Under the pieces are notes generated by a model, which saw nothing but the letters and a program-made list of their open reading frames with translations, ran no database searches and was not told the DNA's origin. 64,000 bases of DNA from Candidatus Omnitrophota bacterium (GTDB lineage Bacteria; Omnitrophota; Gorgyraeia; Zapsychrales; JBDRMG01). Each line of letters opens with the position of its first letter. Positions within the stretch are counted from its first letter, which is position 1. Where the stretch lies: positions 2,339-66,338 of the forward strand of contig JBDRMG010000065.1 in NCBI GenBank assembly GCA_043812495.1, written 5' to 3'. Positions 1-64,000 of this stretch are shown here, in pieces. The position numbers and the translations under genes were made by a program.

Positions 1-3000
1 GCGCTAGGGGGTAAAATTCCAGGACACACCTTTAATGTCCTTCCGTTAGATAATGACAGCATCATAGCTATTGATTTCAAAAATCGGCAAATTAAAGTAA
101 TAGGCCCGAATAACCCCGTTGATTTTACTGATGATAGAATTACTTCCGGTGATGTTCTTATAGATACATCTCCTTATGATGATGTGATTTATGCTAGCGC
201 TTGGTACAACCGCGGTAATGCCCTTACTGAATTAGGCCGCTACGCAGAAGCCATTGCCTCCTATGACAGCGCCCTTATCTACAAGCCTGATGATGCCGGT
301 GCCTTGTACAACCGCGGTAATGCCCTTACTGACTTAGGCCGCGACGCAGAGGCCCTTGCCTCCTATGACAGGGCCATTACCTACAAGCCTGATGATGTCG
401 AGGCCTGGAATAACCGCGGCGTTGCCCTTTATTATTTAGGCCGCTACGCAGAGGCCATTGCCTCATATGACAGTGCCGTTACCCACAAGCCTGATGATGC
501 CATGGCCTGGAGTAACCGCGGCATTGCCCTTCATAACTTAGGCCGCTACCCAGAGGCTATTGCCTCATATGACAGTGCCGTTACCCACAAGCCTGATTAT
601 GCCATGGCCTGGAGTAATCGCGGCATTGCCCTTAATTACTTAGGCCGCTACCTAGAGTCCCTTGCCTCCTATGACAGCGCCATTACCTACAAGCCTGATT
701 ATGCCATGGCCTGGACCAATCGCGGCATTGCCCTTCATAACTTAGGCCGCTACCCAGAGGCTATTGCCTCATATGACAGCGCCCTTACCTACGAACCTGA
801 TTATGCCAGTGCCTGGAACAACCGCGATGTTGCTAATGACGCTGCGCTCAGATTGAATAAGGCACAAAATAACAATTTATTTAATATTGACTTCCGGCAG
901 TTATTGAGCTCGGCAGTGGTTGCCGGACTTGCCTTGGTTGCAATAAATAGCGGCTTTCAGCTTATCTCCGGAGCCGGATTTGGTTCAGAATTATTCCTGC
1001 CGGCTACTTTGTTTACCGCAGGCGTGGTATCCAAAAGTAGTCCTGAAGAATTGAAAGAGAAATTATTAGGCTTACTAGCCGAGATTAATGCCTCAGTAGA
1101 GAGCTTAAGGGAGTTAGCTGACAAAGGCCAGGCCAATGATTTAAGTTCGGTTTTAGAAGAGCTTAAGGAAAAGGCAGCCAAGGCAATCAGCGCAATTGTT
1201 AACGAAACAAATGGGAATGATAATCTTGATAGTGTATTAAGGCACGATTTAAGCAATGCTTTGAATTTGGCCGGCTATTTTGATGTCTTCTTAAGGAAAG
1301 AAACAGGCAAGCAGATTGCTTCTATAAAAAGCGCCCTGCCAATGATAGAAGAAGATTTAACAAAGGCTGAAGCTATTATTAGTAATCCAAGGTTATATTT
1401 AGCCAGAAAAACTGTTGTTTCAGAAAATGAGCTTACTAATAAAGCATTGAAGGTTATTAGCCTTACTGCTCTCACCTGGCTGGGGTTAAGCCTGGCCTCA
1501 AGCGTCTTTGCCGGCCAGGGTGGGGCCGCTCTTGAATATAATCCTTGGGTTGTAATTGGTTTGTCAGCCGGGCTTACCGGCTTAGGCCTATTAACAGCTC
1601 TTCCAAAGGTAAGGAATTTTGTGAAAGAACTTTTAAGAAAAATTACGCTATCCACAGTTTTGATAACTGTGTTATCTTCATTAGCAGCTTTTGGCATTTT
1701 ATATGCCATACCAGAAGGAGAGAATATTACAACGCCTCAATTTGAAGTGAAAAACACAGATGAAGCAATCGACAGCCTCTGTGCTTATGCTGTCAGGATG
1801 CATGAGGCAGGCTACGAGGGAGAACTAGGCGGAGTCGTGAAAAGAGAAGAAAACAGCCTTTCAATTTATGTTACGGACAAGGCAGAGCATTCAGTCAGCA
1901 CTCCTTTGCCGGAAGTTGATAATGAATTCATTTGGCACATTCATCCTGAGGCTGATTTAGGTAATATAGAGAATGCCGCAAGGAGCTTACAGGTTTCAAT
2001 AGAAGATTTAGACGGTTTGCTTCTAACCAGAGAGATTGACGGAAAGGCAGTTTCTCATAAGCAGAGCATAGTAATACTTTCTGCCGAAGACAGATATGCA
2101 GCTTCTTTGGTTAATGAGCCTGATAGCCTGGATATGATATTCAGGAATATGTTTTTAGAAGACGCAGAGTCATTCGGAGAGCTATTTACTTCACCCCTCT
2201 TACGTCAGGCGGCAAGGGATGTTAAATGGGTGGGTAATCCATTAGAAGACTTTATTGAAGAACATGCTTGTTCATGGCCATTGGCTGCCAATATAATCGG
2301 CATTAAGGCAAACGTATATTATCAGGAAGAGGGCAAGACAATCGAATATGATTATACGCTTGAGTTTAACAGGAATAATGAATTGCAGGAATTCAGAAAG
2401 GAATTTAACCTAAATCATCAACCGGTTAATCAAGGCAAGGCTCCAGCCAGTGTAATCTTGAACCTGATGTTTCTTGGGTTTGGCCTGGCAGCGGCAAAGG
2501 CAGGCTCGGCTAAAGCTGATGATGGCAAAGGGTTTGAATACATAGGTGAAGCAAGAGTAACGGGCGGAGCACAGTATAGCCCTGAAATATCTATGGCAAA
2601 GATAATGAAGGGCATGAGAATTGACGGGTTTGGTGAGATGCTTTTTATTCTTGTGTTAGGCGAATACAAAGCTACAAAATCATCATTTAAATTTATTAGG
2701 ATGATAACTGCGCAACGAGCTGACGAATTAGACACAGTGCCTGAGGATAGGTTCCATGCTCATATTGATTACAGAAAGAAATTAATAATGCCGAGAGAAT
2801 TATTTAGAGAATCCGGGATAAAATTTCAAGAGCAAGTTGTTTTCGTAAACGCTGGTTTTCCGGAAGGTGAATTACGCATTTATTCGAAAAGAGATTGGGA
2901 TAAATTGGTTGACTTAAAAGTAGTAACCTTAGCCGGTTTAGGCTTGGGAGTATTTTTATTAAACCAATTTGTTCCTTCGCTGACTAATCTTAATACCGGG

Positions 3001-6000
3001 GTAGCAGCCCAGGCAGATATGTTAACTGCGTTTATAGCACTGGGTATTTTAGCCTTAGCCGGTATTTGCGTTAAGCTTCTTGGTTACTTACGCGCCGGGC
3101 CGGTTGATTGGATTAAAAATATAGAACTTCCGCTTTTAACTGTTTGTGCCTTGGCATTTATAACCAGAGTCATTAATCTTAATTACAACGGCCCATTTAT
3201 TGATGAATCTTTCTATTCTGTAGCCAAAGATATAGGCAACGTCTTTTATATTACCGGCGAGGCTTATCTGTGGCCGGTTGTTTCCAATTTCGCTCATACA
3301 ATAGGCGGGGTGGTAGGGGCGCGCTTTGTAACGGCTTTATTTGGCACTTTGACAGCAGGGTTTGTCTATAAGGCCGCAGAAATTTTTGCAGTTAAATTTA
3401 ATGCTAAGGATAATAAGTACGTTGGTTGCTTAGCTGGTTTAATCTTTGCATTGTCTGCACCTGCATTGCTAACTAGCACTGTAGCAGGTTATGATGCCAT
3501 GGCCTTTATGCTCTATGCCTTTGGCTTCTGGCAATTGACTAAAGGACTGGAAACAAGCAGCAAAAAATCACTTTTAATTGCAGCGGCGGCATTGGCCATT
3601 TCTGCTGATACGAGGTATATGTTAATTGGCTTTTTACCCGTTGCAGTTATCTACGCTATTTATTCTAGCGTCTTCAACAAAAATAAATTAACCACATTAG
3701 CCTATTTCTTATTACCTTTAAGTATTTTAGCCGGAGGTTACGTATATCTAAATCATGAACATGTGTTTGCAGCCTTAAACCATGCCCGCAATTTAGGATT
3801 ATCATTAGCTAAGGCACAGACAATCAGCTATATATTGGCCAATATTCTTGTCAGGATTGCTCCAGTTATAGTGTTGGCCGGTATTGGCCTGGCAGTATAT
3901 TTAAACAAGGCAATCAGAGATAGATCTATAAGGCAGATAACAAATATTGCGTTCCTGGTTAGCGCAGCTGTAGTTATAGCCGCTTATCATATCTGTGCTG
4001 GCAATGATTTTACCTTGAATAGGAACTTAACAATGACTGTTATGTTTGGTTCTATCTTAGCCGGGTTAGGCTTAAATTATTTCATCAGCAATTTGAAGAG
4101 GGCGAAATACATAATTATAGGCCTGCTCTTATCAGTCTTACTTATCCAGGCGAAAACAGTCGTTAATAAAGACCAAGCCTGGCCGGATTGGAGACCGGTT
4201 GTTAGCAGCGTGCATGATTTAGATATACCAGCTTATTGTAATTGGCGTATTTGGTGTACGACGAATAATGGCGGAAATGTCTGGCAACTAAGGGCTGAAT
4301 TTGGCAAGAGGGTAGATGAAGCCTCTCCCTGGTATGCTGATAATCCCATGGATGTTTTAAAGCAGGCCTCAGGCAAACTTATTCCAGTAGTTGTTGGGCC
4401 AATACCAGGAACAGACCTTGATGTCGGAGATAAAATTTGTGGATATGTTGTAAGGCAAGTTGTTGTTATCCCTGGCTATTCGAAAATTTATATTCTTGAA
4501 TATCTATCTGTTTATGAGTCAGAACAGAGCGCTACGCAGCAATCACAGCCAATCACTCAGGTCACCACCAACACCACCTCCCCAGCCGAGAAGAAAGAAA
4601 CAGAAGGCACCAGCGTAGCTGCGGAGATTAGTCAACCCCACGTATACTTATTGCCCCACCTACATTTAGCGCCTTCCCAGAAGCGAGATGTATTGGACAA
4701 ATTAGAGCAATTAGAGAGAGCAATGGAACAATTTTCTACCCCTGCATCAGACTCTATCTTAATGTTTAAAGCAGACATTGAAAATATATTTGCCAGCAGC
4801 CGCGAGATACTTGCTCAATATAGCCGCGAGGCAGAAGCTATTAAACAAGTTGTCAATAATCCTGTTAACAAAATAAGACGCATCGGGGTAGAGGCTGATC
4901 AAGCATATGTTTATGATTTTCTGGAAGGCGCTCAATTTAAATTACACAATCTGGAAAGTATGATGCAGTGGGTGGGCTTTGAAGATTATAAACAAAAAGC
5001 CAAAGACCTTTTACTCGTTATTTATGGCCCTGTCTTTTATTTATACGTTACAGGATATGAGCCTATCGCATCAGATACTATAGAGATAATAGGGGTAGAA
5101 TCTAACGATTTAATGTTTAGTCATTCGGTAGTTTTTAGCTCATTGGTTAGGCATTACAATCAGGACCTGCCGCGTTCAGGAGCAATGCAGCCATTGCTAA
5201 ATTTGATCGAGAATATGTTGGGCGATAAAACGAAAATCCCTATGCAAAGCGAAATTGATAGTGCAATTTCTGCGGCGCGTAAAGACTCTACGCTTATAGC
5301 AAATTCACAGTTATGGTTAGTTCGAGACGTAAAAGGGTGTATAGAAGGTTTTATAGACATAGCAAATGAACGCGATGAGTTTGTTTTTTCAAAGATACAG
5401 GCTGATTCTACTAATATATTGATTGTGCGAGGGAGAGGGCATGAGTCAAAACTGCGGGAATTGTTTAAGGAAGGATTAATTGAGATAGATTCTCTCGATT
5501 CAGGGCCCTTGCATAAGGCAAATAATAAAGAATCCGGCTTTATCAATCCAGACAGCAGTCTGCAACTGAGCGAGAATCAATCTCAGCAGCCCTTCAAGCA
5601 GAGCTCACTACTACCTTTATTCTTACTCAGCCTTATCTCAGTAAGGCCAACGAGAAGACACCGCAGGAACTTTGCCGCAACCAGGGCAACTACAGGAGTC
5701 AGAAGAGAAGGTTACTTACGCGCCGGGCCGGTTAAGGGTTTGATTTTGAGCATCCTTTTTGCCGCAGCTTTATATATCTCGCCAGTTTTTTCCACCCCCG
5801 CATATTCAGATAATTCAGCAAACCAATCAGCTTACAGCGATACAGTCAAAGATGTGATTAAGAATATAAGAGACAGTTATTTTCCTTTTCCAAATAATGA
5901 TTCCATGGGGACAGTCAGGGAATTTGACGATTTAGACAATATCGCTTCCAACATAGATGCCTGGGCAGAGTTTATAAATTTCTGCACATGGATGTCTCAA

Positions 6001-9000
6001 AAAACAGAAGACGTGGAGGAAAAAGCCCTTTATGACTCCTTGGCCAGCGGAGTTATCAATTTCGCCATAGCTACACAAGATGAAAGAGGGGCTAATTTTA
6101 CGAGACGGCTGTTTATGCCGGCTTCGGCTTCCCAGCCTTATGATTTTAGAACAGGCTTTAATTCTAGCTTATGGTCTGCAATTGTCAACAATTACAGGCT
6201 TAATCCCAGAGAAAAGCTTTTAGAGCCTATGCAAAGTTTTACCCTTTGGCTTCTTGACCAACAGCAGACAGATACAGATACAGCTTATCAGGCAAGCTTA
6301 GGAGCGTTTAGCCGGGGAGATGTCTTTTATAATCCTGATAATCAATATGACCCTGAAGATGGGTATATTCCGCCCGCGGTCATAGATTCTCTTCATTATA
6401 CTGTTGTGGCTACCTCACGCGCTATGGGCTACATGGAGAATTATTACGGTATCATTCAATATACGGATACAGAGTTAGCCTTAGAAATCCAAGAGGCTAT
6501 CAAGCTGGCTAATAATTGGCTATTGACACAGTATCAGGACTATGGGATGTATGCCTTCTTTAATGTAGGCTGTGACCTCTACGGAAAGAACCTGCCTTTC
6601 GCTGGATTTCCGGATTTATTGTTAGAGTCTCAGGTCCTGCCTCTCTATGTATGGGATTATATAAGCTGGCTGGGAGTTGATTTGACTTCCTACAAGGGGG
6701 GCGTAGATTGGCTTATCGCCATATACGAGAAAGAGATAGAGTTTAACGCTAATAATATTAAAGGGTTTTCAAGAAATACATTTGGCGACCCTTCCCAGGA
6801 GAGCGTCGCTTCGCACAGCACTCTTATGGCAGCAGGGACGCTGGATTTATTAGGCGATAGCGCAGAGGCCTCATTTTACAGCAATGAAGTTAGCAAGTTA
6901 ATTACTGATGAGGGAGGAATAATATTTAGCGCAAGCAATGCCGGCAACCTGCCGTTTCCTTCCGACTATCATTATTCTTATGTCGTATCCGGCATCTGGT
7001 ATGTATATTCTGCCTTTGGCGTAAACGGCTTTAATCCTTTTGAGGTTGAGGATTCAATAATTACTCCTGAACAGCCGTTTATACTTCATCAAAATTATGC
7101 CAATCCGTTTGGAGGGGAAGGCACTACCATTGAGTATGAATTAAAGGAGCCTGTCAAAACAGTAGATATAGAAATCTTCAATATCCTGGGCCAGAAGGTT
7201 ATAGAATTCAGAGACTTGGAAAACGGGAAAGGAATTCACGAGATTAGATGGGATGGCAAGGACGGCAATGGAGAAGGCTCAGCCAGCGGTATTTACTTTT
7301 ACAGGTTAAAGGTTGACGGCCGCATAATAGAGTCAAAGAAGGCAATGTTGATTGGCGCAGCAGAAGATGATAATGCGCCGGTATACGGACAGGAAGAAAC
7401 TTCTCCAACCCTACCTCTTTTAGCTGGATTACTTCTGACTCCTGCGATTGTTACCAGAAGAAGAAAGACAGGCATTTTAAAGACTGCTGTTATGTTAGCC
7501 GGCCTTGGCTATGCCAAAGGCATTGGGTTTGTAAACGCCTTAGCAGAAATTATCCAGGCCAGATTCTTCCATAAACGAAGAGCCGCGCTGCGCAGGCTGG
7601 CTTCCAAGGCCGTCAGCAAAGGCGCTTTCGTGTATAACAAAATAGCTGAAAGGTTAAAGGAATTGCGGTCTCCTCGCTCTGTCGCTGCTGAAACAGAAAC
7701 AGCTCATTCCTCAGGTGAGGCTTTGACTTCATTGGCAGAAATCGAAAGAGCTATTCTTTCGGCTGAGGAAATCATCATTCAAGCTAAGAAACAAATAATA
7801 AAATGGGCGCTTGGCATGTCGATTCCTTTCCTATTTTTGCTTCAGGTATTACGCGCAGGTCTGACAAACGCGGACGCATATTATTTCTTCCCGACGAGAT
7901 ATATTTTAATTTTGGCTTCCCTGGCGGGACTTATCATGACGGCCGTGGGTGTTGCACGGCAAATCAGGAATTATAGAATTTTGCGTAGTCGCGAAAGGAT
8001 TGTCCGGGAATATAAAGGCATTATTGCGGAAAGCAAAAATTTACTTGCATCTCTTGAAAGAAACGGAGCGGGAGAAGGCGCCCAATCCGATGCCGACCAA
8101 ACTCTCCACGCCAACTTCATCACGCCAGAGATTATTGCGGTCATCGGGCTGATCCTTATGATTGCCGGAATTATGTATGCGCTGCGACTGTCAGGGACCT
8201 GTCCCGCTGGTTTTGCCAAAGGCAAAACTACCAGTGGGACAGGTCCCGAAGCCGCTATGAAGATAGCCTCGGGACCTGTCCCTGCTTTTCTGATTGTGAC
8301 GGGGATAACTTTGGCGGGGACGGGGATTTTAGCGAACAACAATCATCGCGACTTGCCGAGGACTTTCAAGAATTCAGCGGCAGGAAGGATGGGAATTTTA
8401 CCGAAATTTCCAAGGGACAACAGATGGCGGTCGCCGGATACGATACAATCAACCCCGCCTTCCCTGGCGGCATGGAGGAATTTATCATCCGAGGGGTCAG
8501 CTTTGACAATGGGATCCCTCCGGAGCGGTTCGACAAAGAACGCCTGGTCTTTGATTGTTTCCGCGATCTTCAGCACAGTGGCTTTTGGGATAATTTTCTC
8601 GAACTTGGGACGGTTGATCACTTCGACGAACTCATCAAAAATTCTGTCCGATAGGACCAGCGTAAATGTTTCCTGGGAGAGTTTATCGAGAATTTTGCCG
8701 CAATGGGAATACGGCTTCAGCAGGCCGGAAACAACAATGTTTGTGTCAACAACGGCCTTGAGCATATTGGTCTTGACGGTAGGCTTTTATTTCATCGTTA
8801 ATTTCTTTTTGAGAAACAAGATGTCTCCTAAGACGCTTGCGAATATCCTTAAAGATACCCTGCCATCTTTCGCGAAAGGTTTCGTTGTTAAGCTTGCGCG
8901 CCAATTTCAGCTTAAATCTCTTAGGCATGCGGTCAACGATTTTCTCGACCTCTTTTTCCGATATATTCATAGAATATTTAATCACGGTTTCTTCTCCTCC

Positions 9001-12000
9001 GATAAATTAAGTATAGTCGCTTTCTCTTGGCCTGTCAATAATTACTCCCCGGTTTCTAACCGCGATTCCCGCGAACTCCAGGCTAATTTCATCATGCCGG
9101 CCATAATGGCCGTCGCGGCGGTCGTATTGATCATGTACGGTATGATGGTAATAGCTGGCTTATTTAAGAATCAAATGCGCGCCTCTTCCATCCAGTGCCA
9201 GGGCCCGCCTAAAGGCGAGGCACGCCCGCCGGCGAAAACGAGAATTTCCCCCGCCCTAGCCATCCTCGCTCTTTCCGCTGTTCCTGCCTTCATCATTCTT
9301 TTCGCCGTCTTCTCCGAACACAGCCTTGCGTTTATGCCGGTCGCGTTGTCTGATATTGCTTTGCCGGGATTGATGGGAGTAATACGAATTACCTCCGCTA
9401 ATAAAAATGAAATCATTGCCGAAAACAATGGCATCACAGATCCCAATCTCATCTATCCGCAAGACACCATCCAGATGAAAGGATTTATTCTTCCGTTAGA
9501 TCTTTTAAGTCATCCTCTTGTCGTGTTATTGCTCATCGTTGCGGTTGCCGTTCTAAGCTTTAACAGAGTGCGCGAGAGACTCCTGACCATCGGACTTGGC
9601 GCTTTACTCCTATTCTCGGTGTATGCGCTCACGCCGTCCTATGACTCCTCTGATAAGACCTCAAGAATCCCGGCAGGATTGATACAGCAAATTCCGGATC
9701 ATTCAGGCATCCCGCAGGCAGGGCAACGCGCATCCGATTCCCCTGTTGTCAACGGAGCTACCGAAACTCCCCAAGAGGCCATTGTGTCTTATGTCATTAA
9801 ATCCGGCGACACCCTCACGGAAATCATCGAACGGGAACTCGGCGTCTCGGCCTATCGCCCGGTTGTCAATGGCCAGATGCCCTATGAAATCATTGCCGAA
9901 AACAATGGCATCACAGATCCCAATCTCATCTATCCGCAAGACACCATCCAGATGAGATCATTCCTTGGAGACATTTTCACGCCCGGGACCCTAGCGATCA
10001 TCGCCTTTGCTCTTATAGTTGCCGGAATTATATGTGTTTATCAACTCTTAAAAAACCGCGCGGCGGTTAAGGACATGCTTGAAACATCCCTGCAGCGCCA
10101 GGGCCCGCCCGCATCCGCCGTTCCAGCGCGAGCCGGGGTTCTCCCAGCTTCATCCAGAGGCGGACGCCGATGGCGACAGCCGAGACGACCGGTCATTTCG
10201 AGCGGATCTAGATGGGAAGTTTTCGCTTTTGCCGCATTGCTCATCGGGTTTATCTTCTTCTTTAAACCTTCGGCTGCCAAGGCTTCGGATTTTGTCGAAG
10301 ATCAAGATGGCAAGATCACCGCTGTTAACGTGGAATCCGGAGACACCTGGGGTCATATCACGCTTGATTATTACAAAACCCAAGGCCAAGGCGTTGGACA
10401 GCTCTGGGGACCGGACGGAAAGGCGTATACGCTTTGGAGTGAGGTTTATGGGCCAGGTTCAGATTATACAGATATGGATCACATAAGAACCGGCGAAACC
10501 ATTGATCTGACAGGACAGAGTCAAGAGGCAGGGGCAGCTAAATCTCCAACAAAATCCAAGAGTATACAGAAATCCGCAAGAGTCAAGAAGACCGAACCAA
10601 ACAAACAAAATCAGTCAAATCCAGCTAAATCACCTGTCAAATCCGCTCAACCAGAACCAGATTCAACGACAAAACCAGTGAAGAATTCTTCGGCCGGAAT
10701 TTCTCCGGATAGCTTGAAAGACAATTCGAAAATCCAATCTCAAGACAGCGCGAAGGCCGTTGATTCGACTCAAAACAAAAATGCCAATCTATCAAAAGAC
10801 AGCACAAAGGACAAATCATCTCAGAATAAAGGGTCCTCAAGCGGCAAGATCGGCGACGGACAATTTGTCTGGAAATTATTCGGCCCTATCGGAGCTGCTC
10901 TTCTCGCGATGATGGTCGCTGGAATCGCCTTTATTCTTCTTCGAGGCAGAAGCAAGGCAACGCCAAAACAAACAAAGAAAGAATCTGCAGCTACGCCTAA
11001 TGCCGGAGGAGAAAAGGCCGAAGACGTTCCTGGAGATACAGAAGAAGGTACGCCAATAGTTGAAGCTGCAGTTGTCGCTGGATCACAAGAAGCTTCCCAA
11101 ACAGTTGAGCCTGCGGACACGCAAGCCGTTGCTGCTGAAGGAACCGAAGTAAAACCCGAAGAGCCAGGCAATGGGTCTTCTGCTGAAGCTGAAGTTGTCG
11201 CTGGACCACAAGAAGATTCCCAAACAGTTGAGCCTTCGGACAATACTCAAGAAGAAAAACCACAAGCCGTTGTTTCTGAAGGAACCGAAGAAAAATCCGA
11301 AGGATCAGACAACGGGTCTTCTGCTGAAGCTGCAGTTGTTGCTGGATCACAAGAAGCTTCCCAAACAGTTGAGCCTGCGGACACGCAAGCCGTTGTTTCT
11401 GAAGGAACCGAAGTAAACTCCGAAGGATCAGACAACGGGTCTTCTGCTGAAGCTGAAGATTTCGTTGAGCAGGTACTGAATCATGACATTAGCGATCCCC
11501 TTAAGGATCAAAAAGGAAAGCAAGATGATGAACCTGGCGATGCCTCCGACACCCAAGGAGAGGAAACTTCTGGAATCGCTTCAGATGAACAAAACGCCGG
11601 AGATTTTCCGGTATCCGTTGAAGTTCGGGACGAAAAGAATACAGAAGCCGGAGTCCAGGGGCCTGGTCAGGAACCGGTTCGGGAACCGGCGTCTAGTGAT
11701 AATCCTGAAACCGGAGAACAGGACTATATTCCTTTGTGGATGATGGATGAGGATCCTCTCGGCGCAGTAGAGGATGGCTTCGAATTCCCAGAAGAAATAT
11801 CTGATTACACGGTCGAAGCACCGGACGCAACCGGAAAAATAGTCACATTCGCCTCCGGCCAAACATACTACATGGCCTATTACGATATGGAAACCGTCCT
11901 CTCGGACATGGCCACGCGGATTACCATAAAAGAGGACGGCAACGTCGTCGTTCGATTCGATGGAATAGGAAAATCTTATTTCTCGAAAGAACTATTTACC

Positions 12001-15000
12001 TGTTTTGAAGATGCCAGGAAAAGCTTGGAGAAAGTGAAATTGTTACAAGAAGTGGAAACGGAAGACAGAACCGGAGAAAAGAAAACATTCCGCCTTGGAC
12101 AAACGGTTTACTATCCGGGCCCGGAAAGAGATAAAATCGTATCCATAACTGTGGAACAGATACGGCAATATCCGGCGTTTATTCCTTGTTTTCACGAATT
12201 TAGGACCCGGACCAGGATCATCTCCCAGGGCGAAGCTTATCCCCCGATCCTGCTTTATACCGACCGCCAGGATGCGCAACAGGAAATCCTGACTTTATCA
12301 GAGGACGACAACGCCTTGGCTTTATTCGGCCATGACCTTGGCGGCATGAATCAAGCGCTGGCTGTTATCGTTGTCCTGGTCCTTGCGGCTTATGCCTATC
12401 GCTTCTTCAAAAACCGCGCGGCGGCGAAGGAAATACTTGAGACATCGGTTCAGCGCCAGGGCCCGCCTAAAGGCGAGGTAAATCCGCCGGCGGGAATAAA
12501 GATCTCCCCCGCCCTAACCGTCCTCACCCTCGCCGCCAGACTCCTCGTTCCCGCCGTTGCCCTTGTTCTTATCGCTAAAGAAATGGTCGAGCTTATATTA
12601 AACGGAACCTTCGGCAATCCGCAGGCCCTGATAGCCATAGTCGGCTTTGCGGGGTATCCTCAAAGATTTCACGTTGACCCAGAACAGGCATTATCAAAAA
12701 GCGAGAAGTTGAGAAAGCGCGTAGACGGTTTAATCGAAGAGAAACTATTGGACAAAGAAACGGCGGAAGCAGAATTTCAAAAACTCATCACAACGCGCAA
12801 TCTTCTCGGAAAGGCCAAGCGGCAGGAAAGAGGACAAGGAAACGAGGAAAAAGTGAACGCGCTGGAAAAAGAAATCTCACGCGTTAATGGATTAATCGCC
12901 CAGGTCAATAAATACAGGGGCCGCAGCAGAACCTATTTGCCGGATTCAAGAAACGAAAATAGCTCACTGCACGCGAATGCCTTATCGCCACTAGAAATTA
13001 CCCTTTTCGCCCTCATCCTCGCCCTTGCCGCGGCTGTATTATATCTGGCCCATCGATTCTTCAAAAACCGTAAAGTGCTTGATGCATCCATCCCGCGCCA
13101 GGGCCCGCCTATCGGCGAGGCACGCCCGCCGGCGAAAGCGAGAATTTCCCCCGCCCTGAAAATCCACACCGTTCTTCCCATCCTTAATTTTTATCAATCC
13201 GCCGCCGTACATATGCTTATAGATTTTGCATATTTATCTTATTGGCTGATTATCAAAGGGTTAATCAATATCGATGTGGTCTTGGGCATTGCCCATCTAA
13301 TCGGCAGAAATGAATATGATATACAGGATACAAGAAGCATGTTGCACGAACTTTGGTCCAAAATAAGAAACATCCGTTTTGTAACCACGAAGACGTATGA
13401 TCTCAGCAGGCTGAGCGAAGAAGGTCGAAGAATAATGGTAGATTTTGCTTTAGCCAACCAAGATACAAAAGTTCTGGATATCCGGTATCAAGCCTTATTA
13501 AAAACCCACCCTGCAGAAAATGATAATAAGACGACGACGCCTCCCCAAGGCGGCGGGTTAGGATTGTCAAAGATTGCCGGCATGTTTGTGAATCACCAAA
13601 TATCCTTAAGGCGGGCCTTTGCATTGGCGAAGAGAGATTACGCGGGCGGACTTAAATACTCCACCAAAGCCAACCTTGTTGCGGAAATCATCAAAACCAT
13701 TATCAAGAAAACAAGTCAAAAAGCCGCCGGCCTCATCCGCGGGCCGACATCCTGCGCTACAGCGCCAACTGGCACTTTAACCTCTAAAATCTATACTATC
13801 ATCCTCACGCCTGAGTCTGTCGCGGCCATCGGGCTGCTCCTTATGATTGCCGGGATTACTTATGGGTATAAATTATTAGGGACAGGTCCCTCTGGTAGTT
13901 TTGCCTTTGGCAAAATTAGCGGGACAGGTCCCGAAGCCGCTATGAAGATAGCCTCGGGACCTGTCCCTGTTCTTCTTTCTCTGGCCGCTATCGCCATCCT
14001 GATTCCCGTCTTCATCATTTTCGCCTCCCCACCCGAACATATTTTTGCGCTTATGCCGGTGATGGCTCTCGGGCAGATTGTTTCAAATGACAGAAAAGAA
14101 AGCGTATGGATCATTCCTCTTAGACCCGGCTGTCCCGTAAAGTTCAACATGAACAAAAAACAATTATTTGTTCAGGCAGGCGGTTTTCTCTTTACTTTTA
14201 TTCAGTATACCATCGAGAGGACCATTCAATATAGCTCCATGCTTCATCGTCCTCAGGAGGGAGGTTGGCAAGTCTGGGTTCCGTTGATCCCCATAGGAGA
14301 GACCATCCATGTGGGCGGTAGAATCCAAGAGGAATATCCCACTAACATGGTAACGCCCGTTTCGGATAAGACTGTCTCAAGTAGACATTTGGCCGTAACG
14401 ATTACGCCAGAGGGGTTGGCGCAATTAACAGACCTTGGGTCTGAAAACGGAACCTTCATCCATGCTAGAGCTGAAGAGGTCTCGGACCTTGTGGATATAT
14501 CGCCGGAGGCGGTGCTTGAAATCTTGAGACCATCAATGCGTCCGGAGTTGCAGCAAATAAGCGTGCTTGTGGAACTTTTCAGAATCAGAAAACTCGATGA
14601 ATATAAGGAGTGGTCTGCCCAGGGCGAAGACTCAGATGAAGACTCCGCGCATGCCTTGGTTGTATTGCCCGGAGAGAGTATGCTCTTGATTCTTGCCATG
14701 ATACCTCTTGTGATTCTGGCCATGATGATTCTGGAAATGATTCCCTCATCCAGACAGCATCATCCTGAGCCTGACACAACACGCCATGACCGCGAATCCG
14801 CCACCTTCGGTTCTTCTGTTGCCGCAAAAATCCAACAAGATATCGAAGCCATGCATGCCCGCAACCAACGCTCACGAGAGCAAGCCCATGACTCGGTGCG
14901 CAGCCTGATCGCACCAGATCCAGCATTGCTTCCGATCCTCATTGCTTTATTCGCTGTTATGACTTTCCTCATGTCACGTGACCTTAAATCCGCTACCTTT

Positions 15001-18000
15001 GGCTCCAAAGAACTTGAAAAAATGCATCAAGCCCGTGAAAAGGTCTTTGACTATGATGAGGAGTCACGAGAGCAAGCCCATAAATCTGTGCGCTCTGGAT
15101 CAGGACAGACCGCCTACGGCTTTGTGACGGGGGTCTCTTTATCACTGGGAGTTTTGGTTTTTGCCATTTTGACACTCATCGTCATTCGCGCCTCCATCAA
15201 GAGGGTAAATGAAGGTAAATTGGGCAAAGGAACAGCGCTTTCTGTTTACCTCCTTCTGGCAGGCCTGACCTTCGTTCTGGGCATCCTAGGGATCCGGCAA
15301 TTCATACCGGATTCGGAAGAAAGAACAGAACGCTATTATAATCTCAAAGTCGGCCAAAAGCCGGAAGAAATTGACCCCACCTTGGTTCATGAGGACCAGG
15401 CGGCTATTCTCACCCAAGGAAGACACGCCGAGACAAGCAATGTTTGGTACAACATGTGCAAGGTCATTGTTGCCATTGACACGACAAACCAAACGGTTGT
15501 GTTTGGTCATCTGACGCCTTGGATTGGCGATAACGGCCTGGAGAAAACGCCGCAGGAATATCAAGCTTTAATCGATAACTTAAAAGATGTTATGGAGTCC
15601 GAAGGTATTATTCAGAAGAATCTTGTCATCTATCTTGTGGCTAATCACAACACGGATATTACTTTGCTTGAGGAAATGCTCAAAGAATCTTTCCCGGGCC
15701 GGATCCGCAAGGTGATTTCGCCTTTTGACAATCAAAGAGAAATTTATGTTGCCGTCTCCAATGAAGAAGAGGGAATAGAAGTAACATCCGTTGGGCAAGA
15801 AGACAATGTTCCCAATAAAGTATTAGTCATAGATCCTCACACCGGACGGATTATTGAAGAAAGGGACGGGGCTTGGTATATGCTTTATCTTTATATAAGC
15901 GCCGGATTGGCAGCCTATTACTTATTTGGCCATGGCGGTCTTTCTGCTATTGAAAGCCGGTCAAGAAGACGGAAAAGACAATCAACAGCTGATAGGGACC
16001 GATTATATCACGGCCTTGTTTTCCCCTGTCTCACAGGCACCATCATCGAGATGGCCGCGGTGGTCCTTCTAGCTGGGCTTGGGGTTTGGGCGGCCCAAAG
16101 AAGAAGGTCTAGTAGGCTGATTGATTCGGAGAATGGAAACAAGGAAACAGAACTTGACGGAGAAGAGTTCGTAGCCGCTCAGTTCTATCGACTCTACGGC
16201 GCTGACAAGATTAAAGATTTTAGCCCGGCATTCACCATTTCTGAGGCGAAACGCTTACTGGAAGCCGGCTTAGATGACATGGTGCAAAATCTTTACAAGC
16301 AGTATGGGGAAATTATACCTCCGGAAATTAATGCTCCTGAATTACGAGAATTGGTCCGCGGAATCCCTGAAGATCAGCTAACCTTTAAGAACGTGGCCCA
16401 AGCCTTTTCTGGTTATTTAAGAAAGAAATATGATCTTTATAGCAGAGGCAAAATGGACCGCGCTGCAATTATGGATCTGGGTGAGCAGGAGAAAAATATT
16501 CTTCGGTATGTCTTTAGATTATTCAGCGACAATATCCAATACGACCATCAGGGCGCAGACGGCCAATGGAAATCAATACTTTCCCATGCCATCGAAGGCA
16601 ATCCGTACATTGAAGGTAGGCCGCGTACCTATATCTGCGAAACAGCATGCGCTTTGGCCATAATGGCCCTGGAAGAAATAGGCTTAGGAGCAACGCCGGA
16701 TAAAAAACCCTCTAAAATCGGCATCCACAAAAACTTTAAAGGAATAGACATGAGCCAGGGCGGCCATGTGGCTGTTTTATGGAAAACCGTTAATGACGCC
16801 GGTATTTTTGATCTGACGCAGGGACTGGTAGATCATGATGGGCGCTCTTGCCTGGCGAACATAGACATCAATCATGAAGTTCTCAAAATCAAGCAAGCTA
16901 ACGGTCAAGAGCGATTCGTTCGCTATGGCAGCAAAAAAGATTTAGAGCCCATTCAAGGTGAGACCTTTAAAGATCTTCTCGAAGACGAAAGAGTTTGGGC
17001 CAAATACCATGATTTGACTAATAGGAACAATGCAATTGATTTTCACGCGTCTGACAAAGGCAGCATTTTGCTGCAGTCACAGAAAATTTTTAAGGAAGCA
17101 GATGCTTTAAGTAATCTTCCGGTCGTTCGTCGAGATCCGATATTAAGTGAAAATCTGAAGAATCTCAAAGCCACTGCTCAGGCTAACATACAAAGTCTCA
17201 ATAGATCTGATCGAATGAGGAATGCGTACGAAGCCCTGAAGCGACACACAGACACTTTAAACCGAATTCATCGAGTATCCAATGGGAACCATGAGCTTGC
17301 TGAAAAATCCTACACAAAACTAGCGCAAGATATAAAAGACACAATCGCTTCGCTTTCAGCCGACTCAAGGTTTATAGGAGCCACCGCAAATGATGTCAAT
17401 TTCAGATTAATAGCAGTCGACGCATACGGAAATAAGCGCGAGCGAAAAGTCGGTGGTCAGGGAATCATTGACGTCCTTGAAGATCTTAAGAAAGATGCCC
17501 AAGAACATGCTTTGATAAGCTGTTATTTCTCTAGATTTAAAAAAGCAAACGCGAGATTCCAACAAGGAGAAGACGTATTTCCAGATCCAAAGGCCGGGAG
17601 TAATTTCCAAGCGGCTTTAAGCCAATATATTTCTCTTGAGAGAGAAATTAAGAAAACTCTGCGGACCCCGGGCATTTCCAATCCAAGCATTATTCAAAAC
17701 CTAGAGAGCCTACAAGATACCATCGCTGCAAATAAAGATGCCGCAGCCGATAACATAAAAACGCTTGGCCAAACTCCACAAATGGAATCATCCCTCGGTC
17801 TCATCCTCCCCGGCGTGACAGGCACCATTATCGATGTACTCGTAGTCGCCCTGCTCCTGGCCGGGCTTGGGGTTTTGGCGGTTCAAAGAAAATGGTTTTC
17901 GAAACTAGGGGATAGGATTAGCAATGAGCGTTTAGCGTTTAGCGTAGAGCGTATAGTTAGAAATACTAAACGCTATACGCTATCTCCTATCTCCTATCTC

Positions 18001-21000
18001 CTATCCGCTATCCGCTATCCGCTATCCGCTGTCTGCTATCTCCTATCCGCTCCACGCTATGCGCTCTACGCTACTCTTCTCATAGCGGCCGTTGTTTTAG
18101 GCGGCTCGACCGCTTTTGGCTTGAGTTTTGCGATCATGCCGTTTTTGGCATCCATACGCTCGGAGGATTCTGATCCGGACCGGGAATCCCAGACGACGCA
18201 CGTCTCGATGATCCTTTCTCAGCAAGATGAGGACTTCGTTCTTGCTATCGGAGAACAATCTTTCAGAATACAAAAGAATTTAATAAAACAGGAATTTGCG
18301 GCTATTACTCAGAACGGAAAACAGATACAAGACGCGAACGTCAGACTCACCATGCACAATCTCCTTGCGTTTAATTATTTCTTCTGGCTGTATCAGCAAA
18401 AACAGAAAATAGCCAAAGGATCCGCTGATTTTATGGGCGATCTTTATGCGCGCCTAAGCATTACGTATGACCAGAAACGCGTTATTGTCCGTTACGCTTA
18501 TGGGGACGCGCCGCTTGAAGACCAGAGCGAGCATGCCTGGAGTTATGGGTTTGAGATTAACCGTGCCACCGGAGGCTATAAAGCCGAGATTCAGGACAAA
18601 GGCCTCGAGGCATATGAGAAAAACATGCTTTTTAACCGGTATGTCGAATATTTCTTAAGCATTTTAGCGACAGTCCACCGCGTTTTGGATCCAGCGACAG
18701 AGAAAGAAATGATGAGGCTTCTAGAAAAGGCATATTCTTCGAATGATTTCACAGGGTTTTATCGCCGCATTCCCGGCGAACCGGAAATCGAAGAAAAGAA
18801 AGGCGATAGCGGTCGACCAAACCTTACTTTCGGCGGTCTCATTCTCCCTGGTCTCACAGGAACCATCATCGAGGTACTCGTAGTCGCCCTGCTTCTGGCC
18901 GGGCTGGGGGTGTTGGCCCAGAAGAGAGGATGGTCCCGACGCTTTCTGAATAAAACAATTAAGGTAGTCGGGATCCCGACTTCAACAATTTCATTTAAGA
19001 GAACGTCGGGATTCCGCAGGCTGACTAATTCAGAGAACAGAAACCAAAGCACAGAAACCAAAGAAAAGAAAACCTCACCCTACTCCTCCGCCAAAAAGAA
19101 ATTCAGCAAAGCCTTCCCACTCATTGTTATTCTCATAGCCGGTGCTTTGGTGGTAATGTTTATGGATATGCGCGCTGATGTTTATGCATCTGATGATGTT
19201 AAATCTTCAGCCTTAACAATGATCCATATTCTCATAGCCACCACAGCCTTTATACTCTTGCCTTCCTTGTTGCGCTTGCTTGGATATGACAAATGGGCTG
19301 CGCGCTTAGAAAAAGTCTCTTTTGTCGGAATATTTGTGGGCCTTGTTGGACTTATGTCTGCTTCAATTTTTGTCCCCGCCCAGGCCCAGGCGCAGACAAA
19401 TCCGTTCAACACATTCTCTCCCGATGAGCCGGATGATGACGGAAATAATGGTCTTTATGGGGATGACGAGACCAGCAGTCTTCCAGCGACATTTATAACA
19501 CAAGATTATTTATTAGATTTGATTCAAAATGCTGAATGGGGAGTTAAAATATTTACAGAAGATCAATGGAATAATAATGAAGATTTAAAGGGTTGTGAAT
19601 ATCATTATGGAGGCGCTGTTGGTGTTCCTGCGACTCAAACAATGTATTATGCCGGTACCATCGCATCCACAGGGCATTTGTCTCATGAGACAACGCATGT
19701 TCTTCAATCATCCTTAACTCAGGAAGAGCTTCTGGAAGCCTATGACGGATTAGCGGGAGTTATCAGAAACCAAGAGGCTAAAGACATTCTAAGTAAATTA
19801 ATGGATGCTTATTTAACGACCTACAATAAACTTCTAATAGAGTGGGTAAACAGCCAAAACCTTCTTACCGATGAAGAAAAGAAGACGATATTGAAATCCA
19901 ATGGAGCTGATGAGACGTTTGCTCTTCTCTTTGGCATGTTTGTGGGAGCTTGCCAGCCAAGCGAATCGAATCTGGCGACCTGCCATCTTGATGAATACGG
20001 AGTGGCCAGACTGACTGAAATTTTATTGGAAAGCGAAGAAGAGAACGAAGCAAGAGAATATCTTGCTCGTTACTATAGAGATTTAGGTTACGATGAGAAT
20101 TTGGTTAATAACTTATTGCAGACAAACGGTACCCAATTAGGGGCGAATAGCTCAATAGAGCCAGAAGCTTCTTTAACTATCTGTGACTGGTTTATGCCAG
20201 GAGTGGTAGTTGGTGCGGAGGCAACTTCTGCCCCTGCCCAGGCGCAGGATATTATGCCAGTCTCTGGAGAAAAAACAGATACTGATTCAGATTCGACTAA
20301 GAACGATAATCGAAATTTTAAAACAAATCTACTTAATACTTTAAGAAGAATTGGCAGTTCGGCTTATGAAAAACCAAAACCTTATCAGGTGGCGCTAAAT
20401 AATCACCACGGGAGCGCAGATCAAAGCTTAAGAACAGAAACGAGTTCATTGAATCCAAGCGATCGCTATTGTGTAATAAAACAAAACAGAGCTCTTTCTA
20501 TTAATAACCAAATGCAAAAACCTCCTCTTCTTATGCCAGATAGTATTGTAACATTCCAGAATCTTGAAGAAGCGAAAGACTATGATATTCCAGAAGGCTG
20601 GCCCTATGCTGTCTTGCAGTTCAAAGAATGGCCTATTTATTACATTAAATTTATTGATAATTTCATACAAGGATTGGCTTTTGACCGGATGGTTTATTAT
20701 GTCGAAGTAGAGCCAGGCGTTCTTTTATTTGATCGTGAACTAAGAGCGAAAGAACAAGATATGAAAACATTTGGCGAGGGAGGACGTGATTTTCACTTAA
20801 ACGATGTAGTCGCATTCTATAATGAAACCAAGAACAAAAATTGCCCATTGAATATCATGGAGTTCAGATTGCTCGCGGAGTTTATAAATGCAGGTTTGAT
20901 CCTTCGAACAGAAAATGGATACCAACCAGCTATGGAAGCGGCTATTATGAGCACTGATTTGTTAGGAGAAGAGCAAGCGCTTAAGCAGGAATTTGATCAT

Positions 21001-24000
21001 ATGGTTTATTTTATCGATGAACAATATAGGCAAGCGGCTGATAGTCTTTATCTGGCGTTTTCTGAAGAAGACCGCCAATTTGCCGTAGACGTTGTGACCG
21101 CACTCTTTATTTATAATGATCAAAATCCAAATCTTATGGCCAGAGAAGTGGCGGGTTTCTTTAGAGAACCATGGGATCTCATCTATAACAATTTAATCCA
21201 CGTTGACACATCTCTTGCCGCGGATTCCTCAAGAATATATCAATTGGGCGAACAGGTAATTTCTCTTGAAGACCAGAGCGAAATATATAGAGATCTTGGC
21301 AGACAACAAAGATTGCTTGGATATAAGAACCTTGTGGCGCAGCTGCCGGAAAAGACAAAGCGTAATTTCCTAAAGGGCGTTAACGAGATGCAGCTCATGA
21401 CGAGAAAGCCATCCCCTTGCTTAGGCCTCATCCTCCCTGGCGTGACGGGGACCTTGATTGAGGTGCTTGCGTTATTGGCTATCGCTGGACTTGGGATTAT
21501 ATGGATTTATCGAAACTGGTTTGCTCTGAAAAATGTTTATAGCCGAATTTCTAATAGAATTCTTAGTGTGGTCCTAGGGCCGTTGGCGCAAGGAAAGGAT
21601 CATCCGTGGTCCCGACGCTCCGACCATAGGTCGGAGGTCGGGACTCCGACTTCCACAATTTCATATGGGGAAACGTCGGAGCTGTCACAAAGAAATCATT
21701 CGTCGACTGGAGACCAGATAACAGTTTACAGAAACCAGAATAGGCCGTTGGTGCCAGTCGTTCCTTCCGTGGCAGGAATTTCGACTGTTACGCCAACGGC
21801 CTCTTCTTTATTTGTTATGCGAAATAGAATAAACGGAATTTACTTAACAGCTTCGAGGTGGGTCAGCCGCTTGCCGAAATCTTCCTTGATGGTTCTAATA
21901 TCCTCTTCCATTTTAGCAAGCTTGCCGTTTATTTTTGTCAGCTCCTCTTTCATGAATGAGGAACGAAGGCTTATCGTTGTGATATCTTCCGCGTTTCTAG
22001 CCACCATTCCCATTGTGGCGTCCAATTTATCCCGTAAAATGCTCTGGCCTTCTGCAATCGCTCTCATGTCCGTATGGATCTTCTCAAGCACGACTGCAAA
22101 TTCCCTGTCTTTGGAGAATTCCTTCAATGGCTTTGTTGTCTTATTGCCTTTGATCTTCATGATGGCGCTTATTTTAATCCAGCACAAAAATATTGTCAAG
22201 AGTATTCTATCGGTAATGAGTCGTGATTCACAAAAAGATCTTTATCGACGATGGACAAAGGGCGTCTCACGTCTCGCGTCTAACGTCTCACATCCTACGT
22301 CTCGCGTCCTTCGTAAAATTTTCAGCGGCTCAGCCCAAACGACCCTCTCATCTCCTTCTTCGCTGAAAGGCTTGCGCGTTCAGCTTCGAAGGACAAGCGT
22401 GGCTTCAAAAACTAATCAACCATTAGAAAAGATTTTCAGCAGCTCAACTGATGCAGCCCCATCTACCGTGCGCCGGCCTTCCTTTGATATTAAGCCTGAG
22501 GAAGCCGGCATCCCGACTTCCACGAATCAAAATCTCGGCAGAAGGCAGAATCGTAATAACCAATCTTCATTTTCCGTGGCTGGTGAGGAAAATTGGGGTC
22601 CTTCTGCCAAGATTTTATCAGGAAAAATCGGGACTGGTGAGAAGGTTGTTCAAGTTGCGCAAAAGGACAGGGTCCGAGGTGCCCCCCTCCGCACTTCGGG
22701 CTCTGTCCGTAGTCCTTTGGCTGCTTCGGTCGTCATGAGCGTGGCAACACCCGCGACGGGCCTCGAAACAAACTCATGGTGGTTTAGTCCGATCTTCGAC
22801 GGGATCCCATTGACGCCTTATATCATTATCGTCAGTATTCTTCTTTTATTGTTTCTTACCTCTCCAGCTTGGCTATTATGGCCGATAAAATCGGCACGAT
22901 CTAAAATTCCGGATCATGTTGAATGGAAACGATTAAGCCGCAAAGATAAACGAATCGGCGTTGAAGACCTTGAGCGCTTCTTGAATCATCCTGACGGTGT
23001 AGTAATAGATATTAGGACCGACATGTCAGGGAAACAAATGGCGGAAATGCTCAATGAAAGATTTTCCGCGGTCCACACTCCCTACCGAAGAGGTTTTGCC
23101 GCACTTTACGACCGTATCATTCGGACGATTTTGAAACAGGTTTTGCCACAGCAGCCTCTCTTACCAACATCCTCCCCCCAAGATGAAATAACCGCGATTT
23201 ACAATATAGTTTCCAAAATTGCCTCCCCTCTTTCTGAAGAGGAAAAGAGAGAAATTGCCTTTAGGGTTTTGAAAGAAGCTAAAGCGGATATCAAAAGACA
23301 GGTTGAATCACCCGCAAAGTCAGACATCTTTTCTAAACTCAAGGCCATGATGTTTATCATGGCCGGTATCGTAGCTTTCGGGTCATCCAGCCTCTTCGGG
23401 GCCCAACAAGGACCCTTCCCCTTGGAAGGTTCCGCGATCCCCCATAGTTTCGCCTCTGGCGAAACTGTCATGGGGAATCCCGACTTCCTTAATATTGATT
23501 TAGGAAACGTCGGGACAACCGCGGCAGACACAGTTGCGCAAGCTGCAGCAGGTCTATCGGACATCACAACAATCGGATTGATTATTTTGGCCGTTCTTGC
23601 TGTTGGTGTTATGGGAGTAGTGATTTCCGTGAGAATGCCAATCAAATCCCATGTTGCCGAATCAAAGGCATGGAAGTTTATTCGCACCCACTACAAAAGC
23701 ATTCTTGGGATGGCGGCGGTTGTGACCATCGGGATTTTGGCCTGGCAATTCAAGCCATGGGTAGAGCTATTGGCTGCTTTTGGCGCTTCCAATTGGATGA
23801 TCAAAGCCTTCAACTATGTGGTGGCGGCTAATGTGGCCATGTTCTTAGTTCTTACTTTTGAGAAATGGAAATCCGAATACCAAAGAGTTAATCCTTTCAC
23901 CTTGACAAGAGAAGAGATCATAACCGAGCTTATGGAAAGATATAAGGCAAAAGACACGTCACGGCCGTGTCCCGCGGGCACGGAAGGAATGATCGCGGAT

Positions 24001-27000
24001 ATTCCAAAGATGTTAGAAAACTTATCCGATGGAGATCTGCGCTATTGTTATCTTGCCCTTTCTAAACAGGAAAAGGCATATCGCCCATTTAAAGCCGGTC
24101 AAATGCCAAAGACGACGATTGAGAAGATCAAAGCCAGCCGCCTGAGCCTGGCTGTGGAATTAGCGGAAAGTTATCTTGAGGCCAAGAAAATATTCAACCC
24201 ATTAACACGAAAAGGCCTAAGAAAATGGACCTCTTGGGTCCTCTTCGTTCCCTACTTCTTAGCCCGCGTGACCTATCATTTTATTACGTCCCGTTCCACG
24301 CAAAATATCAAGCTCTTAAAACAAAGATACGATTGTGAAAGAGGCGTGTTCCTGCCGGCAGCCTATGAAGATCCTGAATACTATCTGGCCGTTGAATTGC
24401 GCAAAGCGCAAAAAGGCTACACAGCGCTTGAAAAAGCCTCCCTGGCTGGTTTTGCCTCAACCATGGTCGCGCCCATCGCCAGCGGCCAGGGAACATGGAT
24501 TTTTGGACGGGTGCTTTTAGCTGGTGTTACCTGGCTTGTGAGCGCGACGTTTGCGCCTCTTCTGGCGGGATTGTTCATATTCGCGCCGCTTGTTTTTCTT
24601 TTGAACTTAATCGGATTAAACGGTCTTGGGTTGACAGCCTTTGCGATCCGCATCGGCTTAACTGTTTTGGCCTTATCTCCCAAACGAGGCCCGACGCAAG
24701 TTATCCATTTGTTGAAAACGGCCGTGAGGTCAAAACTCTTTGACGCAAAAGGCCGAATCATGACACTGGATACGGCAAGAATCATTGCCCAAGGCGATCT
24801 TTTGGATAGTCAAAAGCGCGACATCATCCGAGAGGCCTTCACAAAAGGCTGGACCTACAATGTTTTTGGCAACAGAAGTCTTGATCTTTTCTTTGAACAA
24901 GCCTTGGGTGTTACCAAAGGCGCCAATGAAGACGCGATATGGATGATTCCTTTGGCTGTTATCGCTTATATCCTTAATCCATTCTTTGCGCTTCCTTCAC
25001 GATGGATATCCAAATTCATCATGGAAAACAAGTTCATTCAAGATCCCCAAAACATAGTAAGGGCCAATTACCTGATCTCAGGCCTGGCTAATCAGCGATG
25101 GGGATTCGCCTCAAGCTCTGTCATGATGTCATTGATTGGCGTTGAAATCGGATTATTTATTGGGGGCACAGAACTGTTAGGCGGTCCGTTTGAAGTTATC
25201 GGCCATGCCGCGGAAGGACCAGACCATAGTTATATCGGCATCGGCCATACCATCCTTACCCCCATAGTGGATATCGTTGATCCGATGCATGATATTTGGC
25301 TGCCTCTAGGCGATACCTTATTGGGCGGCAAGGATAGTTTAGCAGATCATTATATGGCCCACCAGATAGGTACGACAGTTGAGAATGCCAAACGCTATAA
25401 TCGTCTTTCAGAGGAAATCCCTGAATTAGAACAAGAAGCAAGGGATTTAGGCGCGCTAAGGAATTTGCTTGGTCATGTGATTAAGGGAGACCTGCCGCTA
25501 TTCACTGCCGCGACATTAACTTCTGGCCCGTCAGCCGGAGCGGATAAACTCTTTGCCCCAGCAGACACAACTATGCTAGCCGGGATCGTCCCTGATTCAT
25601 CGGTCAGCCCGGATTCTGAGCCGCTGGCTCAGAATAACAACCCTGAGCAAGCCTCGCCATTTATGGCGGGGCGCGTCGAAGGGCTGGCTGATATGAGCTT
25701 GGCCAGCGTTAGCTCTCCTTCTGCCGATAGCGTCCATGATGCTATTGACCTTTTCTTTGCCAATGACGTTGAGAATGCGCCGGATTCAAAGCATTCAAGC
25801 GCCGATGATACCGTGAAGATCGCAGCCATATATACAGAGAATCAAGCTGACTCTCATGAGGAAGGCGCGGCAGCCGCGGATGAAGAAAACGCGATTGATT
25901 CTGATTCTGCTTTGTCCCAAAGATATGCCGGGACTTCGCAAGATGTATCCGCAGCCGCGGATGAAGAAAATGCGATTGATTCTGATTCGTCCCAAGGTGT
26001 TATCGGAGCTTCGCAGAATGGGTCTATGGAGTCGGCCGCGGAGGTTCATGTGAAAATAGACGAGGCCTCCGCGTTAGAACACATGCAGGCCGATCTTAAT
26101 AAAACAACAGAAGAAGAAATTAAGAAAAATACAAATCAGACAGATCGACAAGAACAGATAGAAAAAGTTAAAGAAGCAACCCAAAAAGATCCATTGATAG
26201 AGAAAGCAAAGGTTGAACTTGCCAAAGTCGAACAAGCTATTACAGAGAAAAGCGAACAATGGAAAGAGAAACAAGAAGAGCTAAAAAGCGTTCAAACCGA
26301 TATTCGAAAAGATCAGCTGACAAACGCCATTAAGGATTATGATGTTGGCATCAAAACAGAAAGCCAGGAATTCTTAAAATTGACCAGCCAGCCTGGATAC
26401 GATTTTTCCGGCGATAGGACCGCCAGAGAAATGCTTCAGGTTGTCCGGACCATGACAGGAAGCCAGGAAACCGGCGATATTTTCACAGCGGATGAAGCAA
26501 GGGTATTAGTGGAAGAGCAAATCGCGTTGATTGATAAAGAGAACGAAACAGGCGAATCGCAGGATCCCCGCGCTAAAGTAGCGAAAAGCCTGGAAGCCCA
26601 ACAGATTTGGCTCAGGCTCCCGTCGGTGGAAGAGCGCCATTCAGAAGTCCTTGATCTGCCGCCTTTTATTGCCGAACGTTTTGGCTCAAGAAGAATTGAT
26701 CTTGAGAGAAAATGGGTTGAGCTCAGTATCAAAGACAATGATTCGGACCAGGAATTGAGCGATGAAGAGAAAAAAGATTATGATGCCATCCGGGCATCTT
26801 ATCAATACATCAAAGCCCATGAAAGACAAGATGAATTCAAAAAGAACCCGCCGACAAAGCGAAAAGGCTGGCAAGCCACAAACGAAGATATCCAGGATCT
26901 TGTCGATGCGGGATATTTAGACCAATGGACAGTATGGTTAGCCCATGCTACAAGGCAAAACTTAAATGAAGCGGCCCTTGAGGCCGTGGCTGTTTTGCAG

Positions 27001-30000
27001 ACCATCCATGAGATTGATGAGCGCAAATTCGGCTATCCTGTTTTTGGTCCTGAAACGCGCCAGGCCCTGGAAAAAGATTTGGAAGACGTAGTAAATCGCG
27101 AGGAACAACTCTCGTTCAATCGCTTGGAGCGCCATGGAACAGAAGATCCGGATCAGTTAAAGAAACTTGACGACGAACAAGAGCTGCTGACAAAGGCAAT
27201 CGCGGAATATGATCAAAAGATATATAACGCCATAGTACAGGCCCAGGGCGAAGACATTGACACGCAAGAATTAACCGCCGCATTTGACCAGCAAGAAAGC
27301 GCGCAAACCGATTCCCAAACCGATTCCCTGGACAGCTTTGTCCTTTTTGACCCGGATAAACCTCTTAAGATCCGCAAGGATGAAGAGGGCGACGGTCATT
27401 ATCGCGCCGGCCGCGAAAGAGAAGAAACAGGAAAAGAGTGGGAACATAAAGGGATTGACCTTGTTGTGGAAACCAATATGTTTATTTATGTTCCAAAGGA
27501 ATTTGACGGCGCGAAAGTCACAAGAGCTGATAAAGATCAATTTGAGAGTACGGATCATTACGGCAATGTCATTGACATTACCAAGGTGATCAATGGGGAC
27601 ACATACACATTACGTATAGCTCATGTGGGTACCGTATGGCCTGATCTCGGAGACATTGTTAAAACCGGACAGGTCTTGGCGCTCACAGATGTGATCACAG
27701 GATGGGCTCATCAGTCCATGCTTCCGGGTTCCAAAATGCTCGAACATATTCATGTTGAGATCTTGAAAAATGGTAAAAATGTTGATCCAGAGGAGCATAT
27801 GACAGGCATTGAGGCTTCAGACGAAGACTCGCCCGATAAGAAGGAATATTTAGAAAAGCGTTCAAAAGAAACGAATCCGGCCACGGCCGTTCCGCAGTTT
27901 ACGCCTGTTGTCCCTGAAGCAATGCAGGCCTCTGTTGTTTATGGACCGGAAGGCGACTCCACGCGCGTCTATCAAGATGTCGCTCAAGAGCTTTATGAAG
28001 AAGTCGATACCGGCCGCGAAGGCCAGGTCGGATTCGGCGCTGTCGGCGCTAAGAGCGTTTTGCCCACGGGTTATTTCACGAGTAAAAATCTCAGATTCAT
28101 ATTGAGCGGAAGCAAAACAGAAAAAGCCATCCACGGAACGCTCTATTGGCAGAATTCCTGGATGAATTCCGCCGCAAGAGGACTCTATAGCGAAGATATC
28201 GCCAGCCTTGGCATTAACAGCAAGGTCCAAACAGGCCGGTGGGCCCTTCTCTTTGACGGCACCTGGATCAAGAGCTTGGTCCCCAAAGAGGATGAAGACG
28301 GGGTTGAAATAAGATACCATGACGACACCTTCTGGCAGACTTATAATCTTGGCGCTGAATATACGGATAACTACCTTCACGTGGGAACAAATGTTTTCGT
28401 TAATCCTCAGGCCGAGGGTGAAGACGAGGAAGTCCTTGGTGACGTGAGCGTCGAAGCGAAGCTGCCCTACGGTATCGGTGAAGTGAGCGGTAATATCTAT
28501 GGTCTGGGCGATGATCCGGAAAGCAGAACATCCAGTGGTTTCATTTCCGGTGCCATTCAAAAGGAAAGATTCAACTTCAATTGGGATGTTGTCAAGCCCA
28601 CAAACTCAGAGAAATTTAATTATAACGCTCAAGCGAAATTCCCGCTCGTAAGAGATAAAGATAAAAACCGCGATGTGACCTCGATCAGCGTCGCGGGCTC
28701 GCGCGTCTATAACTCGCCTTATAATACGGACGGGTCCGCCGCTTATTTTATGGACGCTCAATTCGCGTTCAATCCCACCTGGGAATCCCGCTTAAGCCTG
28801 CGCGCCGATAAACTATTCACCAATCAAACAAGATATGTTTCTGACGTCTTTGTCGGTGATTGGTCTTTCAAGCCGCATTTTTATGGTGATTATAATGATC
28901 AAGGACAATATCACAGCCGGTTTGAATTGGCTCCTCCGCTTGGCCAAAAGAGCAGCCTGGCGTTCTATATCAACGGCCAAAAAGAAGAAAGATTTACCCG
29001 TAGAGGATTTAGTTTTTCCTACAACGATCGCGTGCGCTTTGGTGTTTCCGAAGGCCAATCCGGGGCCTTCTATCCGACGGGCAGCGTGGATTTTGGACGC
29101 TTTAGCATCACAGGACAAGGGATGCGCTATCAAGGAAGAACAGAAGTCGATGTGATCGCGACGGTTGAAGACGTCAAATTCCCTATCATTGGAGTTGTGG
29201 GCGACATCAACGGGGGTGCGCTTGTCGATGAAACAGATAAACCTTATTTTCACGTGGGCTTTAACTTTGATGCGAGAAGCCTTTATGGCAGAGGCGGAAA
29301 TCATAGCACGCCAGATCAGGATTACAGTGACTCGCGTATGTCCAGCCTGAACTCTGTTCAAAGCGTATCGAGCGCGAGCCGCGAGCCAATGCCAATAAAA
29401 AGAGTGTTTGAGCTGATGGTTCAGAACGCTCCATCTCCAGATAAATTGCAGGCCGGCATCTCCCTCTCATCGTCAGACACGCCTGCGACAAACGCGCCAG
29501 AGACTGGCTTACAAGAAAATGTTCTGACCATTAAAAATAATCCAGGCATTAAGAAGACGGGCGGCTCTTCCGCGTCAAATGTGACAGAGGCTGACCTCAG
29601 AGAATACAATCTGGCTATTGAGAAGATTCCGGCCCTTGGAGAGATGACCGCTGACAATCCCAAGGCGCGCGACATGCTCTTGAACGCCATGGTCCTTCAG
29701 GTCGGCCCCGGAAAAATCTATAAAGATGTTCAAGCCTGGCAGGCAAATCTCGCGGGATTGGCTGGCTTGAGCGAGCCGCAGCTTGTAACGGAGCTGCAAA
29801 TACAGTCTAAAGAAGATTTCAATACCGCCATCAAAGGGCTATTGCGCAAATACAATCTTTCCTTGGCAGACATTGATCCCATTCTCAAGGCTGTCTTAGA
29901 CCTTCTGGGCGCGGTGGCCGTCGAAATCCCTAATACCGATCCGGTCGAATACACCTATCCATCTCTCCCTGCCGATCAATTGTCAGCGGGCCATAAGGCC

Positions 30001-33000
30001 TTGCGCGATCTGGGCAACAGCGATCAAAACAACAAAGACGACCAAGGTGATTGGGTGCGCAATCCTTGGACAGGGGAGTACATCTCTAAGGTCTGGGACT
30101 TTGGATTTAACACAAAAGTAAAATATATCGGAAAAGACGAAAACGGCAATCCCCGGGCCTGGCCAACGGTTGGGCGCTACTTAGAAGATATCGTGAAGGT
30201 TTTTGAACTGGTGACAATAGATCAGCGTGACTACAATTACAGTGCTGTACGCAATTTGCATAACTTAACTTATTTCCACTTGGATCAGCGGGCCGGACGC
30301 ATTGAAACGGATTTTCTCTTTGGTCTCAACCGCTCCTGGGCCGTTGTTTGGTCTTATTTTGAACCCAAACTTAAATTCTGGGATCCGAAAAATAAAGATT
30401 ACAATGCCGAATTTGCCGCGAATTACACGCCCGGTTATCGCGATCCGTTGTCACCCGTACCGGAATATGACGGAAAGAAATTCAAGTATGGCCGGGAATT
30501 CAGAGAAATGGGGCCTATGTATAAATCGGCCAAAAATATCCATGAATTTCTCGTAGCCATGGACTATAAACTTTTAGAAAAAATCATCGGCCGCTTGTTC
30601 CCCTCCAAACTGGCGTTCTTTAAGAAAATGCGCGATCCCAATCGAATTCAGCCCGTCATAGGCATTGACGCGGATGAAGATTTTCATGATTGGGCCATCG
30701 AATTGGAGCAAGTCCTCAAACACGACACAAGAAAATACGGCCTGCGCATTAAAGATCCGAGCGTGCCTGATGTGCTTGAAAGATTTGAAGTTCAGATCAC
30801 GCAGGTCTGGAGTCTGGTCCTGATTCTTAAGAACTATTATGACCTTCTCTCGGACAATGAGATCCTTGATCTCTTAAAGTTCAAATTCCCTGAAATTACG
30901 GATTGCACATTGATCGATCCGGATGACGATAACTTAAGCGACGATGTGCCGAGCCAATCCGAGCTTGCGCCCAAACGGAATATTTATGAAAACAATCCCT
31001 GGCTGCAGTTTGCCACCCAGGTGGAAGAACAGGCGATTTACCTCGAAACAGGCGAACGGACCTTTTATGTTCGCGAAGGCTGGGATACGTTCCTCAATAC
31101 GTTTATCAGCGATGAAAAAGCCGATCTTCTTAATCACCGTTACGGCATTACAGGCATCAAGCAGGATTTGATCAATTACAAAAAGTTCTGGGAAGAGATG
31201 TGCGGGCCCCATCAGCCTGCGGCCGAATTATATGATAATCTCTTTTGGGTTAAAGGAAGGGATTTTGCCGGAAAAACATTCGATGATTATGAAACAAACA
31301 ATACAAAGGAAAATGGTTTTAATCGCAGAAATGACGTTCATCGGTCGGTTGTCAACGGCTGGATTCGTGATATCAAAGTCGAAGGCCGCGAAGTGATCAT
31401 CCAATACAGACTGAAACTTCCTTCCATTGGACGCTATAAGGAAAGTGTTCTCAGCCAACCAAAATTTATTCCGGCCACAGAAGATCTCAAGAAAAAATTG
31501 GAAATTGCCGAAGACCTAAAGGATATCAGAGACAAGTATGAAAAGACTATCCTCAATATTCATAGCTACACCCTGCCTGTCGATGGCGGTCCGTTTTACC
31601 AAAGATTGCTGGATTATCTGTTTCCCTCAGACCTTCATGTCTATAATCTCGATGCGGTATGGACTAAACGCTTAACCGACGCGCTGACTATAGAAGAAGC
31701 GCAAGACTTGAATGACCTATACGAAAAACTGCTTGAACACGAGGATCTTATCCAAACCCTTGGCGAAATGGCTCAGGTGCGCGGGGCCCGGGTCGAGTCT
31801 TTAGACGGCAAGCATAAAACGCTGGCCGCGGCAACGGAGCGTGACGAATTTGCCCTTCTTGGGACTATTGGCAATCTATTGATTAACACCATTAAACCGC
31901 AATTGGTTGAGCAACTTGGCCTGGATAATCAATTTCATGTTATTCAGACATTCGATAACGAAGCTGAGCTGTTTGAAAAACTAAAGCAGATTCAAGAACT
32001 CTTCTTCCTGTTAAGAAACACCAAGGGTCTTGACGCCAAGGTGCCTTTGGCCAAAGCCGGTATTGAAAATTGGCGCGGCAACCGCACGCGCATCGTGCAG
32101 TTCTGGTTTGACCTGCTTTCTTTAATTGGCGTGGACGATGGTTTTGATCCCCTGAAAGGGCCAAGCAAAAAGCCATTCAGGACCGTTATGTCCCTCATCG
32201 AGCATCTCAAGAAGGAAGAAGAAATGTCTCCGATCCTGGCGGAGATCGCGCCTCATCCGCTTTATCCGGATGCGGATATGGATGACTGGGGCTTTATGTT
32301 AAGAAACACCGAATACCTTGAGGGCGAAAAGTTTTCCGACGCCAAGGCCCATGCCTTCTCCACAGGCCGCTTTGGCCGGGATTTCCAGGAAGGGCTCAAT
32401 GTGACGGATTTTGCCTGGCTGACTTCCTTAAATAACGAAGATATCATCCAGGCCACGTATGAACCAACAGGCATCAGCAAAGACGGGAAACGCGTGCATG
32501 TGACCATGAGGGTTTATGATGAGGGCAGGCTCGAAGATATGAAGGAAGTCAAAGGGCGGGTGGTCTTTGAAAATCCGCGTATTTTAGATCAGCTGACAGG
32601 CGCCTATATCAAAGGCATGATCCCTATTGATGATGAATACTTCTGGTATATCGTGAATGAATACGATGAATACTTCGATGACGTAAAACCCAGCTGGAGC
32701 GGATTGGATATTACCTCAAAGCATAACAAAGTTCCCAGCAAAACCATTATTTACCTGGCCAAGAAAGGCTCCGATAAAGCCCTTCGCTTTGCCGAAGCCG
32801 TCAGTCTTAAAGACTATGAAAAAGGAAACGGAGAGCTCAAACAGGAAGTGACCTATTATGCCGGCCGTCAAGTCATCGCGAAAGAAGTCCAAACCATTGA
32901 TGTGACAAGCGCCTTTGGCCGCGTGATCGAAAAAGAAAATAAGCAAGCCGGCTGGAAAGCAAAATTTCCGCTCACGACCGAAATCGACGGGAAAGACGTA

Positions 33001-36000
33001 CCCAACTTCTTTGCCGGCACGGCGATTGAATCCAGATTCACCGATCCCAAAGGTGCCTTGCGGACAACGCGATTGGACGCTAAAAAGATCGCCGAAAATA
33101 TTTACGCGCCTATGTATGATGAAAACCTCAACCAGATGGCCACCCTGACCAAGCCGGCCGGTACCTATCGGCAGATACTCTCACCCAGACGCCTGGGCGC
33201 CGTCCTGGAAGAGACCAACATGCTCACCCACAGCAAAACGATTTATGAAGATTTCTTCGGAAATATTGCTCGCCGTTTCCATTATGAGGAAGATAAAACA
33301 ATCAAAGGCGTGGATACGCCTTATCGCACAGAAGGCCGTCTTGTTGTCGACTCCTCACCGTGGCGGGTGCCGGTCCTCACAAACGGCCTTCTGGTGACCA
33401 AGACAGAAGAATTTTTGGGCCAGGAAGTCGGCCAGACATGGACCGATTATCTGGATCCAAGCGTCCTGGGCCGCCGGGCCGGACGCATTTTGGGCAACGA
33501 CAATGTCATCACCAATCACGCGTTCTGGGATGACATTGCCACGGTCTCAAGCGAATTACAGCCTTCGACCGGTCATGTCGCGTGGACCTATGTCGACACA
33601 CAAGAAAACGGCGAAGTCATCGCGGATTCAATGAATCGCACGGGTGTTCGAATAGATGACGGCCTCAAGGTTGTCTCGGCCACGTTAGATTTTAATAACG
33701 GCGCTGTGATGAATCACTATGATCCTGCCATCGGCTTAAGGACCGATCATCCGGAACAAATTGTCACCAAAGCCAAAAAGACCGCTTCTAATTTCTACGG
33801 CCCGTATCCCATCTACGCGATTAAAACCATAGGGCTGAAACAAGAATTTTCCATACGCGACAATGATGAAGGTGTGCCGTTGTTGATGGATGCCGCGGAT
33901 ATGACCAACCAGACCCACAGGTCATTCAAAGAATCCATCGCGACCGACTTAGGGAAGTCCAAAAATGTCATTACGCAAGAATTATATCGCGGTCTTTATG
34001 GACAGCTGATTTATTTGAAGCGGGGCAACGGCTCGGAATCCCGCTATGGGTATTGGGTCGGTCAGACACCATCCCGCTGGATCATGACCCACGGTCCCTT
34101 GACAGAACAAGGATTTTATCGTTTGGGAACAGGCGAATCCGCCGGTGTGTTTGAAACAGAAATCATCAATGGTATTAAGACGCTGCCGGCGGATATTATT
34201 GCGACAGCCGATCCGTTTACCAATCAGCAGTACAGAACAGTCTACAGCAGTGTTCACGACGGCGAAGAGCTCGCTTCGCGGCTCGACTGGAGCTATATCA
34301 CGAAAGACGGCCAAGAGCATCATGAAGTTGTGCTGGTTGTTACCGCGACCGATTACAATGATCTGACAAAATCGGTGAGCATAACAGATATCATGACCGG
34401 TGCGTTGGCGGGCACGGAAGATGCGTATTTTGACGGAACGAACTGGGTCTTTAATGAGCGTATGCTCGATCCCAATAATCCTTCCACGGTCATATCCAGA
34501 AGATCAAAAGCCATTGAGCCTTACGGTCTGTATGCCTGGTTTAAAGATACAAAAGAGATCGTTTATCCGGAGTATATCGGCGGCGTGCAGATTGGCTCAG
34601 AAGTTAAAGGATTAGAAAGTCAAGCCGTGGAAAGAAGGACCAATGTTTTGGATTGGCTGCCCGATAATATCGTTTCAACCCGGGAGCAAGACGCGTTAAA
34701 ACAACTTAACTTAAATGAAGTCCTCTACAATCCCATCGGGCAGCCCGTCAAAGTCAAATTTGATGTTGCCGATAATATCGAAGGCGAAATCCCGTCCTTA
34801 AATTCCGAAACAGATGTTGTTTATCAGGGGGCCTCCGCTCTCTCGGATTACGGCAAGACTTACTATAATGGTCTTTTAGACTATTCCAGTCTGACGCAGC
34901 CCATCGCCGATGACATATTACCCATCGTGAAGGATAAAGTCTTCGGAGACGTCAAACGTATTGACCGGCTTGATCTGGAAGACGGGAATGCCGGGTATTA
35001 TCCGAGATCCTATCGCTCCACGGTCTTTATCTTTGAGGAGCCCTACACAGGTCCGTATACTCTCAAGGCAGTCAAATGGATGGGCCGTACCGATATGCCT
35101 AATGAACTTTTCTTGGTGGATGAATACGGAACAATCCTTGAGCGCCATGCGGTTGAAATTGATCATGCGGGCAAACGAACAACCGTTCAGATTTATCGCG
35201 TCAACCCGTTCGCCCAGAATATGCCGATTGCCTTTGATGAAATGAAGGTTCCCGCCATTGACGCTAGCGGCAACATCATTTGGGTTGATTATTTTGTCCA
35301 AGGTCTGGCCATCGATCCCTCGAATGTGTCTCAGGCCGTGATGGATGAAGCGAAAGCCGGCGACTGCAACCTTGTGCGCTCCTATCAAATTGACGGCAGA
35401 GATGATATTGTCAACATGGCAAAAACAACAGGCCTGGATGTTGACCTTGGATTTGAGCCAACGGAATTAATGACAAAACTTCCCGATGGCAGATATTTTT
35501 ACGAAAAGGTTCTTCTTGAAGATCTTCCGTATTCCAAGTACCCGAATATCAAGTTCGTCGGACCCAACGAACCTGTGCTGAATGGTGATTGGCACGAGTG
35601 GGGAGATTACGCGACATTCAAACTGTATTATGACCGTTTTGTTGATTTTGTTAAGAAACACGATCCCATGCGCTTGCCGACCGTGCACCTGGCGGATGAA
35701 GATGACGTTGTTTTCTTAAGGCAATTCATTCTAGATTATGGCGATAACGGTCAGGCGGAAAATTCCCCCAAAGGCGTAAACAACCGCGCGGATTATCGGT
35801 TGCCCGTCATATTCTTTAATACCTATCGCTGGGAAGATCCTCAATTAGCGGCCTATGATTATAACCACATTGCGCTGGATTTAAGGAACGCGAAAAGAAT
35901 TGTATCAGCACCTGCTTTTGCCTTTGGTGAAATCGGCGCTGATTCCCGTGATGAGCTGGAAGGAAAAGAACGGCAGGATTTGCAGGCGCGGGCCGTCAGA

Positions 36001-39000
36001 ATGATTACGATGCGCGCAGCGGAGCTCCAGAATGTTTATGGTTATAGAACTCTGCAATCACCATACACCCAGGAGGAAATCATGAAGCGCGGTCAGGGCG
36101 ACCGCATCCGGGGTATCGGAGGCTACATTAACTTTCAGGCCAAAGATGTTCCAGGAAAGGCGTCGATGAGCGAAGGCATGGAAGGCGCCTGCTATGACCA
36201 GTATGAAAATATGGATAAGTACGGCGTCTTGGGTAAACCGGCCTGGCAGGAAATCAAGAAGATCAATGCCCAAGAATGGGAAGTGACACCGGAAGATCTC
36301 AGAAGAATAGATGTTTATTATCGTTACACAGATTTCCTCGAATACAGGATTAATGTACCGCTTCAACAAAAAACCTATTACGGTTTGTCTCTGGAAAAAT
36401 TACCTAATGGACAGTCCTTTATCGCCAATTTCCCGCAAATGGTCCAGGACTTGACGGGCCGCGAAGGATATTTCAACAAGGAAACAGGCCGGGATCATAT
36501 TATCGAAATAACGGTTTGCCGAGGCTATGCCCCAGGATCGCCCGGCATCGGATACTATTATCAAAGCGCCATGAACTTAGAAGATATTTATAGCCCTGGC
36601 GCGTTGACTAAAGAAAGAGCCGATGAGGTCTTCCCTCTAAATATGCCGTTCGAGAAGAAACTTTTAGCCGGATTCTTCTCCACATGGCATACCGCAAGCG
36701 CTGATCCTCAAACGCTGGCCGGTTTAGGTGTTAGATTATCTGTTTATTCCGAACGAGGGGAACTGTTAAACGTAACGGTCTTAACGCCGGCGGTACCGGG
36801 CACAACGCAGACAAGTCAGACATCCAAGCAGCCTCATTCTTATTATCCATCTCAAGTCTACGATAGTCTAAAGACCGCTCTGGACATCAAAGAGAGCCTC
36901 GAAAAACAGCAGGAGGCAAAACAGAAAACGCAAAGACAGATTTATGAAGAGCAGGAAGAAGCCAAAAGAGACAGCATCTATCAAGGAATCATCAGGAAGA
37001 ATCAACAGAAACTCAATCAGGGCCAACAGAATCAGCCGCAGAAAAGCGGCTCCGGCCAAACACCGTCCTCGGAACCGATAGGCAGTTTGATTCCCGACGC
37101 CCCTGAAGACATATTTTCAAAAGAATTTTTAGCCCAGGCTCCGGTCAACTCCCCGGAATTAATGCCCATGTTGACTCCCGTCATGCCGGCGCCGGCTCTC
37201 ATCGCTCATCCCATTGAAGCGGATAACGTTCATAAAGCCGCCCAGGAATATCTTAATCGACCAACCGAAAGCAGCCTGTATACCGGACGAAAGTTAGAAT
37301 ATGGTGCCTTCGCCTTGAAGTTCTTAGAGCAGCAGTACACAAACGGCCAGCCTGTGGCCTATCGGACAAAAGACGGTGAAAGAAGATGGAACATGCAGCC
37401 AGAAGAAATCAGTGCAAGACTTCAAGAAAAAGGATTCAATGCTGATTTTGTGCTCAACCAGATTCGCAAACATGAAAATCAGGACACAGAAGAAGGAGGG
37501 ATAGCAGCCCAGGTGAAAGATATTGAAGAACAGATGCCGGAAGAGATTAAAACGGGCGGAAAGCGGCCCATTGCGCCTTATACGCAAGCTTTGAAGGACG
37601 GAACAGTGATTCCGGGAGAGAAAGTCCAAAGAACGCCCAAGCTGCCCATGCCGGAATTGGTCGAAGAATTTGACCCGCTCAAGGCTGGATATGGTTTATA
37701 TGATTTTACCCTCAGAGATTTTAAGAATTTCGGATCGGTGCTTGTTCCAACTGTCCAGAAAATATTTTTCGACAAAATCGGAAAAAAGGAGAAAACTGTT
37801 CAGTACTTGGTCGACCCGGAAACAAAAAAACTGTACTTAGGCGTTGTAGCCAAGGAAGCCACGCTCGAACAGCTCTGCTTGGATTGTCTTAAGGAATTTA
37901 TCCGCTATGAGGCCCAGAACGATCCTACCGGCGCCTGGGACTTCTTAAGAAAGCAAATGAACACGTCCATTGCTGTGGATATTGAAGGTGTGCGCGAAGT
38001 CATCAACCCGGAAACCGGCGAGAAAGAAATCCATATGCTCAAGGGCTGGACCACCTTCATCGATGTTGTCTCCGGTAAAGAAATTTTCCAAATAGACGAA
38101 AAAGAGGGTCTGGCCCGCTTTATTTTCTATGACGACCGGTATCAACTGGTGGGAAGCTTTGACTATGCGTGGGACCGCTGCTGCGGCATCGGCGCGGAGC
38201 CGGTTTTCAATGACGATGGCAAGCGCCAGTGGCCGGGCGCTAAACCGCAAAGCATATCGCTTTATATCGGTAAGAAAAATAATGAAGATAACAGTCATGA
38301 AGAAAGATTTTTCCTGGTCCATGACCTTAATCAGCCCGATATTTATCTCATTGAGCGAAGAGACAGGTATGCTTTGGACGCGGTCATGGAAGTCACTAAG
38401 GGGATGTGTGATTATCGCTACGGCTTGACTTTGGATGAGAAAGAAGTGTACCGATTAAGGCAACAGGGACTTGGACAAAGAAAAGATGCGGTCGACCAAC
38501 ATTTTATTCAATTCGCTCCTTATGAATCAACGGTTCACACGTATGCAGACTTTACATCGCCGAGCGATCCACTCAATCCATTTAAGCGGACATTTCTGTT
38601 GGTGGCTCAAGTGTGGGCCGAAAGCCACACATATGTCCTTCATGATAGCTGGGTCGTAATCCCGATGTGGCGTGAGGGTGATTTGGCCAATGGCGGAACA
38701 GGCGCACTCAGCTATTCAAAACTCTCCGAACTTCGCTATCGTGAAGGAGATTTGAGAGCCGTCGCCGTGTCCCATTATGAGCTAACCACGGATAAAACAG
38801 GTGAATATATCACTCAGAGCGGCGTCTCCCATGATTGGGATATTCTCGAAGTGATCAACGGTTTTAACGGAACAAAAATGGAAAAATGGTTTGGAGAGCT
38901 TAACGCGGATGGACGTTATGTTATGCCGGAAGAGGCGATAAAGATATACAGCATCTATGCAAAAACATTTGAGGATCGCATTCGATTTAATAAAGTGCCC

Positions 39001-42000
39001 ATGCGCTCGTACATCACAACCGTTTTTGAAACTTCCAAGGATGCCAGAAAGCAAAATGTTTCCCTCCCTGCTTATTTCGAGGTCATTACGGGCAAAGCCA
39101 AGACCGATAGTATTGAGATAACGACAAGAACATTAACCACCTCCAAATGGGATGCCCAACGAGAACAAATGAAATCGATTGAAGTTCTGGGAAAAGAAGC
39201 CAGCATTCTTCTGTATGCCCAAAGAGGCTTTGGTTGCATAGTCGAAGAGGGAGTTGAAAATTTTGAGGAGATTTTCCCGATTAAGGATGAAGAGAATATC
39301 TTAAAGGCCTTAAGAGGAGGGAATGTGGCTTCCGAAGACGGCCGCATACACCTCAGCCTGCCGGGTGACCCCGAAACGGTTTTCAGCGATCACCATGCCA
39401 TTTTCGAGAAGAATTCTATTCGCTTCTACCATCTTCTTAACGTATGGGATGAAGTCAAAACAGGTACCGGCCAACTCATGATGACAAGAAATAATTACCA
39501 GAAAGCTTTTGATACCGGCGATCCGCAAAGACCCTCATTAGAGCCGGCGGATATCACGACCCTCAAACATCCCCTGATCGAAAATCCAAGAAGCACCAAC
39601 ATCGAAGACAGGGTATTTTATGTGTTGGGTTATGGCGAATCCAGTGAGACATATCCTTTCAGAGACGATGGCTATCTCAACAAACACGCGGAATATATTC
39701 TTAAAGACTTTCAAGACATCCGTCTTGCGCAAAGCGATCATCGAAGACTGATCAAATCAGAAGAAGGAAAGACTCTAGCGACCTACGATATGAACGACCG
39801 TCGGTATGGACTATCACTAGAGAGCAAAGCGTTCTTAATGGATGGGAGACTTTATTATGATCAGTATAAAGGCAGACCGGAAGAGCCGGATGTCATTAGG
39901 CTTTTCTACAGCCCGATCGAAATTCCTTGTAACTCATGGGGCTTTAATGAAGATGGAACAAAAGAATATTGGCGCTATTATCATGTGGCTCTCTTTGAGT
40001 GCAATGAGCATAATTATAGGATTATTGATGAAATCGATGTGGTCGGCTCCCTTAAAGAGCCTCGATTTATTTATCCTGAATTGAGTTGGTCTATTTATCA
40101 AGACGCTGTGTTCTTCGCGCGCTCAGAAAAATGGGAATTTTCTATAGAGGAATATAAGGGAACCCGAAACTTCAGCGACGATGTGGCCAACAGCTGGCCG
40201 TCGAGATTGCTCAAACTTCATAAACAAGCGATTAAGGAAGCAAGGGGAATGCTTCAGCGAACAGAGGAAAAAGGCCTCTTCGTTTACGAAGGAGAAGAGG
40301 TTTCCAAAGATCAGCTGAATTACGCAAAGGAATCTCGCATCAAGCGCCTTATCCTATCTAATGGGGCGGTTGCGGTGATCCTCATTTCCATACTCGGATT
40401 CCTTATGCTCATTTGGAAGATTTTGCGCCTGCAGACTAGAGGCGTCAATCTTAATTCTAGCGATAAAGAACATCTTGAACAAGTGATGTCCGAGCGCGAT
40501 ACGACCAGTGTATTGCGCTATAGGGCTAGGAAGGAAGTCATTAAAGATATTCATGAGATAGAAGATCTTTTACGTGATACTAAATTTAGACGCTTAGCCC
40601 GCAAGATTACTTTGACCGAGAAAGCCGGTGGAATCAATCAAGCTCAAATCAATGAATTACGAAATTTCACCTTTAGTGCCTTATCAACCAATGGCATTCT
40701 ACGAGATGCGAAAGAACAGATTACCGATTTCGTAAATGAAGGGTTCTTAACGAGCAGTGACGTCGAGGCTATCATTCGTCGTTTTGCGGACGATCTCTTT
40801 GAAGGAGTGTTACCGGAAAAGTTGGTTTTAGGCAAAATACTCAATAAAATCTTTAAGAACGCTTATTGGGATAAAAATGGTTTATTCAAGAAATCAACTG
40901 AAGATAAATTCCGCAAAAGTATAAAAAATTTGTTTGGCCGTATAGACTTTCATGTTTCAGAAGATTTTGTTAACAGTATTATCTCCGAAATATCTATCTT
41001 ACGGCCCGTTGAATATGTGCATCTTTCTAAGAGAGGCAACCATGAAGGCGGCACATCCCTAGACACGCACCTGTGGCTCTTGGACTGGGACAATGGTTTC
41101 CGCGTTGTTTCTCTTGAAGATTTTGTTCTCAGCTACAAGGCGATGTACCGCTTGATGCCGTTTATCTCAGGCCATACGCCGGCCATACGATGGTTTGTCC
41201 GGCAAATCAAAACATTAATGGCCAAGGGCCGAGAGAAGGAAGTGATTCCTTTCATTAATGCCCATCGCCTTTACTGGTATCAAGTGCTTAAGAATGAACT
41301 TGATAACCGCTTGGAAAATCAACGTGATGACCGCAGAAATGGCCCTGCCTATGAAAATAAAAAGGCCCGTCTCTGGAAGTTCATTTTACGCCGTTCAGAA
41401 TTTACGGACCTCTTGCGCTATCTATTAGAAGAAGATGATTTGGATAATCCTCTTTCCGTTACTCCAGAGTTTAAGGCCCGTAAGGCCCAGGTTGAAAAAG
41501 AAATGAAAAGGATTTATGACATTACGGTTCAAAATCCCGCAGCTTTTAATAATGACAAGATGACGGCGGAAGAAATCGAAACGATTGTCGAAAACATCTT
41601 TAGGCCGCTTATCCTTTATACGCGGCACGAAATCTTAAGATTACCAAACTATGATAATATTCTAAGACCCGAGGACACGGATCGTAACCATCTGAAAGCG
41701 TGGTATTGGTTCCAAAACGTGCTGCGCAAAATCCCGTTGGCCCGGAGACATTTTGGAACGGAAAGAGGCGAATTTGGCGTCTTCTCATTTCTTATTAGAA
41801 AAATTTTATTGAATAAGAATTTCTGGAGTCTTGACAGCATAAATAATGCCAAGGACAAACTATCTTCGATTCCGCCTTTATTAAAAATCCTGAGCTTCGC
41901 GGCCTTTGGCATCCTTGTGGCCACCATTACGTTCAAGGTGACAATTTTGGGAGTGACTATCGCCCTGCCGTTATGGATAAAAGCGATATTTCCGGTTATG

Positions 42001-45000
42001 ATCTATGGGTTATTTAAGCTTTTTACCAGCAATCAAACTTTAAAAAAGAAGAGGGCCAGTCTCTTCTGGGGTGCGGTAAGCCTGTTAACGCTAGGTTTTG
42101 TAATTTATATTGTCGGTTTTGTCGCCATACACTATATCTTTATGCCTTTACCGTATGCCATTGAAGGTTTTGGCTTGTCCATACTCCTGCCTATCTGGAC
42201 AAAATATTTGTTGATTGCCTTATCGGTCGTTCCTTTCTTGGATATGTTTTTCTTAACGTTCGTGGCTATCTCTAATATCGCTAAGGCGTTCGTAAGATTC
42301 TACATGGGATATAAGTATCGATTCTATAAGGCCAAGACATTTACCCAGGCCATGAAGCTTTTACCGGAGGTCTTGACGGATGAAAAATTTGGTCAGGATA
42401 GGGTATTTAAACTTAGGACAATTATAAAAGATTGGGATGACGAACGTCAAATATCCACAGCCGAATATGAACAATTTACAAAGGCTATTAAGGCGATAGA
42501 GGTAGGGGAGGTTAAGATCGATCTTCCTAAGGGGTTAAGGTCAAAGAGAATTGAAGAATGGTTAGAGAATTTTGTTAATAAATACTACCGTAAAGATATT
42601 GCGGTCGATCCGCAAAGCCTCTTTGATCTACGCTCCTTTACCAAGCAAGTCAGCGGTTTTGGCGAAACGCCTTATTTTGCTTTTGATGACGCAAACAAAC
42701 TCAAGAAGGGGACCTTGCAGACTCAAATAGGGATGCTGGCGACCTCCTATCCTAATGAGTATAAGATAGTTGTTGAAAGATTAAAAGAGGAAGGCTTAAT
42801 CAATGACGCCCAGGAGGAAGAACTCCTATGGTTGATCAGCCATCCTGACCATTCCCTTGAACTGCTTTTGCCGCAGGAAGACGCGCAAGCCCGTCTTGAA
42901 ATAGAAGAATGGGTCAACCTCAATCTTCAATCCGGTTATGCCAATATGAAGAGCTTAGTCAAGCTTAGAATAGTTTACAGATACTATATCGAAAAATTCT
43001 TACCTGGTCTTCCGGAGGCAGAAGTTGCAAAATTAGTCGATAGCTATTTACAATTTGCTTATATCTATGATCTTTTCGCACAAAATACTCAGAAAGATTT
43101 AAGAGACAAAACAGGCATTAGGGATTTAGACATAGCTGATTATCCTAGATTATTAAGAGAAGGAAGAATAGCTTTACCTGAAGATTTGTCCTATAGCACT
43201 AAGAAGTTCCTCAGATTCTTGGCTGATAATAATATTGAAATTTCTAAAGGCGGTGTATTCAAGACAGGCAATATCTTGGAGAAAACCGATACCCATGATG
43301 CAAAATACACAAGCTGGATGAGCTATATGAGTAATGTTAGAGGCGAAATCGTCATGGCCTTGGACTGGGACCACTACAATCCCTTAAGCGAATTGTGGTT
43401 CTTTCCCAATGTGGGTATGGATTTTGCTTTAGATGAGCGTTTAGCCGGTGGGACTTACAATAGCGACATCTTTACCCGGCCTATTTCCTCTTCTGCTAAT
43501 ACCATGGGTTATATGGAAGAAGGGTGGTTAGACGGCGAGCAGCCCGTTAAAGGCGAGATTGATGTTATTCTTTTTTATGGTAAAGGATTTAAACGTACCG
43601 GAGCTTTGAGAAATCACGAGATACTCGTTGAAGATGATAGTGTCCAGGAAGACGCTATGGGTATGATAAAGTCTATTGCACGTGGCGCACGCACTAAGGT
43701 CTTTCATGGGATAAAAATTTTCAAAGGATTAGCAAATATGATCTTAGGCGCTCTTGTTCCGTTGCGAAAGTGGAGCAGCGACTCTTCGGAAGGCGTTCGG
43801 CTCATTGAGATTATTAAGTTCTACCTAAATCCCAATATTCATTGGACTAAAAAATTAGGCAGTCTCATCAGTTGGATTTTCTATGGAAAAAAACCCTCTG
43901 TGAAAAGAGTCACGATCCAAGTTTTGATTATTTACTATGTCTTTAATCTTAACCCATGGTCTGGCTTGGCTTTAGCCTTGTGGTATGTAGGTGTGAATGC
44001 GGGACAAGCTATTGGATACGGCGGTTTGGGTGTGTACATGAGAAGATATGGCTACATAAAAGGTTTTGTTTTGTGGGTTTACGATATGGTAACAAAACAC
44101 TTCCCCTTTGCAACTGGCATTATTCCTCTTTATGCCGATGTTGTTAAAAGAGGTTTCAATGGTTTTACGAAATTCATCAGAACCGGCGGCAAGGCTGGTG
44201 TTCTGGCTAGAACTCTAGGCATAGACCTTTATGTCTTCGCATTCAAAGGCATCATCCCGGCTTCCGTATTAACAGCGCTCGTGACATTTTCTTCGTTTGA
44301 TCCGATCAAGGCCACCATATGGCTTCCGCAGATCTTGACAGTCACGGTGGGGTGGTTAACGTTTATCTTTATCCTCGACCCTGTTGGATCGATCAAGAAA
44401 ATTCCGTATATATTGCAAAATATTGCCAATATCTTTTTTGGATTTATGTTCGGCCTTATTGACTTTACCGCGAATGTCATTTCCTTAGTACCTGGTATAA
44501 GACAGTTAAGAAAACTGATGAATAAAAAGGTCTATGAAAGGGCCTATAAAGTACAACATCTAGCACGAAAATATAAGGTCGGCAGCTATGAAAATGATAT
44601 GTTAACGGCCTTTGCCGGGCTTGAAGATGTTTCTCCATCCACAGGTTTCCATTATGCCTTGAGAGGATATACTCAAGGCAGAATCGAAGGCATGCCGTCA
44701 TTCATGATGACCATGCGGGTTTGGCAGCTGTCACATAGTAAGAAAATCATCAAAGAAGATATGAGGATGGAACTTAATGGGGAATTAGTGGAAGATCACG
44801 CCAAACCCCGCTTAGGATTCACGGAAGACGACGTTGTCGCGGAGGCCAAAGACATTATTCATTCAGAAAAGATCCATACCTTCGCGATCCTGACCGAAGA
44901 GACGCCTTATGTCAAAGCGGTCCTCGATTATTATGAACAAAACAACCAACTTGAAAAAGCCAAAAGACTGCGCGACAGGCTCTCCGGCCATATGGTGCGC

Positions 45001-48000
45001 GAAGGTCCCATGACCACGGCCTTTGGCGCCAATCTCGATGGCTATATCCTCATCGCCACCAACGACAATCCCAATCCCGCCTCCGTAACGATTCATGAAA
45101 ACAACAACGGAACCCATGCCGACAAGCTCCAGGCTGAGCGAATCTACCAAAAGAAATTAAATATTGTTGCTGTCTCACCGGAAGTTGCTCCATTTTCTAA
45201 GTCCGGCGGATTAGGTGATGTGATCCAGGGTCTCCCTAAATCACTGGCCCGCATCAAGAATCAAGTTACTGTTGTGACTCTCTTGTACGATTCCATTGAT
45301 CGCGAAAAATTTAATATTCAAGAGACCGGATTAACGATTGACGTTCCGATTGGAGGACGTCTAGAAAGAGGAGATCTCCTTACAACCCAAATCGACGGTG
45401 TTCAGTATTACTTCATTTATCATCCTCTTTACAGCAAAAAACTTTATCTGGGAACACAGCTGGGTAAATACGAAGAACAATATGAACTCATCAAAGACGT
45501 GGTTCATCATCGATTAGGTCGTCATGTTCCGGTCCACGAACTTCCTGTGTTCATCCACCAGATTTGCTATGAACAAGCTCACTTTTTATCCATGGGTGCT
45601 CTTGAGGCGATCAAAGCTCTCAAGATTGAGCCTGATATTCTACATACCCACGATTGGCAGACATCTCTGCTGCCGATATTTGTCCAAGCCCATCTCAACT
45701 ATCGAAGAGATCCCCGCTTCACGCGCGCGTTAACTGTTTATACAATCCATAATTTACGTTTTCAGGGCCGGTTCAACAAGCATCTCTTGCCGTTATCCGG
45801 AATTGACTGGGTAGAATTCACGGTCGACAAGCTGGAATTTCACGATGACATCAACCTGATGAAAGCGGGCATTGTCTATACGGATGTGGTCACGACGGTT
45901 AGCCCGAACTACAGAAATCAAATCCTCACAAAAGAATTCGGCGAAGAACTCGAAGGCGTCTTAGTCAACAACAAGGATAAATTATACGGCATCCTCAACG
46001 GTCTCGATTATCAGGAATTCGATCCACAAACAGATGAAGCATTGGCGAAAAAATACACTGTTCGTACTGTCAAGAAAGGCAAGAAAGCCAATAAGTCAAA
46101 TCTTGCTGAGCGTATGATGGAAGAAATGAAAGAAGACAATGATGCTCGTGAGCAATCGAAAGAAGACAATATCCCTCAGATCAACATAGATCCCGAGGGC
46201 ATTCTCATCAGCATGGTCGGACGCATCACTGTCCAAAAAGGTCTTGCGCTTCTTGCCGGGTCGCTTGGGCAGATTTTAGAAAATAATCCGTCTGTGCAGA
46301 TTGTCTTGGCCGGTAAACCGGATCTTGATGTGAAAGAATATGTTGAAGCTATTAATGAGGTGCAAAAACAGTATCCTGACAGGCTGATCCTCATGCCGAA
46401 ATATATCAGCGAAAACCTTGCAAGAAATATCTACGCCGCTTCCGATATCTTCTTCATGCCTTCCACCTATGAGCCCTGCGGCCTGACACAGCTCATTAGC
46501 TATCGCTACGGGACCGTACTGGTTGTCTTTAAGACAGGCGGTTTGGCCGATACAGTCCATGATTATTCTGAAAATCCTGAAATTACGACAAGCACCGGAT
46601 TTGTTTTTGACGAATACACGGTGGACGCATTCGTCGAAAAAGTCCAGCAAGCCGTTACCCTCAAGAAAGAACAGCCGGACATCTGGCATCAAATTATTAC
46701 GCACAACATGAACATAGACTTCTCCTGGGGAGTCCCCGGCGTACGATACAATGGTCTATTTACAGAGGCGTTGATGAGAAAGAATGCAAACAGATCAAAT
46801 AACAACAGTCAGGCATTGGAACTCTATAGCATATCTACAGCACCTATAGGAGGTTTGATTGTTGTTCTTGCCATGATTCTGGTTTTATTATTTATAGTCT
46901 TCCCGATGATCTCTATTGCGCTTGGCACAGGGGATTTGGGAACTCAACCGATCGTAATAAGACATTATTATAAATTACGTGAAAATGATCCTACTCTGAC
47001 TCACTTCGGAGAGATTCAAGATAATTTACGCGGAATGAAGCCGAACGAATTAGTTAAGATCATCAAAGAAATGAAAGACGATAAAATGCTGAGAGAACAC
47101 ATTCTCTTTTTAGCCTGGCATGTCGAAAGGTCATTCTGCTATTGCGATAGAAAATATTTGCGTTATCTTATCCCTGATTTCAGAAGTATATTAAATAATG
47201 ATTATTACTCTAAGGAAACAAAAACTGTTGTTATTGATGCCTTGAAAGTCCTGGCAAGACTTAGAAATGTCGAAGCAGCGTCAATACTGAGAGAACAAAA
47301 AGTCAATTTCTATGTTAAGCAAAACATCGTATCTCTTTATTTCATCAGCCTGACAGGATTTCTTGTCGGCTCTTTGCGTTCAAAAAGTGTTTCGTATAAG
47401 GATGGCCCGGAGGCTATATGGCAGAGATATCAAGAATTAGCTAAAGAAAAAGACCAAGGATTCATGATAGCTGTCGGAGGGAATATGGTTTCTTCCGGGA
47501 AGACACATATCGGCCGCATGATTTACCGGCTTTTTGCTGAACGCCTTAATAATGAGAAAGTCACCTTTATTGATCAAGATCAGTGCGCTGATGATGAAAG
47601 AATAGAATACACAAGGTTAGTTCAGTATGCAGCAGAAAAAGATAAAGTAGCGATAATCAGTACGGCGACAATAGGAGATCTCGATGATGAGCCTGATATC
47701 AAAGTTTATATTACGAATTCGCCCGTGAGCCGTTTGAGCAACCAATTAATACGTATATTATCACCGTTAAAATCCATTAAAACAGCACCCTGGATTATAT
47801 ATCATATTCTTGGACTTTTTCCATTTCTACTTCACTTCATTGTTGACCTATTTGGCTCAGCATTTGCTATGGATATCAGTGAACCCGATATCATTATTAG
47901 AAATACACTATTAGCAAGACTGACTCCTAAGAAAAAGACCGATTCCGCCCTTCGACAAGCTCAAGACAAAGCCAAACCCCGCTTAGGATTTACGCAAGAC

Positions 48001-51000
48001 GATGTTGTCACCGAAGCCAGAGGCATTATCGATTCAGAAAAGATCAACACATTTGCGATCCTGACCAAAGAGACACCTTATGTCAAAGCGGTCCTCGATT
48101 ATTATGAAAGAACCAACCAGCAGGAAAAAGCCAACAGACTGCGCGCCAGGCTCTCCGGCCACATGGTCCGCGAAGGTCCCATGACCACAGCCTTCGGCGC
48201 CAACCTCGGCGGCTATACCCTTATCGCCACCAACGACAACCCCAATCCCTCCTCTGTAACGATTCATGAAAATAACAACGGAACCCATGCCGACAACAGC
48301 AAAGAAGAAGCACTCTTTATTCAATACACAGACCGCAATACCATCCGGCAATACTTGCGCAATGCCCTTCGCAAAGGCTGGAAAGTTACCAATTTAATTT
48401 TAACGGCTTTTACCGGTTCCCAGGCCGATATGTTTACTTCCCAGATTGATTCCAGCCTCTATCCCCGAGGTACCTTCGTCAGGGCCTTGGCTGATCCTAA
48501 GGCCGGGAAAGACATGAAAACCTATGGGAGGGCCTTCGGTAACGGCCTTGCCAACCTCGGCGCCTTACGGATGTCCTTGAATGATCACGTAGCCTATCTT
48601 AACCTTCAAGAAGGGGAATATGAGCTACGCTCTATTATCGGCGAAAGATTCTTCGTCGGTTTACACGGCGGCGGGTCCTCCAGCCGTAATCCCAAATTTA
48701 CGCAAATCGGAAAATTCAACGGCACCCTTCCCATTAAGAGAGCCAAGGCTGACCCAAGCGAGCCCGACATGCCCGTAACATTGCAAGAAGAACTCCTTGC
48801 TCCGATTGCTGTCTTTAGCGATGCATATCCCGAAGGAAGGCCGGCGTACCTCAATGTCAACGGTGATGCCATTATTACATTTAACGCCGAAGAATTAAAA
48901 TCTTTCCTCCGCAGCGACAGCGAAATTGCGGAGGGCACTGTAATTCTCTTAAGAAAAGTCGATGCCTCGGAAGCTCCGACCTGGGGCGTAGCTGCGGTTG
49001 ATGACTTTGGCCACATTATTGAGTTTAAGGAGAAGCCGACCAAGGGCATGAAAGTCTCCGAGTCCGAAAGAAAAGAACTCTTAACCAGAGAAGGTCTGCT
49101 AGTCGACGACCAATATGTGCTGATGAATACCGTTTTTGCCATCCTAGGCGGTGAGGCTATGGTCCGCTGGCTTAAAATGGCCGGTGTTAAGATTACGAAA
49201 GAAGGCAATGTCATCATCGACAGCGAAGGCCAGCTTGTTTATGAAGATGACAGCGTGTATAAAAGACTGCTCACGTATGGCGGCGAATTGGATACGTTCG
49301 GGCATTTGATTTCTATCATGGCGCCTAAGGCCAATGCCCAAAAATGCATCTTTGGCGAGCTTTTGAAGAAATTTAACGAAGATGAAGACTTTATTAGAGA
49401 AATCAATGCTCTGATAAGTTTAGGCGAAGACACAGACGGTCCTCTGGACTTAGCCATTCTCAGAGGTCAGATCGAATACCGGATCGCTTATTATATTGAC
49501 GCCATCAACGCAGAAACAATCCTCTCAGTTAAAAAAGATTACACCAATAAACTTATCGCTCTTGGCCGGGCAAGTATATTTGCCATGATGTGGGAAACCC
49601 TTAGAGCCGAAGGCCCGGGAAGCGTGTTATGGGGCGCCCAGATCGAAGGTCAATGGCTGGATACGGGCCGGACGGACGAAGAAGCCGATATTATTCTCGG
49701 CAATAATCCCGGCGCCCGAGATATAGCAAAAGTCTTTAGTATTGAGCCTTCGATTGCCTCTGTCGGCGGGGCCCATGCCTTTGAAAGTATCGTCGAAGGC
49801 CAGGAAACCGAAGAAGTTCATCCAACCTCGATTCAAATACGCTCGCGCCTAACCGGCCATCAAATCGTTCTTGAAGCCGAAAGTCAAACCCATTTAGTCA
49901 GTTGGCCTTATAATATTCGGCTGATCAAAAAAGCCGTTATGAATGAAGGCGCTGTGCATGACGACAAGGGCAACGCCTGGGTCGTGCATGGCCTCTGGCA
50001 CATGAATGATTTGCCCAAAGACAGCACCTCACATTTTGGTTATGAGATTGAGCGCTGGCTGGCTGAGCATAACATAAAGAGTGAACAGGTCTTCGGTAAT
50101 GCCAAGCACACGCTTCTTTTTGCCAAGCTATTTCCCGGAGTCAGCTCAAGCGGTATCAACCAGAATAGGCCAGTTGACCAATTAGATGCCCAGCTGATCA
50201 ACGATCTTCCTTTGATTTGGATGGTCCTTCAAACCCACCAAGGCGTTATGCCCGAATCCTGGTACAGTGCCTTAAGGACCGGACGCCTGTTCTCCTTGGA
50301 TGATTTGTATCAAAAACCAAGCGTTGGCCTTTTGAGTTCGCGCCTTGAAGAAGTTTCAAAAGCCGTTCGGAAAGAAATATCCAAAGCGGCTCCCAAGGAA
50401 ATGGCTGCCGAAGAAGAGGCCGTTCAATGGAAAAACAGGGTTGTCTGGGTCATTGTTTCTCAAGATGACGAAATTATCTATTATACGAGGGGTTCTGAGA
50501 TTAAAGCATCTAAGAATAGAGACGCGTTGTTCAGCGTGGAAGGAAGAGCGGAGGAGCTGACCCCTGTGATGATGGCCAAGCTTTTGGGTGTCGAAGGAGC
50601 GACGCCAGTCATATCCGTTAAAAAGATGGGGATTTATAACTATGCGGGCGAAGAAGGCTTTGAAGGAGATATCTATAAGTACAGATATGACGATCCCGCG
50701 GGGAATCCTGAAATTCTGGATGTTCGCGTCGTCAGGATAGAGAAGTCAGCCCTGGATATACAAAGGCAGATGGCAAGCCAGAATTTAGTCAATCTTACAA
50801 AGATTGCAGCAATTAAACACGAAGAAATCAATAAATTGATTGAAGATGTCCGAAGAAGGCCGGATACATACAACAGCACCATGCGCATTATTTTGGGCTA
50901 CAAGGCCATTACCGAAAGAATCAAAGAAGCGATCGTCCGATCTCAAGAGGGGCCATCGGGTCAAAGCGGTTCTTACAAGGGTCCTCTGAGCGCAGAAGAA

Positions 51001-54000
51001 CTCAAAATAGTTCATTCCGAGATTGAGCAGGCTCACAAAGAACAAAGAGCGACTGTTGTTCATGGAAAGATTGAGGGTCTCGCTAAGGCAAGCGCCCAAC
51101 AGATCCAATCGTTCGCCGCCGCCCATGACCTTCTGAAAGGATTCACCGTCGACTTGGGAAGATTTCAAACGGGTGAAGTTGATATTTACGAATCGTTAAG
51201 AGCGTCCAATATCGTCTTGATTCTACCCAGAGCCAACGCGCCCAATCCGGTGGCCAAGATAACCCCTGCCGTTGTGATCGACGGAACCATTTACTTCTTT
51301 AGTGACCTTCAAAATATTTCCCCTGTTATTCTTGCCCAAAAGCTTCTTCATGAAGCCGTTGAATTAACCGCACAGACTAAAGCGACAGACTTTAAAAATA
51401 TCGAACAAAAAGTCCATGATTTTGCCCGAGAAACCGAAAAAGAATTCCTAAAATCAGACGCCGGACGTTTAGCCCTCCATGAGCAAACCATGGATGTCTT
51501 AAAACCTGTTCTTGAGAGAGCAAAAGAACAACTCGACCGGAGGGTTGACATCGTTATCGGCATCAATGCGCATAACGAAGTCGATAACATCACCCATGTC
51601 GTTGATTCTTTAAAACAAGGCCTAAGCAGAGACTATCCCGGCAAGACGGCCGTCCTCATTATTCTGGGAAGCCCTCTGGCGGATGAGCTCATTAGCGTTG
51701 TGAAGGCGATTCCCGAGGAAGACAACATTAAAATCATCACAATGAAAAGCCCGCACCGAGGAAAGGTTTGGGGAATCCTGAGTCTGTTTGATTTGGCCCA
51801 CTTGTTGGATGCCGAAACCGCCATCATGATTGATGCCGATATCACAAATCGCAACTTAAGCGACTGGGTGAAGGCCTATACCCAAAAAGTGGCGACTGAA
51901 GGATTTGATTATGTGGATTCCAATTATGCCAGAAACGAAATCACGGATGACGGCGGAATAACAAAATATATCATCGGGCCTGTCCTGACAAGTTTACTGT
52001 CCGTTCCGAGCGAACAACCGGTCGGCGGTGAATTCGCCTTCTCAAAGACATATATCCGCCATGCCAGACGAGACCAAAGAATCTTAGACGCTGTATTGTC
52101 AAGAAAGACATACGGCTTAACCGGAAGAGCGGCTGGATCTTTGGGTGAATATCTCATTCTCACCGGAATGCTTTCCTTAGCGGCTGAACACAATCTGAAA
52201 ATTTCCGCAAGCCTCCCCTTGGGCACCAAAGAGCACAATCCGATTATCCCCGAAGAAAGATTCACGGTTGCCTTAAGAGGATTTCTTGAACAGGTCAATA
52301 ACGACGCGGCCATTTGGCTTGGAAGAAAAGCCGATGTCGATCTCAGCGCCCTTACCTTGGCGTATTGTGCCATGGATGACGCATTGAAAACAAAACAAAG
52401 CCAATGGATGGAAAATTTCAGAAGTCACTTTACAGATTTTAAAGACATCTATTGTGCCGTTCTGACTCCCGAAACCAATGACTTATTAGAGAAGGCAGCA
52501 GTCGAAGATCAAGGTGATCTGGAAATAACTCCCGCAATCTGGGCGCAAACGATCTACGGCATCATTTTGGCCTATCATTTGCGTAGCGAAATCAACCGCG
52601 ACCGATTACTGGACGCGACCAATATCGTCTTTCAGCTGTTTTCCGCGCTGTCTGTCGCAAAGATCGCGGCCGGGGGTCTGACGGCCGAAGATTATGTGCG
52701 TGATGTTTACAAAGCATTTTCAGCCCAAAGAGACACTTTCATCAAGGCATGGCAGCAAGCCAAATGGCATCAGTTTCTTAATTCCATCAAAGAGCATCTT
52801 CCGTTAGATTTCAGACAGATCTCTTTATCCCATATCAAAGAAATCGTTATTCCTTCATGGCCGGCGTTTCGGGAATATTCATCTCAGGAGAACGATTTGC
52901 TCAGTGAAACAAAAATTTTATTGACCATACCCTCCTTCGTCGATCAGCTTTTCAGCCATAGCCTGCGATACGGTTTGCATGTCACTTACGGCCTTGCTTA
53001 TTTAAGACAGCTATCTCCGGCCAAACGGGACGATGTGTTGGGACAAATAAGAACTTTAGGCTATGCGGATTTGGCAGACTGGTTAGCCCTAAATCACAAT
53101 GCTAGAATCAACGAGGCCATGGAAGCCATCAAGGCAAGCTATCCGGATCAATCCTCCGAAGGACGCAAAGTTTTAAAAGATCTCATTGCCTTAAGAGATA
53201 TTGTCATGAGCCGTAGCCGGTCTTTAAAAGTGGCTACCGAAACATTAATCGACCATCAGGGCGACGAAGGATATCAGGGAATTTTAGACCTTTTGTTCAA
53301 CAACAAAGGGATTCTGGATGTCCTCTATGGCATTGCGCCGGTAGCCATTATCGAAACCATGGTCTCTGGAAAACGGATTGAACTTCTCAGAGAAGTCCTC
53401 TGGGCCTTGCACCAGGTGGAAGGCGTTGTTGTCAACGTGCTTGCTTTGGGCAATAACACGTACTACGTGTACGATGAAAATGCCCTGAAACGCATGGCGC
53501 CCCATAACGTGAGACGATGCACCGTGACCAAGGAAGGGCTGGAATCAAGGATCCAACTAGATCTGGCAAGAGAAAACGGAACGTATTATGACCTGCCGCG
53601 GGAAACCAGAAGAGCGTCTGTTCTTGAGGCGACTGTTGTTGATAAACTAAGTCAAGCCATTCTTCTTGTTGGGCCGGGTCAGAGATTCTCGCTTTGGGAT
53701 GAAGCATCCCGTATTCACAGGGCAGGGGCGCTTGCGTCAAGAGCATTCAGCTTAGAAGCATCAAAGGTGGATGTCAACACAACGGCCACCATTAACAGGG
53801 CCAAGGCCTTAGACGAACAAGTGAGCGCGGAGCTCGAGGCCGAGACAATAGTTAATAACCGCATTCCTCAGGTTATTATCGATGATTCCCTACCGGAAAT
53901 CTTCGCCCAGAACGCCCAGACGTTGGCCCGCTTGTCAGAAAAATACGGCGTTAAGATTATTCATTTGTCGGCTTTAAACAGGGAAATGGACCAAAGGCAA

Positions 54001-57000
54001 TTTGCCCTGCATCTTGTCGAAACTTACCAAAGCTTGCTCGATCGAAACGAATTGCCACCGGCGCTAAAAGATATTCTGCGCGCACGCGGCCTTGTCGAAA
54101 ACGACACGATTCTTGTTGAAAAAATGGTTGCCTATGCGACAAGAAATATATTCTTCCACATCTCGGGCGTGCGTAATTATACCGTCTTGATTGTTCATGG
54201 CTTAGTGAAGGCAGGCCTCTTAGACCGGGCCGACGTGATCATGAGCATGGATGACGACGCCCCGGCCGAAACATATGTCTTGAAAAGAAAAGTCGATGTA
54301 GAAGGGTTCGAGCACATCAAGGAATACAGCCGCGATGCCATGAGACAGGAACGCCTTAGCCAAAGAGCCGAAGCCGTCCGGGCCATGATCGATGAAGTGA
54401 ACGTCCTTTGTCAAACCAACATCAAGGATGAGCAAGAACTTTATCGGGCGTTGGCCGATGATACCCTCTACAAACAAGCGAAACCGATTCTTGAAAAATA
54501 CTTTACCTATTCTGCGGATGGGTCCACGGGGATGATTCCTCTGGCTATGGGCCAGATATCAAAACTATCTGACCGCTATATCGAGCCCAAAGATCTCAAG
54601 ATAACGCATCAACGCTACCAATCCATACAGCTTCCTCTTCCCGAATATCTCTTAACCATGAGCGACTTCGTTTATCCCCGGCCAAGAACGGAAAAGAAGG
54701 ACGATATCTTTATGGTCATGCCGGTCAATATTTTTGCCGCGACAAAGCTGATCGGGCAAGTCGTCGAAGACACGAATTTACCGATTATGTACGGAGACCT
54801 AAGAGGAACCATGGCCAATCCGGATAAATCACAACACCACTCCCTCGGCTCGGTTGACATAACAAACAAAAGGATTACCTATCTCGCCTATCCCTTCATC
54901 GAAGATCAGGACACATCGGGGATTGCGCAGTTCTTGCGATACCTGGAGCAAGACGTCAAGAGCAGCGTCAATCTTCAGCATGCCGATCAGTCAGCGTTGA
55001 TCTTAGAAGGCGTCGGCGGTTTTGCTTCCGATACCTACATCATCTTTAACCGAGCCGTCTTGGATAACACAATTCCGTCCCCGTCCATCGGACGCGACCT
55101 GAGATTCGAAGAACCTCCGTTTATTAAGTGGGTGAGAAGCCCGGCCGCTTACGGATCCCTGGTCATGGCTTTCTCGACGGTGGCCGGCGGTCAGCAGAGA
55201 GAAATCGGCGAACGCATGTACATTATCGCTAAACAGGATTTTGACGAGCAGGTGGGCGGATTCGCAAGAGCCTTTTACGAAGAGGCCGTGCGTGATTTCT
55301 ATTCGACGGTAATGGATGCGGATTATGTGGCGCTTGAGCCCAGAAAATCAACAGAAGAACTTTATCAAATATTAGCAGAGAAATATATCGAACACGGTCG
55401 AAAGTTCACCTTGGTTGGAGAAAGGAGAGAAGAGGCCCTTGAAATTAGGAAAATAAGGGCTTATTTGGCAGCTCAGCTCGGGACCCAGCTGAAACAAAAA
55501 GAAGCCCAGTTAGCGGATTTAAAAGCAAAAGGCCAATCGGAAGATCTGGATCGAACGATAATTGACTCGCTTCAGGATCAGATCAACGCCATGAGCTTAA
55601 TCTTGGTTCAATTCGCTCACTTTTTCCATCTTTATCATGCCAAGAGTATTCGCGGCCGAGCGGATGATGACACTTCTTGTGTCAATGAAACCCAAGATTA
55701 TTTCTATCATATTAAACGCGAGGGCGATTATCTAACCTGGCAGGCCGTTGTTCCTCAAATCAAAGTGGGCAATCGACGCGGTATTATCGTATCTCTAGAC
55801 AGTCGTTGGGTGCCGCTTGAAGGAAAGCAAGGTCGCATGGTTCTTGACAGCTGGCAGGCTAAACATCAAACGTTTGAGGCAGAGCCGGGTCGATCCATTA
55901 TCCTAGGCAGCCAATTCGAAAAAGGTCAAGAAGCCATCGTGCCGGCTATTGTGAGCACCTTCACGAATGAATATCTCGAAGCGATCGCGAAAAAAGCTTC
56001 TGATCAAATTGTTTCTGACGGTGAGTTGATTATGTTGTGGGCAGATATCGCCAAAAGACTTAACAATTGGCAAGACACCAATGAGCAGAGAATTGAAGAG
56101 GCCGATCTTATCACTGAAGATGTGACCCGATCGGTCGGGATTGAACTGAACACGCAGATCAAAGCTATCCAGGAACTTGTGGCCGGTTCTCAACCGAGTG
56201 AGCTTGTTGAGACAACCATAGCTGAAATCGAAAAGATTCTTGCCCGGGATTGGCTTACGCCCCAGACTATTCACAAGGTCAGAGCTGTTGCTGCGTTTGT
56301 GGGAGAAGGGGCCAGAATCATGGATGACCTTATCAAAAGCGAAGAAAGAATCAAGGCCCACTATCGCCTACTCATAGAAAAGGCGAAAGAGGACCACGCC
56401 AAACCCCGTCCTGGCTATACAGAAGAAGATGTCGTTAAAGAAGCCACCGAAATCATCACCTCTGGCAGAATCAATAACCAAGCCGCTTGGGCTATCTTGA
56501 CGGAAGATGTTGATTGGATCAAGGCGGTCTTAGATTATTATGAGATCACGCATCAAACGGAAAAGGCCGAAAGACTGCGCGCCAGGCTCTCCGGCCGCAT
56601 GGTGCGCGAAGGCCCCATGACCACGGCCTTTGGCGCCAATCTCAATGGCTACATCCTCATCGCCACCAATGATAATCCAAATCCCGCCGCAGTCCTCGCC
56701 CATGAAAACCACGGCAAAAGCCACTCAGAAAACACCCAGGCAGAGTTTAGATATATTCTTCATGATGAAATCAAAGAATTAATCGATGAGAAAATTCAGC
56801 GTGACTCTTTGCCAAGCGAAACCGGCTCCAACGATACCGCAAACGGCATTCTTGGAATGCCGTTGGCTTGTTTTGGCATCACCCTGGCCGTTGCTATTTT
56901 GCTATTGTTTTTAGCCTATAAAGCCTACCGCAATGACATCGCACCCCATCAAATTTTCAGAACAATTCTTAGTGGTGTCCAAACCAAAGGGCCGCTGCAA

Positions 57001-60000
57001 ACAAAAAATATTCCGTTCCAACCGTGCGTCGACTTTTCTATCAAGAAAATTTCACGGAAGTCGACATCCCGACTTCAAAAGATCAAAATCTCGCTGGAAA
57101 GAATTCTACCTAAAACTACTTCTCGCTATCCGTGGCTGGCGGAGAAGAATCAGTACTTCCCAGCGAGATTTTATCTAGAAAGGTCGGGGCTGGTGATCGG
57201 ATATTTTGCAGCGGCCCTGCTTATTGTCCTCATTCCTTTATTTTGCATTAAAGCGCTGGGAATAATCTTAACGGCCATGCCGTTGCTGTTGGTCGGCGGG
57301 GTTGAAGGCGAAGATTATCAGCCAATAGGCCAGGTAACCGCCCGCGCCAAAGCGCTTTCATTGATCTTCGGCGAACCTATTGAATTACTGCCGAATTTAC
57401 CGGAATACAAAGATCTTCCTGTTATCCCGCACACGGTATTCCCTGCAAACCAGGACATCACAACGGATATCAAGAAAGTCATTTTAGATCATCCTGACCT
57501 GTTTGCCGTGATCGCGGGTGTACGCAAAGCCGCCTTCATTGAAGGCTTAACTCTTACGCCTGAGCAGGAAAAAGACTTACGTCATATCTTAAGGATGCTG
57601 AACATCATGGTGCTGGCTTCCACTGATTTCATTATTCTTCCTCAAGGCCTCTACATCTATGAAGGCTACCAATTAACAGCCGAACTCTATAGGAATAATC
57701 CTTCTGACTTACGTCTTGGCTTTACCCAGGCCGGACTAAAACTACTTATCCTGCGAGATTTTGCCAGAGGTCCCGGCCATATCTTCTATGACTTAGCTGT
57801 CCAAGCATTAAATGAGCAAGATTTATCGAACATTTCATTTGTCAGAAATGTGATGGAAGTTAAGCAGGAAGCTTCTTCTAGAGAAGGCACGCTTAAAGAG
57901 TGTTATGTTCCCACCTTTGACCGGCCGGACACCTTGCACAGAGTATTAATATCCTTGAAGACACACAATAAGCTTTATGGCCATAATGTCGCTGCTGTTA
58001 TTCATGATGACTCTCGGGATAAGTCCAATGCCGAGGGCCGCAATTTTTATCAGGAGAACCAGGCCATCATCCGTGAAATGCGTACCGCCGGGTTAGATAT
58101 TATCTACATCGGCGTTGAGGATAAAACGACTAAAATAAAGAACATGGTAGACTATCTCTTCGATAAATTTAATCTGTTATTGACCCAAGGACAATTAGAT
58201 TCCTGTATCCAAGCCCAAGTCATCCGAGATGGCTCGATCGACCGGGCCCTGATAGAAAACGCAGTTGCGGCTGCCTTTGCCACCAATATCGCGGGGGTGC
58301 GCACATTCAATAATGCCCGAAGCCAGGGCGATACATTCGCCTCGATAGACGATGACGCCTTATTCCAGATCAGAGCCCATACAAGAGCAACCTGGGAGAG
58401 AATCACAGCCGGACGGGAAGAAAAAGTTTACGCGCTCGAAATATTACTTTATGGTGAATTGGCTGACCTTTGTGAAATAACCATAGAAAATCAAGAAGAT
58501 TTTCTTGGAGCATTACGTTTAATTCCCGGCCTTCCTTCGGAGAAACAGCTTGCGGCCAACGAAATCTTTGAGCGTTATTATGCCTATCCTGACGGCCTTA
58601 TTCTTGCTGCCGCCGGCCAGATTGCCGATAATCAAGATGGTAAATATGAAAACCGCCTCAGGTTTAATGATGAACTTCAGCAGGGTTTAGATCAAAAGTT
58701 AGTCGTAGTCGAAGATACCGGGGACACGTTACCGGACATTGAAGATACGGACTTTATCCTTGTGCCGGTCGACTTCTTCGGTGTTGCCAACCATCTTATG
58801 GAAACAGGCGTAACGGCTGAATCAGGCTCGCTGATGTCCAGGGATCTGCGCGGCATTGCCGGGATCCCGGCTGATCCGGCTAACATTCCTTATGGTAAAC
58901 CTATACGCGGTGTCTCGGGCCACTTTATCGGAGCTCGTGACGGCAGCGGCAGGACACACTTTATCGAAGCCATCCAGCGCTGGAAGAGAGTCAGCAGAGT
59001 CGATTCTCATGACTTTAGGAGAATGGTGCGTTTAGCCTATGCTGGGAAGATAGGGTTATTAACCAGATTCTCTATGGACCTAGGCAATGAATTCTGCTGC
59101 AATGTTCACGCCATAGACCAGCGTGGCATGGATGAAAACGGTATGTCTTTCGCTATTCCCACCGCTTCAGGCTGGCAGAGAAGAGAAGAGCCATACCTGG
59201 TACAGTTGATGAGATTCTTATTTGACGCCTGTAGCGTCTGGGCCACAGGCGGAGCCCATGAACGCGTTCCCGGCTTGCGCCGTCCAGCCATTGGTAAGCA
59301 GGCTCTCTGGGAATTTGTTACGTTAATCTCCTATGTAGACCTGCATCCGATCCTAGAAGCATTACATGAAAGTATTCCTCAGGGCAACTCAGCTGAAAGA
59401 ATCCAGGCCTTAGGCCAGGCCTATCTTGAACTGGCAAGAACCTATCAGATCCCCGCTGATCAGATTGACCGCTTAAGAAAAGAGCAGAGACTGATCTTAA
59501 AATGGGCCAATGAACTCTTTGCGCTTCTTCAGAACCCGAATATTAATATGACCGGCGATAACGAGAGAGAACTTCTTGAAATGGCTCAGGAGTTCTGTGA
59601 ACAATTTGGGCTGTCTCGCTATCGCATGACTGATGAAGGTGTCATTGTCAAAGAAATTCCTGTTTTAGAATCCGACCCTGTCTGGCAGAACGGCCGCTAT
59701 AAAGAAAAGATTACATGGAATGCCTCTGAAGAATTAGATCCTTCTATCGTGACAATGATGACGAATGATCACATAGAATATTATGCCGCTATGGAAGACG
59801 GAATAGTATTTGAAGGCTTGTTGAAGCGTACCCGCAGCATCATTATCGAGCAGATGATCTACGACGGCCTGCAGTACCTCTTATGGCCGGATATCTTAGA
59901 GGCCATGAAGAATACCGAAGGCATTGCGATGCCGGGAGAGGTGGTTGCTTCTTTAGATAACAGACTTTCGATGGAAAGACAAGAGACGTTAGAGTATTTA

Positions 60001-63000
60001 AGAGATTTTATGAATAATTGCGAGGTGGCAAGAAGCGCATCAGATTGGCATGATCATCATTTGCACGGCACATGGGATAAGATGATACGCGAAGATGATT
60101 ATCAAGCGATATGTGCTTCTTTTGAAGGAATAGAGAAAGGCAAAGATGTTTTAGTTGTTTTACTTAGCGAGCTCGTGGTCACAAATGTTATTTCTCCTAT
60201 TCGCATTCTTACTGATGAGCACGAAATATTTGCGGTGTTAAGAAAGATCGTTACAGGTTCTCAGCTAAGTGATTCAGAAAGATTAATTAAAGAAGAATTT
60301 CTTAGAATCCTTCTTTTGGAAATCAGGAATCTGCTTGGAATATTATCCCCGCCTCGTGCGGCTGAAGATGGTGAAAACAAGAAACTGATAGAGAAACTAA
60401 ACGCAATAATTAATCAAAAAGGTTCTGAAGGCAACTCTCCTTCAAAATCTCTCGACAAAATCGAACTTGTTAAGCGCAACATTGACTTCACGACTCGGCT
60501 TATTGAAGACGGACAGGTTCCGGATGTGATCGGCACGGTCGGCAACGCGGCCTCTCAAGGATTCTGGCAGACGATTATGGATATATTTGCAAGAACCATC
60601 GGAGCCAAGCGCGGCATCGCCTTAAAAGAAGATCTTCCGACCAATCAAGCATTCGGTATTTTGTACATGTGGCATAATTTGCGGGATATCATTAAGAAGG
60701 AAGGCAATCCCTTAAGCGCGTTGTTTGCTTTTGTGTTTGGCTCAGGTTCACGCTCCACGCCTTTTACCGAAACCGACTGCGCCCAAAAACCGGCCATTCA
60801 AGGTCCCGTTAAATTAGGAGAGCGCCATGTCTCAGCCGTCGAGCTTGCCATGATGTATTTCATCGGTGTGCAGAAGCATCTTTGGCGCTCCGGATTCAGA
60901 GGAATCGTTATCAAATGGGGTGATGAGATCCAAATACCCACCCTGGATTTATCTCAGGATAATCCGTTATTCCAAAATGCTGATATCGTGCGTTTTGTTT
61001 CTTTGCGAAAAATGAATGATGATGAATCCAAGAATAAAGATTGGGTCGGAGTCGACAGCGAAGGCAAAGTGACGGCCTTTATCCCCAGAAGGTCATTAAA
61101 AGAGATGGAGCTTTTAGCGGATCAAGGTTTATTGCAGCGCCGTGAAGACGGCCTCTACGGCGGCATCAACTTGGGAAGCGTCGCCATATCTTATGATTTA
61201 TTAGAAGTCTTATTAGATGAATTCAAGAATGATGTTTTAGACCCCAATGTAAAAAGAGGCGACCGCCCTGATTTAGATCCGCAGTTCTTTACAGCCGTCT
61301 GTATTGCAGCCATCGCTGATGCCGAAGCCCGGGAAACAGCATGGCAGGAAGCCATCACGACTGTCAAGGCCATGAAAGAATTCAATGACAAGATGCCGGG
61401 GGTCTTAGCCAGAATCCGCCATGCCTTAGATAACCTTGAGCAAGCCCATAGCCGTCCGATTAAGATGGTGGCCATGGATTTCTTGGATCAATACTGGGCG
61501 GATATCGGTCAGCACGCGAAGATGTTTGACTTCTTTACCTTAATTAATCAAGACGGCGCTGAAGCTGAAATCAGCCGCTCGCTGGCCGGCATCGAGGCAC
61601 AACGCGATGATAGCGGCAATATCCTCATCGGCAACTGCCAGATCAGCCCTGATGTGCAAGTGACCAATTCCATTCTCATTGACGTCCGATTGACCGGTCA
61701 AGGGCATGTCAAAAATAGCGTGTTGATCGGCACCGAAACCATGAATATAGAAGCTGTTAATGCCTTTGATTTCCAGAGCATAGTTCCGGCGATAACATTA
61801 GAAAGCAGAGCCGGCACATATAAAGTTGTTTCGGATGAGCCTGTTTATGCCCGCGAAAAAATGCGTCTCACCACTTTGTTTATGCCCTCCTATGGCATCA
61901 AGCTTATGCAGGTGCACGAAGACGATGACTTGCGCAAAGATGAGATTTACGGCAAAACGAAAGAAGGCACAGATCTAGAGCCCATTCATGGTAATGCCGT
62001 TACCTTTGTTCAAGCCCATGAGGATATGGGGCAATTAAGTTATGAAGAATTGCAGGAACGCAGAGCAAGAAGAATAGAAGAGGTGAAGGCTGTTATAACG
62101 AGTTCGAGCCGTTCTTCAGGCTCCTTTGTTGGGTCCTCTGCGTCGGAGGGTGTTGCGATAGATATCATTTCAGACCATGGCGAAATTGTCAGGATTTTAA
62201 CGGAGGCAAGTCAAGAAAGCGGATTCCCACTGGAAGGCGTCACGATTTTCAATTTTGATGAACATGATGACCGCGGCGTTGTCCCCGAAGTATTTGATCA
62301 CTGGACGAGATTTGATGGATGCTGGGCTAGCGTCGCCGAAGCAAGAAAGCTGGCTAAAGTTGTTGTGCATTGTTCTCCCAGAGTTGTTTTTAATCCAGAT
62401 TTATTCAAACAAATATTAGGACAAAAAATTCAAACACCCGTTTGGATAACCGTATGCTACGACTTCTTCTCTTATCAAATGCATGATGAACACGGCTTCC
62501 CAATGGGACAGGTCTTACGACATTTAGAAAAGAAAAGTATTAAGGCTGAAATTGAGAAGATAATTAAACTCTGCGAACATCTCAATGTCACCAGAGTTGT
62601 ACTTGCCTATTCCCCCGGTTATTTGTCAGAACGGGCAGACGCCGATTATATTAAATTCATTGATGAACAGTTTAAATTAGCCTTTGGTAAATTCGATAGT
62701 CATGCAAGAAGCGCCCTTTCTAAAAAAGACAACCCGACGGCTCTTCCTTGCAATATCCCGCTGATTGTGAGCGCCAACATCCGCACCGGCCAAGACGGTT
62801 ACACATGGGGAAGATTGGCCAAGGAATCCGAAATTCTTCGGATGTTAGGTATTACGCCTCAAGACATCGGTATATCCGATGATGAACCGGTCGGTGAGCT
62901 TTGGCTGGCTTCTGATGACCGGACATATCCTTCCCAGGTGCAATTACCCGATGGTACGACTACAACACTTCCCGAGCTCCTTGAAAAAGAAGGGAAGCGT

Positions 63001-64000
63001 ATCTTAGGAGACAAGCACTACGCCATCCATGGTCCCTACATGGCCACCATCATGAAGCTCATCGACGCCGGTCAATCCTTATCCGTTCAGGTTCACCCGG
63101 CCATGGGGCATCCCACGCGTCCGGCCAAGCCGGAGATGTGGATGGTCGGTCCGGCCGGCGCAAAATTATTCCTTGGATTTAACCAAGATGTCTCTTCCGA
63201 AATCTTAAGGGAGGCTTATGAAAACGGTACTCTCGAAGATTTGCTTTATCAAATGAGCCCGAACCCGGGAGACCTTGTTGTGGTCAGCGGCGCCTTAACC
63301 CATGCCATAAGAGCCGGCACAACCATCTGGGAATGGTCACATGCGCCAACCGGAGAAGAAATCGCCAAAGGCGATATCAAGAAAGCCACCGTGGCGCCTT
63401 GGGACCGAACAGACGGCAAAAAGCCGCGACAGGGCAAGGAAGATTTAGAAGGCACCATCGAAGTCCTGGATGACGCGACCGACAGAGCGGGTATTCCGGC
63501 CTATCAGAAGATAGATTTGAGCAAGGTCTACAGCCAAAGAAAAACAAAATATTCCGACAATAGCGGTAACAAAATTGACAGGCTCTTCACGACGACAGAG
63601 GTTGTTGTGGATGAGATAACCGTCACTGCTGCTTTGGATCAAGACACCAACGGCAACGGCTATCCGATCTTTATTCTCGAAGGTTCCCTTGAAATCCGCG
63701 CTCCGGACAATACATTAGTTGCGACGTTAAAGAAAAATGACTGCGTTCTTATCCCCGCCTATTTAGAAAAACATATCTTCATCAATAAATCCTCTAAGCC
63801 TTCCAAGATTGTCAAGTGGTATGCGCCCATAGGTCCTTCAGCTGTCTTTTCTCCTGCGATTAATGAATGTCTTGATATGAGTTCATCTGATTTCAAAAAT
63901 GAATTATTGAAGAAACAAATGATAGGTTGGGGAGAGTTATTTCTTGGAATTGCTTTCATTGCCTGCTTGATATGGGCACCTTCTTTTGAAAATGGAACTA
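1..64000 (+). CDS. Single uninterrupted giant ORF (frame +1), partial at both window edges; over 21,333 codons inside the window; mosaic multi-domain, multi-transmembrane giant protein
   Basis: Frame 1 translated codon by codon over every 60-nt line of the window with no TAA/TAG/TGA found. Translation is protein-like over most of its length, and every recognisable domain (TPR, LysM, FHA, M23, GlgA-like, PMI-like and others) is in this same frame. All other frames are fragmented into ORFs of 60-232 aa, as in the supplied track. Confidence 0.85.
199..900 (+). repeat. Array of 7 tandem TPR repeats (34 aa / 102 nt period), repeated at both DNA and protein level
   Basis: Seven consecutive units of the form AWYNRGNALTELGRYAEAIASYDSALIYKPDDAG, starting at 199, 301, 403, 505, 607, 709 and 811. 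Canonical TPR positions (W-NRG-AL--LGRY-EAI-SYD-A----P) are kept in each. Confidence 0.9.
2905..4160 (+). other. Polytopic membrane domain of about 11-12 helices; possibly a GT-C fold glycosyltransferase (PMT/ArnT-like)
   Basis: A run of hydrophobic 20-25 aa segments (LKVVTLAGLGLGVFLL, MLTAFIALGILALAGICV, ELPLLTVCALAFI, ..., YIIIGLLLSVLLIQA). An acidic DE motif (NGPFIDESFYSV) sits in the first predicted extracytoplasmic loop, as in PMT_2/ArnT-type enzymes. A soluble domain follows at 4200-4560. Confidence 0.35.
7084..7356 (+). other. Type IX secretion C-terminal sorting domain-like module (Por_Secre_tail-like), placed inside the ORF rather than at a C-terminus
   Basis: LHQNYANPFGGEGTTIEYELKEPVKTVDIEIFNILGQKVIEFRDLENGKGIHEIRWDGKDGNGEGSASGIYFYRLKVDGRIIESKKAMLI matches the consensus QNYPNPFNP.T.I.Y.L.....V.L.IYD..G..V......aG.h...WDG.d..G..vaSGvYfYrL.......kKm.L of T9SS type A CTDs. 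Confidence 0.7.
7396..7460 (+). other. Tripartite sorting-signal-like motif (SPTLP - hydrophobic helix - TRRRK) directly after the T9SS CTD-like module
   Basis: SPTLPLLAGLLLTPAIVTRRRKTG: a short motif, a hydrophobic span and a basic cluster, the architecture of PEP-CTERM/IPTL-CTERM-type signals. The assignment to a specific family is uncertain. Confidence 0.3.
8193..8284 (+). repeat. Palindromic multi-hairpin repeat element A, copy 1, inserted in frame (encodes SGTCPAGFAKGKTTSGTGPEAAMKIASGPVPA)
   Basis: Contains gggacctgtccc, ttttgccaaaggcaaaa, gggacaggtccc and gggacctgtccc inverted repeats. The 3-prime 49 nt are identical to copy 2 at 13878-13968. Confidence 0.8.
8343..8765 (-). CDS. vapC: PIN-domain toxin (VapC-like, TIGR00305-type PIN family), 140 aa, nested antisense inside the giant ORF
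   Basis: MLKAVVDTNIVVSGLL...GKILDKL....LVLSDRI.DEF.EVINRPKF.......KIAE.....AFFVEP....PIV.DP.DDKFLHAARE.GVDCIVSGDRHLLSLG....IPIL.AAEFLK fits the PIN consensus, with the conserved acidic residues (D6, E44, D95-like, SGD near the C-terminus) in place. Composition is protein-like, not S/L-rich. Confidence 0.85.
   Translation of the reverse strand: MLKAVVDTNIVVSGLLKPYSHCGKILDKLSQETFTLVLSDRIFDEFVEVINRPKFEKIIPKATVLKIAETIKDQAFFVEPLRRDPIVKADPSDDKFLHAAREGGVDCIVSGDRHLLSLGNFGKIPILPAAEFLKVLGKSR
8746..8985 (-). CDS. Putative antitoxin partner of the PIN toxin (79 aa, K/R/E-rich), GTG start, overlaps the toxin start by 20 nt
   Basis: Sits immediately upstream of the PIN gene on the same strand with the start/stop overlap typical of type II TA operons. 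A GGAGG Shine-Dalgarno lies 10 nt upstream of the GTG, and a sigma70-like promoter sits just upstream. Confidence 0.55.
   Translation of the reverse strand: MIKYSMNISEKEVEKIVDRMPKRFKLKLARKLNNETFRERWQGIFKDIRKRLRRHLVSQKEINDEIKAYRQDQYAQGRC
9010..9038 (-). promoter_or_regulatory. Sigma70-like promoter for the nested minus-strand TA operon: TTGACA-N17-TATACT, then a GGAGG SD and GTG start
   Basis: Minus-strand reading of 9038..8983 gives TTGACAggccaagagaaagcgacTATACTtaatttatcGGAGGagaagaaaccGTG. The -35 is a perfect consensus and the -10 matches 5 of 6. Confidence 0.5.
9160..9257 (+). repeat. Repeat element B, copy 1 (TM helix - FKNR - QRQGPPxGEARPPAKxRISPAL); the 65-nt core is highly conserved
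   Basis: Core ccagggcccgcctaaaggcgaggcacgcccgccggcgaaaacgagaatttcccccgccct. It is nearly identical to 13093-13157 and similar to 12451-12515, and partly to 10093-10150. It contains a cgcc-taaa-ggcg hairpin and a cgccggcg palindrome. Confidence 0.75.
9781..9957 (+). other. LysM domain. Its C-terminal 71 nt are an exact duplicate of 9408-9478, which is a partial LysM copy.
   Basis: YVIKSGDTLTEIIERELGVSAYRPVVNGQMPYEIIAENNGITDPNLIYPQDTIQM has the LysM pattern (Y.V..GDTL..IA....-....I...N.I.....I..GQ.L.IP). 9408-9478 is identical to 9885-9955 at every nucleotide. Confidence 0.7.
10040..10150 (+). repeat. Repeat element B, copy 2 (degenerate 3-prime half)
   Basis: ttaaaaaaccgcgcggcggttaaggacatgcttgaaacatccctgcagcgccagggcccgcc, then diverged sequence. 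Confidence 0.6.
10315..10509 (+). other. Second LysM-like module
   Basis: ITAVNVESGDTWGHITLDYYKTQGQGVGQLWGPDGKAYTLWSEVYGPGSDYTDMDHIRTGETIDL: an SGDTW...I..YY start and an I..G..I.L end, with a longer internal loop. Confidence 0.45.
11040..11460 (+). repeat. Acidic tandem repeats, about 3.5 units of 41-47 aa (E/S/T/A/Q-rich)
   Basis: Units start at 11061, 11184 and 11325: SSAEAAVVAGSQEASQTVEPADTQAVVSEGTEV.SEGSDNG. The period is 123-141 nt and the DNA is nearly identical between units. Confidence 0.85.
12400..12515 (+). repeat. Repeat element B, copy 3
   Basis: ttcaaaaaccgcgcggcggcgaaggaaatacttgagacatcggttcagcgccagggcccgcctaaaggcgaggtaaatccgccggcgggaataaagatctcccccgccct. Confidence 0.75.
13055..13157 (+). 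repeat. Repeat element B, copy 4
   Basis: ttcaaaaaccgtaaagtgcttgatgcatccatcccgcgccagggcccgcctatcggcgaggcacgcccgccggcgaaagcgagaatttcccccgccct. Confidence 0.75.
13878..13968 (+). repeat. Palindromic multi-hairpin repeat element A, copy 2, in frame; first two hairpins are flipped relative to copy 1
   Basis: agggacaggtccc...tagttttgcctttggcaaaatta...gggacaggtcccgaagccgctatgaagatagcctcgggacctgtccctg. The central hairpin is the exact reverse complement of the copy-1 hairpin (loop aaa vs ttt; ct vs ag). Confidence 0.8.
14284..14500 (+). other. FHA (forkhead-associated) phosphopeptide-binding domain
   Basis: SRHLAVTITPEGLAQLTDLGSENGTFIHARAEEV matches the FHA core (R.H..i.......i.DLgS.NGTfvN...i). 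Confidence 0.6.
16024..16116 (+). other. Internal C-terminal-sorting-signal-like motif no.1 (PCLTGTIIE - helix - QRRRSSR)
   Basis: FPCLTGTIIEMAAVVLLAGLGVWAAQRRRSSR: a motif, a hydrophobic span and a basic tail. Confidence 0.5.
17797..17895 (+). other. Internal C-terminal-sorting-signal-like motif no.2 (LPGVTGTIID - helix - QRKW)
   Basis: GLILPGVTGTIIDVLVVALLLAGLGVLAVQRKWF. It is 85 percent nucleotide-identical to motif no.3. Confidence 0.55.
17925..18075 (+). repeat. Array of degenerate 7-nt tandem repeats with dyad symmetry (agcgttt/agcgtag/agcgtat ... acgctat/ctcctat x3/ccgctat x4 ...) around a 9-bp-stem hairpin
   Basis: The left arm (agcgtNN)n is the reverse complement of the right arm (NNacgct)n. 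The hairpin agcgtatag(17948-17956)/ctatacgct(17973-17981) sits in the middle. Four perfect ccgctat units lie at 18004-18031. The region is in frame, and the unit length is not a multiple of 3. Confidence 0.85.
18835..18945 (+). other. Internal C-terminal-sorting-signal-like motif no.3 (LPGLTGTIIE - helix - QKRGWSRR)
   Basis: GGLILPGLTGTIIEVLVVALLLAGLGVLAQKRGWSRR. Confidence 0.55.
18967..19016 (+). repeat. Repeat element C, copy 1: palindrome gtcgggatcccgac, a 24-nt loop, then gtcggga; in frame (GIPTSTISF)
   Basis: gtcgggatcccgacttcaacaatttcatttaagagaacgtcgggattccg. Confidence 0.7.
21421..21525 (+). other. Internal C-terminal-sorting-signal-like motif no.4 (LPGVTGTLIE - helix - YRNWF)
   Basis: CLGLILPGVTGTLIEVLALLAIAGLGIIWIYRNWF. 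Confidence 0.5.
21608..21684 (+). repeat. Repeat element C, copy 2, including a 38-nt near-perfect palindrome (21610-21647); in frame (GTPTSTISY)
   Basis: gtcccgacgctccgaccataggtcggaggtcgggactccgacttccacaatttcatatggggaaacgtcggag. Confidence 0.7.
21840..22160 (-). CDS. Nested antisense small protein of 106 aa, charged and coiled-coil-like, function unknown (the track version of 119 aa starts at a TTG inside the -35 box)
   Basis: MKIKGNKTTKPLKEFSKDREFAVVLEKIHTDMRAIAEGQSILRDKLDATMGMVARNAEDITTISLRSSFMKEELTKINGKLAKMEEDIRTIKEDFGKRLTHLEAVK is K/E/D/R-rich and S/L-poor, as real proteins are. The opposing frame +1 peptide here is S/L/I-rich, which looks like passenger sequence. A sigma70-like promoter lies directly upstream. 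Confidence 0.5.
   Translation of the reverse strand: MKIKGNKTTKPLKEFSKDREFAVVLEKIHTDMRAIAEGQSILRDKLDATMGMVARNAEDITTISLRSSFMKEELTKINGKLAKMEEDIRTIKEDFGKRLTHLEAVK
22171..22199 (-). promoter_or_regulatory. Sigma70-like promoter TTGACA-N17-TAAAAT for the nested minus-strand small gene; near-leaderless
   Basis: Minus strand: TTGACAatatttttgtgctggatTAAAATaagcgccatcATG. The -35 is perfect and the -10 matches 5 of 6. About 10 nt separate the -10 from the ATG. Confidence 0.45.
22507..22541 (+). repeat. Repeat element C, copy 3 (subfamily with atcaaaatctcg)
   Basis: ggcatcccgacttccacgaatcaaaatctcggcag. Confidence 0.55.
27420..27800 (+). other. Peptidase M23 (LytM/lysostaphin-like) metallopeptidase domain
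   Basis: EWEHKGIDLVVETNMFIYVPKEFDGAKV...HYGNVIDITKV...YTLRIAHVGTVWPDLGDIVKTGQVLALTDVITGWAHQSMLPGSKMLEHIHVEILKNGKNVDPEEHM has the H.G.D ... G....HLHFE...nG..vdP layout of M23 peptidases. Confidence 0.7.
44797..45126 (+). repeat. Conserved ~110-aa repeat domain R, copy 1 (unknown function)
   Basis: HAKPRLGFTEDDVVAEAKDIIHSEKIHTFAILTEETPYVKAVLDYYEQNNQLEKAKRLRDRLSGHMVREGPMTTAFGANLDGYILIATNDNPNPASVTIHENNNGTHADK. The same domain recurs at 47968-48300 and 56395-56735 with mostly synonymous differences. Confidence 0.8.
45154..46760 (+). other. glgA: Glycogen/starch synthase (GlgA, GT5-like) catalytic module embedded in the giant ORF
   Basis: KLNIVAVSPEVAPFSKSGGLGDVIQGLPKSLA is the GlgA N-terminal ADP-glucose-binding motif (V.SE..PF.KTGGLaDV.gaLP.aL). 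Further GlgA-type motifs: LHTHDWQTSL, GILNGLDYQEFDPQTD, LISMVGRITVQKGLALL, IVLAGKPD and [34 protein letters not shown]. Confidence 0.85.
47968..48300 (+). repeat. Repeat domain R, copy 2
   Basis: KAKPRLGFTQDDVVTEARGIIDSEKINTFAILTKETPYVKAVLDYYERTNQQEKANRLRARLSGHMVREGPMTTAFGANLGGYTLIATNDNPNPSSVTIHENNNGTHADNS. Confidence 0.8.
48640..49380 (+). other. Sugar-1-phosphate nucleotidyltransferase-like module (GlgC / ADP-glucose pyrophosphorylase-like)
   Basis: FFVGLHGGGSSSRNPKFTQIGK is a G-rich NTP-transferase loop. WGVAAVDDFGHIIEFKEKP resembles GlgC YGVM.vDe.GrIieF.EKP. It sits 1.9 kb downstream of the GlgA-like module. Confidence 0.5.
56395..56735 (+). repeat. Repeat domain R, copy 3
   Basis: HAKPRPGYTEEDVVKEATEIITSGRINNQAAWAILTEDVDWIKAVLDYYEITHQTEKAERLRARLSGRMVREGPMTTAFGANLNGYILIATNDNPNPAAVLAHENHGKSHSEN. 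Confidence 0.8.
57058..57098 (+). repeat. Repeat element C, copy 4 (subfamily with atcaaaatctcg)
   Basis: gaagtcgacatcccgacttcaaaagatcaaaatctcgctgg. Confidence 0.55.
57895..58600 (+). other. GT2-like (GT-A fold) glycosyltransferase module
   Basis: ECYVPTFDRPDTLHRVLISLKTH ... NVAAVIHDDSRDKS follows the GT2 pattern (iP.yN....L...L.Sl..Q, then a D.D/DDgS.D motif). Confidence 0.4.
60780..61900 (+). other. Nucleotidyltransferase-like region ending in left-handed beta-helix hexapeptide repeats
   Basis: ILIGNC QISPDV QVTNSI LIDVRL TGQGHV KNSVLI GTE shows 6-residue periodicity, typical of the C-terminal LbH domains of sugar-nucleotide pyrophosphorylases. The upstream part (WGDEIQIP...GGINLGS) is nucleotidyltransferase/fucokinase-like. 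Confidence 0.35.
62890..63400 (+). other. Type I phosphomannose isomerase (ManA-like cupin) module
   Basis: GELWLASDD..., then LIDAGQSLSVQVHP (the PMI zinc-binding QVHP motif), then PGDLVVVSGALTHAIRAGTTIWEWS (PMI pG.aifipAGt.HAy..G...E motif). Confidence 0.65.

Follow-up and report, generated by a model that had tools for sequence, protein, structure and literature searches.

The window, that is, the whole stretch of 64,000 nt that was analysed, is spanned by a single giant ORF in frame +1 that contains no stop codon, against 846–1529 stops in each of the other five frames. Pfam searches revealed a mosaic of domains along this ORF, including TPR, PMT_2, FlgD_ig/CHU_C, LysM, FHA, M23, GT5 plus GT1, and fucose pyrophosphorylase, together with many hydrophobic segments. 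No methyltransferase or NUDIX domain was seen in positions 1–60000. About one third of the way along, a stop-free spacer (a linker) separates two modules of the giant ORF, and a small gene lies on the opposite strand of this spacer. A second antisense unit, a VapBC module, lies further upstream in the window. The features are as follows.

1..64000, + strand: giant frame +1 ORF of more than 21,333 codons with 0 stops, truncated on both sides
8343..9038, minus strand: VapBC antisense island (VapC 8343-8765; VapB 8746-8985)
9038-9010, minus strand: VapBC promoter TTGACA-N17-TATACT, with a GGAGGAG Shine-Dalgarno sequence
21424..21523, + strand: end of the preceding frame +1 module, consisting of 'GLILPGVTGTLIE', a hydrophobic segment and a basic/aromatic tail
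21525..22812, + strand: stop-free spacer of the giant frame, whose content looks intergenic and whose codon score in frame +1 is low
21600..21810, + strand: structured palindromic repeat copy (GTCGGGAnTCCGACTTCCAC with a long hairpin), 3' of the small gene
21737..21807, either strand: GC-rich long hairpin, terminator-like, 33 nt past the small-gene stop (z -4.4)
22160..21840, minus strand: small-gene CDS, 106 aa plus TAA (ATG 22160..22158; TAA 21842..21840)
22161..22170, minus strand: 10-nt interval between the -10 hexamer and ATG, sequence AAGCGCCATC, without a Shine-Dalgarno sequence (no GGAGG)
22199..22171, minus strand: sigma-70-type promoter TTGACA-N17-TAAAAT, matching the consensus at 11/12 positions
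22263..22308, no strand assigned: 7-nt tandem repeat (unit CGTCTCA, 6.6 copies), lying 65-110 nt upstream of the -35 box
22467..22627, + strand: second structured-repeat copy, ~270 nt upstream of the promoter

The original prediction had described the minus-strand ORF, its promoter and the open giant frame opposite, and all of these elements were found at the positions that it gave. The encoded protein of 106 aa is rich in K, E, I, T and L. The length of the ORF by itself is not significant, since the window contains seven spurious antisense ORFs of ≥150 aa, and by our estimate the promoter-plus-ATG motif is expected by chance about once per window and was found once. The significance of the gene therefore rests on homology and comparative conservation rather than on these local features by themselves.

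Homology searches have placed the protein in an unnamed family of single-helix coiled-coil proteins of ~100 aa, in which a cut-off of E<1e-3 gives 76 cluster representatives and the family profile retrieves 143 proteins. The best homologue shares 63-67% identity with the 106-aa protein, and the members come mostly from bins labelled as Omnitrophota. In the family alignment the N- and C-terminal motifs, which are specific to the family (REFAVILEKI... and FGKRLTHLEA-K), are conserved and the number of heptad-like repeats varies. The AF2 model of the small protein is a single helix covering residues 17-105 with a mean pLDDT of 84.7, and the Lys-rich, basic N-terminus is predicted to be disordered. 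The earlier description of a heptad-rich protein can thus be refined to one continuous predicted helix, and it is likely, by inference, that the protein self-associates as a coiled coil. Its tryptic peptides would include EFAVVLEK and DKLDATMGMVAR. No signal peptide, lipobox or transmembrane (TM) segment was found in the small protein, and family searches found no domain tying it to secretion or regulation.

Searches of the small protein and its family against Pfam, NCBIfam, PADLOC, PHROGs and PDB sequences gave generic coiled-coil matches only, all below the family cut-offs. The best match of the small protein was CENP-R (16.7 bits vs a cut-off of 27), followed by DUF1664 (16.1 vs 34.6). Family members match many coiled-coil models non-specifically, and the named coiled-coil families (Lpp, DUF1664, XhlA, and CCDC90-like) were rejected, as no score exceeded a curated cut-off. 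Identification as a type II toxin-antitoxin component was also rejected, as the small gene is monocistronic and showed no toxin or antitoxin domain above threshold in Pfam, NCBIfam or PADLOC. A Patescibacteria locus (L016, 25% identity) was excluded as a different coiled coil without the family terminal motifs. No further copy of the small-gene family was found elsewhere in the window, nor was any copy of a two-TM miniprotein family.

Start codon, stop codon and promoter geometry are kept in 17 of 18 homologous loci, where the arrangement reads CTTGACA-N17-TAnnAT-N7/10-ATG with unrelated spacer sequences; the locus without a promoter is L002. ATG is the start codon in every family member examined. 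Sequence conservation between loci runs from the -35 box to the stop codon, and no conserved element was found across loci either 3' of the stop codon or elsewhere in the linker. Within the window the motif TTGACA-N17-TAnnnT was observed three times vs 0.38 expected, in each case on the minus strand, and two of these occurrences belong to the two antisense units (the small gene and VapBC). The claim of a canonical promoter therefore held, given the conserved spacing between promoter and ATG. The geometry behind the further claim of a near-leaderless mRNA held as well; the 5' end is inferred from this geometry without mapped transcription start sites (TSS), and the mRNA would be leaderless or carry a leader of no more than 3-4 nt. 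The hairpin beyond the stop codon, when read on the + strand, is followed by the T-run TCTTCTTTATTTGTT and has a z of -6.5. This terminator-like element inside the giant gene is awkward for a single uninterrupted giant transcript.

The nested arrangement is recurrent. In 15 of 17 informative loci the small gene lies antisense within a frame that has no stop across the whole contig (1-20 kb); one further locus, L023, was left ambiguous because of scaffold gaps. These 15 nested loci are independent and span 29-67% identity, and four of them are in genome bins, three of Omnitrophota and one labelled Planctomycetia. The overlap phase, with the third codon positions facing, was identical in all 11 loci where it was computed. 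Comparison of the giant frames between loci by blastp showed that only the antisense shadow of the small gene is in common; the flanking modules are unrelated, and the position of the small gene within the giant ORFs is not conserved. Tandem paralogues of the small gene are present in L002 and L012. Free-standing copies also exist, next to housekeeping genes (alr, tsaB, tsaE) or a 592-aa gene, with stops in the antisense frames of their flanks and in one case with a stop inside the gene; those of the L006 group have their own terminator. Two non-nested copies are likewise open across the gene. In L021 a similar set of genes was found, but as normal-sized genes with stops between them. The protein family and the free-standing copies show that the nested antisense gene is real. 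Lack of conservation of the 106-aa frame in related sequences would have refuted the original prediction, and this was clearly not observed. That the minus-strand ORF is an autonomous functional gene is likely, its transcription and translation being inferred in the absence of expression data.

Several lines of evidence favour the small-gene frame over the giant frame as the one under protein-level selection. When frame +1 served as the training set for codon usage, it was outscored in two places only, namely the VapBC region and positions 21721-22200 in the small-gene frame. Across loci the small frame was better conserved in 55 of 55 pairs, with a BLOSUM62 score per site of 3.04 vs 2.02 for the giant frame. 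The frame +1 peptide across the small gene is rich in S, L, I and V with a GRAVY of +0.91 and three TM-like windows (an example of its peptides is LIVVISSAFLATIPIVASNLSR), and its mean identity between loci is 54%. A protein-database search with the alignment of this shadow peptide gave no match, probably because of low-complexity words or the candidate limit. Pairwise dN/dS was uninformative for both frames, with saturated synonymous sites, and cannot separate the frames because their third codon positions coincide. Codon usage and BLOSUM conservation thus lend support to the claim of a non-selected yet stop-free overlapping frame.

Stop avoidance was observed in and around the gene. Frame +1 has no stop within 21440-23040, a region that coincides with a trough of the codon score, vs 14-31 stops in the other frames. 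The gene body alone is weakly informative on this point, because the composition of the protein already makes the overlap phase nearly stop-free. Synonymous shuffling gave a probability of no antisense stop of 0.16-0.42 per gene and a joint probability of ~1.6e-5, which supports the avoidance of antisense stops by synonymous codon choice. In particular, the Gly before Gln is encoded by GGC in all eight nested copies having this pair and by GGT in the free-standing L006, where a stop results. The repeated occurrence at 15 independent loci indicates that genuine genes lie concealed within annotated giant genes and that openness of the giant frame is actively maintained.

The spacer extends for ~1.3 kb from an 'ILPGVTG+TM' module end (~21525) to the next TM segment (~22812). 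This module end, the fourth of the paralogous copies of its motif, looks like a sorting signal; NCBIfam CTERM-sorting models gave sub-threshold scores only on the module ends. The two structured-repeat copies are direct repeats that bracket the small-gene transcription unit. As regards a mobile cassette, these direct repeats are present, no sequence past the stop codon is conserved between loci, and there is no recombinase gene among the antisense ORFs of the window. Neither Rfam, whether run with gathering or with permissive thresholds, nor tRNA scanning gave any hit in the linker or in the rest of the window. No convincing + strand promoter was found for the module past the island, nor any canonical + strand promoter in the window.

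The parallel with VapBC that had been proposed also held: this island has its own promoter and Shine-Dalgarno sequence, and VapC matches PIN_3 at E 1.2e-21. HicBA modules lie beside the small gene in L001, L013 and L021. The seven longest other antisense ORFs in the window have no Pfam match and no codon-usage support, and we take them to be spurious. The wording that linkers "retain" opposite-strand units implies ancestry, and this part was not shown because the flanking modules are unrelated between loci.

The likely explanation of the whole is an autonomous gene residing in a stop-free spacer of the giant ORF. RNA polymerase with a sigma-70-type factor would initiate at TTGACA/TAAAAT, a few nt from the ATG, to give a leaderless mRNA that would terminate at the hairpin 33 nt beyond the stop codon. 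The product would be a protein of ~106 aa with a basic, disordered N-terminus and a single helix of ~90 residues. In this explanation the gene would sit in an intergenic-like spacer between two giant-ORF modules on the opposite strand, and the giant frame at the island would be under no selection on its amino-acid sequence, only for the absence of stops. Openness would be achieved by the overlap phase and a protein that is poor in Tyr, His and Gln and ends in Lys/Arg, and also by synonymous codon choice and the purging of stops from the non-coding flanks. On the most economical reading, ribosomes on the giant ORF would traverse the island and produce a hydrophobic, S/L/I-rich junk linker. Spacers may thus be permissive sites for short, compositionally compatible, self-promoted genes, with the coiled-coil family, two-TM miniproteins and VapBC/HicBA modules as putative residents. 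The transcription start, the read-through translation and the "permissive resident" relationship are inferred from sequence alone, without transcript, TSS, ribosome-profiling or peptide data.

A rival explanation that remains possible makes the small gene a dedicated partner of the giant gene, its product perhaps serving the giant protein as a factor for assembly, export or immunity. In a variant of the same explanation, convergent transcription and perfectly complementary RNA would act on the giant mRNA at module boundaries, through regulation or processing. Nesting in 15 of 17 informative loci despite unrelated surrounding modules supports this explanation, as do the near-consensus promoter opposing giant-gene transcription, the precise fit of the island between the end of one module and the TM start that follows, and the tandem paralogues. 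Against it, free-standing copies adjoin alr, tsaB, tsaE or the 592-aa gene, the position in the giant ORFs is not conserved, the same islands also hold the classic selfish cargo VapBC and HicBA, and the small protein has no secretion or regulation domain. The frequency of nesting nevertheless exceeds what a neutral "permissive site" model obviously predicts, and a dedicated functional link stays admissible.

It is also possible that the giant ORF is not one protein but a chain of ordinary genes and intergenic regions purged of in-frame stops. The modules would then be expressed from internal signals, and the antisense gene would be a normal convergent or divergent neighbour in a former intergenic region. 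The frame might be kept open because ribosomes on the RNA block Rho-dependent or intrinsic termination, or because of later cutting at the sorting-signal-like module ends. Several observations support this reading. The local layout fits convergent genes with a common bidirectional hairpin and, after it, a divergent promoter region; modules open with TM or signal-like segments and close with 'ILPG(V/L)TGT + TM + basic' tails; a T9SS-type C-terminal domain occurs mid-ORF; and the ORF contains a cytoplasmic starch synthase (E 4e-65). In addition, the REP-like structured repeats and 7-nt tandem repeats in the spacers are typical of non-coding DNA, and L021 carries its similar genes separately. Against it stand the missing canonical + strand promoter and the sub-threshold CTERM-sorting scores. 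Moreover, frame-specific stop avoidance still implies that the frame is translated, and published proteomics, discussed in bioRxiv 10.1101/2023.11.21.568195, reports giant-protein expression in Velamenicoccus archaeovorus.

A bolder reading, which may be entertained as a possibility, is that Omnitrophota-type giant ORFs are chromosome segments in which separate genes have been welded into one frame by stop purging. These would be genes of secreted proteins, each with an N-terminal anchor and a sorting-like tail at the C-terminus, and the welded intergenic DNA would comprise promoters, bidirectional terminators, REP-like hairpins, heptamer repeats and complete antisense units. Ribosomes would translate through "intergenic" DNA and the antisense of real genes, and the coiled-coil family, two-TM miniproteins and toxin-antitoxin modules would be specialised residents, adapted in composition and codon choice to opposite-strand read-through.

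Finally, the reading in which a conserved TM-like segment of the giant protein makes the 106-codon ORF and its family mere by-products (a shadow ORF) has in its favour the conserved giant-frame peptide with its three TM-like windows and the non-discriminating dN/dS at shared third codon positions, but is all but excluded: it is in effect refuted by the existence of free-standing copies with stops in the surrounding antisense frames and one within the gene, and is further opposed by the ATG, stop and fixed-spacing promoter conserved on the small-gene strand, the better conservation and codon usage of the small frame, length variation in heptad-type units, and conservation bounded by the -35 box and the stop codon.

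The autonomous-gene explanation can be compared with several known systems. Antisense embedded genes have been reported in E. coli O157:H7 (pop/ompA, ano/ECs2385, laoB, and asa), and the same literature includes long overlapping genes (OLGs) in Pseudomonas aeruginosa (PMC7103648, PMC5960689, PMC5810103, PMC6294744, PMC9927249, PMC8850804; reviewed in PMC7457138). As in these cases, the small ORF lies wholly inside a longer opposite-strand ORF, has its own promoter and terminator-like elements, and is of a kind consistently overlooked by gene callers that do not allow overlaps. The known embedded genes are young, taxonomically restricted and overprinted on an old, conserved "mother" gene. Here, in contrast, the small gene itself is the conserved partner, with a family and free-standing homologues, and the only local constraint on the host frame is the absence of stops. 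The arrangement also differs in recurring in 15 loci with one fixed phase and in engulfing whole transcription units, including toxin-antitoxin operons.

The host ORF resembles the 'archaeovorin'-type giant genes of Omnitrophota (bioRxiv 10.1101/2023.11.21.568195; bioRxiv 10.64898/2026.06.07.730766) in its size of >64 kb, its many hydrophobic segments and its mixture of glycosyltransferase, peptidase, TPR and sugar-metabolism domains; the labelled homologous loci lie in three Omnitrophota MAGs and one Planctomycetia-labelled bin. The divergent SecA_DEAD helicase domain that marks this type was not found in positions 1-60000 at E<=1e-4/1e-5, and the ORF runs past the window. Published giant ORFs above 90 kb number 46, and the 2026 preprint covers about 900 long proteins. 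As far as term searches show, neither preprint mentions antisense genes, promoters or stop-free spacers within ORFs, and no earlier description of the nested small gene was found in the literature searched.

Leaderless genes are common in Actinobacteria, Deinococcus-Thermus and archaea, and lambda cI is the classic example. The small-gene family is similar in that only 7-10 nt separate the -10 hexamer from the ATG and no Shine-Dalgarno sequence is present; the TSS is unmapped, however, and a leader of 2-4 nt is equally compatible with the spacing. Like the type II toxin-antitoxin modules VapBC and HicBA, the small gene occupies an antisense island with its own promoter, but it forms a monocistronic unit without a toxin or antitoxin domain. 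The single long heptad-type helix recalls Lpp (Braun lipoprotein), the phage P22 gp26 needle, the reovirus sigma-1 stalk, DUF1664 and XhlA, with weak profile similarities. Unlike these, the matches are below cut-offs, and the small protein lacks a signal peptide, lipobox and TM segment and has terminal motifs of its own.

Overall, the largest bacterial ORFs conceal real genes. Gene callers do not permit overlaps, and on contigs with a called giant ORF the small gene remains uncalled, which would explain why most family members in the databases are on short contigs. The arrangement inverts the usual picture of overprinting, with the nested gene as the conserved partner. Some of the "numerous transmembrane helices" predicted for giant proteins may arise from charged coiled-coil genes read in antisense, and the intergenic-like spacers raise the question of how giant genes originate and whether they act as single proteins. 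At the sequence level there is evidence that the giant frame is selected to stay open even where it encodes nothing useful, and this selection for openness provides indirect evidence that giant ORFs are translated from end to end.

On the minus strand of the window, an ATG at 22160 and a TAA at 21840 delimit an open reading frame of 106 aa. The original prediction of this frame, with its upstream promoter and near-leaderless spacing, held exactly in coordinates and sequence. ORF length alone is little evidence for a gene, since the window has seven longer antisense ORFs that match no family and gain no support from codon usage. When codon usage was modelled on frame +1 of the window, other frames outscored frame +1 in two places only, the VapBC region and 21721-22200 (the small-gene frame). 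The homology search proposed with the prediction recovered a family. A word-indexed search returned a 63%-identical homologue of the product, exhaustive phmmer returned 76 cluster representatives at E<1e-3, nearly all of about 100 aa, and a profile search returned 143 proteins. Curated families gave nothing above cut-off, only generic coiled-coil similarities. Alignment of the family shows an N-terminal core (REFAVILEKI..EGQ..L.DKLD.T.GMVAKN.EDIT), a middle region with a variable number of heptad-like xIKxD units, and the C-terminus FGKRLTHLEA-K. The AlphaFold2 model of the small protein consists of a Lys-rich disordered N-terminus and a single helix over residues 17-105 (mean pLDDT 84.7). A distant Patescibacteria coiled coil (L016) without the family motifs was rejected as a member.

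DNA around the homologues was drawn from genome bins, JGI metagenomes and other assemblies. At 15 distinct loci (the window and the homologue loci L001-L005, L007-L010, L012-L014, L022 and L024), one frame on the strand opposite the small gene has no stop codon over the entire available contig (1.1-20.3 kb). Because the homologues were picked via the small protein and not via the giant ORF, this count is not a selection artefact. Organism labels exist only for the four genome-bin loci, three of Omnitrophota and one of Planctomycetia. The overlap phase is identical in all 11 loci computed, the third codon positions of the two frames being opposed. The gene also occurs free-standing at L006 (recovered also as L017-L020), downstream of alr, tsaB and tsaE on the same strand; there it has its own intrinsic terminator, and every antisense frame downstream has stops. 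At L021, also non-nested, the small gene and a 592-aa gene are divergently oriented, and HicBA and a DUF433 gene lie close by. Over positions 1-6183 of that locus, the small gene, HicBA and the DUF433 gene share one strand, and stop-separated genes of normal size (85-592 aa) occupy the other; L021 could be an "unfused" counterpart of the giant-ORF arrangement. L023 was treated as ambiguous owing to scaffold gaps. Public gene calls for L012 and L013 leave the 20-kb stop-free frame wholly or largely uncalled, the called 24,373-aa product of L013 begins right at a 100-N gap, and family members lie mostly on contigs shorter than 3 kb. The uncalled frames and short contigs might reflect overlap rules that suppress one of two genes.

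The small frame is the better conserved of the two. Its BLOSUM62 score per site is 3.04 vs 2.02 for the giant frame and is higher in 55 of 55 pairs, with identities of 61% and 54%, respectively. By blastp, the giant frame of the window shares almost nothing with those of ten loci; what does match is the small gene's antisense shadow and a single unrelated stretch of 190 aa. DNA conservation between loci begins at the -35 box and stops at the stop codon. The small gene is thus the conserved element in otherwise unrelated surroundings.

The signals bordering the gene in the window are as follows.

22199..22171, minus strand: promoter of the small gene, sequence match TTGACA-N17-TAAAAT
21737-21807: GC-rich hairpin 3' of the small-gene stop codon (z -4.4)
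22263-22308: 7-nt tandem repeat CGTCTCA x6.6, upstream of the promoter and within the open frame

Across loci, nested or free-standing, the order (C)TTGACA, 17-nt spacer, TAnnAT, 7 or 10 nt, ATG is found in 17 of 18, L002 being the sole exception. The spacers are unrelated in sequence, and conserved boxes at fixed spacing around unconserved spacers are the pattern of a functional promoter. In the window, the -10 box lies 10 nt from the ATG and no Shine-Dalgarno is present, from which a leaderless or nearly leaderless mRNA is inferred, the transcription start being unmapped. TTGACA-N17-TAnnnT occurs three times in the window vs 0.38 expected, always on the minus strand, and two of the sites coincide with the two antisense units, the small gene and VapBC. 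The third match (TTGACA-N17-TAAGCT, 53749-53777, minus) has no start codon within 12 nt and no codon-usage support for an antisense gene. On the plus strand (21737-21820), the hairpin and the T-run TCTTCTTTATTTGTT 3' of it resemble an intrinsic terminator oriented with the giant ORF.

Frame +1 has no stop codon over 64,000 nt, vs 846-1529 in each of the other five frames. Its translation is a domain mosaic of TPR repeats, PMT_2, a FlgD_ig/CHU_C-type domain, LysM, FHA, peptidase M23, a starch-synthase GT5+GT1 pair (E 4e-65) and a fucose-pyrophosphorylase-like region, broken up by hydrophobic segments. It resembles the mosaic "archaeovorin"-type giant proteins of Omnitrophota (bioRxiv 10.1101/2023.11.21.568195; bioRxiv 10.64898/2026.06.07.730766). 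The island is bounded by the end of one module and by the hydrophobic segment that comes next. The window carries the following repeats.

16011-16108, 17796-17896, 18834-18934 and 21424-21523, plus strand: paralogous frame +1 module-end tails, ILPG(V/L)TGTIIE + TM + basic
18935-19080, 21600-21810, 22467-22627, 23447-23592 and 57036-57181, plus strand: structured palindromic repeat, the second and third copies flanking the transcription unit

The fourth tail copy, directly before the island, is sorting-signal-like (GLILPGVTGTLIE + hydrophobic + basic/aromatic); known curated CTERM models gave only sub-threshold scores for the tails. After each tail, the following module opens with a signal-peptide-like segment, and mid-ORF (~7111-7440) there is a T9SS-type CHU_C/FlgD_ig domain with TM+RRRK after it. 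Such features usually mark protein C-termini. In the structured repeat, the palindrome GTCGGGAnTCCGAC is joined by TTCCAC to a long hairpin downstream; the long stem shows compensatory changes between copies 22511 and 57067, and the element has no match in Rfam. Its copies lie mostly in low-coding spacers, that at 23447-23592 being outside low-score segments. A second 7-nt tandem repeat, GCTATCT x10 (17979-18051), is also within the open frame. Since gain or loss of one unit would move the giant frame into stop-rich frames, the 7-nt repeats are possible phase-variation switches truncating the giant ORF.

The giant frame is open across the whole island. The trough of low frame +1 coding score (~1.6 kb, 21440-23040) has 14-31 stops in each of the other frames and none in frame +1; counting only the two non-genic flanks gives 0 vs 5-8 for one and 0 vs 8-21 for the other. 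Within the small gene, giant-frame stops are possible only at NN[T/C]-TAN or NNT-CAN codon junctions. The family has little Tyr, His or Gln, and all 11 copies examined place a Lys or Arg codon with A or G in third position directly before the stop, so the overlap phase is intrinsically permissive. In a synonymous redraw for ten nested loci (protein fixed, codons sampled from each locus's own usage), a gene stayed free of antisense stops with a chance of 0.16-0.42, or 1.0 for two genes, and the joint probability was ~1.6e-5. The conserved Gly-Gln pair is GGC-CAA/G in all eight nested copies having it; in free-standing L006 it is GGT-CAA, which makes an antisense stop. As no process other than translation is known to read stop codons frame-specifically, ribosomes are inferred to cross the island in frame +1, without expression data.

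The predicted parallel with VapBC also held: the unit lies antisense in stop-free frame +1 under its own promoter. Further antisense leaderless genes occur inside the giant frame at other loci, including tandem paralogues of the small-gene family and a second family of 65-71-aa proteins with two hydrophobic segments (two-TM), of which the window has no copy.

8343-9038 of the window, minus strand: VapC, overlapping VapB and promoter, frame +1 open throughout
L002 5003-5215, L003 4925-5140 and L010 8663-8869, antisense in giant ORF: two-TM genes
L004 3597-3803, 4164-4379, 4887-5093, 5346-5552 and 5907-6104, antisense in giant ORF: five tandem two-TM genes

VapC matches PIN_3 at E 1.2e-21, and the VapBC promoter is TTGACA-N17-TATACT, with a GGAGGAG leader (Shine-Dalgarno). 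Plus-strand frame 3 outscores frame +1 in codon usage at 8221-8640, probably an artefact of lying antisense to VapC. Every two-TM gene is preceded by TTGACA-N17-TAnnnT-N7/10-ATG/GTG, and HicBA adjoins the small gene in L001, L013 and L021.

The best-supported and likely reading is an autonomous leaderless gene housed in a permissive giant-ORF spacer, with the giant frame kept stop-free through gene, promoter and flanks; its expression and leaderless mRNA remain inferences. A bolder reading, which we consider less likely, sees giant ORFs as former genes and intergenic regions strung together and purged of stops. The spacer leaves room for it, since it resembles ordinary intergenic DNA, with convergent genes sharing a hairpin, a divergent promoter region, REP-like repeats and heptamer repeats. 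The small protein might also serve the giant gene instead of being cargo like TA modules. The nesting rate of 15/17 speaks for more than chance; free-standing copies, unrelated flanks and TA neighbors speak for cargo filtered by size and composition, and the balance tips slightly against a service role. The free-standing copies exclude a pure shadow-ORF explanation, in which only a giant-frame segment would be conserved.

Antisense genes embedded in others have been described in E. coli O157:H7 and P. aeruginosa, with a young embedded gene in a conserved host gene, the reverse of the situation here. Searched by term, the two preprints yielded nothing on nested or antisense genes, nor on promoters or stop codons inside the ORFs, and a full-text literature search combining Omnitrophota with antisense gave no relevant result. 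We therefore take the arrangement, in the absence of expression data, as a new form of embedded antisense gene in which the nested gene is the conserved partner. The frame +1 peptide over the small gene, predicted to be S/L/I-rich and stop-free, is indeed S/L/I/V-rich without stops (GRAVY +0.91) and contains three TM-like 19-residue windows, so some predicted "transmembrane helices" of giant proteins may be antisense shadows.

Follow-up and report, generated by a model that had tools for sequence, protein, structure and literature searches.

Sugar-nucleotide and glycan-synthesis enzyme modules within one giant, membrane-anchored open reading frame of the Candidatus Omnitrophota type

The DNA analysed here, a stretch of 64,000 nucleotides that we call the window, is read through by one open reading frame (ORF). 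Its 3' region is probably the 3' part of a giant gene of a kind found in Candidatus Omnitrophota, coding for a membrane-anchored "multi-enzyme" whose activities would lead from sugar activation to glycan synthesis. The ORF occupies frame 1 of the plus strand (nt 1-63,999), the strand of all features described below. A six-frame stop count of the 64-kb window finds no stop codon there in 63,999 nt and 846 to 1,529 in each of the other five frames. All modules therefore belong to one ORF, as the earlier note had claimed for the 3' enzymes. Since frame 1 is free of stops of any type, we rejected the possibilities that the ORF is an artefact or that it follows an alternative genetic code. The ORF comprises at least 21,333 codons and runs past both ends of the window, so that all lengths are lower bounds.

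The order of modules is repeat R and a GlgA-type synthase, a transmembrane (TM) helix, R and a nucleotidyltransferase (NTP1), a first copy of an uncharacterised module X, R again, a TM hairpin, a second copy of module X, an unassigned block and a phosphomannose isomerase (PMI). The main proposal, that enzymes of sugar-nucleotide and glycan synthesis, usually soluble, are fused in frame in a giant polypeptide containing TM segments, thus holds. Three of the five enzymes named before, the GlgA, GlgC-like and PMI modules, were recovered; the GT2 module proved to be mis-assigned, and a second nucleotidyltransferase with its left-handed beta-helix lacks support. The window also contains six TPR repeats and a borderline M23 match (Pfam scan). 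For the M23, LysM and FHA modules reported upstream, the Pfam matches are only borderline.

The GlgA-type glycogen/starch synthase (nt 45154-46800; GT5 N-domain plus GT1 C-domain) confirms the earlier assignment to nt 45154-46760. It matches PF08323 (4e-63, nt 45160-45963) and PF00534 (7e-20, nt 46159-46671), and its 420.6 bits against the NCBIfam model TIGR02095 (glgA) lie above the curated threshold of 328.45. The closest solved structures are SS4 (6gne, 1e-62) and the E. coli glycogen synthase (2qzs, 4e-56). Alignment to these two enzymes places the motifs KSGGL (nt 45199-45213, aa 15067-71), HDW (nt 45649-45657, aa 15217-19), RITVQKG, i.e., the R..QKG loop (nt 46222-46242, aa 15408-14), EPCG (nt 46471-46482, aa 15491-94) and TGGLADT (nt 46531-46554, aa 15512-18). 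The substrate-binding and catalytic set is present: the Lys of KxGGL, the His of HDW, the R/K of RxxxQKG and the Glu of EPCGL. The module aligns end to end with stand-alone bacterial GlgA of about 484 aa, all catalytic motifs being retained; the nearest of these, however, shares just 37-38% identity with it. Only such ordinary proteins, and no giants, were found among the best 120 homologues.

NTP1 (nt 48649-49800) resembles sugar-1-phosphate nucleotidyltransferases of the GlgC or fucose-pyrophosphorylase type. It reaches 25.5 bits against PF00483 (cut-off 21.2; 500-aa scan). The match to PF07959 is marginal, with 34.8 bits in the long-chunk scan (cut-off 34) and 24.7 in the short one, and the NCBIfam matches to glgC and FKP are weak. 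The signature set is complete: a G-rich loop with Arg (GGGSSSR, nt 48667-48687, aa 16223-29), the GD of NGDA (nt 48862-48873, aa 16287-90), the Lys of (F)xEKP (FKEKP, nt 49024-49038, aa 16342-46) and WxDxG (WLDTG, nt 49654-49668, aa 16552-56). The GlgC-like enzyme proposed for nt 48640-49380 is thus weakly confirmed as a nucleotidyltransferase fold, but not at the level of GlgC: against TIGR02091 it scores 24.4 bits (1.4e-5), the equivalog cut-off being 424.9, and against ADP-glucose pyrophosphorylases in the PDB the E-value is about 0.4 at best.

The PMI module (nt 62779-63336) is of type I, in agreement with the prediction for nt 62890-63400. It matches PF20511 (34.4 bits, cut-off 22, nt 62785-63102) and TIGR00218 manA (2.5e-11, 43.4 bits), the latter below the cut-off of 116.2. 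All four Zn ligands expected of the family, Q, H, E and H, have putative counterparts: Q21030 (nt 63088-63090), H21032 (nt 63094-63096), E21045 (nt 63133-63135) and H21101 (nt 63301-63303). Their contexts, SVQVHP for the first two, KPEMW for the third and THA for the last, align with the ligand sites of 1pmi/5nw7 and 1zx5; 1qwr could also be aligned. A weak Cupin_2 match follows on the 3' side (nt ~63667-63813). A PMM/PGM module that would link the PMI to a nucleotidyltransferase was not found within the window. NTP1 and the PMI retain the signature residues of stand-alone GlgC and ManA, yet both score far below the equivalog cut-offs, and their substrates are therefore uncertain. The stand-alone enzymes GlgA, GlgC and ManA are soluble and encoded in glg or man operons, whereas the modules of the window sit within a TM-anchored giant polypeptide.

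A GT2-like glycosyltransferase had been placed at nt 57900-58600. Neither Pfam nor NCBIfam contains a GT2 family match there at E<=1, other families likewise gave none, and the stretch turned out to be the N-terminal part of a larger unit. This module X comprises some 900-1,100 aa and occurs twice in the window, as copy A (nt 52738-56115, aa 17580-18705), which had been overlooked, and copy B (nt 57331-59988, aa 19111-19996). A profile search of 1.84 billion proteins yielded 47 representatives of this rare family; relatives of copy A are 30-50% identical to it. A DDD motif is invariant in 35/35 module X sequences, and more than 40 further near-invariant residues are retained by both copies in the window. 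Copy A keeps 45 of the 46 family-invariant residues, including DDD (nt 54250-54258), and the two copies keep 42-45 of 46, though their mutual identity is only about 22%. A second invariant set consists of R-x-E-E-P, N, Q and E.

A confident AlphaFold model and the invariant DDD suggest that module X has a GT-A-like core. In the AF2 model of copy B (pLDDT 79.6, pTM 0.82) this predicted core corresponds to nt ~57892-58440: strand beta1 (CYVPTFD) begins at nt 57901, beta2 ends with DD (nt 58006-58011) and beta4 with the invariant DDD (nt 58348-58356). The predicted layout, beta1-alpha1-beta2(DD)-...-beta4(DDD), resembles that of GT-A glycosyltransferases with a DxD motif, e.g., the GT2 enzyme GlfT2 (PDB 4fiy); module X differs from them by its length of about 1,000 aa with additional N- and C-terminal domains. 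Foldseek lists GT-A enzymes on top for copy B, none of them significant (best E = 0.037, TM-score 0.2-0.28). Searches of PDB sequences with a single module X sequence or with the family profile gave no match. The module X alignment found nothing in metagenome contigs, the automatically chosen patterns being poor, nor did a word-indexed homologue search with an alignment of 17 sequences.

The nucleotidyltransferase with a hexapeptide beta-helix tail that had been proposed for nt 60780-61900 found no support in the tests applied. The region (nt 60721-61830) offers motif look-alikes only: GSGSR (nt 60739-60753), GDE (nt 60919-60927), RDDSG (nt 61603-61617), in which R takes the place of W at the WxDxG position, and a hexapeptide-like run (nt 61621-61731). 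It has no Pfam or NCBIfam match at E<=1 and no relevant one in the PDB, and a single-sequence AF2 model reaches a pLDDT of 34. A Smith-Waterman comparison with NTP1 gave z = 1.55, a score equalled or exceeded in 85 of 1,000 shuffles, and the use of strong nucleotidyltransferases of P0135 and of relative L004 as bridges was likewise negative.

The scattering of TM helices and of repeat R among the enzymes, also described before, is real. Tiled self-BLAST and an HMM of R, applied to the whole window protein, find three copies (iE 1e-87 to 4e-91). The first (nt 44746-45147, aa 14916-15049) ends 2 residues ahead of the GlgA module, the second (nt 47953-48321, aa 15985-16107) precedes the G-loop of NTP1 by about 110 aa, and the third (nt 56329-56757, aa 18777-18919) separates copy A of module X from the TM hairpin. 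Their dN/dS of 0.21-0.26 indicates purifying selection. Taking the window and relative L004 together, R precedes GlgA, NTP1, module X, an epimerase and an NDK-NTP_transferase unit. It may be regarded as a conserved "module header" that borders nucleotide-binding enzyme modules on their N-terminal side, and it probably serves docking or folding. Comparisons of R with Pfam, NCBIfam and a PDB profile returned noise only and no known autoprocessing family; against genome, metagenome and viral contigs there were pattern matches, none of which was confirmed. One may speculate, though the odds are against it, that module X represents an unrecognised family of GT-A-type glycosyltransferases of about 1,000 aa confined to megaproteins of the Omnitrophota type, and that R, as a lineage-specific docking header, orders nucleotide-sugar enzymes into an assembly line within one chain, a logic akin to that of PKS/NRPS.

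Giant proteins of this kind are not without relatives. The "Archaeovorins" (West-Roberts et al. 2023, bioRxiv 10.1101/2023.11.21.568195), typified by a protein of 39,678 aa from Ca. Velamenicoccus archaeovorus, are likewise encoded by one ORF, tens of thousands of codons long, and have many TM helices; the window protein, with at least 21,333 aa and 71-75 TM candidates, falls within their range (>=10-30 kaa, numerous TM helices). Their most frequent domains include GT5 glycogen-synthase-like and GT1 ones, and TPR, peptidase-like domains and embedded glycolytic or sugar-phosphate enzymes (GPI, PGM/PMM and others) also occur; the window has GT5, GT1, TPR, PMI, NTP-transferase and a borderline M23. 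The differences are that HEAT, NUDIX, methyltransferase and C39 domains were not detected in the window's 21,333 aa, nor was the divergent SecA-DEAD-like domain of the Archaeovorin type in this part of an ORF that continues past both ends. The searched text of that preprint does not mention type I PMI, a fucose-pyrophosphorylase/GlgC-like module, module X or R. A second preprint (bioRxiv 10.64898/2026.06.07.730766) describes a class of "multi-enzyme metabolic clusters" among the long proteins of Omnitrophota, with a Pfam "Module 2 - sugar metabolism". There, too, many enzyme Pfams tile one membrane-associated chain, PF08323 and PF00534 alongside sugar-phosphate enzymes; PF07959, PF00483 and PF20511, however, are not listed, and a Pfam-based catalogue is blind to the Pfam-dark module X and R.

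Of the relatives of module X only two carry an organism name, and both are proteins from Ca. Omnitrophota MAGs and partial ORFs. An exact 51-mer of the window has no match in the representative genomes of GTDB. In the relatives, the partners fused to module X are GT5, GT1, fucose pyrophosphorylase, GDP-mannose dehydratase/epimerase, GDPGP1, PGM/PMM, a cupin GPI, and NDK plus NTP_transferase. The fused enzymes would form a path. Hexose phosphates would be interconverted by the PMI in the window and by PGM/PMM or GPI in the relatives. Activation to NDP-hexoses would be the task of NTP1 or, in the relatives, of ManC-type, fucose-pyrophosphorylase and NDK modules. Transfer and polymerisation would fall to the GlgA-type GT5, building alpha-glucan from ADP-glucose, and to the two copies of module X as putative Mn/Mg-dependent GT-A transferases using DDD. 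The polypeptide may be active intact or once processed. That the whole serves as an envelope-remodelling or polysaccharide-secretion machine, as the earlier note suggested, we can only infer.

Processing is central to a different explanation: the giant ORF might be a mere delivery format for a polyprotein that is cut into separate enzymes and membrane pieces, with R or the adjoining linkers marking the points of processing or docking. We consider this unlikely. The same modules do occur in relatives as separate proteins of 0.8-2.7 kaa: in L001 four ORFs follow one another, every one of which begins with a signal-peptide-like segment of its own and has a conserved tail, and L003 encodes a module X protein of 1,938 aa and a separate GT5 protein of 1,658 aa. 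R is placed exactly at module N-termini, and cleavage of giant proteins by C39/S8 peptidases has been proposed (West-Roberts et al., 10.1101/2023.11.21.568195). However, some ORFs of the relatives only look split because of frameshifts, which are probably indels of the assembly; the C-terminal tail domain or motif of L001 is absent from the window; the window's last third contains neither a protease domain nor a recognisable cleavage motif; and R, as said, matches no autoprocessing family.

The location of the enzymes is a paradox that the window protein has in common with the Archaeovorins. Scans of the whole window yield 71 TM segments by Kyte-Doolittle and 75 candidates by the Hessa scale, 21 of them strong; the majority of these some 70 hydrophobic candidates lies in the first 25 kb. 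In the enzyme region a strong helix (nt 46846-46902, aa 15616-15634, summed Hessa dG -5.5) follows directly after GlgA, a hairpin (nt 56863-57249; aa 18955-18973 and 19065-19083, dG -3.2 and -2.0) encloses a K/R-rich loop of 91 aa, and a hydrophobic candidate (nt 63919-63975, aa 21307-21325) ends the last soluble block. A crude parse by hydrophobicity and the positive-inside rule, based on four strong TM helices, puts the first R and GlgA into the cytoplasm and the enzyme blocks of 3,320 and 2,223 aa on the opposite side, an outcome that flips should a single weak hydrophobic segment really span the membrane. The enzyme modules might have been expected in cytoplasmic loops; for R-GlgA this holds, but the other blocks do not clearly comply.

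An export of the enzyme blocks to the non-cytoplasmic side is nevertheless improbable, more so than cleavage of a polyprotein. The parse just described and the borderline LysM and M23 matches in the upstream ORF speak in its favour. GlgA, nucleotidyltransferases and PMI, however, depend on metabolites of the cytoplasm, namely ADP-glucose, NTPs and hexose phosphates, and to our knowledge the export of soluble blocks of 2,000-3,300 aa is without precedent. The sugar-phosphate enzymes of Archaeovorins have been predicted to be extracellular, and a pre-processing of external sugars was discussed, but the authors themselves suspect overlooked TM helices (10.1101/2023.11.21.568195). The 2026 preprint proposes a cytoplasmic-face reading for proteins with TM helices only, while some multi-enzyme giants are predicted to have a signal peptide plus TM helices (10.64898/2026.06.07.730766).

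That the modules are decayed relics whose only remaining role is structural, as spacers of a giant surface protein, is very improbable: NTP1 and PMI are indeed highly divergent and far under equivalog cut-offs, and the claimed second nucleotidyltransferase has only look-alike motifs with R for W at WxDxG, yet the catalytic or ligand residues checked in GlgA, NTP1 and PMI are all intact, so that the recognisable enzymes do not look like pseudo-domains, the module X copies retain their invariant residues despite their divergence, and R has a dN/dS of about 0.2.

The favoured reading thus remains that of a membrane-anchored multi-enzyme acting from sugar activation to glycan synthesis. The observation is real but mostly not new, because such proteins have already been described in Omnitrophota: giant TM-rich proteins of this group that unite starch-synthase, GT1 and sugar-phosphate enzymes were published in 2023 and 2026. 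Since the general phenomenon is in print, the overall picture is unchanged; only module X and the R header are new, and modestly so. The giant genes of Omnitrophota are among the longest known. The window presents a well-resolved case, in which sugar-activation and glycan-synthesis enzymes, catalytically intact as judged by their motifs, are hard-wired into one membrane-anchored chain. With module X and R, Pfam-dark yet conserved building blocks have been isolated from a giant protein; because they are small enough to be expressed, they give practical access to the biochemistry of giant proteins and to the logic of their assembly.

The whole window lies within a single giant gene, because its frame 1 is free of stop codons throughout nt 1-63,999 (21,333 codons, both ends open), whereas the five remaining frames of the six-frame translation have 846-1,529 each. 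That all modules share one frame, as the earlier note had it, is therefore correct; chance or an alternative genetic code as the source of this layout is ruled out. The ORF listing, in which ORFs running past the window ends are not counted, has seven short ones on the minus strand. Five enzyme modules had been claimed in the 3' third. Judged by sequence, three are confirmed and intact; one has to be re-assigned to a larger, uncharacterised and probably GT-A-like module that is present twice, and one is unsupported. The feature is genuine. Its kind, cytoplasmic-type sugar enzymes in a giant membrane protein, is already known from the literature.

The GlgA-type synthase is clear. It matches PF08323 (4e-63, nt 45160-45963) and PF00534 (7e-20, nt 46159-46671) in Pfam, and reaches 420.6 bits with the NCBIfam model TIGR02095 (glycogen/starch synthase, ADP-glucose type) versus a curated cut-off of 328. 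Among PDB entries it matches SS4 of Arabidopsis (1e-62) and the glycogen synthase of E. coli (4e-56) best, and all catalytic signatures, KSGGL, HDW, RxxxQKG, EPCGL and TGGLADT, are kept. The closest GlgA relatives, at 37-38% identity, are enzymes of the ordinary kind, 484 aa long. The first nucleotidyltransferase module, NTP1, had been called GlgC-like. The fold stands, with PF00483 at 25.5 bits (cut-off 21.2), PF07959 (fucose pyrophosphorylase) at 34.8 (cut-off 34) and the motifs kept (G-rich loop with Arg, GD, FxEKP, WLDTG), but the NCBIfam match to TIGR02091 (glgC) is weak (1.4e-5). NTP1 is a divergent nucleotidyltransferase-fold module, not a GlgC equivalog. The type I phosphomannose isomerase was correctly recognised: PF20511 gives 34.4 bits (cut-off 22), TIGR00218 2.5e-11, the PDB entries 1zx5, 1pmi and 1qwr match at about 3e-4, and the ligand positions are occupied by Gln, His, Glu and His. 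In all three modules the catalytic residues are intact.

The supposed GT2 glycosyltransferase has no GT2 or other family match in Pfam or NCBIfam, and none among PDB sequences. It makes up the N-terminal portion of copy B (aa 19111-19996) of a module here called X, the copy A of which (aa 17580-18705) had been missed. These paralogues, of ~900-1,100 aa and ~22% mutual identity, each have a separate subfamily of relatives with up to 50-58% identity. A search of 5.8 billion proteins with the last 2,084 aa yielded a single relative, P0121 (24% identity over ~800 aa); a profile built from P0121 and the window sequence then matched 47 proteins in an exhaustive search of 1.84 billion representatives. 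More than 40 residues are near-invariant in the family, including the T/R in VPTFDRP and the D after the second strand; DDD is found in 35 of 35 sequences, and R-x-E-E-P/N/Q/E forms a downstream conserved set. Copy A keeps 45, copy B 42 of the 46 family-invariant residues. An AlphaFold model based on a 17-sequence alignment is confident (pLDDT 79.6, pTM 0.82) and places conserved residues as in GT-A enzymes: at beta1-alpha1, DD after beta2 and DDD after beta4. Foldseek found nothing significant in the PDB (best GlfT2, E = 0.037), and the family profile had no match among PDB sequences. The top of the Foldseek list, all non-significant, consists almost entirely of GT-A transferases (GlfT2, clostridial toxin GT domains, Ktr4/CmsA, MGAT2, chondroitin synthase, glycogenin, GtrB). 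Because of the model's layout and this list, module X is probably a GT-A-like transferase of an uncharacterised family.

The other claimed nucleotidyltransferase, NTP2, which was to carry a hexapeptide tail, could not be substantiated. The region has no match in Pfam, NCBIfam or PDB sequences, its single-sequence AlphaFold model has a pLDDT of 34, and its collinear motif likeness to NTP1 (z = 1.55, matched by 85 of 1,000 shuffles) is not above control. Strong nucleotidyltransferases of the relatives, tried as bridges, gave no link to it. The unannotated block between NTP1 and copy A contains two sub-threshold GT-A-type matches, Glyco_tranf_2_4 (aa 16754-16831, nt ~50260-50490; E = 0.15) and a mannosylglycerate-synthase GT domain (aa 17276-17362, nt ~51826-52086; E = 0.0013, 18.7 bits, cut-off 27); it may be a further divergent transferase.

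Repeat R, a domain of ~130 aa, is indeed interspersed among the enzymes. Tiled self-BLAST and an HMM reveal three copies, 60-80% identical: R1 (aa 14916-15049) adjoins GlgA, R2 (aa 15985-16107) lies upstream of NTP1, and R3 (aa 18777-18919) between copy A of module X and the TM hairpin preceding copy B. A dN/dS of 0.21-0.26 indicates purifying selection. No relatives were found in Pfam, NCBIfam or PDB, nor in the genome, metagenome and viral contig collections searched. Only one other lineage has R, P0159/L004 (ENA contig ERZ25039480 contig_92117). Its three copies, 44-48% identical, head module X, an NAD-epimerase/GDP-mannose-dehydratase domain and an NDK plus NTP_transferase pair. In both lineages R is thus placed like a header to enzyme modules that bind nucleotides. 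The third copy on L004 (nt ~9446-9908) is in two frames, with a break at ~nt 9677. Since this frameshift falls inside the R domain, a single larger ORF was probably broken up into the called genes, by indels or a genuine frameshift.

The proteins related through module X are large, or are fragments cut short by their contigs. They join it to GT5, GT1/GT4, fucose pyrophosphorylase (2.6e-26), epimerase/GDP-mannose dehydratase, GDPD, GDPGP1, methyltransferase, uridine-kinase-like and PHP domains. The two that carry an organism name, MBU1124772.1 and MCF7917348.1, both partial, come from MAGs of Candidatus Omnitrophota. Neighbouring ORFs encode PGM/PMM, aldo-keto reductase and cupin GPI. On two contigs the modules are separate proteins of 0.8-2.7 kaa. 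One, L001 (JGI 3300077567, Ga0643578_0001459, nt 3-17654), resembles the same enzyme array split into a series: four large ORFs (790+, 1758, 2709 and 914+ aa) follow each other at 2-13 nt. Three of the four have a signal-peptide-like start, the first being cut at the contig edge, and all three with complete C-termini share a conserved ~190-aa tail, ...DY(M/I)RTHKQAL(I/V)AA*, which is absent from the window. The other, L003 (NCBI GCA_041643115.1, JBGGHG010000450.1), has the closest copy A relative (50% identity over 1,235 aa), a protein of 1,938 aa that contains GDPD and GDP-glucose-phosphorylase-like domains. Between it and a GT5 protein of 1,658 aa lies a ParE/Phd toxin-antitoxin pair; genes of an ordinary kind come next (P-type ATPase, PAS kinase, response regulator).

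Transmembrane helices do lie among the enzyme modules, with four strong candidates in the 3' third (aa 15616, 18955, 19065 and 21307). The flank following a hydrophobic segment near aa 14811, upstream of R1, is strongly positive, which by the positive-inside rule puts R1-GlgA on the cytoplasmic side; the later hairpin has a positive loop of 91 aa, on that side too. At face value, enzyme blocks of 3,320 and 2,223 aa would then be outside, unless one of two weak hydrophobic stretches (aa 15776-15794 or 15930-15948) truly crosses the membrane and flips the topology. The paradox spans aa 14830-21306 (nt ~44488-63918). A cytoplasmic location seems the likelier, as enzymes of these families depend on NTPs and NDP-sugars. 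Two preprints note the same paradox (bioRxiv 10.1101/2023.11.21.568195; bioRxiv 10.64898/2026.06.07.730766).

The 5' part of the ORF carries six strong TPR repeats (aa 65-200). A helix cluster at nt ~2900-4170 (aa 969-1388) includes a sub-threshold match to PMT_2, a GT-C type glycosyltransferase (aa 1105-1237, E = 1.3e-4, 22.7 bits, cut-off 26.1); were this match genuine, the giant protein would also include a transferase for lipid-linked sugars. The TM-rich 5' part also has short internal repeats of 40-89% identity (aa 2707-2771/4602-4666, 5931-6013/6279-6351/7140-7222, 3137-3163/3296-3322 and 3688-3731/3776-3819), several with a TM helix inside, e.g., IIDVLVVALLLAGLGVLA, found twice. Between nt ~25200 and 40300 (aa ~8400-13440) follows a very large "dark" soluble block, ~5,000 aa with neither TM candidate nor Pfam match except a borderline Peptidase_M23 (aa ~9149-9263, 24.9 bits, cut-off 28.7).

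That sugar-nucleotide enzymes occur together is a feature conserved across the relatives. We infer that the giant protein is a membrane-tethered metabolon. It would interconvert hexose phosphates, activate them to NDP-sugars and spend these on the synthesis of alpha-glucan and other glycans; the TM helices would be its anchors and R a docking or folding header. The single ORF could also encode a polyprotein that is processed, which we consider unlikely; export as a prey-processing array is more doubtful still. That the modules are decayed pseudo-enzymes is contradicted by the residue checks and hardly credible. West-Roberts et al. 2023 describe "Archaeovorins", giant, TM-rich Omnitrophota proteins, in which GT5 glycogen-synthase-like and GT1 domains rank second in commonness, TPR is frequent, and domains of GPI, PGM/PMM, TPI, FBPase and aldolase are also present (bioRxiv 10.1101/2023.11.21.568195). 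In a 2026 preprint with a catalogue of 916 long proteins of Omnitrophota, one class is named "multi-enzyme metabolic cluster", and a Pfam module for sugar metabolism comprises PF08323 (153 proteins), PF00534 (127), PGM/PMM and ROK kinase (bioRxiv 10.64898/2026.06.07.730766). The window protein fits both descriptions. Its 21,333 aa, from an ORF open at both ends, show no SecA-DEAD, HEAT, NUDIX or C39 domain. PF07959, PF00483 and PF20511, in contrast to the window, are absent from the searched text of the 2026 preprint, and the searched passages of neither paper mention the specific phosphomannose isomerase and pyrophosphorylase modules, module X or R. Module X and the R header are what is modestly new.
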